Assembly: GCA_036172245.1 (NCBI GenBank) | Contig: JAYWIR010000064.1 | Span: 124,001 to 188,000 of the forward strand | Direction of reading: 5' to 3' | DNA length: 64,000 bases | From: Raillietiella orientalis | Taxonomy: Eukaryota | Shown: piece after piece, positions 1 to 64,000 of the stretch | Layout: the number at the start of each line of letters is the position of its first letter | How positions within the stretch are numbered: position 1 is the stretch's first letter | Translations under genes and position numbers: made by a program | Notes under the pieces: generated by a model | Databases searched by the model: none | The model's input: only the letters and a program-made list of their open reading frames with translations | Told to the model about the DNA's origin: nothing

Positions 1-189
1 TGCTTCACCCATGAAGTTGCAGTAGCGGAAGAAACATTCAGAGAAATGAAAACGCAGAGGTCGCCCATGGAAGACCAACTTTCCATCGCCACTGCCGCCG
101 CTCCTCAGCCGGAAAGATAATGCTACACGCGGCCGTCGTACATTCTTTCAAGATTTCTCCTCGTTACTGCTACGAGTAATAAGTTTCTT

Positions 190-1330
190 ACCCGATCACT
201 CCGGGACGTTTATTTTCATAAACCAGCTGGAAACATTTGTTTCCAGCCGACGACCACAAAAAAACAACGGAAATAAGCCACTGGCACGCAGGCCAGGAAA
301 ACGGTACGTGGAGGGAGGAGGGGACTACAAACAAAAAAGAACAGTCTAAATGGGAGGAAGAGGACAGGGATCTTTGGTGACGCTCCGTAGTCACCGGAAA
401 AGAAAAAGAGTGTAAGCACTAAAAGCATTACGGAGCGAATTGGAGGTGGGGCGCGAAAACAAAAATGAGATTAAAGGGGAATGGATGTGGATCACCGGGA
501 TCTCGTTCCAAACCGTAGATAATCCGGCTATGGATGCCGGTGAGTCCCTCCGTTGAATTTTCGATTAAGTGATGCTATTAGGCGCTGATAAAGTCGCCTG
601 CCTTCCTGGTGACACAACATCGCTGTCCACAGCTCTCCAGCACGTCTTTGACCGTGACGATGGCGCGGATGCAACCAACGGTCGAGATCATCGCTGCCGT
701 CGAAAGTCCTTGTGGTTGGAAGAATTGTCTCAGCACCTCACGAGCGGTGTCCTGTTGCAGGAGTGCTGCTGCCAATCACCTCCAGATTTCGTGGAGGGCT
801 CTGCAGTCCAAAAGAAGGTGCGGGAACGACTCCATCACCCCGCACCAGGCACAGTAGGGGGAAGCCACCTCACCGGAAACTCGGTTCCGCCGTTCATTGA
901 AGCGCAAACCGCAGTGCAAGAAGAGCAAAACGTCCTGCTTCCAGGCAAGGGGAAACACCGAATCAAACAGCAGGGAGGGACTATCAGTCCCTCGGGGGCA
1001 ACACCAACAGATTCTCTTCACCAAAGAAGTCCCTTTGCCGTAGCCCGAGCAGTGGCAGCATCCGCCAGCTCGCTCGTATCCCATTCGCCGAGTTTTCTTC
1101 TTCCCGCGATGGTGCAGGAGAACTTCCACCTCTCCGGATGGCTTCTGTCTCCTCTTGCCCTGAGGGCAAACAGTGCTTCGGCGAGGAGCGTAGCGGCCAG
1201 GGTGGAAAACTTCACCTCGTCATGCATCACCTCTTGAAGTGACCGAGGTAGGAATCGACACGGGGCGAATATGTTCGGAACGCATTTCCTGGAATCCAGC
1301 CCAAGAATCAACAGATTCCTGCCGCCAAGC
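190..1330 (-). mobile_element. Non-LTR retrotransposon (LINE) 3' fragment with zf-RVT zinc finger and T-rich 3' UTR
   Basis: ORF 776..1129(-) ends with YCAWCGVMESFPHLLLDCRALHEIWR, the CxxC...E..HLL..C..W signature of the LINE ORF2 C-terminus. An in-frame stop follows, then a T-rich tract on the minus strand. Confidence 0.75.
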
Positions 1331-1602
1331 ATTAAAGTTCATTGGGTGGCAGGAAATCCACAGTTGGGCTTCCAGCAGTGAGGCGACGAGTAATAAGTGA
1401 TGGTAACCAGAGAGAGCTTTCCCATACCGCTAGAAGATGAGGACTGTTCCTTGATCAAGTGGAGGGGTTCCGACGCGATGAAGGAGAGGGGAATTATGAC
1501 TATCCTACCAATTGTTCACCTCCGAGACTCAAACACAACAATGCCTTTAGCTAGCAAAACCTAGGTTAAAAGAATTGCTGAGGAGAGAGCTCGGTTGCGG
1601 AG

Positions 1603-1675
1603 GTGCACTGCCGGGATTCGAACCCGCAGCCATCTGTTCGGCAGAGGGTTTCACACCAACAAAGAGACCCCTACA
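1603..1675 (-). other. Degenerate tRNA-like unit (tRNA pseudogene or SINE head)
   Basis: Minus strand reads TGTAGGG...CTCTGCCGAACAGA...GCGGGTTCGAATCCCGGCAGTGCAC. It has a canonical T-arm/B-box GGTTCGAATCC, partial acceptor pairing and a length of about 73 nt. The D-arm and anticodon arm are degenerate. Confidence 0.45.
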
Positions 1676-3537
1676 CTCTTCCTCAACTTCCGCGCTGAAT
1701 CTCACCATTGCTCCCCATCCCACACATTTCGGCAAGAGTCCAAGTGTGCAGTCTTTCAGCACGTGCTCCGAGCGCGCCTGCTCGCCTGGACACACAGCCG
1801 GCCCATACGCGCAGATGGAGCTGCCGTCCGACCACGCACGGGCAGGACGACACTTCTTCCCACCGGCCGAAACCCCCACACCGAACACACACCCGCGACC
1901 GAGTCGAAGAAGCGCTCGCGCAGAGCGCGTTCCTCCCCCGCGCGCCAACCACCACGCGCTGCCGCAGACCATCAGCGAGTGTCGCTCGGCATACAAGGAG
2001 AACCTCCGACTAACGACGCACCCATCGAAGGACCGCCGGCACCGCGCCCCAAAGAGGCTTTCACCAGGGCGCGCGACGACGCTGCGAAACACGCGGCCGA
2101 CGACCGAGCGACATTCAGAGGTCGGTCTTCCTGGCGACGTGACTCGTCCGGAGAAAAAGCAGACGACATCTCGCGCTGCGCTCCGGCAGAAACCCAAAAT
2201 GGAAACGGAAGCCGTTCGAACTTTCGCTTTCGTTTTCAGGAACCCAGGAGCACGTCCGCGAGATCAGCGTGCGGGCGTGGCAGCCCAGGAACGAGGACGC
2301 GACGCCACAGCTGGCAGAGCACCGGGAGCGCTTCGCATTTCGAACTGGGGAGCTGCGAGCGAGAGACTGCGCGCGAAGAGGAAGGAGCACCACGGTTCGC
2401 GCAGTGCAGTCGAGCGGACGGATTCTTCAGGGTTCGTCGTCCGGACGACCGCAATCAACCGGGGGCCAGACGCCCACGGTTGCCGGCCGTACGTCACGCA
2501 GCCGAGCACCCGTCAGGCTCCCGTACGGCAGGCACGTGCGCTCCATCGGCTCGCCAGCCCTGCAGCCATCTCCTATTTGGATCCCCGTCACGACATTCCT
2601 GAAGGCCCTCCCGGCCAGCAAAGGCCCCGGAGCACACACTTGATCCCACGACGATCACCCTCGCTGGAGCTGAGGCCTCCTTGGAAACGGAGCGCAGGTG
2701 CCAATTGCCTCTTCTCTCAGCCCCGGTGCCGTTGCAGGAATCGTCCATCAGCCTTCCTTCGAAGGCAACGGGCGCGTTCAACCTCGACATCGTGGGCAGG
2801 CGGAAAGTCGACCTCCTCACCGTCGATTCCAAGCGGTCCCGTCGACTGTTCGCCACATGAGCAGTGCCGCAACCGTCTCCAGGCAGCCGGAACGTGCACC
2901 CCATACTCCCTCCCCGTGTCCAGAGTCACCGCTCGGTCCCACCCCTGCAGTGCGAGAACAGAAGCCAGAATGCGGCTGCGGAAGAGAGCGCACTCTGCAG
3001 GACTGCAGAGGGCGCTCGCCGCCGAGCGCACACCTACCGGACCGAAGCAGCGCCACCCATATAACGAGCGCTCACCGACCCACCCAGCGCACAAGAGGAA
3101 AAGGAGAAGCCTAGCCCCGGTACCACGGGGAACACCAGCGGAAGGGATCGCTCAAAGACTGGCTGAGTGTCGCAACCGACCGCAGGGACGCACGCAGCCA
3201 CCGTCCCGTTCCGGGATGCTGAGCGCGGTACACCCCTTTGTCAGCGACTACGGAGCCGTCCGGATAGGCCGCCCAATCGACGCAGGCTGAGAAAGAAAAA
3301 AAGAAAAAAGTCGCCACACTCGCGCGAGCGCACATCCTCCGATCCTCTTCCTGCCGTTGTGCCTCCTTCCTCTCCCGGTACGAAGGGGGGTCCGGCGTTC
3401 TCGAGCTCGTCGTGTCCAATCGGTCAAACAAAAAGGCACAAGGGGATGTCACCAACTGTACGCAGGAAGAGCACCATCACCAAAGCGCTCGCGAGGGCAC
3501 TTCGTTCAGGACGGGGAATGCCCGGAGGGCGCTCGAG

Positions 3538-3895
3538 AGCAGTTCTACAAGATCAACGTCACCTCTTCTGCAAGCGTCACCCAATCTGATGCTGGGGTCC
3601 GCACGATATTGAAGTTACTTATTTATACTCGTTGTGCCCATGTATAAACGCTGAGTATAACGCGGCATTAACATTGTTAGCAGCAGGATCAGCACCGCAC
3701 CTTAAGAGCAACCTGGCAACTTTGCTATTCCTGCAATAACACGCCCAGTATAATCACCGTTATCGTTTTTTCTGTTCGCATCAGCACCATGCTTCAGAGG
3801 CAGTTCTGTAATTTTGCTATCCGCGTTATGGCGCAAGCTACGTATAATATGGGCGAATAATGCAGTACTCGTTTGTATGTTAATATTAGGGTTAC
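3538..3895 (-). pseudogene. Ankyrin-repeat gene fragment inserted in LINE copy 1
   Basis: Translates across frameshifts as NINIQTSTALF...ITELPLKHGADANRKNDNG...LLLRCGADPAAN...YRADP...GDACRRGDVDLVELL. It is AT-rich relative to its GC-rich flanks. Confidence 0.82.
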
Positions 3896-6039
3896 GCCTC
3901 GTATCCGGGTCACGGTCGGAGCCCCCCTCCCCCGGGGAAGCGGGCCGCCTCCTCAGCGATCCCCGACTGCCCGTTCTTGCGAGCCACTCAGCCCGGAGTG
4001 CCTCGGCCATCCACTCTAGGCGGCAGCAGATCGGCTTCCTCTTCCCCTCTCCCTTTCCGTTGCGTCTTCCGAAGTAAGAACGGCCTGCGATGCAAGGAAG
4101 CCTCATCAGAGCAGGGGAATCGGAACCCAATGTCTGGACATTCGATTGCCCTGCCAACGACAAGTCCCCTTGACCAGCACGCCTCCATGCACTTTGCCCT
4201 CCGTCTCCTCGGCGGCATGCGCCGCAGACGAATGGGGACGAAGACCTTTGCCATCGGACAACACCCGTCGCTCCCGTACCGCCCACGACCTGCCCGTTAG
4301 ACGATGCGCTCCGCGGCTGCGCGCCCGGAAGAGAGCGCGAAGGCACGAAAGTAATACCGCACCCTTCTCCCCCCTTCCCGCAACGGAAGCGGGCCAGCTC
4401 CCGCGCTTGCCCCCGGCAGCTATCCTCGAGGCGCGAAGACACGTACGGGCGACGAGGGAGCACCAGCAGGCTCGAGGGCCGCGCGTGCCCTTCCTCGGCG
4501 ACGGACATGAGTGTCCCAGGTCTCGGGGAGAGGAACGATCGTGGAAGTTGGGGACAGGAGCGCAAAACACGGAATATTTGCAGACAAGGAAGCTGCGAAA
4601 ATCCCAGCAGAATCACAGACGGGCGCCACTCGCTGGCAAATCGCGGCAACGCCGAAGTAACAGCTCGGACCCCAGCTCCGCATCCACGCGCGCAGCCCCA
4701 GCGGGAAAAGCCGCAGGAAGGTCGCCACCTGCGTCCACGCCCCACCTCCGCCATTGCACGTCACGAACCAGGTCCTTCCCCCGATTTCCTGCCGAACAGG
4801 CAGTCGAGTAGGTCGAGGACACCTCCCCGTCTCCCGCGCTTCGCCTGCCGGCTTCCCTCTCCTTCTCCTCCACGTAATGCTGCAGGCGGGCGAGTCGGTC
4901 GACCGTGAAGAAGACGTTGCGGCGCTCGCAACGGGGCGGTAGTGCAACGCGCGGCATCAGGTCATCGCCGCCCGACGCCTCCTCCACCGGCCTCCCCGAG
5001 CTATCCGCAGTGCGGGATGTCCCAACTGACCCTACATATCACTTGCCGGACTGCAGCGCACCTTCAAGCAGCTGAGAACGAGCCCGCCTCCGCCACCCCC
5101 GCCGAATCCGGGAGGAACCGACACGGCCTCTGCGGGAGCGGCGGACTCTCGTCACGAGCCACCGTGACCAGCCGACGGTACGCTGCATCCGCGCCACCAT
5201 CGCAGCACGCAATGCGCCGGAGGCCCGGGAGCTGCGAAAGGAGGACACCCGCCTGTCCGAGGGTCACAGGCGGATCAGAGGTGCCTTTCGCGGACAGAGG
5301 AGCAGCAAAGGGGAGCGCCAGCACTCGACATCGCAACGACAAAGAAAAGAGCGCTTCCCAACTCCCCACTCCTTTTTGATTCCTGCGACGTACCCTCCCC
5401 TCCGCTGCTCATTTCCCACGGACACGGCACCCGTGCCACCGGCAGTCGTTCTCGCAGAACTTTTCTTCTCTTCTCCCGGGAACGGAGTTCCCAGCATTCT
5501 CCCGATCATCTTTTCCAACCAGCGACCCGCCGAAGTGACGGCGTAAGATACTGAACGCTCCACGCACCACTTCCTCATTCGCTGGCACGACAAGAAGTCG
5601 CTTCCACGGTCTTCCGCGCAGAAAGCGCGCAGCGACCTTCACCTACGCGCTCGCCTTCCGCTACGCGACACCCGCGAAGGCCACGCCTTCCCGCAGAGGT
5701 TCTCCGACGCACAGGCAAACGTTTTGCGTGCCCACCCGTGCGCACGTGCTGGCCTCAACCTTGCGCACCAGCACCAATGGCACTGATCTCACGGCCTATG
5801 TTCTTCCGCGCACGCGCTGATCTCTCTCCGGGTCGTCGTCGTCCGGTCGCAAAACCTGCGCTGCAGCGCTTTGCGTAGCCAACGCGGGAACGCGGCCGCC
5901 TCTTCGACGTGCTGCAGGAAACGCCGCCATCCGGGAAGATGGACGGACGGCCGCCGCGTGTGGTAGAGATCGAGGAGCGCGTAACAGTTTCGGCTCCGCC
6001 TAGGCCGCGGGGCGTCCCATCGGCGAAATCCTGCGCCAC

Positions 6040-7300
6040 CTGGAACCTTCGGCCGGAGGACAGCGGGACAGGCGATGCGCTACCTCCCGAGCCGGTGCGC
6101 AGGCGCCGCGGAGCTCGCGCAATTGCCGAATACTCGGCGACGGCGACCCTGCTGCGCGCAAGCGAGACGCGAGCAACGCGGAGGGCAAGCGGCAGCCTTG
6201 CCTCCGGCGACGGGAACGCCGCGGGTGCCGCGCGAGCGACGCAAGAAACCGCATGATCGCCGACGGAATGGTCCAGCAGCTGCGACGGGAAAACGGCCGA
6301 AAGCGTGTCCAGCTGCTCGCGGCGTGCAACCTCCGCGCACACGTGACGCTCGCTTGCACGCGCACCGGGCATCCCGGGACTACGGTGTCCGCGAAATCGA
6401 TCCGAAACATCCAGGACGAGCGCGAACCCGGTCACACGACTGGAGATGCGCTCCCCTGCAGCGTGCCAGGCAAGCGAGCTGCAGCGGGGGAAGGGGGGAT
6501 GCGCACGCTGCCCACGTCGAACAGCACACCGGAGCGTGCGCTCTCCAGGGGCGACCGGTTCGCGCTGCCGCGTGGACCACCGGCTGATTCACATCTCGCG
6601 TCCGTCGGACGGAGGCGCTCCGCCGACGGACGCGAGACGAGCGGACTCTTCCGCCGCCGTACACCGACGGACGAACTGCCGCTCCCTCCTTCGGCACTGT
6701 CCGCTGCTCCTTACCAGGTCGGTTACTGTCCCGAGGGAACGGTGCGCTGGTATCGCAGCCTCTTCCGGAGCGGAACGCGTCTCCCCCCTGGAGTAGGGGA
6801 CTTCTTGGGCGAAAGCAATTCCTCTTGCTTGCTCCCTGCTGCACAAAGAGGGCGGAGAGCACGCGAGCACGTGCGGGCCACGTGTGAACTTGAACGAGGA
6901 GCAGAAGAAGCGCCATCGTCAGAGGAAAGGTACGGTCGCAGAGAACTCCCACTTGTCGGCAGGGGGATTCGCCTGGAAGGAGATGACGGCGACGCATGCC
7001 GCCTCCACGCTCGACGCCTTCTTCCCTCCCTTTCCCGGTGTGGCTGCCCCTGGCGATTCCGTACTGCGCCGGAGACCCCCCCTGCTTGCCTGTACTTGCG
7101 TGCTGCCGTTCACGCTCGGAGCCAGGTGCTGTCGCAGCCGGCGGCAACTCACTCTGCCGGCGGCAACCGCAATCCGCCTCTCCGGCCCGACCGCGACTAC
7201 GCCGCGTGCAGCAACGCAGCATCTGCAGGCGCGGAACAAACGGCTACGCACGCATGCATCGGACGGGATGCTGACTCACCGGTGCACAACGGCGCCTTTC
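6040..7300 (-). pseudogene. Degenerate reverse transcriptase domain of LINE copy 1
   Basis: Mirror of 35636-36900; the motifs are listed under that feature. Confidence 0.68.
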
Positions 7301-10300
7301 CGCGACGGGAACGACCGCGAAGCATTTCGTTGCTGCTGGTGCTCCACCAATCCATGGTCTGCTTGCGTCCGCGAATGTTGCCCGAGGCGGGCGCTACCGC
7401 CACAACGTTGGACCGTTTTAACATGTAAGGTCCGAACAAGGTTCCAAGACGAAGGTCATCCGGAGGGCCGGCCCCCTTTTCCACGAGGCTTGAAACGCCG
7501 TGGAGCTGCGAAAGGGGCAGCAGCAAGCGGTTGGCGCAGCGCGCAAGCGACGGGCGGAGCGCGGAAGCGGCGCCACCCTGTTGCTGCGCACGCGGAGGCG
7601 CGAGCGCAACGCCAAGATACGTTTCTTGAGCGCAGGCGGAGAGGCGGACACCCGTGAACGGCGAGAAGCGGCCTGCAGACTCGCCTGCGGGTTCACTCAC
7701 CGCAGGTCGAGCAGTCTCACCGCGCGGATTGGCGAGCCGCGGCAGGCGGGCAGGAAGCGGAGCGAGCGGCCATTCCGACTGGTCACCGCACTCGACGGGC
7801 TAGCGGACGGCGCTGCGACATGCGGCCAGAGGACTTGAGTCGCCCTCGTCTGTTGGTGGTGGCGGTGGCCACGGGGAGGCCTACGGGGGTACGCCTACTC
7901 CCCCGGCACGCACGCGCTGACAAGGCGGCGAGTGGGAAACGGCAGCGAGAGATGCCGATGCTCGTGCGCCCGCACGTGGAGGCACGCGCACCGTCTCTGG
8001 ATAGGCAGGTGGGAGGAGAAACGCACGCCTTCCTCGTCGCGGTCAAAACCAGGATTGACCGACTGCACTCCCGCATTCCCAGCCTTCCTCCAAGAACGAG
8101 ACCTCCGACCGTGGAGCCGGCGGCCGTGCGTCCTTCCTCAGCAGCCACCCCCTTCCTCCTACCAACCCACTCCTCACGATAAAACCTTGGCCAGTGCGGC
8201 CCCCCGCTGCGCCTACTGCCGTCTTTCCCGAGGACAGAACACGGCGAACGCGAATTCGGGGAGGCGCGCCGCAGCCCGCGCTGCACGCAACACCCCGTCG
8301 GCGAGGTCGTGCCACGCCGGACGGAGCGCCCACCCAACGCATGCACGGATTGGTGCCGGTGGCCGGCGGCCGTTTTCCTCCGTGTCGACACTCTGTGGGG
8401 GTGCAGCCCGAAACTCAACGCCCTTTCATCCGTGCGCCCTCCCGCAAAGGGAACGCCGAAACGGCGGAGGCAGCCGCGTCGCGCGACGCACCAGGAGGCA
8501 GCAGCTGCGGTCGAGGCGCGCGAAGAGTGCAGAAGACGAATGTCCAGGCGCCCGCATCGTGGACGCGTTTCCGCTCTCCGGTCGCGGGCTGCACCTGCCG
8601 TCGGTCTCGGCCGATGACGCCGCTCCGACGGGGGAGCACTCCTCCTTGCGAACGGCGCAGCGCGGGCGCTGCAAGTCGCGCGCAGCATTGGCGACTCCCG
8701 GCGTCGAGGTGCGAGCGCCGTGGGAATCGCGCAAGAAGCAGGAGGTCCTGCAGCCACGGTTTCGCCCCCCCGGGTGCATGGAAAAACACCCCAGCGCTGT
8801 CCGGAAGTTCTCGTGCGGCACCCGACCGTGCACGCGTCGCCCGCATCCCTGCCCGAGGAACGTGCAGCCCCTTGGGCGAAGGATAGGAAGCTACCCCTCC
8901 CCCTCCAATGTGTCTCAGACGCAACAGGGACGGCGGGAAGCTTCGTCGCGGGCGCATCTAGCCCGAGGTCCGAAGGCGTGCCTCCCCCTGCAGAGCAAAG
9001 CGGACCGTCCGCATCGGAGCGGATGCCAAGGCAGCTCGTGTCACAAACGCTCTCCCGTGTTCCCTGGGAAGGGCACTCGCGAAACGGATCCAGCGACTCG
9101 CTTCTGCACCCCTTCCCTGCCGAGCGATCCTCCACGCCCACCGGAAGCGGGAATGCGTTCGGCTGGAATCCTCGCTGCTGTGCTCAGCGCCGGGAGCGAT
9201 ACCGTTTGCTGCTCCAGCAGCCTGCGAAGCGTATGGCGGTCGACGCTCCGTGTTCGCCTGCCGACGGTCGTCCATCGCAACAAAGAGCGCATCTGCCTCC
9301 CTTCCGCAACGCCACGGATGGCCTCTCGGGAACGGCAGAGTGTTCCGTGAAGCCCTCGGACGGTGTCGCTTGAGCGCCATCGCCGCGGCAGCAGCTCGAG
9401 TCGGAAGCCGACAGGCTAGCGTGCGGAGATGGGGAGCGGTCGGCGCGGGCGAGCGCGCGAGTGCCGCCTCTTTCACGGACACGCAGGCAGACGTGCTCTG
9501 CGGCCTCCGAGATCGCTGTGAGCGTTCGCGTCGCCGTGGGAGACGTCCAGCGCCGTGAGCGCGGCCGAGGACAGCACGAGATGCTCGGCACGCGCTCGAC
9601 GACAGGCGACCTGGTCGAAGCTCCCCACTCCACGCTCCAGCACACGTCTATTTCTTCTTCCTCTGCCGCGTGTCCTGCCGACCACCGCACGGCCCTTCCC
9701 CCTTCGGGCCATTCTTCGTTGGTTCGTTCCTCTCGGCGCTGCGCACGAGCCGCGCTCCTGAGCCGGGCGCACAGTGGCCTCCCCTGGCGCAAGAGTGTGT
9801 GCGCGCGTTCCCGATGTGGGCGAGTGCCGCCTGCTTGGCGAACGAGTCGGCGGCGGCAAGAGGGCGCTTCCCGCTTTCGATCGCGCGCTCGCCGTCCGGG
9901 CAGTGTCACCTCGTCCGTCCGCAGGAAGATTGGCGTGGCGCTCTTCTGCCGAACGACGGGCGGCTTCAGTGTTCCCGTGGGGAGACGCTTGGGGCATCTC
10001 CGCAGAGAGCGGCATTGGGCAGGCGTCGTGGCGACGAGCACGCAGCCGACGGAGATGCCGAGTCTCGCCGCTCGCCAGTTTCCGCTTCCGCTCGGAGATG
10101 GCGCTGCATTCGTCTGTCGGCGGATTGCCGAGCGAAGGGAACAAGGCGCAGCCTTCCGGACCCCGCAAGCGAAGAGGCCCTTCCGCATCAGCGAAGCGAT
10201 CCCGGATCGTTTCGGAACCGTCGTGACAGACGCGCGAGTCTGCAGAGGGTCGGACCGCCCCTCGCATCAGCAAACGCTCACGTGTAGCCGCCTCCCCCCC

Positions 10301-13300
10301 TCCTGGCGGATGCGCGCAAAACTACCGGAAAATGGGGAGCGCGCGCGCACGAGACGGAGTGCACACCGGGAGAAGCACGGAAATGTACGGGGCGCGGCTT
10401 CGACGGTGGTGCGTGCGCAGATTCGCAACTGGGTGTTTGGCGGCTCCGAACACGGCCCGACGTCCGTGCCTCTTCCCGCAGCCTGCGCCAGGCGAGCGAC
10501 CGCGCCAACGCGCTTCTTGCAACGCACCGGGCAGCAGAGCGAAGGCGGGTGGCGCGACGACGACCTCGCCAAGGCTGCCGGAGACGCGTGCACCGCGGTC
10601 GATCGGCGGACGCGGCCCAGTCGCTGGCCGAGGACGCGAGAAGGTCGTGCTCGCAACGCGCGCCTGGCCGCGGGGAGACGCGTCGCCATGACGGATGGGC
10701 GCTCGCTCGTCGAAATGCCGATTTACGGCGTCCACAGGCCGGTGCCTGTTCGCCGCCGCGACGGCCTTCCGCCAGAGGCACGGCAGACGTCCGATTCCCC
10801 CTCTACCTGCGCGTTCCGCCAGCCTCGGCCTGCCGCCGACACGGCGGGCCGAGGCCTGCGTGCTCGGGCAGCGGGCATTTAGGCGCCGCTCCCGGGTGTG
10901 CCCTGCGTGGACGCGCAAGCGGACCCACGGGCAGCGCGAGAGGTGCGCCCCCTGTCGGGTGCACGCAACGTAGCCGCGCCCGGGGCGATCGCATTCGCGA
11001 CGGGAGAGGATGGAAGGAAGACTTTCGCTTTCGTTCCGCGAAGACGATCGCTGCACGGACGAAGGTGCGGCCGCTGCCACGCGTCGAAGCGCGCGCTCAG
11101 TGATCGCCGTTCGCTCGCGAGGGGACCGCGGCCACGGCGCGCACGCCAACCAGCCAACACCTTCCTCCGCAGCCGCAGTCGCGCGCGCGTCGTTTGTTGC
11201 GCGCGAAATGGCGCCGTCCCGCTCGTCGGAGCCGTTCTGGCGCGCGCGTGCGTCAGCCCGCCACCAACGCGCAGGAACGCATGCCCGCAACCCCTGCGAC
11301 CCCGCCGCTTCCGGGTCCAACTTTTGCCTGCCGCCGGCGCACACGCGCCTCTCCGTCCCGCTTCCGTTCGCACGTCCGTGAATTCGGCATCCGCTACGTT
11401 CTGGACGCTGCTGCTCCCCACCGGGCCCTCCGCCGAGTCCTCTCTCAGCTCTTCTGCATTCCGCTTCCGATGCCCCGTTTCGTGCGGTCGGTCGTTCCGT
11501 CAGTGGGCGGGCGCGCGGGCGTCTCGGACGACTTAACCCGCCAGTCTTCGGACTCGTGCCGCGCTCTCCATCGAAGCGGGCAGCCCGCGAAGCGCAGGCA
11601 CGCCCCTCCCGCCAAGTCGTTGCGGGGCGATCTCGCAGTCTTCTTCTTCCTGGTGCACGATGCGGTGGTGCGCGGATGCCAGCGGCTTTTTCTCTCGGCT
11701 TTCCGTTCGCACCCGGCAGTTCCACACGCGGGCACGGGCGTCTTCCGCTGCTGCTCCGAGCACGTCCGGAGCAGCGGGTGCCATAGGCTTTCCAAAAACC
11801 TTGCGAAAGCGGGAGAGGGCGCGCGCCATCGCCAGCCGACTCTCCGTTTGCGTGGCCTGCCATGAAACCTCGGCGTAGACGCCAGCGGACCGTTCTTCGC
11901 CGAAGGCGAGCTTCGCCTCGAAGCGACGTCGGGTGGGACGGTCGGGGGAGCACGCGTCGGGCACGCCGGGCAGGCTCACCGGTGCCGTTCCGCTGTCGGA
12001 GGGGCGCTTCGCAGGCCGAACGCGGGACGGGGCCTTGTTCTTTTGTCCCGCGAGAGCAGACTTGCGCGTGGAAAAGGCGCTTTGGGAGGAGGCGGCGGGC
12101 AGCCTGGTAAGGAGGTAAGCTGTGCTGCACGGCACTCAGCGGTGTGCGTCACGGGAGCTTGCGTGGAGGTGGAATCGTTTCCCTGTATGGGAGGAAGAGG
12201 GAGGAGACACGGGAGAAGCGGAGGTGGCAAGGATCGGACACGAAGCTGGAGCCTGCTGGTTGGCTGCGTCCACGGAAACTCTCTCTGCGCCAGAAGCATC
12301 GCCGTAGCATCGTTCGGTCACGAAGACACGGAGCCCGAGGGAGCCGCGACTGTGGCACTGAATTCCCAGGGGGCGGGGGGGGATCGGTTGTACTGGGAGT
12401 CCGTCGCTCTCGCATGCACTCGGCGACGGGAGGGACATAGCGGAAGGGTCAGTTGTCGGGGACGAGCTCCTCGGTCTTCGCTCGCATCCTTTCGATGCAT
12501 AGATAGGGGGATAAGTGGGCGCGCATGAAAGGGAACTCCGGGTCTCTGAAGGGTTGAGTGTGGACTTTGTAGCGCCAACGAGCGCCTGCTCCGATCGGCG
12601 TCGGGACGCCCGCGTAGTCGGGTCCCCATGCTAGCGGGCACAGCGCGCCGCCATCTCCGAGTGCGGGAAGACCAGGCACACCTTTTCGGCACTCTTCCCG
12701 GTTTCCCGGGAGTTCCCTTCGTGGGGCAGCCAGAGTTCTCATGTCACGCGCCGGAAATTACGAGTGACCCCGGTCTCGTAGGAAACGGTCAGTTGGGAGA
12801 GAATTCCCTTGGTGTCGGCCGATTCTCTTTGGTCTCTCTGGATATCTCCCCGCCGAAGGCAAATCCCCTACTGTGTCTTCGCCCGATTCGCTCCGCGTCT
12901 GATTCAATATCGTAGAATCAGGCAATTGGGGATCACGCTCCAGCTGTTGGTGAAGACGAGCGAAGCTGCCGAGGTCCTCCCGATTCGAAATAAGAAGGGG
13001 TTCGACGACTGGGTACCCCTTGGTTTGGATTTGCGGAGATGCTGGGTACAGCCGAGTGGACTGTTCGAGCGAGCCATCTTCGTGAGTGGCTGGGAACGCT
13101 GAGGGATGCTGGTGCCCGGGAGTCGTTCTGGCTGCTGCCTTGTCTGGCTTGATTCTCGGGAAAAGGAGGACTTTTTTGCTCCCAAGAGAAGGCAGGCCAG
13201 GGACTGAGGTGCGCCTTTCTTCGTCGCAGTGACACTTTGCGTAAGACCTGAGCGGTGACGGCGCTGAAGGAAAGATGGTGCTCCGAGTGTTGACGGTTTG

Positions 13301-13759
13301 CCAGCCGGTGCGCAGGAGGTGGGGGATGCGTGCGTGCACGTGGTGAGGTCGTAGTCCGTGCGTGGCGCACTTTCGCTACCACGGAGATGAAGGGGGTCGC
13401 GTGTCTCTTCCGTCCCCAATCGACGCCTTCTTCGACAGTTCTTCTGCTTTGTGGTCTCAGCAACGGGAATCCTGAACGTTCCTGGAAATTCGACGGAATC
13501 CGTGCCTATCGTTCTTTGATTGTACTGCTATTTCCCGCTCGCACAAGTCTTCGGTGTGCGTGTCATTTTCGCTTTCCGGACCACGGACGCACTGACTTGG
13601 TCAGTGGAGAGTTTTTGCCTGTCGCTGTCTGCCCTTTCATTTTCACGTTGCTTGAGTGCCGTGTGTTTTCTTTGGTTGCACCTCGAAGTGTCTTCAAGGA
13701 AGGAAGGAAAACGGTTGGTGGTCAGACTTCAGTATTCTCAGTTCTGTGCAGGCATGTGT

Positions 13760-14500
13760 GACGTTTGAGTGCGGAGAAGATTTTCGTGGCTTATGGTTTG
13801 TTTGTTTGAGATTGCAAATACTGACGAACGCAATTCGAACTTTGGACCGACTTTCTGCTCCAGAAAAATTGCTGAGCAGTTTTCTGTTCTTATTCACTAT
13901 CTGTAGGAGGCCATTCTTTCGTGACTACCTTTCGTAGTAATTACCTTTAGTACGAATGCAAACTGTGAGGGGTTAATCGCTTTTTTTTTCTTCCAAACGT
14001 CCTCATGGTTATGACTTCAAAGCTTACGATGCAGAGTTTTTTCGGATGAATTTGTGGATGAACAGTATTATTTTCTTTTTCATCTGGCTCCTGTGTTTCA
14101 TGTCAGAGCAGACGATTTCTCGAAAATATATTCGAATGAATGTAGTGAAAAATGAAGTTCTCATAGTAGCTATCTCTCACATCTGTTTTGTACGACGTTT
14201 TGAACGACTTTCTATCAGTACACGTCATGATGGACGCATTCATTCTATCAAATTCCTCTACGGGAATTCTGAATTTCGATCTTATTCAGAAATATTCTTC
14301 AGGAAGCTGTAACTCTTCACGTTTTAGTGGACATTTATTCGCCACATCCTTCGAAATATTGCCAAACTTTGCAAAGCAGAATTCTTGTCCTGTTTTTCCT
14401 TTCTTCGTAATCGTGGTCAGCATACTTGGCATCATTGAATATAATTTGGTTTGTCTTACGGGATTTCGAGAAAATTGAGATAAAAAACACATCGGAGAGA
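13760..14500 (-). mobile_element. Possible AT-rich LINE ORF2 C-terminal remnant
   Basis: Minus-strand frame with stops reads YYENFIFHYIHSNIFSRNRL...IHPKKLCIV, resembling the h..l.tr.rl segment that precedes zf-RVT. Weak. Confidence 0.3.
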
Positions 14501-15019
14501 CTCAATTAGTAAGTTTAGGTTGGGTGAGTATTCGGTAGGCGAAAAGCTCTAGAAAGTCTTTACTCAAGTTTCAGGAAGCAATAATATCTTCGAGCACATT
14601 TTTCTTTAGAGGAATGGACCAGCACTTAGTGATTCGCAAGACTTGTAGGGACTTCGAGCCTTAACAAAAGCTCACAGCAAAACTTGGTTGTTCCCCCAAG
14701 CGTATTATAGGAAAAGAATAGGGATCTATAAAGAGAGTTCATGACCACCGGTGCATGAAACAAAGTACAGCAATGTGCCTAACTGCAGAAAAGTATCAAA
14801 GAGATCCTCATATCAAATTGTGATGAGCCGTTGGCGGCTTTCTACATGCACCAACAAGCTCTCACGTATCCATTATGTGAATTTGGTTAAAAATGGCTGA
14901 ATTAAAAACAATCTACAGGGCTATGGGAATATGAAAAATCTTACAACCATGGGCTATGTCACAAAAAATATGCACGAGGAAAGTACTTGGCACCGTTAAT
15001 ACCAACACCAAGAAGTCAC

Positions 15020-16630
15020 TGCTAAATGAAAATAAAAGCTCTACACCGTTTCCATCTAGGTTCGGGCATTCCTGAATGTTGCGGGCTAGGGATCACCCCC
15101 GGCATCTCTCTGCGAACTTGGATTCCATGAGGTCCGGACAGGCCGAGGCCGTGACGGCTGGCGGGGATCGGTGCCGAAGAGGCGAGTGGGAGTGGGAACG
15201 GATCCACTAAGCCGGATAGGGACGGGATAGAGGGAGATGTGTGGGAGGAGGGAACAGAGGGAAATGAACGGATGGGTCGAAAATGGGACCTGGTACCGGA
15301 AAGGGAAAGAACGAGGGTAGTCGAGGAGAGACTGCCCCTTTTCTCCTGGTTTCGAGAACGAATTGGTGATCGGAGAGGGTCCTGATCTCCCGTTCGTTCA
15401 CCTTGCTTCATTCTTAACAGTTATGTTATCTAGTTCACTCGAAGAGTTTATTTTTGTTTCCACTTATAAGACCCTGGGTCCGATAAGCGGTAGTCATTTT
15501 GTTTATAAACTCAAGCAGGCACACCTTCGGTTGTCACTCATCACTACACTTCACTTCCTTTGTGTGAGTACAGGGGTTTCTCGTCTTTGGGGCTTGCACT
15601 TGGGGCAATAGGGTTTGCTGCTCACCTGGGCACAATCGTCCATCTTCGAGGTGTATCGGTGCATACAGCCAAAGACTCTCTCACATTTCCTGATTCCAAT
15701 TTCTTCTTGAATTCGTCCTTTTAGAATTTCCATGAATGGTTTTGTATTTCTTCTTTGTCTCATTTTGGTTCTTATCAGTAAGTTCACGACGAAGATGCCA
15801 ATTGTTGTTCTCCCTATGAGATTGCGTGGAAGAACATTCCCATCAGAACACCCCTTGTTTGCAGGCCTGTCACCGTTTCCAACGCTCTTCAATCTTGGGG
15901 TAGCGTTGGGGAGGTGACCCAGTTCAGCTTTGTCATCTGATCAGTCACTGTGCCCGCAGGCCACGCAGAACTCGTCTCAGGAGTTTCCGGTCCAGTATTT
16001 GATCCTCGAACCGCTGACGATTCTTCGTGATCAAACGTGGGTAGGTCGTCCTGAGAGCCCGGTGGAAGGTCACTCCTGACAAGTTTCTATGGAGTGACCT
16101 TCCACCAGGAACTTGTTGTTCCATCCCCTTGCAGGTTGACGTCTCGGATTCCGAAACGACTGGAAGCCGTGGTCAAGGCGTCTTCTCTTCCGTGTTTTCC
16201 AGGAATGTATTCCTTCGCATTCTTTTTGATGACTCTGGACTACGCACTGTTGACCCTATTGTTCCACATTTCACGCATCTTGTGATTAAATCTTCCTTTT
16301 GAGGTTTCCGAGTATCGAATCGGTCGTATTTCGTCATCCACCACGGATGGAGAACTGCTCGCAATCGCGAATGGTCATTCCGAGCCTTTGGTGCATCCAT
16401 TGCCACGTCGCTAGTAGAAACGGGAAGGAAGCAAGCGAGGAATAACAAAAGCCAGTTCATCTTCCCATGTCTCCTTGCTTCGAAGCATAGTATCAGTTGG
16501 TGGATCCTTACCGTTGCCTGCTTCCTCTTCCAGGTGGAGTTTTTTTTGGTTCGCTAAGTTCCTCAGAGCCGGTCGCGTGCCTCGCGGCTCACAGCTCTTT
16601 TAAACACACTGTTTTGTTTCCACACCTCTC
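15020..16630 (-). mobile_element. Possible LINE 5' end / ORF1 remnant
   Basis: Minus-strand broken ORFs include YCPKCK (15551..15892) followed by a Ser/Pro-rich tract. A 5'-UTR-like leader (aagagctgtgagccgcgaggcacgcgacc) lies near 16570-16600. Inference from context. Confidence 0.3.
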
Positions 16631-16639
16631 CGCCTGCGA

Positions 16640-17475
16640 CAACCCGCAGGGGGGCGTGTAATTCTTCAGTGTAATTCTTCAGGATAGGGGGCACCCCAGG
16701 ATGGGGGTCTGCCCTATGAATCCAGGAAGGACTCAGAGTCCGTACCTCTCAAGTTTGGGGAGGGATCTCCCCCGGACAGGGGGAATCGCACCTCCCACCC
16801 TGGTTGTCTCCGAAGGGGAACCCCTAAAGGAATCTCCTTCCTCATTGTCTCTGGAGGGACAACCCCCAATGGGGAGGGGCTGTCCTCTCCATTTCATCTT
16901 CTCCGAAGGGAACCCGGAAAGGATCCTCTAGTAGGAATTTCTTCTCTGGAGGGAACCCACAAGGGAACCGCTCCTGTTCACTCCACTGAAGAGAACCCCC
17001 AAGGGACGCTTCCGAAATTCAGAAGGGGCGCTGCAGCTTCCCGCAGGGAATCGCTCTCGCTTGCTTCCTTGTGCACACTCTGTGAAGAGGCGACGACTCG
17101 GAGGGTCCCCCCCGCAGCAGGGGGGTCCGCTCCTTTGAACAACTGGAGAGGTGCCTGTGAAGGCTCCTGCTCCATCTTGAAACCGGTGGGGTCATCCGGG
17201 GAGGGGGTCCGCTCTCCATTGCACGACAGGAGGGGGAACTCCCCACTCCTTTATTCCTGGAAGGACCCGAAGGTCGACTCCCATTGTTCCGGCCTTCATC
17301 AGGGGCCTCCCGGCTTAATCCACCGCCGGTGCCACGCCCGAATGTCTCGGCCAACCAGCGCCATCTTGTAGGAGAAACTCGGAGCTCAAGGACGCAGTGG
17401 CGTCAGTTTCTGCCTAAGTATTCGAACCCGCGACGCATGGTGCCACGCGCGGAAGCCTTAACCCCAGAGCCTCTG
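16640..17475 (-). mobile_element. tRNA-headed SINE-like repeat, copy 1
   Basis: Inverted homolog of 59900-60660 (shared ORFs 16978..17175- and 60201..60398+). The minus-strand head GGCTCTGGGGTTAAGGC...GCGGGTTCGAATAC looks like A-box plus B-box. A 13-nt tandem (gtgtaattcttca)x2 lies at 16656-16681 near the 3' end. Confidence 0.6.
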
Positions 17476-17639
17476 ACTTCCAGGTGGACTCAGTGTCCGC
17501 CCAGTCAGTCTCCTGTCTTGCCTATGAGGACTGACATCAGGCCACTCGAGTCGTCACTATGAGCTTTAAGTTGGCTCTGTGAGGCGTCTACGTCTACTTT
17601 CCCCAATTTTCGGTGAGATCCATGAGTTGTTGCGCGTTT

Positions 17640-18500
17640 ATGGGTTCAGAGGAATGCTTCAGCTACACCATCCCGTCCCCATCTTCTTCTCGCGAGTGGT
17701 CCAAAAGCTCGAGTCTCATCCTGAGCTAGAATCCCTTCCAAAACATTTTCCCTTGTGTTCGTTCTATTTCTATCCGAAACTCCTTGTCCCATTGGGTAGT
17801 AAACCCCCTCGGGAAGTGGATCCACACTCCACAACTTGACCCTCTGCTTCGTGGCGAAGATCGGCTCGAGTGCATTCCTTCACCCGTTCTCTTGTTTTCC
17901 TCAGGAACCGTTTCCACGGAATCTGCAAAGCCGAGACATCTCCGATGTGGATTTCCAGATATTTTGTCATCGTCGCTACTTAGAATCCCTTCTTCATTGG
18001 TGCGTGGAGATCCAGAATTCTTATGGACATCGGATGATGCTTCTGGAAGCTTGATCTTCAGGTTTAATTCTTTTTCCATGGACCTGACGTTCCCAGAACG
18101 CACGCGTCTCTCTCATTCTGGAGGAAGAGCAGATCGTTCGCCTACGCCAAATGAGTCATCCCGTCGCCTTCGATTTCACTCCCTTGGAGACGTCAGCTTC
18201 TGCCGATCAGCGATGACACCTCCTCCATATAGATCACCGACAGCATCGAACTGAGGGCGTCTCCTTAGAGTGCTCCCTTTTCCATCAGGATTCCGTCTGT
18301 GTCTTGTCCATTTATTGAAATCTTGAAGTGCTGCCCATCGAGTATTTTCTCCAGGAACTGGCTGAAGTACCTTGGGAAGCCCAGTTTCCTCAATATCTTC
18401 AGCATCATGTCGTGGTTTGCGGTATTGAACGCTTTCTCCACATCTGTGAAACCCACAACCAAGTCTGAATCGACGTAAGTGCAATAGTGCAATAACCAAT
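17640..18500 (-). pseudogene. Non-LTR retrotransposon reverse transcriptase remnant (L1/Tx1-like)
   Basis: Motifs in order: TDVEKAFNTANH (D.EKAFD), KISING, KGAL*GDALSSML (QGDPLSP), HLA*ANDLLF (YADD), KYLE (KYLG). Spacing fits an RT; premature stops present. Confidence 0.88.
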
Positions 18501-19005
18501 GGTGGTCTGATCACACCGCCTCGATCTCTGGACCTACTTTTACCGTTGGTGCATCTTCCTGTTGGGTGACCATTCGGTTTTTACTTACTGGTTTGCGTGG
18601 AACTCTTAAAACTGCGGGTCTCCATGACAGAGAAGGGTGCCTCCGCAGCCTTCGATATTGCTGGCTGCCGGCGACGCCACCGTTGCGTAGCGCGCGGACA
18701 ACGGTGGCTCCGTTACCTCCTTTGCGGCAAGCGTGTGCACTTGGGGTCACGCGTCCGGTGTTCAGTCCTCTTGTGCGGAAGATCAGATCCGCCCTCCTAG
18801 TTCCCCCGCATCATCGCACAGTCAGTGGGGGAGTGGGTCTGGAAGGGCCGTATTTACGAAACGTCACTGGCGCACCTGCCACTTGCACTGCCTGTCTTTG
18901 TTTCCATCTCGCGTGCGCAGTCTCCCAGCCTAAAAATCGTGCTTCCGGGTGACCCGCGTTCAGGATTACCGCGGCCCAATTTGGATGCACGGGTCGAGCC
19001 TCACC

Positions 19006-19042
19006 CTGTCGCCACTGCGGCTCGTGATCGCAGTGGCGACAG
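19006..19042. repeat. Perfect 14-bp inverted repeat with 9-nt loop
   Basis: CTGTCGCCACTGCG-GCTCGTGAT-CGCAGTGGCGACAG, read directly. Confidence 0.92.
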
Positions 19043-20279
19043 CGTAATTATGGAGACAGCGTCCTCGGTAACTGCCCCTCTCTCGGTTTCACCACGCGAT
19101 GCGCGGAAGAGCGCCACCGGATCATGAACTGGCGTGAGCGCGAGCAACGCTCCTCGCATCGAGGGGAGAGCACCACTTGTTGTCCTCCTGCTTTGCTGGC
19201 TCCTCTGCTAAAGTTCATAAATCTTCATATGCACGCTCTGTCCTTTCATTAATTACTTTAAAACGCCCCACTGAAAGCTGACATGTTGAAAGTTTCGGTA
19301 ATATTCGAAATAGCGAACTGCTCCAAAAAGCGCCATTGAAAAAGGAATGTAAATCAAATGATTCCTTAAAAACAAAAGGAAAAACTCTCCTGACAGGGTG
19401 CTAAGATCTAGTTAAATCGAAAATCATTTTGACTCTTGCTAAAAATTCGTTCCAAAAAAGTCAACTCGTTTCTCATGTTGGATAAATTCGAAACACTCTT
19501 GTGTCAGGTACAACAACACCAAGCCCAAGAAGCTGAAGTTGCAGAACTCTTCACAATTAAAAATATAGTGCTAAATTTAAAGTTTGAACTCTTTGATGAT
19601 GTGCTTCTACTTCCTTACTTAGGAAAAAAAAAAAAAAAATCATCCTGCGCGGAACAACACTATAGAAGATAGGTTCTCATTTCTACAAGGAAAAGGATGG
19701 ATGGGTAAACCCTTTTTCTGAACAAGCTTTCAATTTGTATGGCAACTGCGATTGCCTCAGCCTTATTTTTAGTCTTCTTTTACTTGATTTAATCATACTA
19801 AAAGCACTTAGGTAATCTGTTGCATGCATTTATGAGCATGCTAGTGAACCTGTACACGAGGAAGGAAGGACTACGAAGATTTCCTTGAAAAACTCAAAAC
19901 AGGTAGAACACTGTTTTGTCTTCCAAAAGTTGATTTTCCGGTGTTTTCTGGTGCGTAGGGACAATTGAAGTAACCTCCTCGTCCACTGCTCTCTTCGTGC
20001 CTCCAAGGCGAAGCAAGCAGGTGAGTTTGCCGCTGGACTTGGTCATATAGTGGCAAGGTTCATTCCTCTTGAGATATGAAATCAGCCTTCACATGCATTG
20101 CGTGTCCTTACCATGACATAGGACTCTTGTATAGGGTCATGGCTTTCCGGTCAGAAACATGGTCTGCTTTCCTCTTTTCATACCGTGGCTCGTTAGAAAG
20201 TAGCCTGCGGTTGTTGTCATTATCGTGGCTGTTCTTTTTTTTTTTTTTTTATGATAAAACTGGAGATTCTAAACTCTAA

Positions 20280-22250
20280 AATATCCTAAAGTCTTCAAAT
20301 ATACTTTAGGCTAAAATTTTTCTGTCCAAAGTGCGTCTGTCTTTCCATAGGATTGGTTATGATTTTACGGAAATCATCTTCTACATACGATTCCCTTTTC
20401 CTTGAAAATTCCGTTTTAGAACGGGTGCGAAAGGGGCAATCAAAAAGTTGCAGAAAAATATACGAGAACCTGCTCACCCTTGAATAAGGTAAGAACGTTG
20501 ATAAGAGCCGAGAAAGAAAATTCTTTATCGAATAATTATGGGCTCCTAAATAATCTGGAAATGAGTTTCATGTATCGGTTAATATATAATATCGGAAGAG
20601 ATAAAGCAACTGCTTCCTAAGATCATGAATAATTCTTTTCCAAATGACTTTTCTCCTGTTTCTTACATTTGATGATTTCTTCAGATTAATTCTTGGATTC
20701 TTCTTTGAATAGTCTCCTAAGATCAAAGAAGAACTTGCCTGCTCAGAATATGTTTGAGGAAGAGGTCATTTTGCAAACTTGACTTAGATATCGTTCCTCG
20801 CTTTGCATTTTATTCTTTTCCACCAATAAAATTCCAGGATTCCTTCGTTGTCTGGTGACTAAGAATCTAATCTGATCCAGAATCTGAACCTTTTATTGCT
20901 GCACTTGATGGAAGTCCAGACGGTGTACTATCTGAAGGAGCCTTTTGTAATCCATCAAAAGTGATGTCAGATGTTCCTCGAATCCCAATTTGGTATCAGT
21001 TTCGGCAGTTTCTTTCTTGCATGGAAATTGCAAAAATCATCGCGTAGTTATCCCCCACAGAGAAGAGCTCCACGAAGAGATGGTGCATTCTTTCACTCCA
21101 GACCTTTCCAGAATTGCTTGTTTCTCTTTTGCCAGAGAAGAAGCAAACTATAAACGCTCAAAAACACCTTAAACTCTTCCGCTGGGATTCTTTGACAGAA
21201 GCCTGTAGAGCAAAGATCATGTAGGAGTTTATTCAAGGTAACTTCCTTATAGAATGACCTCAAATAGAACTCTGAATTTTCGAAAAAATAGTCTTTCTCG
21301 GATTTTCCCTTCCGTCATCCATCGCTAATACTGAGAAAAACAACTCTAATGAGATTTCCTAGAGATTCTAATCCTTGATTGCCGTAATCATTTTAGTAAA
21401 ACTGTCCATAGGACAAATCATGTGAGGGACGTGCGAATTCACTGTCATCCTTCTCAAATAGTGCGGAAATGCTTTGCACTGAACCGCACGCCCACAAAGA
21501 GATGCAGCAAAAAACCCACGTGAATGGATGCTGGCTTTCGCCCCATTCTCCGTTTCAACCGATAACCGCAAACATTTGTTCTAAGAGGAAATCATCCCAT
21601 CGCCTTGGAGCATCGAGACGAACCTTTCGATGGATCCATACGAATTGCAAGACGGAGAAGTCATCCTCACACCAGGTCTGCCATCCCGTTAAAAGGACAC
21701 AAAACGAACTTCACTGGCCGGGGAATTCCATGCCAAAACCAGAAAGAGCGAGCAGTGGTGGATGGCTAACATTATGGACGGTTTCAGAGCGAAAAAGGAA
21801 ATCATATCGGGACTCTGCATTGCCAGTCCTAATGGCATTTTTATGTCCCTCACTCCAAGGAAATTTGAATGATTCGCCCCGCTCAGCTCGTAAAGAGCGA
21901 AGCACATGGACCTGTTGTTCGTGCAAAGGGGTGGCAAAAAGTTCACGTGAGTTCTGCTGTAAGAGGAGGGGACCGAAGGCATTCTTTAAGCAGCAAGCGA
22001 ATTCAGGATTCATTTCAGGAAGAGACTGTGCAGCCCAACCAAAAATCGTACCAACACCTGAAGAATTTTCGAGTTTGCCGGTTTCGTCGATACGCACGCA
22101 ACCCATGAAGTACTTTAAGGTGTCCGTCGTTTCCAAACTTGAAAGAGGACGAAAAAGGCAAATAATCACCGATCGCAATTAATGACAAGTGATCCTGAGT
22201 CGTTTTCAAGCACTCATCAGAAGATCGTTGCGGCCATGCCCAAATAGCCG
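20280..22250 (-). mobile_element. AT-rich LINE ORF2 remnant (endonuclease to pre-RT region)
   Basis: SGVGTIF in ORF 21711..22178- resembles APE GGVAI. SPDNEGILEFY at 20826-20858 resembles SPGPDGI.xEFY. Confidence 0.55.
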
Positions 22251-22344
22251 ACACATGCTCTCGTGTCGAAAGTGCTGAGCAATCAGCAGTGCTCTCCCAG
22301 TTGAACCCGTAATTCGATCTTCCCCATCATTATGAGATCCTCAA

Positions 22345-22685
22345 CAGGTGCCTGGGCTTTGCACTCTCGGAGATGGCGGTGCGCCGCACCTGCGAAGACG
22401 GGAACCGGGCTACGCGAGTGTTCCGGTACAGGTCGAAGGAGACGCTCGTTGACGTTCCGAGATCGACACGCAGCTCCTCGGGCGGCGTCCGCAGAGACCC
22501 GAAGTTCCCTCCCATCCGCGCCCGTGGACCACCCTTGCCGCGCTCGCGCTTAATCCCCCCATCTTTGCACCGAAAGGAAGCCGGCGAAAAGCGGGGAGCC
22601 CGTCTCCGACAACTGCCCCCTTCCTCCATGGCCCTCCCGTCGCCGAGTGCTCGCTCGCAAGGGCGACGGACACTGGCTACCACCT
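22345..22685 (+). repeat. Diverged third copy of the 5' (putative ORF1) part of the GC-rich LINE
   Basis: Colinear blocks shared with 30255-30550: ctcggagatggcgg; cagagaccc.[ga]agttccct; atct.tgca.cgaaagga; gacaactg.cc(c)ttcc; ccctcccgtcgccgagtgc. Confidence 0.82.
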
Positions 22686-22687
22686 CC

Positions 22688-23176
22688 TTAATCAAAGGCT
22701 ATCTTTCTACTTCCATTTCCCATATCCTCAATTTCAACTTGAGGGGAAACAGATGCTAGGAAATCGTTATAGCTATAGTGATAGTCAGCAGAAAAGAATA
22801 TTTTTCCTTTAAACTCATGGAAGTCATTAGATAACGTTCCAATTTCTTCATCACCGTCAAATAATTTTACCTTAGTGAGATATGTTTGGCCGTTTACTCT
22901 AACTATTTCACCGTTGGAGTTTCTCTGTATGTGATAATCATCCGGATCGTGCTTTATAGCAAAAAGTTTATCAATGGGATATTGATCAAAATTTATCGGA
23001 CCTATATTGACATGCTTATGAGAATAATCCTTCTTTTCATATTCATGTGCAAATATTGGATATATATACTTATCTGGTGTATCGTCATATTCGTTGCCAT
23101 GGGCATCAACTGGCACCAGTTTATATATGTCATGCATTTGCACTAACTTGAGATGAGTAATACTTTTTGGTCCCAC
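22688..23176 (-). CDS. Uninterrupted AT-rich 162-codon ORF of unknown function, probably a foreign (viral or bacterial) gene fragment
   Basis: About 34% GC by hand count, against GC-rich flanks. The protein is rich in D/Y/I/K/H and looks like a genuine coding sequence. It starts at GTG (first ATG at codon 14). The ORF limits coincide with the composition shift. Confidence 0.7.
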   Translation of the reverse strand: MGPKSITHLKLVQMHDIYKLVPVDAHGNEYDDTPDKYIYPIFAHEYEKKDYSHKHVNIGPINFDQYPIDKLFAIKHDPDDYHIQRNSNGEIVRVNGQTYLTKVKLFDGDEEIGTLSNDFHEFKGKIFFSADYHYSYNDFLASVSPQVEIEDMGNGSRKIAFD

Positions 23177-23179
23177 TGC

Positions 23180-24660
23180 CTTCCTTACCGGAGCGCTGGA
23201 TCCGGCTTCAGCTTAGAATCTGTTCCCGGAACATTTTCCAGCCACTGGTGGCCACCGAATCCCGATGCCCCAGGGCAACCTCGAGATCTGGGCCACCAAC
23301 TCCTCGCGCCTCTCTGTAACCATTGTCTAGTTGTTGACGCACCCATGCGACCTTGCACTGTTCCTCCGAACCTCCTGCAGAGGCGATCCTGGTGAACCGT
23401 CCTTGTGGGCTCCGCCCTCGCGGGAGGTAGGTTGGGTTGCTCTGCGTCGATGAACCTGAAATATAGGGATGGAGGGTGTTGTCCACTGAAAAGAACATCC
23501 CCCAAAGCCCGATCCTGTCCAACGGAAGACGTGGTCCTCTACCCTCGATGAGGACGTTCTTCCATGAGGGATGTCCATGCTGCTCTCGCGATCATTTTTC
23601 CTGGACGTAGCCATTCAGTGCCATCAAGCAGGATTGAATGACAAATTCTGGAAGATAAGATAGCGGAGGAAGGTTCCATGTGCTCGCGGATGCGGAGATG
23701 AGTCTCTCGTTCATGGGGAAAATAAGCGCCGAAGAGCAGCCCAAGGAACCGAGTTTGCCTACTCTGCAGTAGATGCAAACTGGCCCTGACAAGAGTTTAC
23801 TTGGATCATCGAATAGAAGAACGGCCACGAAGGGAACTTCCTCCAGCAAGTAACGCCGATCGCCCCATCGGTAGGACGCGATCAAGGCGGATCGTGACGT
23901 GGAGACTGCGGGAGTCTGCAAAGACGGGATTTCCAAGCACCCGGACGTTACAGCTAGAACCCTTCCCACGGCGGGCTTGCGGCAAGCGTGGACAGACTCA
24001 GGACAGACACAAAATTTTCGAAGCGTGGACCTCGCCGAAGAATCAAAGCTGGGTGCGTAAGTTCATCCGCCCGTACCTCCATTGTGGTTGCGTCGAATGA
24101 GGCTTCTCGCTTGTTGAAAGAGGTCAAAGGTTCCAACAGGTGCCCTATCTCGACTCTTCCATCTCGTTTTCCGTGTGGCGGCCATCATATGAAATCTCGC
24201 ATGCCACGAGAAGTTTCTTGCGCGGCACTCTCTCATCATTCTATCTGCAGTCAGTCGTCGGAAGCGAACGCATGATACCATCCTCCGCCATCTTATCATA
24301 AAGATCGCCGTTTCCGAATTGTAACGGGTTGAATTAAAAGAACCTGGATGAACGCACAGCACATCGGCTTCCACCTCCGTGAACGGAAATCTCTTCCGTC
24401 ATGAGAACATTTGGACGTTTGATTATAGCAGTCTCCTGGTGAGCACTTGGGAGCACCTTGGCGTCGTTTTTATTGATGACGCGTTCTGAATGGGAGAAAA
24501 TCAGTGCCAATGCTGCTTTCTGTGGCTTTCGGCGTCGAAGGCCACCATAGTGTTTTTCTCGTAGCGTTTCCAGGGAATCAGGGTTTTTTGGACAGCCTAG
24601 ATGGCGCGCCTACACGAACACGAAGCGTGCTTGCAGTGTATGTGATCGCTCAGCGTGCGG
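23180..24660 (-). mobile_element. LINE ORF2 remnant (post-RT to first CxxC), related to the GC-rich LINE
   Basis: TLREKHYGGLR near 24545 and GPVCIYCRVG at ~23760-23786 parallel GGGGVG (~37955) and PFVCGACRRG (~38700) in copy 2, with similar spacing (~775 vs ~750 bp). Confidence 0.6.
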
Positions 24661-25169
24661 CGTCATGTACTGCCCACCATTAGCACTATTGGACTGTGCG
24701 TTTTCATCTAGCATCGATTCTTTGCACTCGGCAACAGCTCACCCACTGCATTCGTATGGCATTTTCGAATTAGTTATGCCGGTGACCTCCACATTTAGCC
24801 CTTTCGCAACCTTTTGTGATTGTTATGGTGGCAGTCTCCAGGATGCGTGACTTTCCTCTGGAGGAATTGAGTTTCAATCGCAGCTGCTCATCTGCTCCTC
24901 GTCCTTTCCTCTTCATCCACCCATTCTGGAGTTTGGTAAGTTGCCTCCCCAAACTGTTCAAGATGACGGGCGAATGAATTGCTCCTGACCCTATTATCGA
25001 GCTACGGTGCCCTCCAGTAAGTTTGGCAGAGGCTGGTTTTAGCTCCACTGCACCCTGAGAATACCACGGCGGAGTCTCGAAAGGCGACATGATTTCACAC
25101 TCGGGTGCGCAGGGGGGATTATTACTCTTACAGGGATCGATACAGCCATTAAGCCCACCGATTCTACCT

Positions 25170-26560
25170 ATTACACTAAAAAAAAAGGGGGGGAGAGGCC
25201 GGAGAGATCCATCACGTCAACGAAGGGGAAGAGAGATGAAACAGAAATAGAAAAAAAAAGAAACAAACTACAACAAACAATAGAAACTAACAAAAAAAAA
25301 ATTCGTTGAGGGGTAGGAAAGGGATCACATTCGTGGTGGATGTGGTCTCCGCATCCGTTGAAGGATACTGTCGAGCCTCTCCTTTCTACTTTCCAGGGGG
25401 GGCACCTTTCTGCGGACGAAGCCATCCGCAGGAAGCGTTGGAGTGCAGGGCAGCTCCCCTGTCGCTCCGTCCTCTCTCGGCGTCGCACTTCGCCGCGACC
25501 ACACCGCGCACGCAGCACAGCGCTGAGACTGCGCCTGTAGGCGTCATGGAGCCTGTACGAAGAGGAGCCTCGAAGAGTCTCTGGAACTGTCCATGGGGTG
25601 CAGAAGGGACGCGGAGAAACGTTCCCACAAGTTTCGGAGGGCGACGCACTGCACTATGAGGTGGGGGAAGGTCTCCTTCTCTCCACACCTGCCACAGTTC
25701 GGAGATGCACTTCCTCTCGTCCAGTGGTGCCGGCGTGCGTTGCACGGAAGACCCCAGTGCAGTATCAGCAACGCCGATTGCTGCCACTACAGGGGAAGCA
25801 GCTTACTATCCATAAATCAACTCTTCGGACTGAATGGCGAAGAGTTCGCCCTAACGTTCCAGTCCTTTAGAGACGGTTCTTGCTGTTGCCGCGTCAACCA
25901 GCTGACGCGGAATCCAGCCACCGATAGACTTCCTGCGGACCGAGATCTCTCAGGAAACTTCCCACTTCGCCGGTAGTCAGGTGCCATGTACCCCGGAAGT
26001 GGAGGATACCGATGCGGCTGAGGGGGTGGCTGGTGGGCAGGTCAACATAGTCAGCTCACTACCCACCGCCTCCAATGTTCTTCCGCTGTTCTTCTGAAAC
26101 TCTCAGCAGCGGGTAACTTCTGGAGGGTCCCGGGTAAACTGGGCCCACGTCCTCACTTTCTCTTGCCACCAGACCAGAGTGCTCTCAAGCAGGCAGGAAA
26201 TCCACGTGTTTGTTCTCACCAGAGCAGCGACACACCGGAGAGGGAAGCTTTTAAGATGGGAGCCGGCGGTGGTGACACGCAAACAGAGTTCTCCACCGAC
26301 CTCCAGCCGGGAGAGCGAACGTGAAGAACCGCACCAATGGGTGGCCCAGTTCTATGGCACGAAGGCCAGTCTTATGAAGTTCAGTTGAACTTCCATGCGC
26401 TCCAACGTCAGTAGCCTAAGTCCTCCATCGCGACGAAGAGGGCATAAGTCTTTTATTCGGACTCGGGACCACGGTGAGTTGCATCCGCGCCATCGTGATA
26501 TCCCGACCCTGTGTTGGAGTCAGACGCAGCGAAGAAAGCATCACCCACATGGTAGCCGAC
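25170..26560 (-). mobile_element. LINE 3' fragment (post-RT, zf-RVT, T-rich 3' UTR)
   Basis: WSRVRIKDLCPLRRDGGLRLL at ~26410-26472; CGRCGEKETFPHLIVQCVALRNLW in ORF 25544..25771-; T-rich tail at 25170-25300. Confidence 0.85.
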
Positions 26561-27299
26561 TGATAGCTGACCTCACTTGGAAGACAAGTGTCATATCGCC
26601 TGAGGTTCTGTTCCGCTACTCAGCCAGAAGGAAGGTCCCATTCCATACTCTCCTATCACCCTCCCCCCTTAACTTACTTATTGCCCCTTTCCCTTCCGCT
26701 TCGGACTGTCCCAGTAGACGGCTCGTTTGCTAGTGAATTCTCTTGAACTCTTTTCTTTTTGTTTACGGAACTGCGTTCCCAGCTTGTTTGCTCGTTTTCA
26801 TTAAATAAACGCCACGGTTTGACCGGGCAAAAAAAACATCGTCAGCAGAAAAATCTCCTTCCCCTTCTCCTTTATGGAACGATTCTTTTGGAACGTGCAC
26901 ACAGTCGATGGTCGCAATCGGTTTCCTTCCGCAGCTCGGCAGAACCCCTACTCACACTTTCCTGACATATATTTATTGCTAGGGTGCTCGTGAAAACTAT
27001 GTGGCGCGCAGCATGAATACGTGAACGTGGATCTATGCGGCGTGCTCGTAAACAGATTGAGAATCCACGAAATTCGTTCCGAATTTTTAGTGGATCGATT
27101 CTTGAACATCCGAAGCTACCGAGCACGCCAGCGACCACCGACTGAGCGCCAACAAATGTGATCCGATTGAAACGGTTGCGCACTTTCCATGGCCACCACC
27201 GTCTCGTGCTTCTCATTCCACGACTGTCTTGTTCCCTTGGCTGCTGAAGAGAGAAGTTCCCTGAAACGCGCCATCTCGAAGATTGAGCAGCACTCCGTC

Positions 27300-29200
27300 T
27301 AGAAAGAAAAAGATGCCCTCGTGGCTCAGGAAGATTCGAAGGGGGGGAAATCAGACTGACAGAATCTCTGTCGAAAAGTCTGTTCTGTGGAAGGCGCCAC
27401 TGCTTTCAGGTGCTGTCGGTGTACATTGGAAAAACGTTCTGGGCTCCACGAATTAGAATACATATTCATGAAGGACGTAAACGAATGTGGGGGAATGGTT
27501 TCCTCATATCCTCACTCAGTCTCTTCCTTCTACTGTTTTCATGAGATTTTTCCATTACCAACCTTCCAAAATGACATCCCAGGGAACATCGAATGCTTTC
27601 AGCGCATCGTTTGCTCCGCGATGCACCCCACCTATGCCTTGGGAATTTCCATTGCTCTAAGTGTTCTTTCATCGGTTTCAAGGTCCTGAAGATCCTGCTG
27701 CTGTTTCTTTCATTGTGGTGGCGGACGCTCCCCCCGAGGCGAAATAGAGAGTTAATTCTCCACACCGGCCCTCCTTTTTCCTGCCTTGCCGTTTTCAACG
27801 CCGCCGATGAATGCTCATAATCTGCCCTCTCTCTAAAGCACTGGATTCGTTCTTGGCCTTGGTTCCTGCTGTGGTCTGCTCGGAGGCTACCAACTTCCAC
27901 TGTTTCAATATATGTGTGTCGATGTAAAAAATTACCTTTTTTTGTCGCAGCAAGACCAGACATTGCACCATGTTGGTAGCAAATTGTAGTGCCTTCAAGT
28001 GTCAATCTCAGGACCATTCCTTCTGACGATCTTCTCACCAAAATATAGCATTGGTGCTTCATCCCTCTCACCTCAAATCAATTACAGTCGTACCATCTAT
28101 TTCCATGAAAGTTAGCACCGTCGGCATTGCTTCAACTGCAACTTGATCAGCCTTTTTTCCTTCACCAAAACCTTTTAACTTATACGCAGCAAGTGCTGCA
28201 GCGTCACCGAGTCACGCTGCGTGGGTGAACCTCCAGTCTGAGGAATTAAAATGTCTGTCGCCGTGCGGAAGACGACCTGAATTTTGATCCTCAACATTCT
28301 GATTCCCGGGACGTGATCTGTTGATCCGAATGTTTCTGAAAGGGATGTGCAGGACGTCTTGCGTTCCCTTGTCCTCAGACTCAATCCGATTTTCTTCCTC
28401 ATAAGCGAGCGACTATCATGGCGTCGCCAAACGTGATTCTGGGTAGATTTAATCCTCATTTTTCCGGACGCTTGCCTTCCCGCCACTGAGATATTTACCG
28501 TATTGCTACCGCTCTTCTGACACACATTGCATGAATCGATTTGGAAAAGAAGTCTCCCAAGTTTCCATTCACCACCTTTCTTTCACCAACGCCAGAGATC
28601 TCCATTAGAATATGTCATGTACTGCCCGTCAGAAGAAATTGGAACTTTGAAGAAACTCACAATCTCCAATCTATCAGCTTCTTCGGATAAGTTGGCTTAT
28701 AGCCACTCACTCCAAGGTCCTCGCGGTCGGAAAGATTGCATACCAAAAACACGATCATCATTGCAAAAGATGTGAATTCAGGAATGATGTGCTGAATTGC
28801 TGTTCGCAGCAATCTCTCCCCTGCAGATCCAGAGATGCTACTTATTGCTTCTCTGATTACAGATGGAAGCTGACGGAAACTGGGACGCTGTTCCCTGCAA
28901 GTTCATACTGCAATGTACTTCTTTTTCCGTCCGCATCTGCTGCTGCTCAAGGAAAGAAGAATGGTCATCCAGTGGGTTGCTTGTCATCGGAAACACCCCT
29001 GCAGAGTAAAGAAAACGAACCAAAAATCTCAATGCTCTCCTTATGGGGAAGAATCTTTACGTGACAGCCTTATCCCTGACATTTCTCTATGTAGGGTTCA
29101 AGAACCCCCATCATGAAGACATGAAGCAAGAACTGCATGTCTCACACCTATGCTTCGGGTTGTTACAAGCATCCATTATTGCCGAGATAAACACTAGAAT
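27300..29200 (-). mobile_element. Possible degenerate LINE endonuclease region
   Basis: LGDFF (GDFN-like) near 28550 followed by GSTDH (SDH-like) near 28320 on the minus strand. Weak. Confidence 0.3.
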
Positions 29201-32200
29201 CATAGATCAGAATGAAGTAAGCATCCAAGAAGAGCCAGAAGAAACCAACGCAATTGTGTATAGAAGCTTTGGAACCAACAAGTGAAAAATGAAAAGACAG
29301 CCCGCAACAGGCAAAAACTCTCCACTGACCAAGTCAGTGCGTCCGTGGTCCGGAAAGCGAAAATGACACGCACACCGAAGACTTGTGCGAGCGGGAAATA
29401 GCAGTACAATCAAAGAACGATAGGCACGGATTCCGTCGAATTTCCAGGAACGTTCAGGATTCCCGTTGCTGAGACCACAAAGCAGAAGAACTGTCGAAGA
29501 AGGCGTCGATTGGGGACGGAAGAGACACGCGACCCCCTTCATCTCCGTGGTAGCGAAAGTGCGCCACGCACGGACTACGACCTCACCACGTGCACGCACG
29601 CATCCCCCACCTCCTGCGCACCGGCTGGCAAACCGTCAACACTCGGAGCACCATCTTTCCTTCAGCGCCGTCACCGCTCAGGTCTTACGCAAAGTGTCAC
29701 TGCGACGAAGAAAGGCGCACCTCAGTCCCTGGCCTGCCTTCTCTTGGGAGCAAAAAAGTCCTCCTTTTCCCGAGAATCAAGCCAGACAAGGCAGCAGCCA
29801 GAACGACTCCCGGGCACCAGCATCCCTCAGCGTTCCCAGCCACTCACGAAGATGGCTCGCTCGAACATTCCACTCGGCTGTACCCAGCATCTCCGCAAAT
29901 CCAAACCAAGGGGTACCCAGTCGTCGAACCCCTTCTTATTTCGAATCGGGAGGACCTCGGCAGCTTCGCTCGTCTTCGCAACAGCTGGAGCGTGATCCCC
30001 AGTACCTGATTCTCACGATATTGAATCGGGAGCGCGGAGCGAATCGGGCGAGGCCCCGTGGGGATTTGCCTTCGTCGGCGAAGGATATCCAGAGAGACCA
30101 AAGAGAATCCGGCCGACACCAAGGGAATTCTCTCCCAACTGACCGTTTCCTACGAGACCGGGGTCACTCGTAATTTCCACAGCGCGTGACATGAGAACTC
30201 TGGCTGCCCCGAAAGGGAACTCCCGGGAAACCGGGAAGAGTGCCGAAAAGGTGTGCCTGGTCTTCCCGCACTCGGAGATGGCGGCGCGCTGTGCCCGCTA
30301 GCATGGGGACCCGACTACGCGGGCGTCCCGACGCCGATCGGAGCAGGCGCTCGTTGGCGCTACAAAGTCCACACTCAACCCTTCAGAGACCCGGAGTTCC
30401 CTTTCATGCGCGCCCACTTATCCCCCTATCTATGCATCGAAAGGATGCGAGCGAAGACCGAGGAGCTCGTCCCCGACAACTGACCCTTCCGCTATGTCCC
30501 TCCCGTCGCCGAGTGCATGCGAGAGCGACGGACTCCCAGTACAACCGATCCCCCCCCGCCCCCTGGGAATTCAGTGCCACAGTCGCGGCTCCCTCGGGCT
30601 CCGTGTCTTCGTGACCGAACGATGCTACGGCGATGCTTCTGGCGCAGAGAGAGTTTCCGTGGACGCAGCCAACCAGCAGGCTCCAGCTTCGTGTCCGATC
30701 CTTGCCACCTCCGCTTCTCCCGTGTCTCCTCCCTCTTCCTCCCATACAGGGAAACGATTCCACCTCCACGCAAGCTCCCGTGACGCACACCGCTGAGTGC
30801 CGTGCAGCACAGCTTACCTCCTTACCAGGCTGCCCGCCGCCTCCTCCCAAAGCGCCTTTTCCACGCGCAAGTCTGCTCTCGCGGGACAAAAGAACAAGGC
30901 CCCGTCCCGCGTTCGGCCTGCGAAGCGCCCCTCCGACAGCGGAACGGCACCGGTGAGCCTGCCCGGCGTGCCCGACGCGTGCTCCCCCGACCGTCCCACC
31001 CGACGTCGCTTCGAGGCGAAGCTCGCCTTCGGCGAAGAACGGTCCGCTGGCGTCTACGCCGAGGTTTCATGGCAGGCCACGCAAACGGAGAGTCGGCTGG
31101 CGATGGCGCGCGCCCTCTCCCGCTTTCGCAAGGTTTTTGGAAAGCCTATGGCACCCGCTGCTCCGGACGTGCTCGGAGCAGCAGCGGAAGACGCCCGTGC
31201 CCGCGTGTGGAACTGCCGGGTGCGAACGGAAAGCCGAGAGAAAAAGCCGCTGGCATCCGCGCACCACCGCATCGTGCACCAGGAAGAAGAAGACTGCGAG
31301 ATCGCCCCGCAACGACTTGGCGGGAGAGGCGTGCCTGCGCTTCGCGGGCTGCCCGCTTCGATGGAGAGCGCGGCACGAGTCCGAAGACTGGCGGGTTAAG
31401 TCGTCCGAGACGCCCGCGCGCCCGCCCACTGACGGAACGACCGACCGCACGAAACGGGGCATCGGAAGCGGAATGCAGAAGAGCTGAGAGAGGACTCGGC
31501 GGAGGGCCCGGTGGGGAGCAGCAGCGTCCAGAACGTAGCGGATGCCGAACTCACGGACGTGCGAACGGAAGCGGGACGGAGAGGCGCGTGTGCGCCGGCG
31601 GCAGGCAAAAGTTGGACCCGGAAGCGGCGGGGTCGCAGGGGTTGCGGGCATGCGTTCCTGCGCGTTGGTGGCGGGCTGACGCACGCGCGCGCCAGAACGG
31701 CTCCGACGAGCGGGACGGCGCCATTTCGCGCGCAACAAACGACGCGCGCGCGACTGCGGCTGCGGAGGAAGGTGTTGGCTGGTTGGCGTGCGCGCCGTGG
31801 CCGCGGTCCCCTCGCGAGCGAACGGCGATCACTGAGCGCGCGCTTCGACGCGTGGCAGCGGCCGCACCTTCGTCCGTGCAGCGATCGTCTTCGCGGAACG
31901 AAAGCGAAAGTCTTCCTTCCATCCTCTCCCGTCGCGAATGCGATCGCCCCGGGCGCGGCTACGTTGCGTGCACCCGACAGGGGGCGCACCTCTCGCGCTG
32001 CCCGTGGGTCCGCTTGCGCGTCCACGCAGGGCACACCCGGGAGCGGCGCCTAAATGCCCGCTGCCCGAGCACGCAGGCCTCGGCCCGCCGTGTCGGCGGC
32101 AGGCCGAGGCTGGCGGAACGCGCAGGTAGAGGGGGAATCGGACGTCTGCCGTGCCTCTGGCGGAAGGCCGTCGCGGCGGCGAACAGGCACCGGCCTGTGG

Positions 32201-32939
32201 ACGCCGTAAATCGGCATTTCGACGAGCGAGCGCCCATCCGTCATGGCGACGCGTCTCCCCGCGGCCAGGCGCGCGTTGCGAGCACGACCTTCTCGCGTCC
32301 TCGGCCAGCGACTGGGCCGCGTCCGCCGATCGACCGCGGTGCACGCGTCTCCGGCAGCCTTGGCGAGGTCGTCGTCGCGCCACCCGCCTTCGCTCTGCTG
32401 CCCGGTGCGTTGCAAGAAGCGCGTTGGCGCGGTCGCTCGCCTGGCGCAGGCTGCGGGAAGAGGCACGGACGTCGGGCCGTGTTCGGAGCCGCCAAACACC
32501 CAGTTGCGAATCTGCGCACGCACCACCGTCGAAGCCGCGCCCCGTACATTTCCGTGCTTCTCCCGGTGTGCACTCCGTCTCGTGCGCGCGCGCTCCCCAT
32601 TTTCCGGTAGTTTTGCGCGCATCCGCCAGGAGGGGGGGAGGCGGCTACACGTGAGCGTTTGCTGATGCGAGGGGCGGTCCGACCCTCTGCAGACTCGCGC
32701 GTCTGTCACGACGGTTCCGAAACGATCCGGGATCGCTTCGCTGATGCGGAAGGGCCTCTTCGCTTGCGGGGTCCGGAAGGCTGCGCCTTGTTCCCTTCGC
32801 TCGGCAATCCGCCGACAGACGAATGCAGCGCCATCTCCGAGCGGAAGCGGAAACTGGCGAGCGGCGAGACTCGGCATCTCCGTCGGCTGCGTGCTCGTCG
32901 CCACGACGCCTGCCCAATGCCGCTCTCTGCGGAGATGCC

Positions 32940-33720
32940 CCAAGCGTCTCCCCACGGGAACACTGAAGCCGCCCGTCGTTCGGCAGAAGAGCGCCACGCC
33001 AATCTTCCTGCGGACGGACGAGGTGACACTGCCCGGACGGCGAGCGCGCGATCGAAAGCGGGAAGCGCCCTCTTGCCGCCGCCGACTCGTTCGCCAAGCA
33101 GGCGGCACTCGCCCACATCGGGAACGCGCGCACACACTCTTGCGCCAGGGGAGGCCACTGTGCGCCCGGCTCAGGAGCGCGGCTCGTGCGCAGCGCCGAG
33201 AGGAACGAACCAACGAAGAGAATGGCCCGAAGGGAAGGGCCGTGCGGTGGTCGGCAGGACACGCGGCAGAGGAAGAAGAAATAGACGTGTGCTGGAGCGT
33301 GGAGTAGGGGAGCTTCGACCGGGTCGCCTGTCGTCGAGCGCGTGCCGAGCATCTCGTGCTGTCCTCCGGCCGCGCTCCGCGGCGCTGGACGTCTCCCACG
33401 GCGACGCGAACGCTCACAGCGATCTCGGAGGCTACGGAGAGCACGTCTGCCTGCGTGTCCGTGAAAGAGGCGGCACTCGCGCGCTCGCCCGCGCCGACCG
33501 CTCCCCATCTCCGCACGCTAGCCTGTCGGCTTCCGACTCGAGCTGCTGCCGCGGCGATGGCGCTCAAGCGACACCGTCCGAGGGCTTCACGGAACACTCT
33601 GCCGTTCCCGAGAGGCCATCCGTGGCGTTGCGGAAGGGAGGCAGATGCGCTCTTTGTTGCGATGGACGACCGTCGGCAGGCGAACACGGAGCGTCGACCG
33701 CCATACGCTTCGCAGGCTGC
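32940..33720 (+). pseudogene. Degenerate APE endonuclease domain of LINE copy 2 (mirror ~9215-9995, minus)
   Basis: HGDANAHS (GDFNAH) at 33397-33420, EADALFVA (RIDYIFVS-like) at 33638, SVDRH (SDH-like) near 33690. Confidence 0.55.
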
Positions 33721-35635
33721 TGGAGCAGCAAACGGTATCGCTCCCGGCGCTGAGCACAGCAGCGAGGATTCCAGCCGAACGCATTCCCGCTTCCGGTGGG
33801 CGTGGAGGATCGCTCGGCAGGGAAGGGGTGCAGAAGCGAGTCGCTGGATCCGTTTCGCGAGTGCCCTTCCCAGGGAACACGGGAGAGCGTTTGTGACACG
33901 AGCTGCCTTGGCATCCGCTCCGATGCGGACGGTCCGCTTTGCTCTGCAGGGGGAGGCACGCCTTCGGACCTCGGGCTAGATGCGCCCGCGACGAAGCTTC
34001 CCGCCGTCCCTGTTGCGTCTGAGACACATTGGAGGGGGAGGGGTAGCTTCCTATCCTTCGCCCAAGGGGCTGCACGTTCCTCGGGCAGGGATGCGGGCGA
34101 CGCGTGCACGGTCGGGTGCCGCACGAGAACTTCCGGACAGCGCTGGGGTGTTTTTCCATGCACCCGGGGGGGCGAAACCGTGGCTGCAGGACCTCCTGCT
34201 TCTTGCGCGATTCCCACGGCGCTCGCACCTCGACGCCGGGAGTCGCCAATGCTGCGCGCGACTTGCAGCGCCCGCGCTGCGCCGTTCGCAAGGAGGAGTG
34301 CTCCCCCGTCGGAGCGGCGTCATCGGCCGAGACCGACGGCAGGTGCAGCCCGCGACCGGAGAGCGGAAACGCGTCCACGATGCGGGCGCCTGGACATTCG
34401 TCTTCTGCACTCTTCGCGCGCCTCGACCGCAGCTGCTGCCTCCTGGTGCGTCGCGCGACGCGGCTGCCTCCGCCGTTTCGGCGTTCCCTTTGCGGGAGGG
34501 CGCACGGATGAAAGGGCGTTGAGTTTCGGGCTGCACCCCCACAGAGTGTCGACACGGAGGAAAACGGCCGCCGGCCACCGGCACCAATCCGTGCATGCGT
34601 TGGGTGGGCGCTCCGTCCGGCGTGGCACGACCTCGCCGACGGGGTGTTGCGTGCAGCGCGGGCTGCGGCGCGCCTCCCCGAATTCGCGTTCGCCGTGTTC
34701 TGTCCTCGGGAAAGACGGCAGTAGGCGCAGCGGGGGGCCGCACTGGCCAAGGTTTTATCGTGAGGAGTGGGTTGGTAGGAGGAAGGGGGTGGCTGCTGAG
34801 GAAGGACGCACGGCCGCCGGCTCCACGGTCGGAGGTCTCGTTCTTGGAGGAAGGCTGGGAATGCGGGAGTGCAGTCGGTCAATCCTGGTTTTGACCGCGA
34901 CGAGGAAGGCGTGCGTTTCTCCTCCCACCTGCCTATCCAGAGACGGTGCGCGTGCCTCCACGTGCGGGCGCACGAGCATCGGCATCTCTCGCTGCCGTTT
35001 CCCACTCGCCGCCTTGTCAGCGCGTGCGTGCCGGGGGAGTAGGCGTACCCCCGTAGGCCTCCCCGTGGCCACCGCCACCACCAACAGACGAGGGCGACTC
35101 AAGTCCTCTGGCCGCATGTCGCAGCGCCGTCCGCTAGCCCGTCGAGTGCGGTGACCAGTCGGAATGGCCGCTCGCTCCGCTTCCTGCCCGCCTGCCGCGG
35201 CTCGCCAATCCGCGCGGTGAGACTGCTCGACCTGCGGTGAGTGAACCCGCAGGCGAGTCTGCAGGCCGCTTCTCGCCGTTCACGGGTGTCCGCCTCTCCG
35301 CCTGCGCTCAAGAAACGTATCTTGGCGTTGCGCTCGCGCCTCCGCGTGCGCAGCAACAGGGTGGCGCCGCTTCCGCGCTCCGCCCGTCGCTTGCGCGCTG
35401 CGCCAACCGCTTGCTGCTGCCCCTTTCGCAGCTCCACGGCGTTTCAAGCCTCGTGGAAAAGGGGGCCGGCCCTCCGGATGACCTTCGTCTTGGAACCTTG
35501 TTCGGACCTTACATGTTAAAACGGTCCAACGTTGTGGCGGTAGCGCCCGCCTCGGGCAACATTCGCGGACGCAAGCAGACCATGGATTGGTGGAGCACCA
35601 GCAGCAACGAAATGCTTCGCGGTCGTTCCCGTCGC

Positions 35636-36900
35636 GGAAAGGCGCCGTTGTGCACCGGTGAGTCAGCATCCCGTCCGATGCATGCGTGCGTAGCCGTTTG
35701 TTCCGCGCCTGCAGATGCTGCGTTGCTGCACGCGGCGTAGTCGCGGTCGGGCCGGAGAGGCGGATTGCGGTTGCCGCCGGCAGAGTGAGTTGCCGCCGGC
35801 TGCGACAGCACCTGGCTCCGAGCGTGAACGGCAGCACGCAAGTACAGGCAAGCAGGGGGGGTCTCCGGCGCAGTACGGAATCGCCAGGGGCAGCCACACC
35901 GGGAAAGGGAGGGAAGAAGGCGTCGAGCGTGGAGGCGGCATGCGTCGCCGTCATCTCCTTCCAGGCGAATCCCCCTGCCGACAAGTGGGAGTTCTCTGCG
36001 ACCGTACCTTTCCTCTGACGATGGCGCTTCTTCTGCTCCTCGTTCAAGTTCACACGTGGCCCGCACGTGCTCGCGTGCTCTCCGCCCTCTTTGTGCAGCA
36101 GGGAGCAAGCAAGAGGAATTGCTTTCGCCCAAGAAGTCCCCTACTCCAGGGGGGAGACGCGTTCCGCTCCGGAAGAGGCTGCGATACCAGCGCACCGTTC
36201 CCTCGGGACAGTAACCGACCTGGTAAGGAGCAGCGGACAGTGCCGAAGGAGGGAGCGGCAGTTCGTCCGTCGGTGTACGGCGGCGGAAGAGTCCGCTCGT
36301 CTCGCGTCCGTCGGCGGAGCGCCTCCGTCCGACGGACGCGAGATGTGAATCAGCCGGTGGTCCACGCGGCAGCGCGAACCGGTCGCCCCTGGAGAGCGCA
36401 CGCTCCGGTGTGCTGTTCGACGTGGGCAGCGTGCGCATCCCCCCTTCCCCCGCTGCAGCTCGCTTGCCTGGCACGCTGCAGGGGAGCGCATCTCCAGTCG
36501 TGTGACCGGGTTCGCGCTCGTCCTGGATGTTTCGGATCGATTTCGCGGACACCGTAGTCCCGGGATGCCCGGTGCACTGGGCAGCGAGCGTCGTGTGCGC
36601 GGAGGTTGCACGCCGCGAGCAGCTGGACACGCTTTCGTGCGTTTTCCCGTCGCAGCTGCTGGACCGTCCCGTCGGCGATCATGCGGTTTCTTGCGTCGCT
36701 CGCGCGGCTGCAACGTTCCCGTCGCCGGAGGCAAGGCTGCCGCTTGCCCTCCGCGTTGCTCGCGTCTCGCTTGCGCGCAGCGAGGTCGCCGTCGCCGAGT
36801 ATTCGGCAATTGCGCGAGCTCCCGCGGCGCCTGCGCACCGGCTCGGGAGGTGGCGCATCGCCTGTCCCGCTGTCCTCCGGCCGAAGGTTCCAGGTGGCGC
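35636..36900 (+). pseudogene. Degenerate reverse transcriptase domain of LINE copy 2
   Basis: GKAPLCTG 35636; LRPYLS 35996 (RPISL); NCFRPRS 36117 (Q.GFRPGRS); DLVR/AADSA 36217 across a 1-nt frameshift (DL.KAFDSV); GTLQGSASP 36470 plus FALVLDV 36511 (QG.PLSP.LF.LV.D). The YADD equivalent is ambiguous (FADT 36542 or VGDH 36671). Confidence 0.7.
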
Positions 36901-39034
36901 AGGATTTCGCCGATGGGACGCCCCGCGGCCTAGGCGGAGCCGAAACTGTTACGCGCTCCTCGATCTCTACCACACGCGGCGGCCGTCCGTCCATCTTCCC
37001 GGATGGCGGCGTTTCCTGCAGCACGTCGAAGAGGCGGCCGCGTTCCCGCGTTGGCTACGCAAAGCGCTGCAGCGCAGGTTTTGCGACCGGACGACGACGA
37101 CCCGGAGAGAGATCAGCGCGTGCGCGGAAGAACATAGGCCGTGAGATCAGTGCCATTGGTGCTGGTGCGCAAGGTTGAGGCCAGCACGTGCGCACGGGTG
37201 GGCACGCAAAACGTTTGCCTGTGCGTCGGAGAACCTCTGCGGGAAGGCGTGGCCTTCGCGGGTGTCGCGTAGCGGAAGGCGAGCGCGTAGGTGAAGGTCG
37301 CTGCGCGCTTTCTGCGCGGAAGACCGTGGAAGCGACTTCTTGTCGTGCCAGCGAATGAGGAAGTGGTGCGTGGAGCGTTCAGTATCTTACGCCGTCACTT
37401 CGGCGGGTCGCTGGTTGGAAAAGATGATCGGGAGAATGCTGGGAACTCCGTTCCCGGGAGAAGAGAAGAAAAGTTCTGCGAGAACGACTGCCGGTGGCAC
37501 GGGTGCCGTGTCCGTGGGAAATGAGCAGCGGTGGGGAGGGTACGTCGCAGGAATCAAAAAGGAGTGGGGAGTTGGGAAGCGCTCTTTTCTTTGTCGTTGC
37601 GATGTCGAGTGCTGGCGCTCCCCTTTGCTGCTCCTCTGTCCGCGAAAGGCACCTCTGATCCGCCTGTGACCCTCGGACAGGCGGGTGTCCTCCTTTCGCA
37701 GCTCCCGGGCCTCCGGCGCATTGCGTGCTGCGATGGTGGCGCGGATGCAGCGTACCGTCGGCTGGTCACGGTGGCTCGTGACGAGAGTCCGCCGCTCCCG
37801 CAGAGGCCGTGTCGGTTCCTCCCGGATTCGGCGGGGGTGGCGGAGGCGGGCTCGTTCTCAGCTGCTTGAAGGTGCGCTGCAGTCCGGCAAGTGATATGTA
37901 GGGTCAGTTGGGACATCCCGCACTGCGGATAGCTCGGGGAGGCCGGTGGAGGAGGCGTCGGGCGGCGATGACCTGATGCCGCGCGTTGCACTACCGCCCC
38001 GTTGCGAGCGCCGCAACGTCTTCTTCACGGTCGACCGACTCGCCCGCCTGCAGCATTACGTGGAGGAGAAGGAGAGGGAAGCCGGCAGGCGAAGCGCGGG
38101 AGACGGGGAGGTGTCCTCGACCTACTCGACTGCCTGTTCGGCAGGAAATCGGGGGAAGGACCTGGTTCGTGACGTGCAATGGCGGAGGTGGGGCGTGGAC
38201 GCAGGTGGCGACCTTCCTGCGGCTTTTCCCGCTGGGGCTGCGCGCGTGGATGCGGAGCTGGGGTCCGAGCTGTTACTTCGGCGTTGCCGCGATTTGCCAG
38301 CGAGTGGCGCCCGTCTGTGATTCTGCTGGGATTTTCGCAGCTTCCTTGTCTGCAAATATTCCGTGTTTTGCGCTCCTGTCCCCAACTTCCACGATCGTTC
38401 CTCTCCCCGAGACCTGGGACACTCATGTCCGTCGCCGAGGAAGGGCACGCGCGGCCCTCGAGCCTGCTGGTGCTCCCTCGTCGCCCGTACGTGTCTTCGC
38501 GCCTCGAGGATAGCTGCCGGGGGCAAGCGCGGGAGCTGGCCCGCTTCCGTTGCGGGAAGGGGGGAGAAGGGTGCGGTATTACTTTCGTGCCTTCGCGCTC
38601 TCTTCCGGGCGCGCAGCCGCGGAGCGCATCGTCTAACGGGCAGGTCGTGGGCGGTACGGGAGCGACGGGTGTTGCCCGATGGCAAAGGTCTTCGTCCCCA
38701 TTCGTCTGCGGCGCATGCCGCCGAGGAGACGGAGGGCAAAGTGCATGGAGGCGTGCTGGTCAAGGGGACTTGTCGTTGGCAGGGCAATCGAATGTCTAGA
38801 CATTGGGTTCCGATTCCCCTGCTCTGATGAGGCTTCCTTGCATCGCAGGCCGTTCTTACTTCGGAAGACGCAACGGAAAGGGAGAGGGGAAGAGGAAGCC
38901 GATCTGCTGCCTAAAGTGGATGGCCGAGGCACTCCGGGCTGAGTGGCTCGCAAGAACAGGCAGTCGAGGATCGCTGAGGGAGGCGGCCCGCTTCCCCGGG
39001 GGAGGGAGGGCTCCGACCGTGACGGATACGAGGC

Positions 39035-39392
39035 GTAACCCTAATATTAACATACAGAGCGAGTACTGCATTATTCGCCCATATTATACGTAGCTTGCGC
39101 CATAACGCGGATAGCAAAATTACAGAACTGCCTCTGAAGCATGGTGCTGATGCGAACAGAAAAAACGATAACGGTGATTATACTGGGCGTGTTATTGCAG
39201 GAATAGCAAAGTTATAAGTTGCTCTTAAGGTGCGGTGCTGATCCTGCTGCTAACAGTAATGCCGCGTTATACTCAGCGTTTAGTGATGGGCACAACGAAA
39301 TTATAAAATTGGGACTTCAATATCGTGCGGACCCCAGCATCATATTGGGTGACGCTTGCAGAAGAGGTGACGTTGATCTTGTAGAACTGCTC
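39035..39392 (+). pseudogene. Ankyrin-repeat gene fragment inserted in LINE copy 2
   Basis: ELPLKHGADANRKNDNG, then LLLRCGADPAANSNAALYSAFSDGHNEIIKLGLQYRADPSIILGDACRRGDVDLVELL. About 44% GC by hand count; no start or stop of its own. Confidence 0.87.
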
Positions 39393-39649
39393 TCGAGCGC
39401 CCTCCGGGCATTCCCCGTCCTGAACGAAGTGCCCTCGCGAGCGCTTTGGTGATGGTGCTCTTCCTGCGTACAGTTGGTGACATCCCCTTGTGCCTTTTTG
39501 TTTGACCGATTGGACACGACGAGCTCGAGAACGCCGGACCCCCCTTCGTACCGGGAGAGGAAGGAGGCACAACGGCAGGAAGAGGATCGGAGGATGTGCG
39601 CTCGCGCGAGTGTGGCGACTTTTTTCTTTTTTTCTTTCTCAGCCTGCGT

Positions 39650-40240
39650 CGATTGGGCGGCCTATCCGGACGGCTCCGTAGTCGCTGACAAAGGGGTGTA
39701 CCGCGCTCAGCATCCCGGAACGGGACGGTGGCTGCGTGCGTCCCTGCCGTCGGTTGCGGCACTCAGCCAGTCTTTGAGCGATCCCTTCCGCTGGTGTTCC
39801 CCGTGGTACCGGGTCTAGGCTTCTCCTTTTCCTCTTGTGCGCTGGGTGGGTCGGTGAGCGCTCGTTATATGGGTGGCGCTGCTTCGGTCCGGTAGGTGTG
39901 CGCTCGGCGGCGAGCGCCCTCTGCAGTCCTGCAGAGTGCGCTCTCTTCCGCAGCCGCATTCTGGCTTCTGTTCTCGCACTGCAGGGGTGGGACCGAGCGG
40001 TGACTCTGGACACGGGGAGGGAGTATGGGGTGCACGTTCCGGCTGCCTGGAGACGGTTGCGGCACTGCTCATGTGGCGAACAGTCGACGGGACCGCTTGG
40101 AATCGACGGTGAGGAGGTCGACTTTCCGCCTGCCCACGATGTCGAGGTTGAACGCGCCCGTTGCCTTCGAAGGAAGGCTGATGGACGATTCCTGCAACGG
40201 CACCGGGGCTGAGAGAAGAGGCAATTGGCACCTGCGCTCC
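39650..40240 (+). pseudogene. Possible degenerate RNase H domain of LINE copy 2 (mirror ~2690-3280, minus)
   Basis: AAYPDGSV (YTDGS-like) at 39657-39680, then PAECAL, and FPPAH (WVPAH-like) near 40125. It lies between the RT and the terminal zinc finger. Confidence 0.45.
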
Positions 40241-41419
40241 GTTTCCAAGGAGGCCTCAGCTCCAGCGAGGGTGATCGTCGTGGGATCAAGTGTGTGCTCC
40301 GGGGCCTTTGCTGGCCGGGAGGGCCTTCAGGAATGTCGTGACGGGGATCCAAATAGGAGATGGCTGCAGGGCTGGCGAGCCGATGGAGCGCACGTGCCTG
40401 CCGTACGGCAGCCTGACGGGTGCTCGGCTGCGTGACGTACGGCCGGCAACCGTGGGCGTCTGGCCCCCGGTTGATTGCGGTCGTCCGGACGACGAACCCT
40501 GAAGAATCCGTCCGCTCCACTGCACTGCGCGAACCGTGGTGCTCCTTCCTCTTCGCGCGCAGTCTCTCGCTCGCAGCTCCCCAGTTCGAAATGCGAAGCG
40601 CTCCCGGTGCTCTGCCAGCTGTGGCGTCGCGTCCTCGTTCCTGGGCTGCCACGCGCGCACGCTGATCTCGCGGACGTGCTCCTGGGTTCCTGAAAACGAA
40701 AGCGAAAGTTCGAACGGCTTCCGTTTCCATTTTGGGTTTCTGCCGGAGCGCAGCGCGAGATGTCGTCTGCTTTTTCTCCGGACGAGTCACGTCGCCAGGA
40801 AGACCGACCTCTGAATGTCGCTCGGTCGTCGGCCGCGTGTTTCGCAGCGTCGTCGCGCGCCCTGGTGAAAGCCTCTTTGGGGCGCGGTGCCGGCGGTCCT
40901 TCGATGGGTGCGTCGTTAGTCGGAGGTTCTCCTTGTATGCCGAGCGACACTCGCTGATGGTCTGCGGCAGCGCGTGGTGGTTGGCGCGCGGGGGAGGAAC
41001 GCGCTCTGCGCGAGCGCTTCTTCGACTCGGTCGCGGGTGTGTGTTCGGTGTGGGGGTTTCGGCCGGTGGGAAGAAGTGTCGTCCTGCCCGTGCGTGGTCG
41101 GACGGCAGCTCCATCTGCGCGTATGGGCCGGCTGTGTGTCCAGGCGAGCAGGCGCGCTCGGAGCACGTGCTGAAAGACTGCACACTTGGACTCTTGCCGA
41201 AATGTGTGGGATGGGGAGCAATGGTGAGATTCAGCGCGGAAGTTGAGGAAGAGTGGAAGCGCGTCTTCGTTCGCGTGTGTGTTGGCGTCCGCGGCGCCTC
41301 GGAATCCGTGCGAAGAGAGCGCCTCCGCTCGGTGATTGTCGGCTCGGTTTTGCGTACCGCGCAAGCGATCCGTGATGGTCGCTGCAGCCACGGTCTCTCT
41401 CCACCGTGTTGTGGGTTGC

Positions 41420-41870
41420 CATGGACGTTGCGGTTTGCCCACGATAGTTTGATCCCGCCTACGAATCGGGTCGGGTGCGTTCTTCAGAAGGTTTGGCAAC
41501 TACGGGTGCAGGTAATGTCAAGTCGTGCTAGAAGGTGGGGATGGAGCGCGAGATTGCAGCACGTGACGATTGGTGCATCTACCCGCTTTGATTCGGATGT
41601 CCGACGGAAGATATGGAGCCATGCTCATTGAATAGGGCTGCTCAAGGGATTTCCGGAAACAGGTTATCGTGGCAATTCCTTGTCTGCGGCTAGCGATGTG
41701 AAGGTGTGCCCGGAGGTCTCCAGCAACCTTGTGTGGCAACATGCGGAAGAACCTGCTTTTGTTGTCGTCTTGTTGGTGGTTCTAAATTTCTTATGCTGCT
41801 TGGTAATGTCCTGAAGAATGGGATGTAGGAAGCCAAGGTTTTTCTTTCGGACGAAGGTCTTGAAGTTTCC
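41420..41870 (-). mobile_element. Possible LINE 3' remnant abutting copy 2 tail-to-tail
   Basis: Minus-strand RCTNRH...STT*HYLHP resembles a decayed zf-RVT. Weak. Confidence 0.28.
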
Positions 41871-43499
41871 ATAGTTTTTTTAAAGGTTTCTGCAGTCTAT
41901 CTCGATGTTGCCGAATTGCTGTTGCTTGTCGTGCATTCGAGGAATCTGCGTTTGACAAACCATTTGTTGAGCGTCTGCTCTTAAAAAAGTTTAAGAATGC
42001 GTCTTTTGTCTTTGCTCGTCTCTAGGCCTATTTTCACAGTGGTCTGTTTTTGTGTTTTTCCCATGGCAGTTTCCTTCAATCTTCTCCTTGCATACCAAAC
42101 TGTCTTTGTTTCTATTCCATTCTTGGACCAGAAAATTTTGGAACTTCATTGGAGGTTTCCTGTTGGCTGCTCTTCCTGATTATGGATGTTTCATCGGTTT
42201 GTTTTGAAAACTTACCCTGCCTAATCATGATGCCACTGTTTATTAATTTGTGTATCATATCTAGTGTGATTCAATTCTTCCTTTTGTTAGTGGTGATCAT
42301 TTTTTCTGCGGCGTGAGGCGCGAGGGAAATATGATTCGTCTCTCTGCATTGGACACGTGAAAAATTTCGGGTAAATTAAACGTTGATGAACCCGCACCGC
42401 TACGTACTGTCATCCATCGCGGTCTCCATGGGAACAACCTTGGCATGGAATTCCGTTTGGATTTTTGTGCATTATTCAGAAGGTGAAGTTTCGATTGAAA
42501 ACCTGTTTAGTCAGCTCCGAAGGCAGGATTTGAAAGTTTAATGTTATCGAACCCAACTACGCATTCGGAAGTCGTGGTTTGTGCAGTGAGTGCGCTTTTA
42601 GATGATTCAGGAAGTGCCTCGCAATGTGAAGGGAGTTGATGCTTTCCGATGAAGATAACTTACATCTTAGCTTAATGTGCTCTTCTGTTCACTGAAAAGA
42701 GACTGCGGTGGATTATGTTTTTCCCTAGGCTGTTCTTTAATCTTAAGAACTCCGAAATTGTTCTGAGAGCACAAGCAAAAGATGCGACTAGCCAAGGCAC
42801 TCTTAGTCGGCATTCGTCCCTCTCGTGTGTTAAGTGAGATCTTGGGGAATTTCGTCAGTTCATAATCTTGGCCCCCGAGAACTGTCCTGATTTTCGTTAT
42901 TTTCGAGAAGTTTGTTTTTCCTTCAGAACCCGCATTTGCCTTCAGCATTCCAGAGTGTCCTTCACTACCGTCGATCTACTTCATTCATGTTTGCGTTTTC
43001 GCAAATGGCGTATCACGAGGGGTGCAACCAGTGATTCGGTTTACTCCTCACCATCTTCTTTGCCTCGAAGCACTCTCGATTTAAGTCTTCACTTGAGGCT
43101 GTAGTCTCGTGAGGCTTCCTTTATCTGGCTCAATCTGTGCTTCCAGTAGATGTCCCTGGAGAAGTGCGTGCTGGAGAGCACCTTTTCATCCCTGGTGTGC
43201 TACCCCCCTCTCCATCACTTAGCGATCTTCAACTCTCTTCATAGTTCGCCGCTCGTCTTATTCCATGATTCCAGGCTCCTACAACAGTCATCCTACGATC
43301 CTGGAGATCCCTCAGATACTGGCACTACTTTGTCGGCAGAGTGCAGAGTTGACCTTCTAAGCTCGATAAGCTGTTTCGGGACAGTTGCATTCTCAGAGAG
43401 AAGCATGGTTGCCCTACTTACGGTACGAAAAATGACAGTTCATTATCTCTGATGAGGTCGACCAAATGATTTTTGCAATTCACGTTCCAGCACTAGTTG

Positions 43500-46300
43500 A
43501 GTTTACGCATCTCTCCGTTGACCTGGACCTCCTGGTCGAGCGTTCCTTTCTTTAAATTTACATGATTCTCGATTACTATCATCTGCAGGCATTGCGGCCA
43601 TTTGGTCTTTGCGTTGTGGGAGAAAAAAAAAACTGGGCGGGCAACACGGACAGATACAAAAAGGATGAGTGAACTCCCTCCTCTGTAATTACTCTGCCCT
43701 TCCTTCGGATGAGGCCGAGTCCTTGAGGAGCACAGGAAACAGAAAGAATTTTATGCATCGCTGCAAGGAGCTTCTCGAGCGTGACAGATCCTAACGGCGA
43801 GCTTTCTGGTGCTTTTGCGACACTCCGGAGATCAGCCTCACGCAATTTGATACCATTCTTGGAGAGCCAGGGAGAAAGAGGCGACTCGGAGTCGAAAGAA
43901 GGATGGCTCTCTCCTGAGATTTGTCCGGGTACATCCTTGCTTGGAATTCCCGTCGTCCAGTTTGCGATTGTTCCATTAAGCTCCATCCATTCTCTGGAGC
44001 CTACAAACTCTAGCGTCTTGCTGCAGTCGTTTGCTGCATCTTCGTCCACATTACGTCTGCTCGAAGCTCATAGGGATGCTGTTTGTCAAAAGTGGCTCTC
44101 CATCTTTTCCGTGCATTCGACTGCATGCACCCAGAACTCTTGAATTTGTGAGTTCTGTCGACTTTCCTACGAAATCTTCCATTCCCCCTCATGCTTGCGC
44201 AGACTCCTACTGAGAGTACGGGATGCTTTCGCTTTCTTTTGATCTTCTCCTTTGTAAACAACCGAGCTCTTAGAGGGAGCTCGGTATTTGGAAGACACCA
44301 ACATTTCCTCAAGAGCTGGGTGAGGAAAGGTGGACTCGTCCTCCCAATTCTCTGTAGCTCTTCTGGGAACGGGTCGAGGAGAAAAAATCTGTCAGTCGAA
44401 AAGTGGTGGTACAGGAACCGCGAGCAACTTCTGAAAGAGTTCTGCGTGTATCAGCGCTGAAGAATCAATGCAGTTACAAAGTGCATGGAACTTTCGAGAA
44501 TGGAAAGGAGTAATAGAAGGGTTCCATTCAGTGCTTTCTCTCGGCAGGTCTTTGCTAAGGTCATACGAGGTTTTCCGTTTTTCCTGAATGAAAGGAAGCC
44601 ACAAGCAAGTAAAGTCCTCAAGTCTCACCATCACTGAAACGCCACCAGAGGCTTGCGGAGGTGTCAGCATTCTCCGAAGATTTTCCACAGGTTAGAAAGA
44701 AAAGTCCGAGCAGTTCCAGAGTTCAAGATGTCTCGTCAGCCACAGAAACCGAAGGATATTTCAGGAAGAAGCAAAGTGTGTATTTGCCTGAGCTCAGAAG
44801 CCTCTTCACTGATATGCAGCCCGGAAGGCACGTCCAAGGACTTGCTGAGGTTTCTGTTTCCTCAGGACAGACCAGCCACTTGCAGACAGGCATCTCAGTT
44901 GGAATCGAATAGTCAATGTTTCTTGGACTCAACAAGGCAAGGAAGCCGTCCACCTGAGCACCTCGATGGTGAGAAAGACGTCAAGATGATTACGGCTTTA
45001 AAGAAGAACGAAGGAGGTGATCCTCCAGCTGTTCTTTTGGAGGAACAGAGGAAAACAGCCCTCTATGCCTGTTCCCTTTTTCATTCTTGCCACTGTTACT
45101 GAATACTCAAAGATGCTCATGACGTCTAGTGAGATTACTCATCCTTTGTCCTGGAGTATTGCACCTGGTTTCAGCTCTGAATCTGCTCTTGTTCCCGGGA
45201 TAGTCAAGCTGGAAGCCTCCAAATCCCAACGTTTCAGAGTAGCCTTCATGACTTGAGTCGCCAGCTCTACATGCATCTCTGTGATCACTATCTGGTTGCT
45301 GACCCAGTTGCCGTGGATGCGACCTCCTCCTCCCATCCTTTCATCTTTCTCGTGAACTTAGGTTCTACTGAACCATTCTCAAAGGCTGCACGCAGGAAAC
45401 TCTCTTCCATATTAGACCTCCGAGATCGGACTGGATGGATACCCTGACTGATATTTGTTACCACTACCAACATCTGCGCCGAAGTCAGCTCCAGGAAAGC
45501 TTGAGCCCACACTCTTCTGCGCTCACCATCATCACCTTCCTACTCGTTGGAACTTCAGGAACCTGACATCCTCCTGCTGTGGAATGCCGGAAGGAAGCAA
45601 GGGCTCTGTCCCTATCCTTAGTACAGGCTCGACCTTTCAGCGCTACTCATCATAAGGACCAGTAGCTTCGACAGGTGATTCATCACACGATTCTTAGAGG
45701 ATTGCGACTTCCGGAACACCATCCTTCTGTCCACTATTCATGACCACTATACTTCTGTTCACTATTCATGGCTACTATCCTTCTGTCCATAGAAACCAAC
45801 ACCTTTCATTAGATCTGATGAGCGTCGCCTCGTGCTCTGTATCCCAGCGTTTGGTTCATCCCTCAGCACTCTCTCTGTTTACCAAAACCGGTATACTGAG
45901 TTCTCTTGGATCCTACAGTCCAAGCTTCAGCGTTCAAGCAAACGGGACTTCGGCACAAGTTGCATCCATCCCTGATGGAAGACGCCCTGGCTCCTGCCCT
46001 GGATGTGAGAGCAAACGGATTCAGCTGCATGAATGAATCTGCAGGACTGCGGATTCATTCATCGGCGCGGCTGGATCATGCATAGAAATTGGAGCTCTTC
46101 ACCTTCGAAGCACGATGCTTTCCAGCGCAGGACACTGTTCTTTTCTTGCTTCGGGGTGTTTCGTGATACAGCACGGATGACCATAAAGTGCCTTGAGCGG
46201 GACGGTGCTCATGACCATCGATGAAGTTTCCGCTCGGAGGAGTTATAATGGAATCGAGGCCAATGGACTCTTAAGGACGACGTTCCAGAAAAGCAAGAGC
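43500..46300 (-). mobile_element. Degenerate LINE ORF2 (RT region)
   Basis: Minus-strand motifs in order: TPGQ (~45150, SPGPDG-like), LLSPRNIDYSI (SLLNxDYKI-like), CLPGCI (F.PGR.I-like), FSTD (~44400, FADD-like). Boundaries approximate. Confidence 0.5.
45719..45790. repeat. Short tandem repeat, 28-bp unit, about 2.5 copies
   Basis: ccatccttctgtccactattcatgacca / ctatacttctgttcactattcatggcta / ctatccttctgtccat. Confidence 0.85.
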
Positions 46301-48398
46301 GGCGTCTCCAAGCATGTCAAGACTCACCGAAGAAGGCGGATTTCCCGGATTATGCTATGCTGATGACTCACTAGTCATCCCATGGAAAAGCCTTCAGGGC
46401 TCGGAATCCGGGATAAAGGTATCGTCTCGTGCTGCTCCAGTTTCACCACTGGTTACAAAGCACGTGAGAAATCTTCAAGGAATAGCTGAGTAGAATGGCG
46501 ATACACACAGCAAGGGAACAGACTAGGAAAAGGAACGTTCTCTTGGTCATCAGAGTTTTCTGTTTCATTGCTTCAAGCAGATGTTTCTCTTGAAACAAAG
46601 CTAAGTAATCACTTCCGGTTATTTTTCATTGGAATCACTAAACGATGAGATCTCAACATCTGCCAAGCAGCAGTCAAGATCGTTGATCTGCAAAGAAGGC
46701 CAGCAATCTTTTGCCCCCTGGTGCACAAATCCGAACACTTTTTTGGATGCGCATGCCTCTGAAATCCCTTTCGAATCGCCTGTTTGAGAGGATTTCAGTG
46801 TTTCTGCTACTAAGGCGATTCTTCGCCATTCTTGTGGAAATCTTTCCAGCGTTTCCCAAACAGCGAACCAGCGAAGATCTCACTCAGCATCAAATGCATT
46901 TCATATTCTCTCTTCCTGACCAGGTGCAACTCAAGTGCACTAGAAGCATCTTGGGAATTCATCTCAGTGCATTTTTTCTTCCAGTCTGGAGACCCAGTTT
47001 CATGGTTTCTTCGTTTCAAGTTCGGTGTTTCCACCACGGCTTTGCTACTGTGCAATTCCGGAGGTCCTCTCCTCTATGTGACTCCACACGGCGACGCCTT
47101 CACATCTGCTTGCCCAATCAAAACGAGAGAGTTATTTTAGCGGATCACGCATTCCGTGCGGTCCTTTTGCCCTGCACCGGGCTCTGGGCTCTCCACTGAA
47201 ACGGAGAACCTAGCCAGGCCCCGTCGGGAAGTTGAAACACGACGGGCACTTCTTGAATGTTCCGGAGGCCTCAGCAAGGGCGGAAGCGCATCGCCGAGGC
47301 GCTTCGGCTCCTCTGTGTTGCTGGTCCGATGCTTAAAGAGAACTCTTAGAGGAAGAACCGCTTCTCCGCATCGCCAGCTGTCCTCCTGGCTGGCGATTCT
47401 CTGCCACACGCGAGCAACGGCGACCGCCAAAATAAGGGGAGTGCCTACGTCAATCAAGGGTGAATCTTTCAGTCTCCGTCGCCTGCGTGCGAAAGGCGGC
47501 CAAAATGCGATCCAATCCGGGATGCGGAGTGCTTCGGAAGATCGTAGGCAACCCGAAAACGCTAAAATCACCCCCCCTTCCCTTCCCTTCCGTCCCTTCC
47601 TTTCCCGATTCAAGTCCTCAAGAATCGCGTTGAGTGCCATGTGACCATCCCGTTTTCCATCTACGTATTCACTTGCTGACCCTTCATCCCCTCCTTGCCC
47701 CTTCCTAGCTTCGTCCCCAGCGAGGGCCGCCCCCTCCGTTTCGAGCTGGCACATGCCAGCATCCTTTCCAAACCGCACGGATTTTTATTTATTGCTTTGA
47801 GGAAATGGTCCGGCAGTCCGGAATGAGAGCGCCTTCGCTTATTTACACAGGAGCGATCCGTAGGAAGGATTTGCTGCGGAGTGGCATCTGAAAATCCTTT
47901 TGCATAAGGCATTCTAGGATAATCGGATACCCCTATTATCCTTTTTGCAGAGATTCCGAGATGCCACTCACTGCCTCTTTCAGCCATCTATTCATATTGT
48001 TTTCCAAACTGCCAACTCCGCTGGCTTTCCTTCGTTCCGTGGCGCTTTCGAAGATGTCTGCTGGGAGATGTTGCGCATCCCTTGGAAATGCTAAATCTGC
48101 CAATGATGCGGCAGCCTACCTACCAATACAGTGAGGGAGTAACGTCATTGGAGGGCGAGTCCTCGCAGATTTCATTTCGCGTAAGAGACAATGAAATGGA
48201 GCTAATGAGAAATCCACAATTTGATCCAGAAATCCTTGTGAGCTGGAACTGCACTGTGAGAGAGGAATCATTTACTGACAAGCGTTGCTATGAGGATTCT
48301 CATTTATCAGGTCCCGATATCAAGATAAATGAACTTGCAGAACATCCATTCTTAAGGCCGTTCTCTATTTGCTTAGGGTTTGGCGATTGGAATTCTAA

Positions 48399-48487
48399 TA
48401 CAGTCGTGCCTCGGTACTCGTCGGTTTCGGTGCTCGTCACGAGTTCCGGAACGAATTACCGACGAGTACCGAGGCATATAACTGTAC
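48399..48487. repeat. Long hairpin with perfect 19-bp stem
   Basis: TGCCTCGGTACTCGTCGGT (48407-48425) is the exact reverse complement of ACCGACGAGTACCGAGGCA (48458-48476), with an outer tacagt/actgta extension. Confidence 0.93.
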
Positions 48488-49039
48488 TGGAGTGGAGCTA
48501 AGTGAAGATTTCTCTTGGTTCTCCAAGTACGGTTGCTTTCCAAAGACCAGTTTTCTAGCCGGGAAACCCAGGGTTCAGAAAGGAATGAGACCAAGGCGCA
48601 GTCGGCAAGAGAGGGCACCTATTTTAGACACTGATTACTGTTAATGGAGACCAAAACCGTAGGTCTCTTGACGCTTTCAGATGGTCAAAAATGATGCTGC
48701 TTATTAAACCGCGGAGAGACTTTGTATTTTCCACCGTTCTCTTGTGAACTCCGGTGATATGTGGCCTCCGGCCTCTCTCTCGAGCGAGCATAGCTCATGG
48801 CTATCAGTCGTTCCATCTCCATTCCAGCTCATGAACCCCAATTTGCTTCCCTTTTCGGAGCATCTATCCATTTCCAGCAGCTGTACCGAGTGGTTCCGGC
48901 CTTTCAAATAAAGGGAGCTCACAGTAGAACAAAAAAACAAAAAAAGACTGATCGTTCTCGCAGCGAATCAAAGAGGGGTCATGTGCAAGCAGGAACAAGG
49001 TGTACATGCAATTTGGAACCACGCGGTCAACATGCGCGT

Positions 49040-49570
49040 TCACCACTAGACACGGGGGAATGTGGATGCCAACTGGGGCACGTGAGGGGAGGAGACCCTC
49101 TGGCATCTCTGCTGTTAGACTGTGCTGCCTCCCGATCCCTTTGGGATCGCCTAGTGACGACCCTTGGAATCTCCCAGGTGGGAGGCCCCAGGGGCATTTC
49201 TAGACACCTTTTCGTTGCGTACCACACTACCTCCTTCAGCCGCCGCGTTCCCTCGAGGTTCTCTGCTCTCTTCGCGTGATGGTGGAACGCAGGAAGAAGA
49301 GACCAAAATAGAAGGGACTCCATCCACCAGGCGAGAATTTTCTTGAGGACTGCCACCAGATGCCGCCACCTGGGTAACCATACGGATCGAACTTGCCAAC
49401 GTCCTGAGCAGGATGCAGAGGACGTTTCACAACAGGGAGCAGTGATCCCTTCCACATTTCCCCTCCCCCCCTTCCTTCCCAAGTGAACTTTGCTTCCTTT
49501 TTTTGTTTATCTTTGCTTTCGGTTTTCCTTTTTCCCCTTCGCTGCCAAAGTGGACTTCGCCGGTCTGCGT
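49040..49570 (+). mobile_element. LINE 3' fragment (zf-RVT plus T-rich 3' UTR)
   Basis: LDTGECGC...LLLDCAASRSLWDR in ORF 48797..49279+; T-rich tract near 49490-49540. Confidence 0.75.
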
Positions 49571-49779
49571 ACCGGTCTTCGGCAGGTACGTGGCAATTCG
49601 TGGTTTCATTGCACGTGGTTTGTCGGCCGGGTTGCCGAAGCATTTATTTTAAAATAAAAGTACATGGAAATGTCCCTGTGGTGAACCGCTTGGTTCACCA
49701 CGCCATGGCAACTTGTCGGTCGCTGGTCGGGAGACCGACGAGGTCTCCCGACAAGGTCCGTTTTCGCAGCTTTTTCAGT

Positions 49780-50370
49780 TCGGGGAAAACACAAACAAAA
49801 AAACATGAAAGTACAACAAGGGTGGGGGAGGTGTTTCGGGGGAAGGAAGGGCAGGGAGGGGATCACTGTTCGCGGAGAGATATCCTCTTTATCCTGTACA
49901 GGATATCCCAACAAGTTGCGCCCTCACATTGCGTAAGTGGAACCAACGGGATGCGGTCTTCAAAAAGAACCGGGTCCAATGGATGGCATCTCTGCCATTC
50001 TGGCTTCTTCTCGATGTGTTCCAAGCCGCCACGATTCCACGAATGGAATAGAGAGCTGCCAAGACCGCGGTCGGAAGCAGAGCGGCACGCATGGTAAGGC
50101 TCTTAAAAATGCCTTTGGTTCCGCCTTCGGGGATGTCTAGAATCATCTGTCGACGATTCCAGAGGGGTCGGAGGGCAGCACAGTCCATCAGAAGATGCGG
50201 CAGAGTTCTTTGACGCCGTACCTTTCGCAGCGGGCATCCACATTTCCTCGTGTCCAGAGAGAAAGGCGTGCTCTGCTTTGGATTCCCCAATGCAACACTA
50301 GCAACGCTGCCACTTCCTCCTGCCATTTCATGAAGAGGTGCCACTATCCCAACATGCTGGGGGGCCACTT
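49780..50370 (-). mobile_element. LINE 3' fragment (zf-RVT), same family as 49040-49570
   Basis: LDTRKCGC...TLPHLLMDCAALRPLWNR...SIRGIVAAWN in ORF 49889..50368-. Confidence 0.8.
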
Positions 50371-50399
50371 CACCTCCTCGTTTTGTGCACGTGGTAGAA

Positions 50400-51430
50400 T
50401 GAAGTTTTTTTTTTTTTTAGTATTCGTGTATTTTTGTTATTACATTCAATGATGAATGCCCCTGCAAAACCGGGTGAGAAAGCTGCATTTCAAGAGCTCC
50501 TCGTTCTGGAACTGAGCTGTGGTCATCCTGAGTACTGCGACCGAAAGGACAGTTCTTCCATCCATATGATGTCCTGCACTGTGCTGGAAGCGGCGCTGGT
50601 CATTCGTAAATCCTGTTTTCTTTCGTGGGATACCCACGGCGTCTGCTGTCAGGGATTTGAAATGTTCCACGGAGTGAATCTCGTCCACGTCTTTTTTTTC
50701 GTCCGAAGCTGCCGCGCTGGGATTCCCGGAGCCTCCCGCTTGGGCGGAGGGCGATGCCTGGAAACTCTCTGCTCCGCATCCGTCCCAAAGTACTCACGTA
50801 CCTCCGAGAGCCGATTCGGAAGCGTCCCTTCCCGTTTCAGATACGCGCCTTGGTACTTAAGGCTAGGTGGTGGCGAAATATGGGAGGGAGAGGAAGCAAT
50901 GCATCTCCGTCTGCAATCCAGAGCTTCGTTTCCTGGGGCTAAGATGGATCCTTGAGCGGCGTAGGTTTTTGCCACCACCTCTGCATGACGTTGACGTCTG
51001 ATGACGTTGGTTTGAAGCTACGCATTCCACCTGACCATCAAGGTGACCGAAATCCATTGCTGGGAGAACACGCACTGTTTCCGGTTCCTCCTGCCATTTG
51101 TTTTCCAGCTGCTCACCTTGCGGGACGAACCGAAGGACCTGTTTTAGTCGGATGCTGTCTTTTTTTGAAGCCGTTTCGCGACGCCTCCACAGCGGTGCAT
51201 GAGGTTCCGTCTGACACGCATTTCTTGTCATCGGACCCTCCGTCCGCTTCCTCAAACTAAATGAAGGGCATCCGGATGAGGGCTTGAGGGCGACTGCAGC
51301 CCCAACGCCCCTTGCGGAACGAGGTGAAGGACTCTCTGAGGTGGAGTGAGGGCTAGCCCCCGGGGAGGGGCTACTTGTCATCTTCATGCCAGAGGAAAGA
51401 AGAGAGCTACGGTCCGAGGGCACGAAGTGG
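50400..51430 (-). mobile_element. RT remnant ending in an A-rich tail
   Basis: Motifs in order: VPQGEQL, GHLDG (YLDD-like), LRRSRIHLSPRK (L...GL.LN..K-like), LKYQGAYL (KYLG-like). The T-run at ~50405-50418 is poly(A) on the minus strand. Confidence 0.6.
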
Positions 51431-51479
51431 CCCTGGGCCCACTTCTTGGGGTCTCGAGTGGGTCGAGGGGAATAGGCGA

Positions 51480-52000
51480 GCGTCCCTATTTATTTATTTA
51501 TTTTTTGTTCCCTCCCGCCCGTTTCCAACTTTTAGATGTCGCGACCTGCGTGTTGAGGAACTTCTTTTGCATTCCACTGGGAACCGAGTTCCCAGCTGGT
51601 TTATTTTTCATTCAATGAACGCCCCCGAAAAGTGACCAAGTGAGAAACTTCTGGGAAGAGATAAGATGGCGCCGAAACCAGATCGAGGCATATGCGGAGG
51701 ACACCGCCATGAGTCTAAGCAGGCTAATGGGAAGGAGGACCACAACCCACCGATCTCAAATCCACTTGCCTTCCCTATTTATTTATTGTTTTTATTTGTT
51801 TGTTGTGCTTCTTCCCTGCCACGACTGGATTGCACTCTTGGTTGACACGCGTGTCGGCACTTCCTTCAAGGACAGGCAGAACTCCTGGGGAACAGGAACT
51901 CCACTCTGCTTCCTCGCCTTTTTTTGGTTTCATTGATGCACTTCTGCACGCTTCTTTTCAACATGAACTCCTCGGCGGCGATGGCAGGGTGGCCAATTGT
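51480..52000 (-). repeat. Two tandem diverged ~290-bp units resembling stacked element 3' ends
   Basis: tccctatttatttatt at 51483 and 51772, each followed by gac..gcgtgt...acttc, gggaac and tttcatt..atg.ac blocks. Confidence 0.5.
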
Positions 52001-52399
52001 GGAGTCCTGGTATTGGGTGGTTTGGAATTATTCCTTTGGCACACCTCGAATGACGGCCTGACATTCCTCTGTTCTTCAGAGTCTAAGATTCATTTCTGGG
52101 AACTGCGTTCCTTCCTTGCCATCGAATTGGCTTGCCCTTTGTCGAGCTGCATCTCTGGCCTCCGAGAGAAGTTAGCATCGTCTTCCTGTTACCTTCTTTT
52201 TTCATGTCCAAAGAGGGAGTCTCCCGAGTAGTGGCGTTTAGAATATTCTCGTCCGGGACCTCATCGCCAGCGGAGTCTTCCGCTCTTTCGGTCCGAGTGA
52301 CAAGGAAACTTACGTGAGAAGATGCCTTTTCCGCGTGTGGGCTCAGATTTTTAGGTTTCATGGCAAAACGACACACGGTCGAGTTTCGAGTTTCTCACT

Positions 52400-53350
52400 T
52401 CGTGCTCCCATTTTCCATCTTTACCTTTACAGATGACTCTCAGGGATGAACTTCCCTGGAAAATTCTCTTCTCTTTGCTTTCAGACGCAGATGCGAAGTA
52501 AAAGACTCTCCCTTTGTGAATAAAAAACTGCGTTTTTCCTCTCTCAATGCTTTTCGCGGAAAGATCGAGAAGCATTCGCATGATTCAGATTCCGATCGCA
52601 CCTTTTTTGCACCCCGTGTCAAGGAAATCCCTATTGATGCGATCCTGATGGAATGAGGAAGGGCCAAAACTGTGAGAACGATCTGAAGGCAGGGTTAGTG
52701 ATCGGCTCTCGTGACTCCGGACAAGGAGCGAAAGCACCAGGAAGTGGGGAAGATCGAAAGCACACGCCCAGAATCAAGCTGAAGCGAAGCAACACTTCCT
52801 CGGTTTCTCGTTTTGTACTCGGACCTTGCAGGGTTATGGGAGTTCCCTCTCTCTTGCACGGACGACCCCGAGCATGGAGCGCTCTTTCGAAAGACAAACA
52901 AACAGATTCTTCCCATCGACCCTCATCTGCGAGAATGCCGAGATCATCAGCATTGGTGGCAGTCGCCAGAGAAGGCGCCTCCGTACCTCATGCTGCTTGG
53001 AAAATAGATTCCCTAACCAGCTGTAGGGAGGGGAAAAAAATAACTTCAGAGGGGAGGCAGGAATCCACACGGATGGCTCCACCGCCGGAAAGCTGGTCTC
53101 TGCATGTGAGCGATCGAACGCGTTCTGGAGATGCTCCAGCTCTGATCAGTGTGCTCTGTAAGAGACTGATCTTCCTTTGTGCATCCCCGCACAAAGGAGC
53201 TGCATAAATAGGAAAGCCGCATGGCTTCTCTTCGTAGTTTCCTACGCATCCATTTCCCAATGATTTTGCGGAGTGCACTTCCTGTCCGCTTTTAGAGAAC
53301 AGCCGCAGGGATCCTCACAGAGGGCTCCCTGATCTCATGATGGATTTTCA
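52400..53350 (-). mobile_element. Degenerate LINE endonuclease region
   Basis: SGGGAIRVDSCL (GGGVAI.V..L-like) in ORF 52988..53278-, then PMLMISAFS where GDFN would be expected. Confidence 0.42.
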
Positions 53351-53369
53351 CTCGGCTTCGCCGGAGCTG

Positions 53370-54890
53370 TAAATAAATAAATAAAAAACATTACAAAGGT
53401 GGTAGGACCACCGGTCCTATCACGTCCTGACCAGCAAGGCTTGCCGAGAATTCAGTGTCCAGACCGTGAGGATGGCCTCGACAACAAAGGGGAGAGAACA
53501 AAAGATAAAAATAAAAATTTGATAACTTCGGGGAGAGCGGGAAGGATCACAGCTTGCTCAGTCCTTCCTCTGCTTCCTCTCGAGGACTCCAGCAAGCTTC
53601 TTATGGATTTTCTTTCGGTGGGATCGTCACTTTGTTCTACACAGAAAGCGCAGAGCGAAGTGGACGCGTCCCTGGAGCTCCCTCTTCCATTGGCGTGGCT
53701 CAGGCTGCTGCACTCCCTCGCAGGCGGCAAAGAGCTGCTGGGTTTGCGTCTGGTAGCAATGCATCCCGCACGAAGAGGGGTTTCCTTCCGTCTCTGGGAT
53801 TGCAATGCGGAGTCGGTCGAGTCGTCCCTACAAAACATCCACGCAACGGTCACAAGGCAACGCAGTCCACGAGCAGGTGCAGAAGGGATTCACGTTCCTC
53901 CCACCTGCTGCAGTCTAGGTCCACCGCCCTCCCCCTGCTTCTAGGGAAGTCTAGTGGCCCGATGCAACAGGAGGATCGGCGATTCTTGCCACTTGAGAGT
54001 GGAAGCGCGTTTGTTCAGGAGCGCTGAAGACCACTCAAGATCCTTTCGGAGAATTCTCACCCCAACGCACAAGTCCTTCTGGTAGGAGACCTGGGATCAC
54101 AGCGTCTATCAGCTGACCTGTGGCCTAACCATCTAGTGGCCTACACCTGAATTTGATGTCACAGGTGACTTCCCAGTTTGCCAGTAGGTTGCTGCCAACC
54201 TGCTTCCCTCGAGGAGGGCAGCGCCGCGGCAAGGGAAGTTCTTTCTGCCCAAGCACTTCTTGTGGGATGCACGCTGATCTTCTGGAGCAAGAAGATGTCG
54301 CAAAAGGAGTGCAGCAATCGCTGCTACCATAAGTCTGGACTCAGCTCATCGATCTCCACCCACGTGCGAACGGTTTTCTGTAATCAGACACTACCGTTCA
54401 CGGGGCAGCAGGAGGTCCAGGTGTTCTCCTTGGTCAGTTCAACCACTCGCCGTAGTTGGATGATGATTTCCCATGATGGGACACGTTGCGGGGGCGCCGC
54501 GCAAGGAAAGAAGAGAGTCCTTCGCAGCTGCCTCACCAGGAGGTATGCCGGTTAGCACCAGTTGGTGCTCCGGTGTTTCTCCACGGGCCAAAGGTTTTCC
54601 ATGGAAGCTGCCGCTTCAGACACTCCAGCGTGAGGAGGTTGAGACCACCATAGGGGTCTCGGCCTTCTGACACACGTCCTTCAAGCGGACTCGGGATTTC
54701 ACGATCAGGATGCTGTCACATCGCTGTCCGCATACGAAGAGAGAAGCATTTCACCAGCAGGGCGCCTTCTTTTGGTCTGCTGCTCGAACTCCGCTGATTG
54801 TGTTAATCCAGGGGGAGGCAATCAAGGATTTTATTGCTCACTGCCTTCTGAATTGCTGTGACGCTCTTCCTGAGGATTCTCGGGAATTTC
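53370..54890 (-). mobile_element. LINE 3' fragment (post-RT, zf-RVT, TTTA tail)
   Basis: SRVRLKDVC...GGLNLLTLE at ~54620-54700; DCSRWEERESLLHLLVDCVAL at ~53855-53915; (TTTA)n end at 53370-53390. Confidence 0.78.
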
Positions 54891-54999
54891 AGTTAGGATC
54901 GAACAATGATAGGTAAAACGTACGACTTCATGCGCCATTATGCACGATCACACCGTTTCTCTTGTACAAAGATTGCCATATAAATAGCTGCGGGGCCAT

Positions 55000-57900
55000 C
55001 AAACCGCCACTGAAGCATTTAATTAAGGCCGTTTGCAAGCCGGCGACTATACTTGCCCGACCTACCTATAACTTGGTACGTGAGCGCAGGATACGTACCA
55101 GATGACATCTGGAAAGTCCTGACCGTGGATGTGCCGTCCAATCGAAGCTAAGTTTACATTTTCGCTTCTGGAGAAGCAGGATCAGGGAGCTGGGTCAGAT
55201 TCAGTATTTCCACCTTCTTTACTATTCTCTGACTGAAAAGAGCATTTTAAGTCACTTTCCAAATGTGCTCCACTTCTTTCTTAGTCCTCGTGCTTGCTTC
55301 GCTTCTGACCTAAGTAGTAGGGCGCCTTCAAATGCTTCCTAGAGGTTCACGGAGACCCCACCAATAGATTTAGATAAATTCACCAGCATTTAATGACAGC
55401 TTCAGCATCGCAATACCATTTGGCACTCGTCGATCTTAACGCTGCCCTAAAACTTCTGGAAGTTCCTGCAGAAGTTATGGACACTCCGAAACTTCTATAC
55501 AACCTATTTGGCACTTCCGGAAGAATCATGCTCCAGATTCGTGAGGGTTAATCTGAAAACTGGAACGATCATTCCTGTGTTGGGGTCGTGTACAAAAACT
55601 ACCAATTTTTGGAAAACTGTTTTCCCTGATACTATCCGAATGATTGATCTAATATGTGGGTTTATTGAGGGTGGCATAATGTCGGTTTTCGTTCCTCAAA
55701 GGTGTCAGCCAGAGCATACGATCACTGTCTATCACTGTTTAAATGACGCAAAAATTTACAGAGGTCGACCGGTTTATCCCAAATAAAAAGCATGATTTTA
55801 TTAATCTAGGAAATCTTGGTTGGATTTTCCAATCCAAATTGGAGATCACTGCTGCACAAAATGAGATGAAATGTTTCCGGCTGTTTGCCAACGAAATCCT
55901 CTACTCGGCGATTCCTCTTGTACTTCAGAGGAGTTCCAATTTGGCCCCACTTCTTGAGTTCTTCTCAGCCAACGCTTCCTTCTTACTTATGTCCGCCCTT
56001 GCTGGAACTGATAATCACTGTAATCCCGTCCTTCTAACAAAACCCTGGCTTGCAATCCATCCCACTGCTGCTTCAGTAAGCAGCATTAGTCTAGCTCATC
56101 ATCATCTTAATGCTGTTAATGAATATGTGTTTATTCATTTCACAGTATTCGTGAGTCGATTTATATTGTGTCGCGGAAGACTTCGTCGAGCTTGTTGTAG
56201 AAGAGGTCTTGAATGATGCCAACGTCACGGATATTTTGAACTTTGAGCTTCAAGAAATAGGTTTTGATCCACAGAGAGCGAATCAATGTCAATTTCTCGG
56301 CCAACAGGCACAGAAGACGAATCTAGTTGGCAACTACATCTTGAGTTTCCAAAAAGTCACAGTGCAAGGTCCGATGATAAGTTGATACAAGGAAGCTGCA
56401 AATTGATATTCCGATGATTCTAACGTTTGTCAAGGATGGATCCTGTAGGTCCTCCGGCTTGCCACGTTGCAAGACGTGCTCAGTGTTATCCGTGAGGACG
56501 TAAGATTCAACTCGGCAACCTGAAGTAAAGGCAGACTTTCATTAATTCACAAACAGCTGGCTCCCTGGAGGCTGGGAAATTCAAAAGCAAGGAAGGAGGC
56601 GAGCAAGGTTCGAGTTCCTTTACCGAAGAAACTTTAAATGCAAGAAATCCTGCTTTCCTCAAAGGGAGGCATTCTCGTGGTAGAACAAATTACTCATCCA
56701 CAGTGGTGTGCCGTCTTGGGTGAATTGGCAAGAAAGGGCCTATACAAGAGACGGGACGCGACCACATATGTCCTCAGATAAAAGGAAGGCAAAAGGCAAA
56801 CTTGAAAATATCAAACATTCACAGATTCCTCCCCGAAAGAGCAAGGCATCGAAAATTCCTCACAGTTGTTTTCGCAGCGTGATTAGCTTCGATTTCAGAA
56901 GAGCGGTCCAGATTTGCAGAATCCGGAAGGTTGCAAGCAAGCCGCGAGCTTCCCCAGGAACATCGAAACATGCTGTTGCATGTTTCGATGGTTCACAGGA
57001 TGAGATTTCTGACTTCAGATCTCGAGACGCTGAGAGCCTCGACCGAATGGAGGACCGTTTAAAAGTGAAGATTTGCTGTTGCCACTCGAATGAAATCAGA
57101 CGAACTTCCATTCGGGGTTGCTAGCGCAGATGTTCACAAACAGTACGGATTGAAATCACAAGAAGGCGCACTTGGAACACCCGCCTCGGATAAAATTTCC
57201 CTTCCGAGAGCTTTTTCCATCTAATTACTCTTTAAGCGCTCTGTTTTGAATACAAAGTAAATACACCAGTCTAAGAAACACTGTGGTGGTAAAGAGGCGG
57301 TGGAATGATGGGGAACTCCTGCAAACTGATCACTGGCATAAAGCAACTCATTGAAGAGCCAGAAAGACTCATCCTTCGCCAATTCCTGACCGCTACGTTT
57401 ATTCGCATTACTTCTGGGTTGCAGAAAAAAGGGAACGCTCGAAGAACGTGAAACCGTGCGTTTTGCGTTTTCCTTTTCCGATTTCGTAGTCAAATAGATG
57501 AGCTCACCATACTTCCATTCCGCTAACTCCTATTATACCTTGTTTGCTGACGGATCCACTGCAGGCATCCGCTTCTCAGGCCTACTTCCGACTCTCCCTA
57601 TTCGTAAGAAGTGACGCAGCTCGTGATTCATCCCCCAGTCACAAACTGCTGAACTGCCGATCTATCGCGCAAATCGTTCTCGCTTACAGCCAGCTAGAAA
57701 TCCTTTTGCGGAAAATCTTTGGTTTCATGTCTCACTACTTCGATCTTCCCCAGAAACTGCTGAGTTTCCGGGATGACCCAGCAGTAAATGGCTCAGTAGT
57801 TTTGGAATCTCTGTTGCCGTTGTCAGACCCGATGTGAGCGCATCTACTTCTTCGGCTTTCCCCAGATACCCGAATGCAAACAGAGCATGTTATTTGACTC

Positions 57901-59700
57901 GTAAAAGGGACGAAATTTCATTATCACTTTTATTTCTGTGCTCCTCTACACGCTAATGACACTGCCGCCGTGCTATCACTCCAACGAAGGGACGGTACTC
58001 CGAGTAGAAAGGAGCGAGGAGATTTCTGGTTGTTCTTAGAACAGGAAGACAGATCAAACGAACGGTGACCACATCACTCTGCACCTTTCCAGCACTGATT
58101 CCGAGACCCATTCCTGAGGACGGAGGGTAGATCCTTAGAGCTTATTTTTCCATTTCAGAACCTCCCTTGGCAATAAACTGCGCCTGGTTTCAGAGTTGGA
58201 GCAGCCCCTCTTTTCCTCGCCTTGGTTCTCGATTCCTTGATCTTATCGCGACTTCAGGAGATTTCCATCACCATCTCCAGAGAAATCCTTGGTTTGTCTG
58301 TAATTTTCATGAAACCCTCGACGTCTTCATGCGCAGCTAAAGAAACATGCAATTTTGTGGCTTGCAAGCCTTTTTGTAATGTAAAAAAAAATACCCCACA
58401 CGGGAAGTGGCTACCTACAATAGAATGTGATGTGCATTTCAGAAAGAGGGTGAGTGGCTGGGTTCCGAACAACAGTTTTCTCCCCTCCCCTCCATCTTTC
58501 TAATTCTTCAAGTAACAGCAATTCCACGATGCTTGACAGCCTAGAATGGAGCTCTCCAGTTTGAAATATAGGAAAATGGTTGTCATGTCCGTTGCAGTCC
58601 AGCTTCTCATCGAAACAGTTCAATCATTTCGGACTTCTCTCGTGAAGGAAAATGGAAAATTTTCGGCAGTTAGACGACGATCAGAAAGTGAGATAGAGGT
58701 ACTGGTCCTTAGCTGATCCGAGCGAATTGCTCTACAGTCCTCATTTTAGTGTGATGGAATGACTATGGGATGAGGGAGTTTTGCCTCGTTAACTGCCTCA
58801 CAGGACTGCGACGGACTGCAGTTCGAGGAAAAGCTGCTCAGCAGTGTGGGTCCCCTTTTATCATTGTGCACTTCGATCTCAGCCAAAGGGCGAGAAGCGA
58901 ATTCCTCTAACATTCTGCAAATTCTGAGGCTATGACCAACAGTTGCACTCAATAAGATTCAGAAAATGCCGATATTTCGTGCATTTCTCTCAAGCTGCAG
59001 ATCGTAAACAGCATACCGTGTCCACGTTTGCGGCAATGCTTTCTAGACCGTGGACGGTATCTCTCTTGGAGAAATTCCAATTCCCTAACTTTTCCATCGC
59101 TCCCGAAGTGGCTTGGCCAACAGCAACTCTTTGAGAACTGTTTGAGCGATTGGAGCACGGCAATCCAAAGCACGGAAAATCCAAGCTGAACATTTCGAAC
59201 CTGCGCATTCAAAGGAGAAGGACTCTTTTGGTTCTGTGACTCTGAGAAGATTTTCACCGAAACTGGTGGAGAAGGGACGTAGGGATGAAGAGACCCACAT
59301 TTCCATCACCAGCTCGGCCAAGGAATCGATCGATATCCCGCGCGAAGGATGAATCTTCACTTTTCCATTTTGAGTGCAGTTCCTCGTCTTCAGAAGGGAG
59401 ATTTGCCTTATTGGCCAAGCACAGTGGATTTCTTTATTCCTCGTACTCTTTTCTAAATGGGACGCAAGCTAGTAGGAAGGAAGGTGGCAGACTTTGCTCT
59501 TTGGTAGTTCTCCGACACAGGCATAGGTGCCTCGCAGTCAGGACGGGTGTTTTGAGGTTGAATAGAGAAAACGTTCAGAAAGCCAAGTCGACGAAGATCT
59601 GTCTCCATGGAGAAGCTGGAATTTTCCACTGCCGCAAGCAGCTTTCATTTTTCCCCTCTCGCTCACAGATTGGCAAATAATTTTCCCTCCATTCCTTTCC
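55000..59700 (-). mobile_element. Long AT-rich degenerate LINE remnant
   Basis: SSSVPFFL followed by LLYASDQ (LLYADD-like, 57329-57346) in ORF 57221..57493-; FGSDG (SDH-like) upstream near 59100. Extent inferred. Confidence 0.45.
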
Positions 59701-59899
59701 TTTTTCAAGCGAACCTTGAAGATCACCACAAATCATGAGATCCTGTGCGATTTCAGCTCACGCATCGAGTTCCAGCCACAATCGACCACCAGATCACATA
59801 TGAAAATGTTCAAGATAATCAATTAAACTTGGTTCAAAGTCCGGCATTTGCTCGCTTTTACTTTGATTTTTTTTTTCGTGTGTCTTATAGTCTTCTCGC

Positions 59900-60660
59900 T
59901 TCGGAGGCTTTGTGGTTGAGGCTTCCGCGCGTGGCACCGTGCGTCGCGGGTTCGAATACTCCGCAGAAACTGACGCCACTTCGTCGTTGGGTTCCGAGTT
60001 TCTCCTCCAAGATGGCGCTGGTTGGCCGAGGCATTCGGGCGTGGCACCGGCAGTGGATTAAGCCGGGAGGCCCCTGATGAAGGCCGGAACAATGGGAGTC
60101 GACCTTCGGGTCCTCCCAGGAATCAAGGAGTCGGGAGTTCCCCCTCCTGTCGTGCAATGGAGAGCGGACCCCCTCCCCGGGTGACCCCACCGGTTTCAAG
60201 ATGGAGCAGGAGCCTTCACAGGCACCTCTCCAGTTGTTCAAAGGAGCGGACCCCCCTGCTGCGGGGGGGACCCTCCGAGTCGTCGCCTCTTCACAGAGTG
60301 TGCACAAGGAAGCAAGCGAGAGCGATTCCCTGCGGGAAGCTGCAGCGCCCCTTCTGAATTTCGGAAGCGTCCCTTGGGGGTTCTCTTCAGTGGAGTGAAC
60401 AGGAGCGGTTCCCTTGTGGGTTCCCTCCAGAGAAGAAATTCCTACTAGAGGATCCTTTCCGGGTTCCCTTCGGAGAAGATGAAATGGAGAGGACAGCCCC
60501 TCCCCATTGGGGGTTGTCCCTCCAGAGAGAATGAGGAAGGAGATTCTCTTCGGAGACAACCAGGGTGGGAGATGCCCTTCCTGGATTCATAGGGCGTAAC
60601 CCCCTTCCGGGGTGCCCCCTATCTTGAGGAATAATCACGTCACCCGCGAAGGGTGCGTGT
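59900..60660 (+). mobile_element. tRNA-headed SINE-like repeat, copy 2
   Basis: Head AGGCTTTGTGGTTGAGGC...GCGGGTTCGAATAC (~59905-59960). The body is highly similar to the reverse complement of 16670-17475, with two internal deletions. Confidence 0.6.
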
Positions 60661-61899
60661 TCTAGAATTTGCTGCTCTTTCGCAATTCTTAAAGTTGCAC
60701 CGGTAGTGGAGTGATGGCAGCTTTGATCCCTAAGGAAAAAGATTCTAGGAATCCACTCCGCCAAGGGTGTTTGGTGTTTGCGTCTTTATCACCTCTGCAA
60801 GGTATTTGGTCACGTCTCATGACAACTAATTGCTAGCCTGATTTATTTTATGCCGAGTTTTGTATATACAGCAGTGATGGCTGCATGCAATTATTCAAGG
60901 GAGCATGGGGTCGCTAATAATTTCCTGCGAGCTGCTACAGTATGGGCGTGACTAGACAAACTCTTGTCTTTACTTTGTTATTAGTCTATATAGGACTTCC
61001 GCCATTCGGATGAATTCTTTAAGTATTCTAATTGATTTTTGCGTAGGGAAACTTAATAATTGACAGCTCAGTGTAATCTACTAGATAAAATTCTCTGATC
61101 TTATATGGAATTAGCAGAACTCGAGAACAACGCGAAAAAGAGCCAAGACGGAGCGAGAAGACCGAGGAAGAACTTCGGGGCGTGTGTGCGTATCGGGTTC
61201 GTTCCTGACCACGCCCTCTGCAATTCATGCGTGCTTAAAATAATTCTTTTAACAGCAACTGGTGCTGCGTTCCTCTTCTAGCCCCTTCATGAAAAACTGA
61301 GAAGCTAACGGAGAGGCTAATTACAGTTGCCCACTGCTCCTCCTGAAGTACCGGGTCCACTTCACCCGCTTCGTGTCTCAGCAAACCAACACTCCGACGG
61401 TTCCAGCCTTCTCACGTATTGGGTGCCCAGAAAATGAATTCGAAGGGTCAGGGCTGCTTCGCGCTTCCCACTGAGGGATAGAAATCTGTCTTTGGCTAAT
61501 TGCACTTGTACTACTGGCTATCATCCTCTAATGGGTGAAATTCAAATAATGCCCTCCCCCTCCCCTACAGCACGTGATTCCCCTTACCAAGCAGCAATTC
61601 TTCCCGGAATTCTTACTCCTCTTTTTTTTTCTTACAACTGTCTTCTTTACTTTGATCTTAGCCAAAAGGCCGAGAAGCGAAAAGATCAAAGTGCAGATCA
61701 ACAAACTTGCAGGTATTGTAGAGCCCTACTGTCGCAGCTGTGTGTACTGTCCCAAATCTGCCCCAAATAAAATCTGTTCTTATCAGCTCAACATGTGATA
61801 CTCCACCTATCTGGCGGCCAGAATATTAAGCTACTTTTTTGGAAGTGGACGGCAGGTTCGCTCCTCTCCTGTCCCAGGTTGACCCGGACTGGCAGCACT

Positions 61900-62340
61900 T
61901 CCGGGATCAACTGCCTTCTTCGGTCAGTAACTGACGTTGGGCATCGGACCCCTCCGCAAATTCAGTTCATCTCATCACATCAGCACGCGATCTTCGCGCT
62001 GTAAACAAAAATTCTACAGATGATCAGCAGCTGCGCACCGTGCCCTGCAAACATTACTCACATCATGATTAGGGTCACCTAGGTGTTCTCTTTGAACTGT
62101 GTTGTCCTCTTGGGGAGATTCTGTTCCTAGATTCTAGGATCTGCGAAGCTGTGGACGCATGTTTGAAACTGGCTATGAGGCTCCCCCCAAGAAAATCTGG
62201 CACTGGCTGACCTATGATTGATCTCAGCCGTGGGAAACGTTTCAAGAGAAAAGGCGATTTCTTGACATGAGTCAAAAAACCGCTGCTCAGTGTGTGATCA
62301 TCATCGATGGTTGAACCTTTGTTCACGTGCATCTTCCTTC
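61900..62340 (-). mobile_element. Possible LINE endonuclease remnant
   Basis: FLGGSL (GGDFN-like), RSRADV (SRID-like) and VTDR (SDH-like) in order on the minus strand. Weak. Confidence 0.28.
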
Positions 62341-64000
62341 AAAGACGGAAATCCTATCTCGAGGGCTGATGCATTCGACTTTATACTCGCTATCTCTCGA
62401 TAATTAATTTTTACTGCAGTCTATAATCATAACAGTTCAGTTCTATTGGATTAGTAAGATTAGTAGGAAGCGTGGGATTACACGATCGTTGAGAGGCGAA
62501 TGAATTATTTCTGGAAGAATGCAAAATTCTACACTTCTATCAAATATTCAGCCATGAGGAACGAATGACGCAATTTAACTCAAAATTCATGCGCTGCTCA
62601 AGCGATACCATCTTTACTCCAGCTGTAAGCTAAGAGGAAGCACGAGTCTGATGGTATGAGAATGAGATGTTTCCATGGTAGCGAATTCTCCCTTTTGATG
62701 AATACAATCTGGAGAAAGCTATAAATTGGTGGGAATGTAAAAGAGATTGATAGGCAGCTAGTGAAACGTTTTATTCAAACCCATGCAAAGCATCCTTCCT
62801 CGCAGCCATTGAGTCTACTGCCCCGTTTCGTATTTTGACTTGACATGTGCTAGACTTGAAAGCAAAATAGGATTTCACTTCTGTACAGTCCCAAAACCAA
62901 GCTGCGGTTACACACAGTAATAATGACTTCCGAATCCATAAAACTCTACAGTTTCGCTAATCAGTCGGCGGTTTTATCAAAAACCTATGATTTCCTGATC
63001 ACGAGATTGCTTACAACAACGGAACCAGCAGAAGAATTGCGAGATAAGGGGCTCAAACGAAGTCATCCGGTATCGGAGAACTTGGTTTCAGCTTTCGATA
63101 ACACCAGATTCCATGGCTACTAAGTAATAGAAATCCTGCTCTCGAGAAAGCGCCCCCTTCCCCCCCCCCCCCAAAAAAAAAAAAAGAAAGATAGAAAGGA
63201 AGGAGGGAAGGAAGGAAGCAAAAACACGGGGAAGGAGAATCGACTCGATCTCGGTCGCTTGGCATATCCGGCAATCAAGGAAAGCTTCACATATAGATTG
63301 CAGCCGTCTATCGAAGGCAAACCAAGGGGGCATTGGACGGAATCTCTCAAGAGATCGCAGCATCCATTCTAGCTTGACATTGCGACAAAGTTGTCTGTCT
63401 CCCGAGAAGAAGGCACTCTGATCCTAACGTCCAGGAACCACAAATTTTTGAGCGTTCAACGGAAACTTGAATGACTCATTGCGAAGTGTGGAGCATCAAG
63501 ATATTTGACTCCTAAAGAAAACTCGATCACCCGAGTCGAAGATATTCAAACTTGAAGGAGAATTTCGTTTTTGCCTTTTTGCTTTGCTGACAGCACAAAG
63601 ACCGATATTGTCAGAGTCTAAAAAAAACATGGCTACCATAACGAGCGGGAAGAGGACTCCGATTTTTTTTTGTGTGTGTATTCAAATGACTTTTGAAACC
63701 TCACATCCAACACATTTTTGTGACCTATAAAGGCAGGGTTTTTCCAAACGGCGGAATCTAAATCTAATCTAAATCTACAATATCTGTAAGAAAACAAATT
63801 TTGTTGGTAGTCGTATCTGTTAGCTTGCTTCTTACAACGTCACCAATGGAATAGCTCTATGCTTATGAGACCTTGGAAACCAATCAGACAGGAATAAGTC
63901 TAAAGATTCTTGCAGATGGTTTCTTATCATTCTTCAAGCACTTCGTTGTTGCGTCTAAGACTTCAGAGGGGTTTTCCCATCTTGATGTTTTTTTTTTTTT

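Follow-up and report, generated by a model that had tools for sequence, protein, structure and literature searches.

Closest described systems

Nuclear Wolbachia insertions are pieces of Wolbachia DNA that genomes of arthropods and nematodes have acquired by lateral transfer. Large palindromes, as characterized in the cited accounts, have inverted arms longer than 10 kb that flank a unique spacer and match each other at above 99% identity, the arms being kept alike by gene conversion (10.1101/800185, PMC3723533, PMC8981503). Drosophila hpRNA endo-siRNA loci are inverted repeats that form long dsRNA if co-transcribed (PMC10317233, PMC10292708), and Drosophila flamenco-like unistrand clusters hold TE fragments mostly on one strand and no genes (PMC10643416, PMC11400887). 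FlaHMM recognizes the latter by one-strand content of Gypsy-family/LTR (endogenous retrovirus) sequence (PMC11400887).

A flamenco-like cluster is expected to give a single long Pol II transcript, with its TE fragments overwhelmingly antisense to it, and 24-32-nt piRNAs from one strand. An hpRNA locus is expected to hold its inverted repeat within one transcript and to yield Dicer-dependent 21-nt siRNAs directed at a homologous target gene.

The window (the whole 64,000-nucleotide stretch of DNA analyzed here) is gene-poor and holds a 12-kb inverted duplication whose two copies are nearly identical, along with a few decayed retroelement pieces and two fragments of Wolbachia genes. The reading offered in an earlier note would make it a candidate master locus for transposon control in an organism other than Drosophila. 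Most of the evidence for that reading dissolves, because the retroelement pieces are few, their strand bias is not significant, and the rule that every plus-strand piece has a minus-strand partner is explained by duplication.

Like the flamenco-like clusters (PMC10643416, PMC11400887), the window carries its TE fragments mostly on one strand and lacks genes; unlike them, it has no Gypsy/LTR sequence, only about 8% TE DNA, a non-significant bias, and a transcript and piRNAs that are hypothetical, and it includes a large internal palindrome, which is not a known feature of such clusters. Its inverted repeat would give long dsRNA under co-transcription, as at hpRNA loci, but its arms are non-coding and their ORFs offer no recognizable coding target. 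Arms of 12 kb with a 15.6-kb loop are also much larger than hpRNAs as generally described.

A 12-kb inverted duplication

The duplication and its spacer comprise the following parts:

1652-13643, no orientation: left arm (self-alignment boundaries; clean homology begins near 1672)
29286-41277, no orientation: right arm, the reverse complement of the left arm
13644-29285, no strand: spacer of 15.6 kb, GC 41-54%, in which two Wolbachia fragments and a relic of the arm family lie among LINE/SINE remnants
22348-22671, plus strand: diverged GC-rich arm relative (67% over 324 columns against arm positions 12399-12679)
3620-3870, minus strand: ankyrin-repeat-like fragment with stops, AT-richer (GC 44%), embedded in the left arm

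The arms are 99.0-99.1% identical across about 12.0 kb, and the duplication makes up 37% of the window. With 12.0-kb inverted arms and a unique 15.6-kb spacer, the structure falls within the palindrome definition and resembles mammalian sex-chromosome palindromes as the cited accounts describe them, whose arms likewise exceed 10 kb, are at least 99% identical, and enclose a unique spacer. GC in the left arm is 57-68% by tract, with CpG o/e above 1 and TA o/e of 0.41. The two arms differ by 85 mismatches and 24 gap events in 12,012 alignment columns, these differences clustering near 1.65-2.0, 3.6-4.0, 6.1-6.35, 9.5-9.7, and 12.7-12.95 kb; gapless tracts of 3167, 3007, and 2090 nt between these patches score as 100% complementary. 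The arms are a mosaic of 2-3-kb tracts at 100% identity and patches at 87-95%. This mosaic is compatible with gene conversion, although long-read assembly polishing could also yield it.

In being GC-richer than their flanks, and in an identity pattern that fits multi-kb conversion tracts, the arms again resemble mammalian sex-chromosome palindromes. They differ from these in that they lack protein-coding genes, and with them the gene family that serves as a criterion there, that the host is invertebrate-like, and that gene conversion would here be read from the identity pattern. The GC excess is also larger: primate X palindromes show 4-5 points (PMC8981503), the arms here about 18.

No coding signal was found in the arms: none of their 117 ORFs matches a Pfam family, GC1, GC2, and GC3 are equal, 3-periodicity is absent, and the translations are junk-like, rich in arginine, alanine, glycine, and proline. 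An Rfam search of the arms gave no match, and they contain no internal repeats, LTRs, or TIRs. A non-LTR retrotransposon, which should leave RT/endonuclease coding remnants and a 3' tail, was considered as the identity of the arms and rejected on the 117 familyless ORFs and on a LINE profile that gave no hit in the arms at i-E<1; weak tblastn hits that might have indicated LINE relics are non-collinear and were set aside as noise. The arms are without any retroelement feature and are not orientable.

The diverged relative at 22348-22671 is inverted with respect to the left arm (12399-12679) and, equally, direct with respect to the right arm (30253-30533). A mirror copy of the ankyrin-repeat-like fragment occupies about 39060-39310 of the right arm, and the left-arm copy has no significant match in the one Wolbachia genome searched (best E 0.068).

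Retroelement remnants and their orientation

Recognizable LINE/SINE-derived DNA amounts to about 5.3 kb (8% of the window). It is made up of a single RT remnant, LINE 3' fragments numbering five or six, a pair of tRNA-headed SINE-like copies, and one tRNA-like piece:

668-1338, minus strand: zf-RVT-like remnant of a LINE ORF2 C-terminus, probably truncated at its 5' end (profile match 761-955, i-E 2e-5)
1575-1671, minus strand: tRNA-like piece abutting the left arm end, with an exact B-box-like motif at 1614-1627
16674-17476, minus strand: SINE-like element of about 800 bp (self-alignment)
17851-18645, minus strand: RT remnant of non-LTR/LINE type, interrupted by stops, the sole RT in the window (profile i-E 5.9e-37; 3-periodicity)
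24943-25083, plus strand: weak, inverted LINE C-terminal fragment adjoining the 25.5-kb copy (protein-level E 8e-5)
25452-25973, minus strand: LINE ORF2 C-terminal remnant (profile i-E 1e-8; also 4e-31; zf-RVT E 4e-4, sub-threshold)
49012-49506, plus strand: LINE C-terminal remnant, tail-to-tail with 49848-50454 (self-similarity)
49848-50454, minus strand: LINE C-terminal remnant (self-similarity; 50206-50454 at 1.3e-3)
53515-54024, minus strand: weak, co-oriented relative of the 50-kb LINE fragment (E 4.7e-6, found in antisense frames)
59901-60632, plus strand: inverted second SINE-like copy, at 95% identity to 16674-17476

Among the 350 ORFs of at least 70 aa, the second arm being left out, Pfam gave three hits, all sub-threshold. 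The only retroelement-related one is zf-RVT at 25547-25786 on the minus strand (E=4e-4, under the cut-off). As no family matches beyond these three were found, the window holds no recognizable host gene. Families of LTR-type RT, integrase, gag, and RNase H are all missing from these 350 ORFs, and LTR-like direct repeats are absent. A tblastn search with 150 RT-containing proteins produced 141 HSPs, 140 at 17878-18645 and one at 25613-25699, all on the minus strand and none on the plus strand; LINE ORF2 profile matches are restricted to 761-955, 17851-18495, and 25610-25846, again on the minus strand.

At E<=1e-3, 965 proteins of the library match the RT remnant, the best of them at 1.6e-12. 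The remnant at 668-1338 is related to the 25.6-kb copy by self tblastn (E 4e-13 and 5e-16) and falls in Atlas zf-RVT clusters (0.95-0.97). Neither the fragment at 24943-25083 nor the comparison of 53515-54024 with the 50-kb LINE fragment yields a DNA-level match. The SINE-like element at 16674-17476 starts, at the 5' end, with a tRNA-like head; a 13-nt unit that is repeated twice marks the 3' end. ARAGORN makes no tRNA call on the piece at 1575-1671, whose motif count is weak when taken alone, since 13 of 100 shuffles likewise reach three motif matches.

Where about 20 orientable retroelement remnants had been counted by eye, profiles and self-similarity yield 10 orientable TE-derived pieces. 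The minus-strand excess described as strong keeps its direction but is not significant: seven pieces lie on the minus strand and three on the plus strand (two-sided binomial p=0.34). This tally covers neither the arms and their relic nor the captured fragments, and about 34 kb of unannotated non-arm DNA may hold further co-oriented remnants. Profile-level hits alone are 3:0 minus. Adding the captured fragments gives 11:4 (p=0.12). The excess among these few pieces is within chance, the numbers being too small for significance.

The four plus-strand pieces singled out in the same note do exist, very nearly where it placed them, and each has an inverted relative in the window. The largest pair is the 12.0-kb inverted duplication itself (29286-41277 against 1652-13643). 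Another is the LINE pair 49012-49506 (plus) and 49848-50416 (minus), whose translations are 44% identical across 113 residues (E=1e-18) and whose DNA is 70% identical across 104 nt. Such partnerships follow almost automatically from an inverted duplication and a handful of repeat families. By-eye orientation counts on decayed DNA require a species-specific repeat library.

Wolbachia-derived fragments and other debris

Five further pieces were identified outside the retroelements:

22499-23171, minus strand: Wolbachia-derived fragment, internal part of a 1188-aa Wolbachia protein without family assignment
27889-28205, minus strand: fragment of Wolbachia glpX (class II fructose-1,6-bisphosphatase) that covers residues about 29-130 and is spread over three reading frames
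45477-45958, minus strand: degenerate eukaryotic LSU rRNA fragment (model positions 956-1444; 64.8 bits against a gathering score of 50)
61754-61920, plus strand: U2 snRNA-like pseudogene (54 bits)
61608-61681, minus strand: weak, inverted U2 piece (E 0.021)

The core match of the first fragment, 22679-23171, is 79-84% identical to Wolbachia genomes at the nucleotide level, and the stretch out to 22499 is weaker. At the protein level it is 67-69% identical to Wolbachia proteins (72-75% in another comparison, with three loci), and its frame remains open for 174 aa (22691-23212). The second fragment was identified as glpX by FBPase_glpX (2.8e-118) and TIGR00330, with 76-77% nucleotide identity to two Wolbachia genomes over 27922-28205. 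Both lie in the palindrome spacer, with LINE/SINE remnants within a few kb. Judged from their sequence and from the assembly, in which they are contiguous with eukaryotic DNA, the two pieces qualify as nuclear Wolbachia-derived insertions. They resemble known insertions of this kind in being short fragments of 76-84% nucleotide identity amid eukaryotic LINE/SINE remnants, one of them frameshifted; unlike these, each is only about 0.3-0.7 kb, about 155 kb separates the source loci in the reference Wolbachia genome, and one retains an open frame of 174 codons. Wolbachia-derived DNA in a palindrome spacer is one of the modest points that are left. The rRNA fragment contains a 28-nt tandem repeat.

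Alternative readings of the window

At the sequence level, we found no sign that the window is a small-RNA master locus, and a flamenco-like cluster is not favored. A unistrand piRNA source would make a long plus-strand transcript, running antisense to the two Wolbachia fragments and the majority of the LINE/SINE remnants, that is processed into piRNAs, with the palindrome adding hairpin dsRNA and siRNAs. The 7:3 orientation, the 3:0 profile-level hits, and the minus-strand position of both Wolbachia fragments and the rRNA fragment all point in this direction, but the bias is not significant with or without the captured fragments. The window does lack recognizable genes, and the LINE C-terminal ORF looks metazoan, which makes a Piwi pathway plausible; however, recognizable TE remnants cover about 8% of the window and a single non-coding duplication 37%. 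The one-strand Gypsy-family/LTR content that is the hallmark of flamenco-like clusters (PMC11400887) was not found within the window, whose sole RT is of non-LTR type. We consider such a source unlikely. That a read-through transcript would fold into long dsRNA is a physically sound proposal, given 12-kb arms that are 99% complementary; it presupposes a transcript that is hypothetical.

Alternatively, a plus-strand host gene might contain the window within a long intron or a non-coding transcription unit. Selection against sense LINEs would then produce a mild antisense excess, and transcription a strand-asymmetric composition. Intronic LINEs show an antisense bias, and the minus-strand LINE/SINE excess here is mild. 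Of the 37 1-kb windows outside the arms, 28 have more T than A on the plus strand (nominal p=0.003, adjacent windows not being independent), a skew that a plain junkyard reading does not predict. However, the skew does not track the orientation of the annotated elements, and none of the 350 ORFs is exon-like with a family match, so that we regard this as distinctly improbable.

We give as little credence to an assembly artefact, in which the inverted duplication would be a misplaced haplotype or repeat copy and its mosaic a product of consensus polishing. Perfect multi-kb tracts interrupted by short patches rich in 1-3-nt indels, with 24 gap events in 12 kb, are what polishing might leave. Against this, 15.6 kb of unique complex sequence separates the arms, whereas fold-back read chimeras normally have no spacer, and the outer flanks of the two arms differ. 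GC-rich DNA continues about 350 bp past the duplicated part of the right arm, to about 41630, while the left copy stops at the adjoining tRNA-like piece; the junctions therefore look real and distinct.

A combined reading, in which a gene-converting palindrome forms the core of a small-RNA source, is very doubtful. Such a source would make, from a plus-strand read-through transcript, antisense piRNAs against LINE/SINE sequences and the two Wolbachia genes, its arms, at about 66% GC through biased gene conversion, forming a long hairpin that feeds siRNAs. If this did hold, piRNAs against two Wolbachia genes would amount to an endosymbiont memory kept in small RNAs.

The alternative offered in the earlier note, nested insertion in one orientation at a centromere or subtelomere, would suit a repeat-rich, gene-poor stretch with debris of several origins but is highly improbable given a single RT remnant, no satellite array (one TRF row at score >=80, 10 short rows at >=40, none above 73 bp), no run of >=3 units for five telomere-type motifs on either strand, and no element seen inside another in the window.

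Formation of the window

On balance, we favor reading the window as a gene-poor, probably low-recombination and heterochromatin-like stretch of an invertebrate-like genome that accumulates junk, belongs to a lineage that has hosted Wolbachia, and carries a palindromic segmental duplication. This reading builds on the observed anatomy, the non-coding arms, the Wolbachia source of two pieces, and the low number and orientation of the retroelement remnants. Old LINE and SINE insertions, mostly 5'-truncated, would have decayed in place, and DNA and RNA debris (two Wolbachia gene fragments, the rRNA fragment, and the U2 pieces) would have been added. Inverted duplication, possibly by fold-back or template switching, would have produced the palindrome with its non-coding GC-rich arms and its spacer; the smaller tail-to-tail pairs may share this origin. 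The near-identity of the arms may be due to arm-to-arm gene conversion, or the duplication may be very young. A large palindrome in an invertebrate-like genome whose non-coding arms lie about 18 GC points above their surroundings could serve to test GC-biased gene conversion outside mammals.

A Large Palindromic Duplication

The window is an ordinary region of repeats and debris that carries a notable palindromic duplication as well as two fragments derived from Wolbachia. It contains no N bases and is bimodal in composition, with blocks of 60–70% GC at ~2–13 kb and 30–41 kb set in surroundings of 41–57% GC. Both GC-rich blocks contain the same sequence, inverted relative to each other (1652–13643 vs 41277–29286), 99.0–99.1% identical over ~12.0 kb; we refer to the two copies as arms and to the DNA between them as the spacer (13644–29285). 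The left copy ends near 1672, abutting a tRNA-like piece, and beyond 41277 in the right copy the GC-rich DNA extends for another ~350 bp. At the inner arm ends, similarity fades over a few tens of bases.

Besides the arms, only two repeat relations are found at the DNA level, 16674–17476/60632–59901 and 22348–22671/12399–12679. The second of these joins the arms to a diverged relative within the spacer (the arm relic, 22348–22671), which is 67% identical to its arm counterpart and, at 67% GC, as GC-rich as the arms; its orientation is inverted with respect to the left arm and direct with respect to the right. The presence of this relative indicates that the arm sequence is a member of an older repeated family.

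The arms are inverted, longer than 10 kb and at least 99% identical, and they flank a unique spacer. In the published accounts (10.1101/800185, PMC3723533), large palindromes homogenized by gene conversion have arms of >10 kb, at least 99% identity and a unique spacer, a definition that the arms and spacer described here fit. A MAFFT alignment of the arms spans 12,012 columns and contains 85 mismatches (49 transitions and 36 transversions) and 24 gap events; under BLAST scoring the same pair has 61 mismatches and 37 gap openings. The differences cluster near 1.65–2.0, 3.6–4.0, 6.1–6.35, 9.5–9.7, and 12.7–12.95 kb, in divergent patches of 200–400 bp with ~87–95% identity and many indels of 1–3 nt. 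The tracts between clusters (3167, 3007, and 2090 nt) are gapless and reported as 100% complementary. Such a mosaic would not be expected from uniform divergence and could have been produced either by arm-to-arm gene conversion or by consensus/assembly polishing.

The GC excess of the arms is ~18 points, against 4–5 points over the flanks in primate X palindromes, for which the equilibrium GC is given as 61% (PMC8981503). This excess could be a mark of long-standing biased conversion. The GC of the divergent patches is not consistently below that of the identical tracts, so the patch comparison lends no support to GC-biased conversion. Moreover, both the relic in the spacer and the extension past the right arm are rich in GC, which suggests that the arm sequence family had a high GC content in any case.

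Content of the Arms

In the earlier note the arms figured among the retroelement remnants, a reading that their content contradicts. The arms are non-coding, and a Pfam search with the 117 ORFs of 70 aa or longer from the left arm and the flank to its left returned no family at E ≤ 0.01. Arm ORFs reach 641 aa, a length due to composition, with a TA observed/expected ratio (o/e) of 0.41 and stops making up ~1.1% of the codons in each of the six frames. GC1, GC2, and GC3 are equal, 3-base periodicity is at background level only, and the translations are junk rich in arginine, alanine, glycine, proline, and serine. No collinear LINE protein traces or internal repeats were found in the arms, and their ends carry neither direct nor inverted terminal repeats (LTR/TIR). 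CpG o/e is >1.1 in the arms vs 0.6–1.0 elsewhere.

An origin from rDNA was ruled out, as neither rRNA nor any other Rfam family was detected in the right arm (E ≤ 0.1) or the left arm (E ≤ 0.5). A bacterial or plasmid/phage origin was likewise rejected, with no match in plasmid and phage collections and no codon periodicity. The left arm includes an ankyrin-repeat-like fragment with stops (3620–3870; 44% GC inside an arm of 65% GC), mirrored at ~39060–39310; its presence in both arms indicates that it predates the duplication or the last conversion. A Wolbachia source for this fragment is not supported by the one Wolbachia genome searched, where the best match (E 0.068) was not significant.

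LINE and SINE Remnants

Summed from the coordinates of the feature list, recognizable retroelement-derived DNA covers ~5.3 kb, which is 8% of the window. For the 350 ORFs of 70 aa or longer that lie outside the second arm, Pfam gave three matches, all under the curated cut-offs; the sole relevant one is zf-RVT at 25547–25786(−) (E = 4e-4), and those to DUF6939 and Relaxase_M look like noise. A six-frame translation of 1–3000 yielded no Pfam family. Because Pfam was judged too insensitive on short fragments, having overlooked an 81-aa reverse transcriptase (RT) fragment at 18268–18510(−), local profiles were used.

RT motifs occur in minus-strand translations near 18 kb. At a threshold of E ≤ 1e-3, the read-through of this region, with X at stops, matched 965 proteins of the library, the best at 1.6e-12; RVT_1 was present in all eight of the long proteins scanned, endonuclease families in three, and a weak zf-RVT in one. 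A tblastn search with 150 of the 965 proteins (E ≤ 1e-3) produced 141 HSPs, 140 at 17878–18645(−) and one at 25613–25699(−), with none on the plus strand; relaxing the threshold to E ≤ 5 gained only scattered noise. A profile built from 28 full-length proteins matched only 761–955(−), 17851–18495(−), and 25610–25846(−), and jackhmmer started from a 147-aa LINE C-terminal ORF found 779–1219(−), 25625–25825(−), and 50206–50454(−). This ORF falls among metazoan zf-RVT clusters in the Atlas; a homologous-protein search with it and with the RT read-through gave no matches. Self-comparison of 766 peptides adds weaker relatives at 49012–49506(+), 53515–54024 (in the orientation of a minus copy), and 24943–25083(+).

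The window also contains a SINE-like element of ~800 bp with a tRNA-like head, in two inverted copies 43 kb apart that are ~95% alike, 16674–17476(−) and 59901–60632(+). The 3' end of the minus copy consists of a 13-nt unit present twice, and a search with the tail motif for further 3' ends returned its own two copies and two 2-mismatch matches only. A third B-box-like motif lies at 1614–1627(−); since three motif matches were also attained in 13 of 100 shuffles, the number of motifs is by itself weak evidence. No tRNA was called by ARAGORN.

Orientation of the Remnants

Orientable retroelement pieces in the window

668–1338, minus, orientable piece
1575–1671, minus, orientable piece
16674–17476, minus, SINE-like
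17851–18645, minus, orientable piece, RT
25452–25973, minus, orientable piece, LINE 3' end
49848–50454, minus, orientable piece, LINE 3' end
53515–54024, minus, weak
49012–49506, plus, orientable piece, LINE 3' end
59901–60632, plus, SINE-like
24943–25083, plus, weak

This tally leaves out the arms, which are not orientable, together with the arm relic and all captured fragments (the Wolbachia, rRNA, and U2-like pieces described below). The ratio of minus to plus is 7:3 (two-sided binomial p = 0.34), or 6:2 without the weak pieces (p = 0.29); with the captured fragments included it is 11:4 (p = 0.12). We could not reproduce the earlier count of roughly 20 remnants with all but four on the minus strand, for which a 16:4 split would give p = 0.012. 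Poly-A/T tails were rejected as a proxy for orientation, since homopolymer runs of at least 8 nt are balanced (nine A-runs vs nine T-runs). On the plus strand, T exceeds A in 28 of 37 1-kb windows outside the arms (13644–29285 and 41631–64000); this skew does not track annotated element orientation, so it is unusable as a proxy.

The observation that each of four plus-strand pieces has an inverted relative was borne out, at nearly the same coordinates, and carries little information. One of the four pairs is the duplication itself, and the piece at 22.3 kb is related to sequence present in both orientations, so an inverted partner is inevitable. The piece at 49 kb belongs to a LINE 3'-end family with several minus copies, and both members of the SINE-like pair come from a single family.

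Three inverted pairs lie close together. Two LINE 3' ends stand tail to tail, separated by a few hundred bases (49012–49506(+)/49848–50416(−), 70% identical at the DNA level), a second, weak pair of this type is found at 24943–25083(+)/25452–25973(−), and two U2 pieces are inverted at 61608–61681(−)/61754–61920(+). From their arrangement, these pairs may reflect recurrent local inverted duplication, or else independent insertions or insertion into each other's tails.

A small-RNA locus, as had been proposed by analogy with flamenco, is an improbable though possible reading, and no measurement made here supports it. Flamenco-like clusters are recognized by Gypsy-family content (PMC11400887), and it is on this content that the comparison fails. 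For the alternative placement at a centromere or subtelomere, no support came from satellite or telomeric repeats, of which the window has none.

Captured Fragments

An open ORF of 174 aa and 35% GC at 22691–23212(−) is 67–69% identical to Wolbachia hypothetical proteins and 72–75% identical to translated loci in two Wolbachia genomes and a Rickettsiales MAG, with nucleotide identity of 79–84%. This fragment directly adjoins the arm relic at 22348–22671. A second segment, 27922–28205, is 76–77% identical to both Wolbachia genomes. A search of the window with 4909 ORFs from a single complete Wolbachia contig of 1.44 Mb matched only these two places, apart from a cross-match of RT with the LINE remnant at 18.2–18.4 kb. 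The first piece (22499–23171(−)) corresponds to residues 747–982 of a 1188-aa protein with no assigned family and the second (27889–28205(−)) to residues 29–130 of glpX, frameshifted across three frames; in the reference Wolbachia genome, ~155 kb separate their source loci. No Wolbachia similarity was found at the DNA level in 1–20000 or 41000–64000. Phage WO was rejected as the origin of the Wolbachia fragment, the phage collection giving no match.

Rfam identified a degenerate LSU rRNA fragment at 45477–45958(−) (model positions 956–1444, 64.8 bits) and a U2-like pseudogene at 61754–61920(+). Within the LSU rRNA fragment, a 28-nt unit is repeated in tandem for 2.6 copies (45717–45789). An ORF of 157 aa with an ATG start and weak 3-base periodicity is located at 55743–56213(+); it contains no Pfam family, and its best Atlas score was 0.78, with nothing recognized. 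Taken together, the Wolbachia fragments, the captured RNA pieces, and the metazoan-type LINE ORF point to an invertebrate host of Wolbachia.

What the first reader, a model, noticed from the sequence alone, without database searches (positions are those of the whole stretch)
22688..39392. Candidate cargo-capture site: two unrelated AT-rich gene fragments in the same linker of related LINEs
Seen: an ankyrin fragment (~44% GC, 39035-39392, mirror 3538-3895) and a different 162-codon ORF (~34% GC, 22688-23176) each interrupt a GC-richer LINE ORF2 remnant, in the same sense as ORF2. The two host remnants share the order GG(L)G motif, then ~750-775 bp, then P.VCxxCRxG (PFVCGACRRG at ~38700; GPVCIYCRVG at ~23770). 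The insert follows ~330 bp and ~600 bp after that CxxC respectively. Both inserts are 350-490 bp, with no evident promoter context or target-site duplication. Known: non-LTR RTs can template-switch onto other RNAs, and LINE-mediated integration of non-retroviral viral RNA is documented. Inference: this LINE family may have a hotspot that captures foreign (giant-virus or endosymbiont) sequence and then spreads it, acting as an archive of invader fragments.
Basis: partly seen in the sequence, partly recalled or inferred. Interest (0 to 1): 0.85.

Follow-up and report, generated by a model that had tools for sequence, protein, structure and literature searches.

The report
Wolbachia DNA relics, not LINE cargo

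Summary
They are not unrelated, because both derive from Wolbachia. The ORF piece (22675-23171, minus strand) is 79-87% identical in DNA to Wolbachia genomes. The ankyrin piece (39037-39391, mirrored at 3538-3894) is 81% identical to a Wolbachia DnaJ-ankyrin gene. A third piece (27922-28205) is a frameshifted fragment of the Wolbachia core gene glpX. In Wolbachia genomes the three source genes lie more than 300 kb apart.

The LINE part of the finding fails. No reverse transcriptase, endonuclease or RNase H domain was detected in either "host remnant". The GC-rich flank has no codon-position signal, and its long ORFs follow from 68% GC and strong TpA depletion. No target-site duplications were found.

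The ankyrin piece occurs twice only because it lies inside a 12-kb inverted duplication. The best reading is nuclear Wolbachia transfers ("nuwts"), a known phenomenon. One feature keeps RNA-mediated capture barely alive: piece 1 directly abuts a truncated 324-bp repeat.

The parts
22675..23171 (-). Wolbachia-derived piece 1. It is about 497 bp with 34.8% GC. It corresponds to an internal region of a Wolbachia hypothetical protein, which in one genome is part of a 1139-aa ORF with an N-terminal Peptidase_M9-like domain. The reading frame is still open.
   Evidence: the best protein hit is a Wolbachia hypothetical protein at 67% identity, E 1e-62; three loci at 72-75% aa identity; 79-87% nt identity, with 38 of 60 Wolbachia-genus genomes matching. 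One search gives the Peptidase_M9-like domain; both junctions are sharp.
22688..23212 (-). Stop-to-stop ORF of 174 codons that contains piece 1 and runs about 40 nt into non-Wolbachia sequence at its 5' side.
   Evidence: codon-position differences to the best homologue are 19/13/26 of 164 each, with one 6-nt in-frame gap.
27922..28205 (-). Wolbachia-derived piece 2. It is a 284-bp fragment of glpX (class II fructose-1,6-bisphosphatase) and is frameshifted by three indels.
   Evidence: 58 of 60 genomes match, best 79% nt; 78.6% identity over 304 columns to L010; the homologous ORF is FBPase_glpX, E 7e-122, and TIGR00330 above its cut-off; indels of 1, 14 and 6 nt, and codon-position differences of 8/11/26.
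39037..39391 (+). Wolbachia-derived piece 3, right-arm copy. It is a 355-bp fragment of a DnaJ-ankyrin gene with 43.9% GC, and it is frameshifted.
   Evidence: 81% nt identity to G052, E 2e-89; the homologous ORF is 471 aa with DnaJ and Ank domains; frameshifting gaps are shared by both arms, and each arm also has gaps of its own.
3538..3894 (-). Left-arm mirror copy of piece 3.
29286..41277 (.). Right arm of a 12-kb inverted duplication. Its partner is 1652-13643 and the spacer is 13644-29285. This duplication explains why the ankyrin piece occurs twice.
   Evidence: 99.03% identity over 12,013 columns; 125 differing columns, which are clustered.
1652..13643 (.). Left arm of the inverted duplication.
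22348..22671 (.). A 324-bp dispersed repeat copy that ends 4-8 nt from Wolbachia piece 1. The other copies are at 30253-30533 and, mirrored, at 12399-12679. This is the only sequence shared between the neighbourhoods of the inserts.
   Evidence: 67% identity, E about 2e-30. Smith-Waterman score 154 against a shuffle maximum of 28. No Rfam or tRNA match.
25547..25786 (-). The only LINE-like trace in the region. It is a weak zf-RVT (LINE ORF2 C-terminal zinc knuckle) relic, 2.3 kb upstream of piece 1 and not contiguous with it.
   Evidence: E 4.3e-4, 21.3 bits, below the 27.5-bit cut-off. E 5.3e-4. No RVT_1 domain was found upstream of it.

Best explanation
The AT-rich inserts are nuclear Wolbachia transfers (nuwts). 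These are short pieces of DNA from a Wolbachia endosymbiont that were joined into the host's nuclear DNA in a gene-poor, repeat-relic region and are now decaying as pseudogene fragments.

Three pieces from three unlinked Wolbachia genes lie within 17 kb: a hypothetical or M9-like protein gene, glpX, and a DnaJ-ankyrin gene. The ankyrin piece was already frameshifted when a 12-kb segment containing it was duplicated in inverted orientation, which gave the mirror copy.

Shown: the Wolbachia origin, the sharp junctions, the pseudogenisation of two of the three pieces, the duplication, and the absence of detectable LINE coding sequence around the pieces.

Inferred:
- Integration was at the DNA level, by end joining at chromosome breaks as for NUMTs.
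- The pieces arrived either as separate small insertions or as remnants of a larger insert later broken up. I cannot tell which.
- The host is an arthropod or nematode. This rests on the known host range of Wolbachia.
For: Origin:
- Piece 1 gives 5 protein hits at E<=1e-3. The top two are named Wolbachia proteins at 67-69% identity.
- Three genome loci, two of them titled Wolbachia, match at 72-75% aa identity.
- DNA identity is 79-87%.
- In one search, 59 of 60 Wolbachia-genus genomes matched something in 13600-29300. By my count of the rows, 38 hold piece 1 and 58 hold the glpX piece.
- The ankyrin piece matches G052 at 81%, E 2e-89, and G058 at 70%. In all, 7 of 60 genomes show any match, and 5 of those are only 29-52 nt.
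- The homologous ORFs are glpX (Pfam E 7e-122; TIGR00330 at 324 bits against a 259 cut-off), DnaJ+Ank, and a 1139-aa ORF with Peptidase_M9.

Nuclear and relic status:
- Homology stops abruptly at all six junctions, and the flanks have no Wolbachia similarity.
- The glpX piece has 3 indels.
- The ankyrin piece has frameshifting gaps shared by both arms.
- The source genes are far apart in Wolbachia: 277 kb, 851 kb and 1,657 kb in G052, and 1,195 kb, 543 kb and 10 kb in G058.

Eukaryotic context: a U2 snRNA match, an LSU rRNA fragment and a zf-RVT relic.

Precedent: short, interspersed, inactivated Wolbachia fragments in nematode nuclear DNA are described in PMC4046930 (passages read).
Against: - No reads could be laid, so the junctions rest on the assembly alone (one search listed no runs).
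- The host genome is not held. Copy number and the flanks of other nuwts are therefore unknown.
- Piece 1 keeps an open frame of 162+ codons. If all 58 differences from the best homologue were neutral decay, this would occur in only 4-9% of simulations. It may be young, its donor may be unsampled, or it may be under some constraint.
- Piece 1 abuts a truncated repeat copy within 4-8 nt. Simple random insertion does not predict that.
- DNA-level integration is inferred, not shown. Ioannidis et al. (PMC3849323, Discussion passage) raised RNA-mediated transfer for Brugia nuwts.
Confidence: 0.8

Rival explanations
1. RNA-mediated capture. A non-LTR reverse transcriptase switched template onto Wolbachia RNA during retrotransposition, producing chimeric inserts.
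For: - On the minus strand, piece 1 in gene-sense orientation is followed within 4-8 nt by the 324-bp repeat copy.
- The far end of that copy (22348) coincides with the end of the other copy (30253), while its near end is a truncation.
- That is the layout of a 5'-captured RNA fused to a 5'-truncated element. Such chimeras are described for LINEs in PMC2104539 and 10.1101/2025.02.02.635956 (search listing and abstract starts only).
- RNA-mediated nuwt origin was suggested for Brugia in PMC3849323 (passage).
Against: - The repeat and the sequence it continues into show no RT or other TE domain on either strand. 0 of 80 minus-strand chunks and 0 of 63 plus-strand chunks gave one, and the long ORFs gave none.
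- There is no A-rich or microsatellite tail at 22348.
- No target-site duplication of 6 nt or more flanks the putative chimera or any of the three pieces individually. Only isolated shared 7-mers turned up beside pieces 1 and 3, displaced from the junctions and at about the chance rate.
- Pieces 2 and 3 have no such neighbour, and their flanks share nothing with those of piece 1.
- The only LINE relic (zf-RVT, 25547-25786) lies 2.3 kb away.
Confidence: 0.07
2. Assembly artefact or contamination. Reads from a live Wolbachia infection were mis-joined into host contigs.
For: - No read evidence was available.
- The two palindrome arms differ in clustered small indels, which could partly be consensus errors.
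Against: - The pieces are only 284-497 bp and are 13-21% divergent from the best of 60 species-level Wolbachia genomes.
- Two of the three are frameshifted.
- The ankyrin piece is present in both arms, with shared and arm-specific changes.
- Nothing else in 13.6-64 kb matches Wolbachia.
Confidence: 0.04
3. Piece 1 is a domesticated, expressed host gene or exon of Wolbachia origin rather than a neutral relic.
For: An open frame of 174 codons in 35% GC sequence. Under purely neutral decay of 58 substitutions it would stay open in only 4-9% of simulations.
Against: - It is a fragment of a larger bacterial ORF with no Pfam domain.
- The differences are not significantly biased toward third codon positions: 19/13/26, chi-square about 4.4 on 2 df by my hand calculation.
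- There are no neighbouring genes or recognisable exons.
- The divergence can equally predate the transfer.
Confidence: 0.05

Closest known systems
Nuclear Wolbachia transfers (nuwts), or Wolbachia 'genomic fossils', in nematodes and arthropods. Examples are Dictyocaulus viviparus (PMC4046930) and Brugia malayi (PMC3849323). PMC5541319 states that most transferred genes are neutrally evolving fossils (abstract start only).
   Same: Short fragments of unlinked Wolbachia genes are interspersed with host sequence. They carry frameshifts and indels, they are AT-rich islands, and one was duplicated after transfer.
   Different: The host is unidentified here. One piece sits inside an unusual 68%-GC non-coding block that forms the arms of a 12-kb palindrome. 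One piece still has an open frame.
NUMTs/NUPTs: organelle DNA inserted into nuclear chromosomes by end joining. This comparison is recalled, with no call behind it.
   Same: Small, non-contiguous donor fragments with sharp junctions and no target-site duplication, followed by neutral decay.
   Different: The donor is a bacterial endosymbiont. The integration mechanism was not tested here.
LINE template-switch chimeric retrocopies: U6/L1 chimeras, and the MINE chimeras of Magnaporthe (PMC2104539; 10.1101/2025.02.02.635956; listing and abstract starts only).
   Same: Piece 1 lies collinear with, and directly 5' of, a truncated repeat copy.
   Different: No RT-encoding element, no 3' tail and no target-site duplication. 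Pieces 2 and 3 lack any such partner.
Endogenous viral elements that accumulate with retrotransposon relics in piRNA clusters of mosquitoes. This comparison is recalled, with no call behind it.
   Same: Foreign fragments lie in a gene-poor graveyard of TE relics.
   Different: The donor is bacterial, and no small-RNA data or cluster annotation is available.

Membership tests
nuwt (nuclear Wolbachia transfer) | Significant nucleotide or protein similarity to Wolbachia genomes | tested here: met
   The three pieces match at 79-87%, 79% and 81% nt identity, with E values from 2e-89 to 7e-176.
nuwt (nuclear Wolbachia transfer) | Physically contiguous with non-Wolbachia, eukaryotic sequence | tested here: inconclusive
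   In the assembly all six junctions are sharp and the flanks are non-Wolbachia. The window carries a U2 snRNA match, an LSU rRNA fragment and a zf-RVT relic. No reads were available to confirm the joins.
nuwt (nuclear Wolbachia transfer) | Fragmentary, with inactivating mutations, rather than a live-symbiont genome | tested here: met
   The pieces are 284-497 bp. The glpX piece has 3 indels. The ankyrin piece has shared frameshifting gaps. Piece 1 is a fragment but its frame is still open.
nuwt (nuclear Wolbachia transfer) | Direction of transfer is bacterium to host | tested here: met
   glpX is present in 58 of 60 Wolbachia-genus genomes as a full 315-aa gene. The window holds only an internal 284-bp piece of it.
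LINE / non-LTR retrotransposon ORF2 (the claimed host sequence) | Reverse transcriptase domain (RVT_1), with or without endonuclease or RNase H | tested here: not met
   No such domain was found in 82 ORFs, 29 ORFs, six read-through frames, 111 chunks or 80 chunks. The only hit is a sub-threshold zf-RVT at 25547-25786.
LINE / non-LTR retrotransposon ORF2 (the claimed host sequence) | Coding signal, or homologues of the ORFs carrying the CxxC motif | tested here: not met
   GC is equal at all three codon positions in every long ORF of the arm. The 156-aa ORF gave 1 spurious low-complexity hit among 1.84 billion representatives. The 208-aa ORF gave 0 hits among 686 candidates.
LINE / non-LTR retrotransposon ORF2 (the claimed host sequence) | The two host copies are homologous to each other | tested here: not met
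   BLASTN and TBLASTX gave no alignment of 23180-24660 to 37900-39030. BLASTP gave E 1.9. The Smith-Waterman score was 29 against a shuffle mean of 22.9, reached by 2 of 100 shuffles, and 24 against 23.2 in the other orientation.
LINE template-switch chimera | Captured sequence fused 5' to a truncated LINE 3' part, with a tail and a target-site duplication | tested here: not met
   Adjacency holds for piece 1 only. The partner is not identifiable as a LINE, has no tail, and no duplication of 6 nt or more flanks the chimera.
piRNA-cluster trap of foreign fragments | Dense small-RNA production from the locus | not testable with these tools
   No sequencing runs were listed.

The most novel reading that the evidence does not exclude
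The locus is a trap for endosymbiont nucleic acid. At least piece 1 would have been copied from Wolbachia RNA by a retroelement reverse transcriptase that switched templates, which would explain why it sits collinear with and flush against a truncated 324-bp repeat. The gene-poor, TE-relic-rich, palindrome-bearing region would then act like a piRNA cluster that archives Wolbachia fragments and could produce small RNAs against the symbiont.
Probability: 0.06. Interest if true: 0.7.

Novelty: new member of a known kind. Interest (0 to 1): 0.2.

Why it matters
- Nuwts record a present or past Wolbachia infection of the host lineage.
- They can give false positives in PCR or read-based Wolbachia screens.
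- They are raw material for rare functional transfers.
- The case shows that AT-rich "gene islands" in GC-rich repeat DNA can be endosymbiont relics, and that long ORFs in 68%-GC, TpA-poor DNA should not be read as transposon genes.
- It adds no new mechanism.
- The open 174-codon frame of piece 1 and its flush junction with a repeat are the only features worth a follow-up once the host genome is available.

Tried and rejected
- The whole genome of the window is not held.
- Sequencing runs: none was listed for 21800-24300, and no RNA holder was listed.
- Earlier findings of this scan: nothing by place or by sequence.
- Phage records gave no match for piece 1 as protein or for the ankyrin piece as DNA. 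I cannot say whether the source genes are prophage WO cargo.
- The zf-RVT ORF searched against longer proteins gave 0 hits among 25 candidates, so the LINE clade and the host taxon were not identified.
- Read-through translation of 5-6 kb frames lost even the known Ank and zf-RVT hits. I replaced it with 150-aa chunks.
- Other AT-rich stretches (13700-15100 and 19150-21450) are not Wolbachia. They gave 0 of 60 genomes, and 1 of 60 with a single 30-nt hit. Their ORFs look like noise. Low GC alone does not mark foreign DNA here.
- The repeat ORFs at 16688-17368 and 59888-60586 look non-coding and were not pursued.
- I rejected a giant-virus origin for the inserts, because the best matches are Wolbachia.
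- I rejected the idea that the GC-rich arm is a decayed high-GC bacterial gene block, because it has no codon-position signal and no Pfam hit.
- I considered fetching a whole Wolbachia genome piecewise for a local TBLASTX, listed the regions and did not fetch them. Very decayed extra pieces below BLASTN sensitivity could therefore remain undetected. Each genome search also scored only 5-6 first-look candidates per genome.
Full report
CONTEXT

The window is gene-poor eukaryotic DNA.
- Rfam finds only a diverged LSU rRNA fragment (45477-45958, minus strand, 64.8 bits) and a U2 snRNA match (61754-61920, 54.2 bits).
- ARAGORN finds no tRNA.
- Pfam finds essentially nothing. Among 82 ORFs of 80 aa or more in 13.5-30.3 kb, the only hits are a sub-threshold zf-RVT and a weak DUF6939. 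Among 125 ORFs of 70 aa or more in 41.3-64 kb, the only hit is a sub-threshold Relaxase_M.
- The dominant structure is an inverted duplication. Positions 1652-13643 pair with 41277-29286 at 99.03% identity over 12,013 columns, around a 15.6-kb spacer. The 125 differing columns are clustered.
- Most of each arm is 64-70% GC.

THE OBSERVATION

- The minus-strand ORF at 22688-23212 is 174 codons stop to stop, and its core has 34.8% GC.
- The ankyrin-like stretch at 39037-39391 has 43.9% GC. It is broken by frameshifts and stops and scores Pfam Ank at E 5e-5, above the curated cut-off.
- Its mirror at 3538-3894 is simply the other palindrome arm.

WHAT THE PIECES ARE

Piece 1 is Wolbachia DNA.
- Of 22 candidates, 5 proteins scored E<=1e-3. 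The two best are named Wolbachia hypothetical proteins at 67% and 69% identity.
- Three genome loci encode relatives at 72-75% identity. Two are titled Wolbachia endosymbionts and one is a Rickettsiales MAG.
- BLASTN aligns 22679-23171 at 79-84% identity, and at 87% to the best of 60 Wolbachia-genus genomes.
- In that best genome the region is internal to a 1139-aa ORF whose N-terminus matches Peptidase_M9, E 7e-13.

The ankyrin piece is also Wolbachia.
- It is 81% identical (E 2e-89) to a 471-aa DnaJ+ankyrin ORF of genome G052, and 70% identical to G058.
- The other 5 of the 7 matching genomes (of 60 searched) gave only 29-52-nt hits.

A third piece turned up when I searched the whole spacer.
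- Positions 27922-28205 are a fragment of glpX. By my count of the rows it is present in 58 of 60 genomes, with a best identity of 79%.
- The homologous ORF is FBPase_glpX at E 7e-122 and TIGR00330 above its cut-off.

Nothing else in the window matched Wolbachia.
- 29300-44000 gave only the ankyrin piece (2 of 60 genomes).
- 44001-64000 gave 0 of 60 genomes.
- The AT-rich stretch 13700-15100 gave 0 of 60, and 19150-21450 gave one 30-nt hit.
- These searches scored only 5-6 candidates per genome and work at the DNA level, so very decayed pieces could be missed.

STATE OF THE PIECES
- All six junctions are abrupt.
- The glpX piece has indels of 1, 14 and 6 nt and is frameshifted. Its substitutions against the best homologue fall 8/11/26 by codon position. 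Much of the divergence therefore arose in bacteria, under selection, in a donor lineage not close to any of the 60 references.
- The ankyrin piece has two frameshifting gaps shared by both arms, plus arm-specific small indels. It was already a pseudogene when the 12-kb segment was duplicated.
- Piece 1 has one in-frame 6-nt gap, and its substitutions fall 19/13/26. If all 58 differences were neutral decay, the frame would stay open in 4-9% of simulations. This is mild evidence that it is young or that its donor is unsampled.
- The source genes are hundreds of kb apart in Wolbachia: 277, 851 and 1,657 kb in G052, and 1,195, 543 and 10 kb in G058. In the window they lie 4.8 and 10.8 kb apart.

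THE LINE CLAIM

No reverse transcriptase, endonuclease or RNase H domain was found in any of the following:
- the long ORFs of the arm;
- six read-through frames;
- 111 chunks of 150 aa covering 23174-27000 on the minus strand and 36500-41451 on the plus strand, at E<=0.1;
- 80 chunks covering 30200-36500 on the minus strand.

The positive controls inside these scans, Ank and zf-RVT, were recovered.

The arm has no coding signal.
- GC is the same at all three codon positions in all 18 ORFs of 250 aa or more.
- TpA observed/expected is 0.42 and CpG observed/expected is 1.18.
- The overlapping 600-aa ORFs on both strands are therefore a composition effect.

The ORFs carrying the CxxC motifs have no relatives.
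- The 156-aa ORF with GPVCIYCRVG has one hit among 1.84 billion representatives, a low-complexity repeat protein at E 2e-4.
- The 208-aa ORF with PFVCGACRRG has none among 686 candidates.
- The two ORFs align at BLASTP E = 1.9, and the alignment does not pass through the CxxC.

The flanks do not align.
- BLASTN (word size 7) and TBLASTX find no alignment between 23180-24660 and 37900-39030.
- Smith-Waterman scores are within the range of shuffles.
- 600-bp flanks of all three pieces share nothing with each other.

The only LINE trace is a sub-threshold zf-RVT at 25547-25786 on the minus strand. It lies 2.3 kb from piece 1, with no RT domain upstream.

ONE LOOSE END

The only sequence shared between the insert neighbourhoods is a 324-bp repeat, 22348-22671, about 67% identical to 30253-30533 (E 2e-30).
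- It ends 4-8 nt from piece 1.
- Both copies share the end at 22348/30253, and the copy next to piece 1 is cut short at the junction.
- Read on the minus strand, this gives Wolbachia sense sequence followed by a truncated element. That is the layout of a template-switch chimera.
- Against this reading: the element has no recognisable retroelement features, no tail, no flanking duplication of 6 nt or more, and the other two pieces have no such partner.
- I keep this as the novel case at about 6%.

COMPARISON WITH WHAT IS KNOWN

Short, interspersed, inactivated Wolbachia fragments in host nuclear DNA are well described.
- The passages I read in PMC4046930 (abstract, introduction, results, discussion) describe them for Dictyocaulus viviparus. 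They note that inserts range from whole genomes down to fragments at the limit of detection.
- PMC3849323 (passages) describes multi-copy nuwts in Brugia malayi and speculates in its Discussion that the transfer could be RNA-mediated, possibly through retrotransposition.
- PMC3798261 (passages) gave nothing specific on the integration mechanism of Wolbachia DNA.
- LINE template-switch chimeras are documented in PMC2104539 and 10.1101/2025.02.02.635956 (listing and abstract starts only).
- The comparisons with NUMTs and with viral fragments in mosquito piRNA clusters are recalled, not looked up.
- I did not search for, and make no claim about, whether nuwts of this particular host are in print. 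The host is unidentified.

VERDICT

The finding is a correct sighting of foreign DNA with an unsupported mechanism attached. What is there is three Wolbachia relics, four copies in all, in a repeat graveyard, one of them copied by a segmental inverted duplication. This is a new instance of a known phenomenon, and interest is low.

Noticed in passing
window 1652-13643 and 29286-41277: A 12-kb inverted duplication (99.03% identity) around a 15.6-kb spacer. Its 125 differences are clustered, for example 25 in 30000-30099 and 20 in 39200-39399. This could reflect patchy gene conversion or consensus errors. It is a genuine palindrome-like structure rather than a fold-back, because a long spacer is present.
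   Followed up: partly
window 30200-41500 (mirror about 1400-12700): An 11-kb block of 64-70% GC with no tandem repeats, no codon-position signal and no Pfam domain. TpA o/e is 0.42 and CpG o/e is 1.18. It sits in a background of 35-55% GC and nearly coincides with the palindrome arms. Its origin is unexplained. GC-biased conversion between the arms is one idea, and I did not test it.
   Followed up: partly
window 45477-45958 (-) and 61754-61920 (+): A diverged fragment of eukaryotic LSU rRNA (64.8 bits, model positions 956-1444) and a low-scoring U2 snRNA match (54.2 bits). Both are probably pseudogenes.
   Followed up: no
window 16782-17476 and 59901-60581: An inverted pair of a roughly 700-bp repeat at 94.7% identity. 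The 227-233-aa ORFs across it look like non-coding translation and have no Pfam family.
   Followed up: partly
P0005: A 114-aa 'unnamed protein product' of the butterfly Parnassius apollo, on a 2.7-Mb contig, matches the C-terminal part of piece 1 at 84% identity. The same Wolbachia gene may therefore also lie as a fragment in that insect's assembly.
   Followed up: no
L011 2082-5498 (genome G018) versus P0001 and P0002: The Wolbachia gene that donated piece 1 is a 1139-aa ORF with a Peptidase_M9-like N-terminus in one genome, but is annotated as 149-249-aa proteins in others. The gene is variably split or truncated among strains.
   Followed up: no
window 25200-25340 (- strand): A T-rich, low-complexity run just downstream of the zf-RVT relic on the minus strand. 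It is not a poly(A) tail.
   Followed up: no
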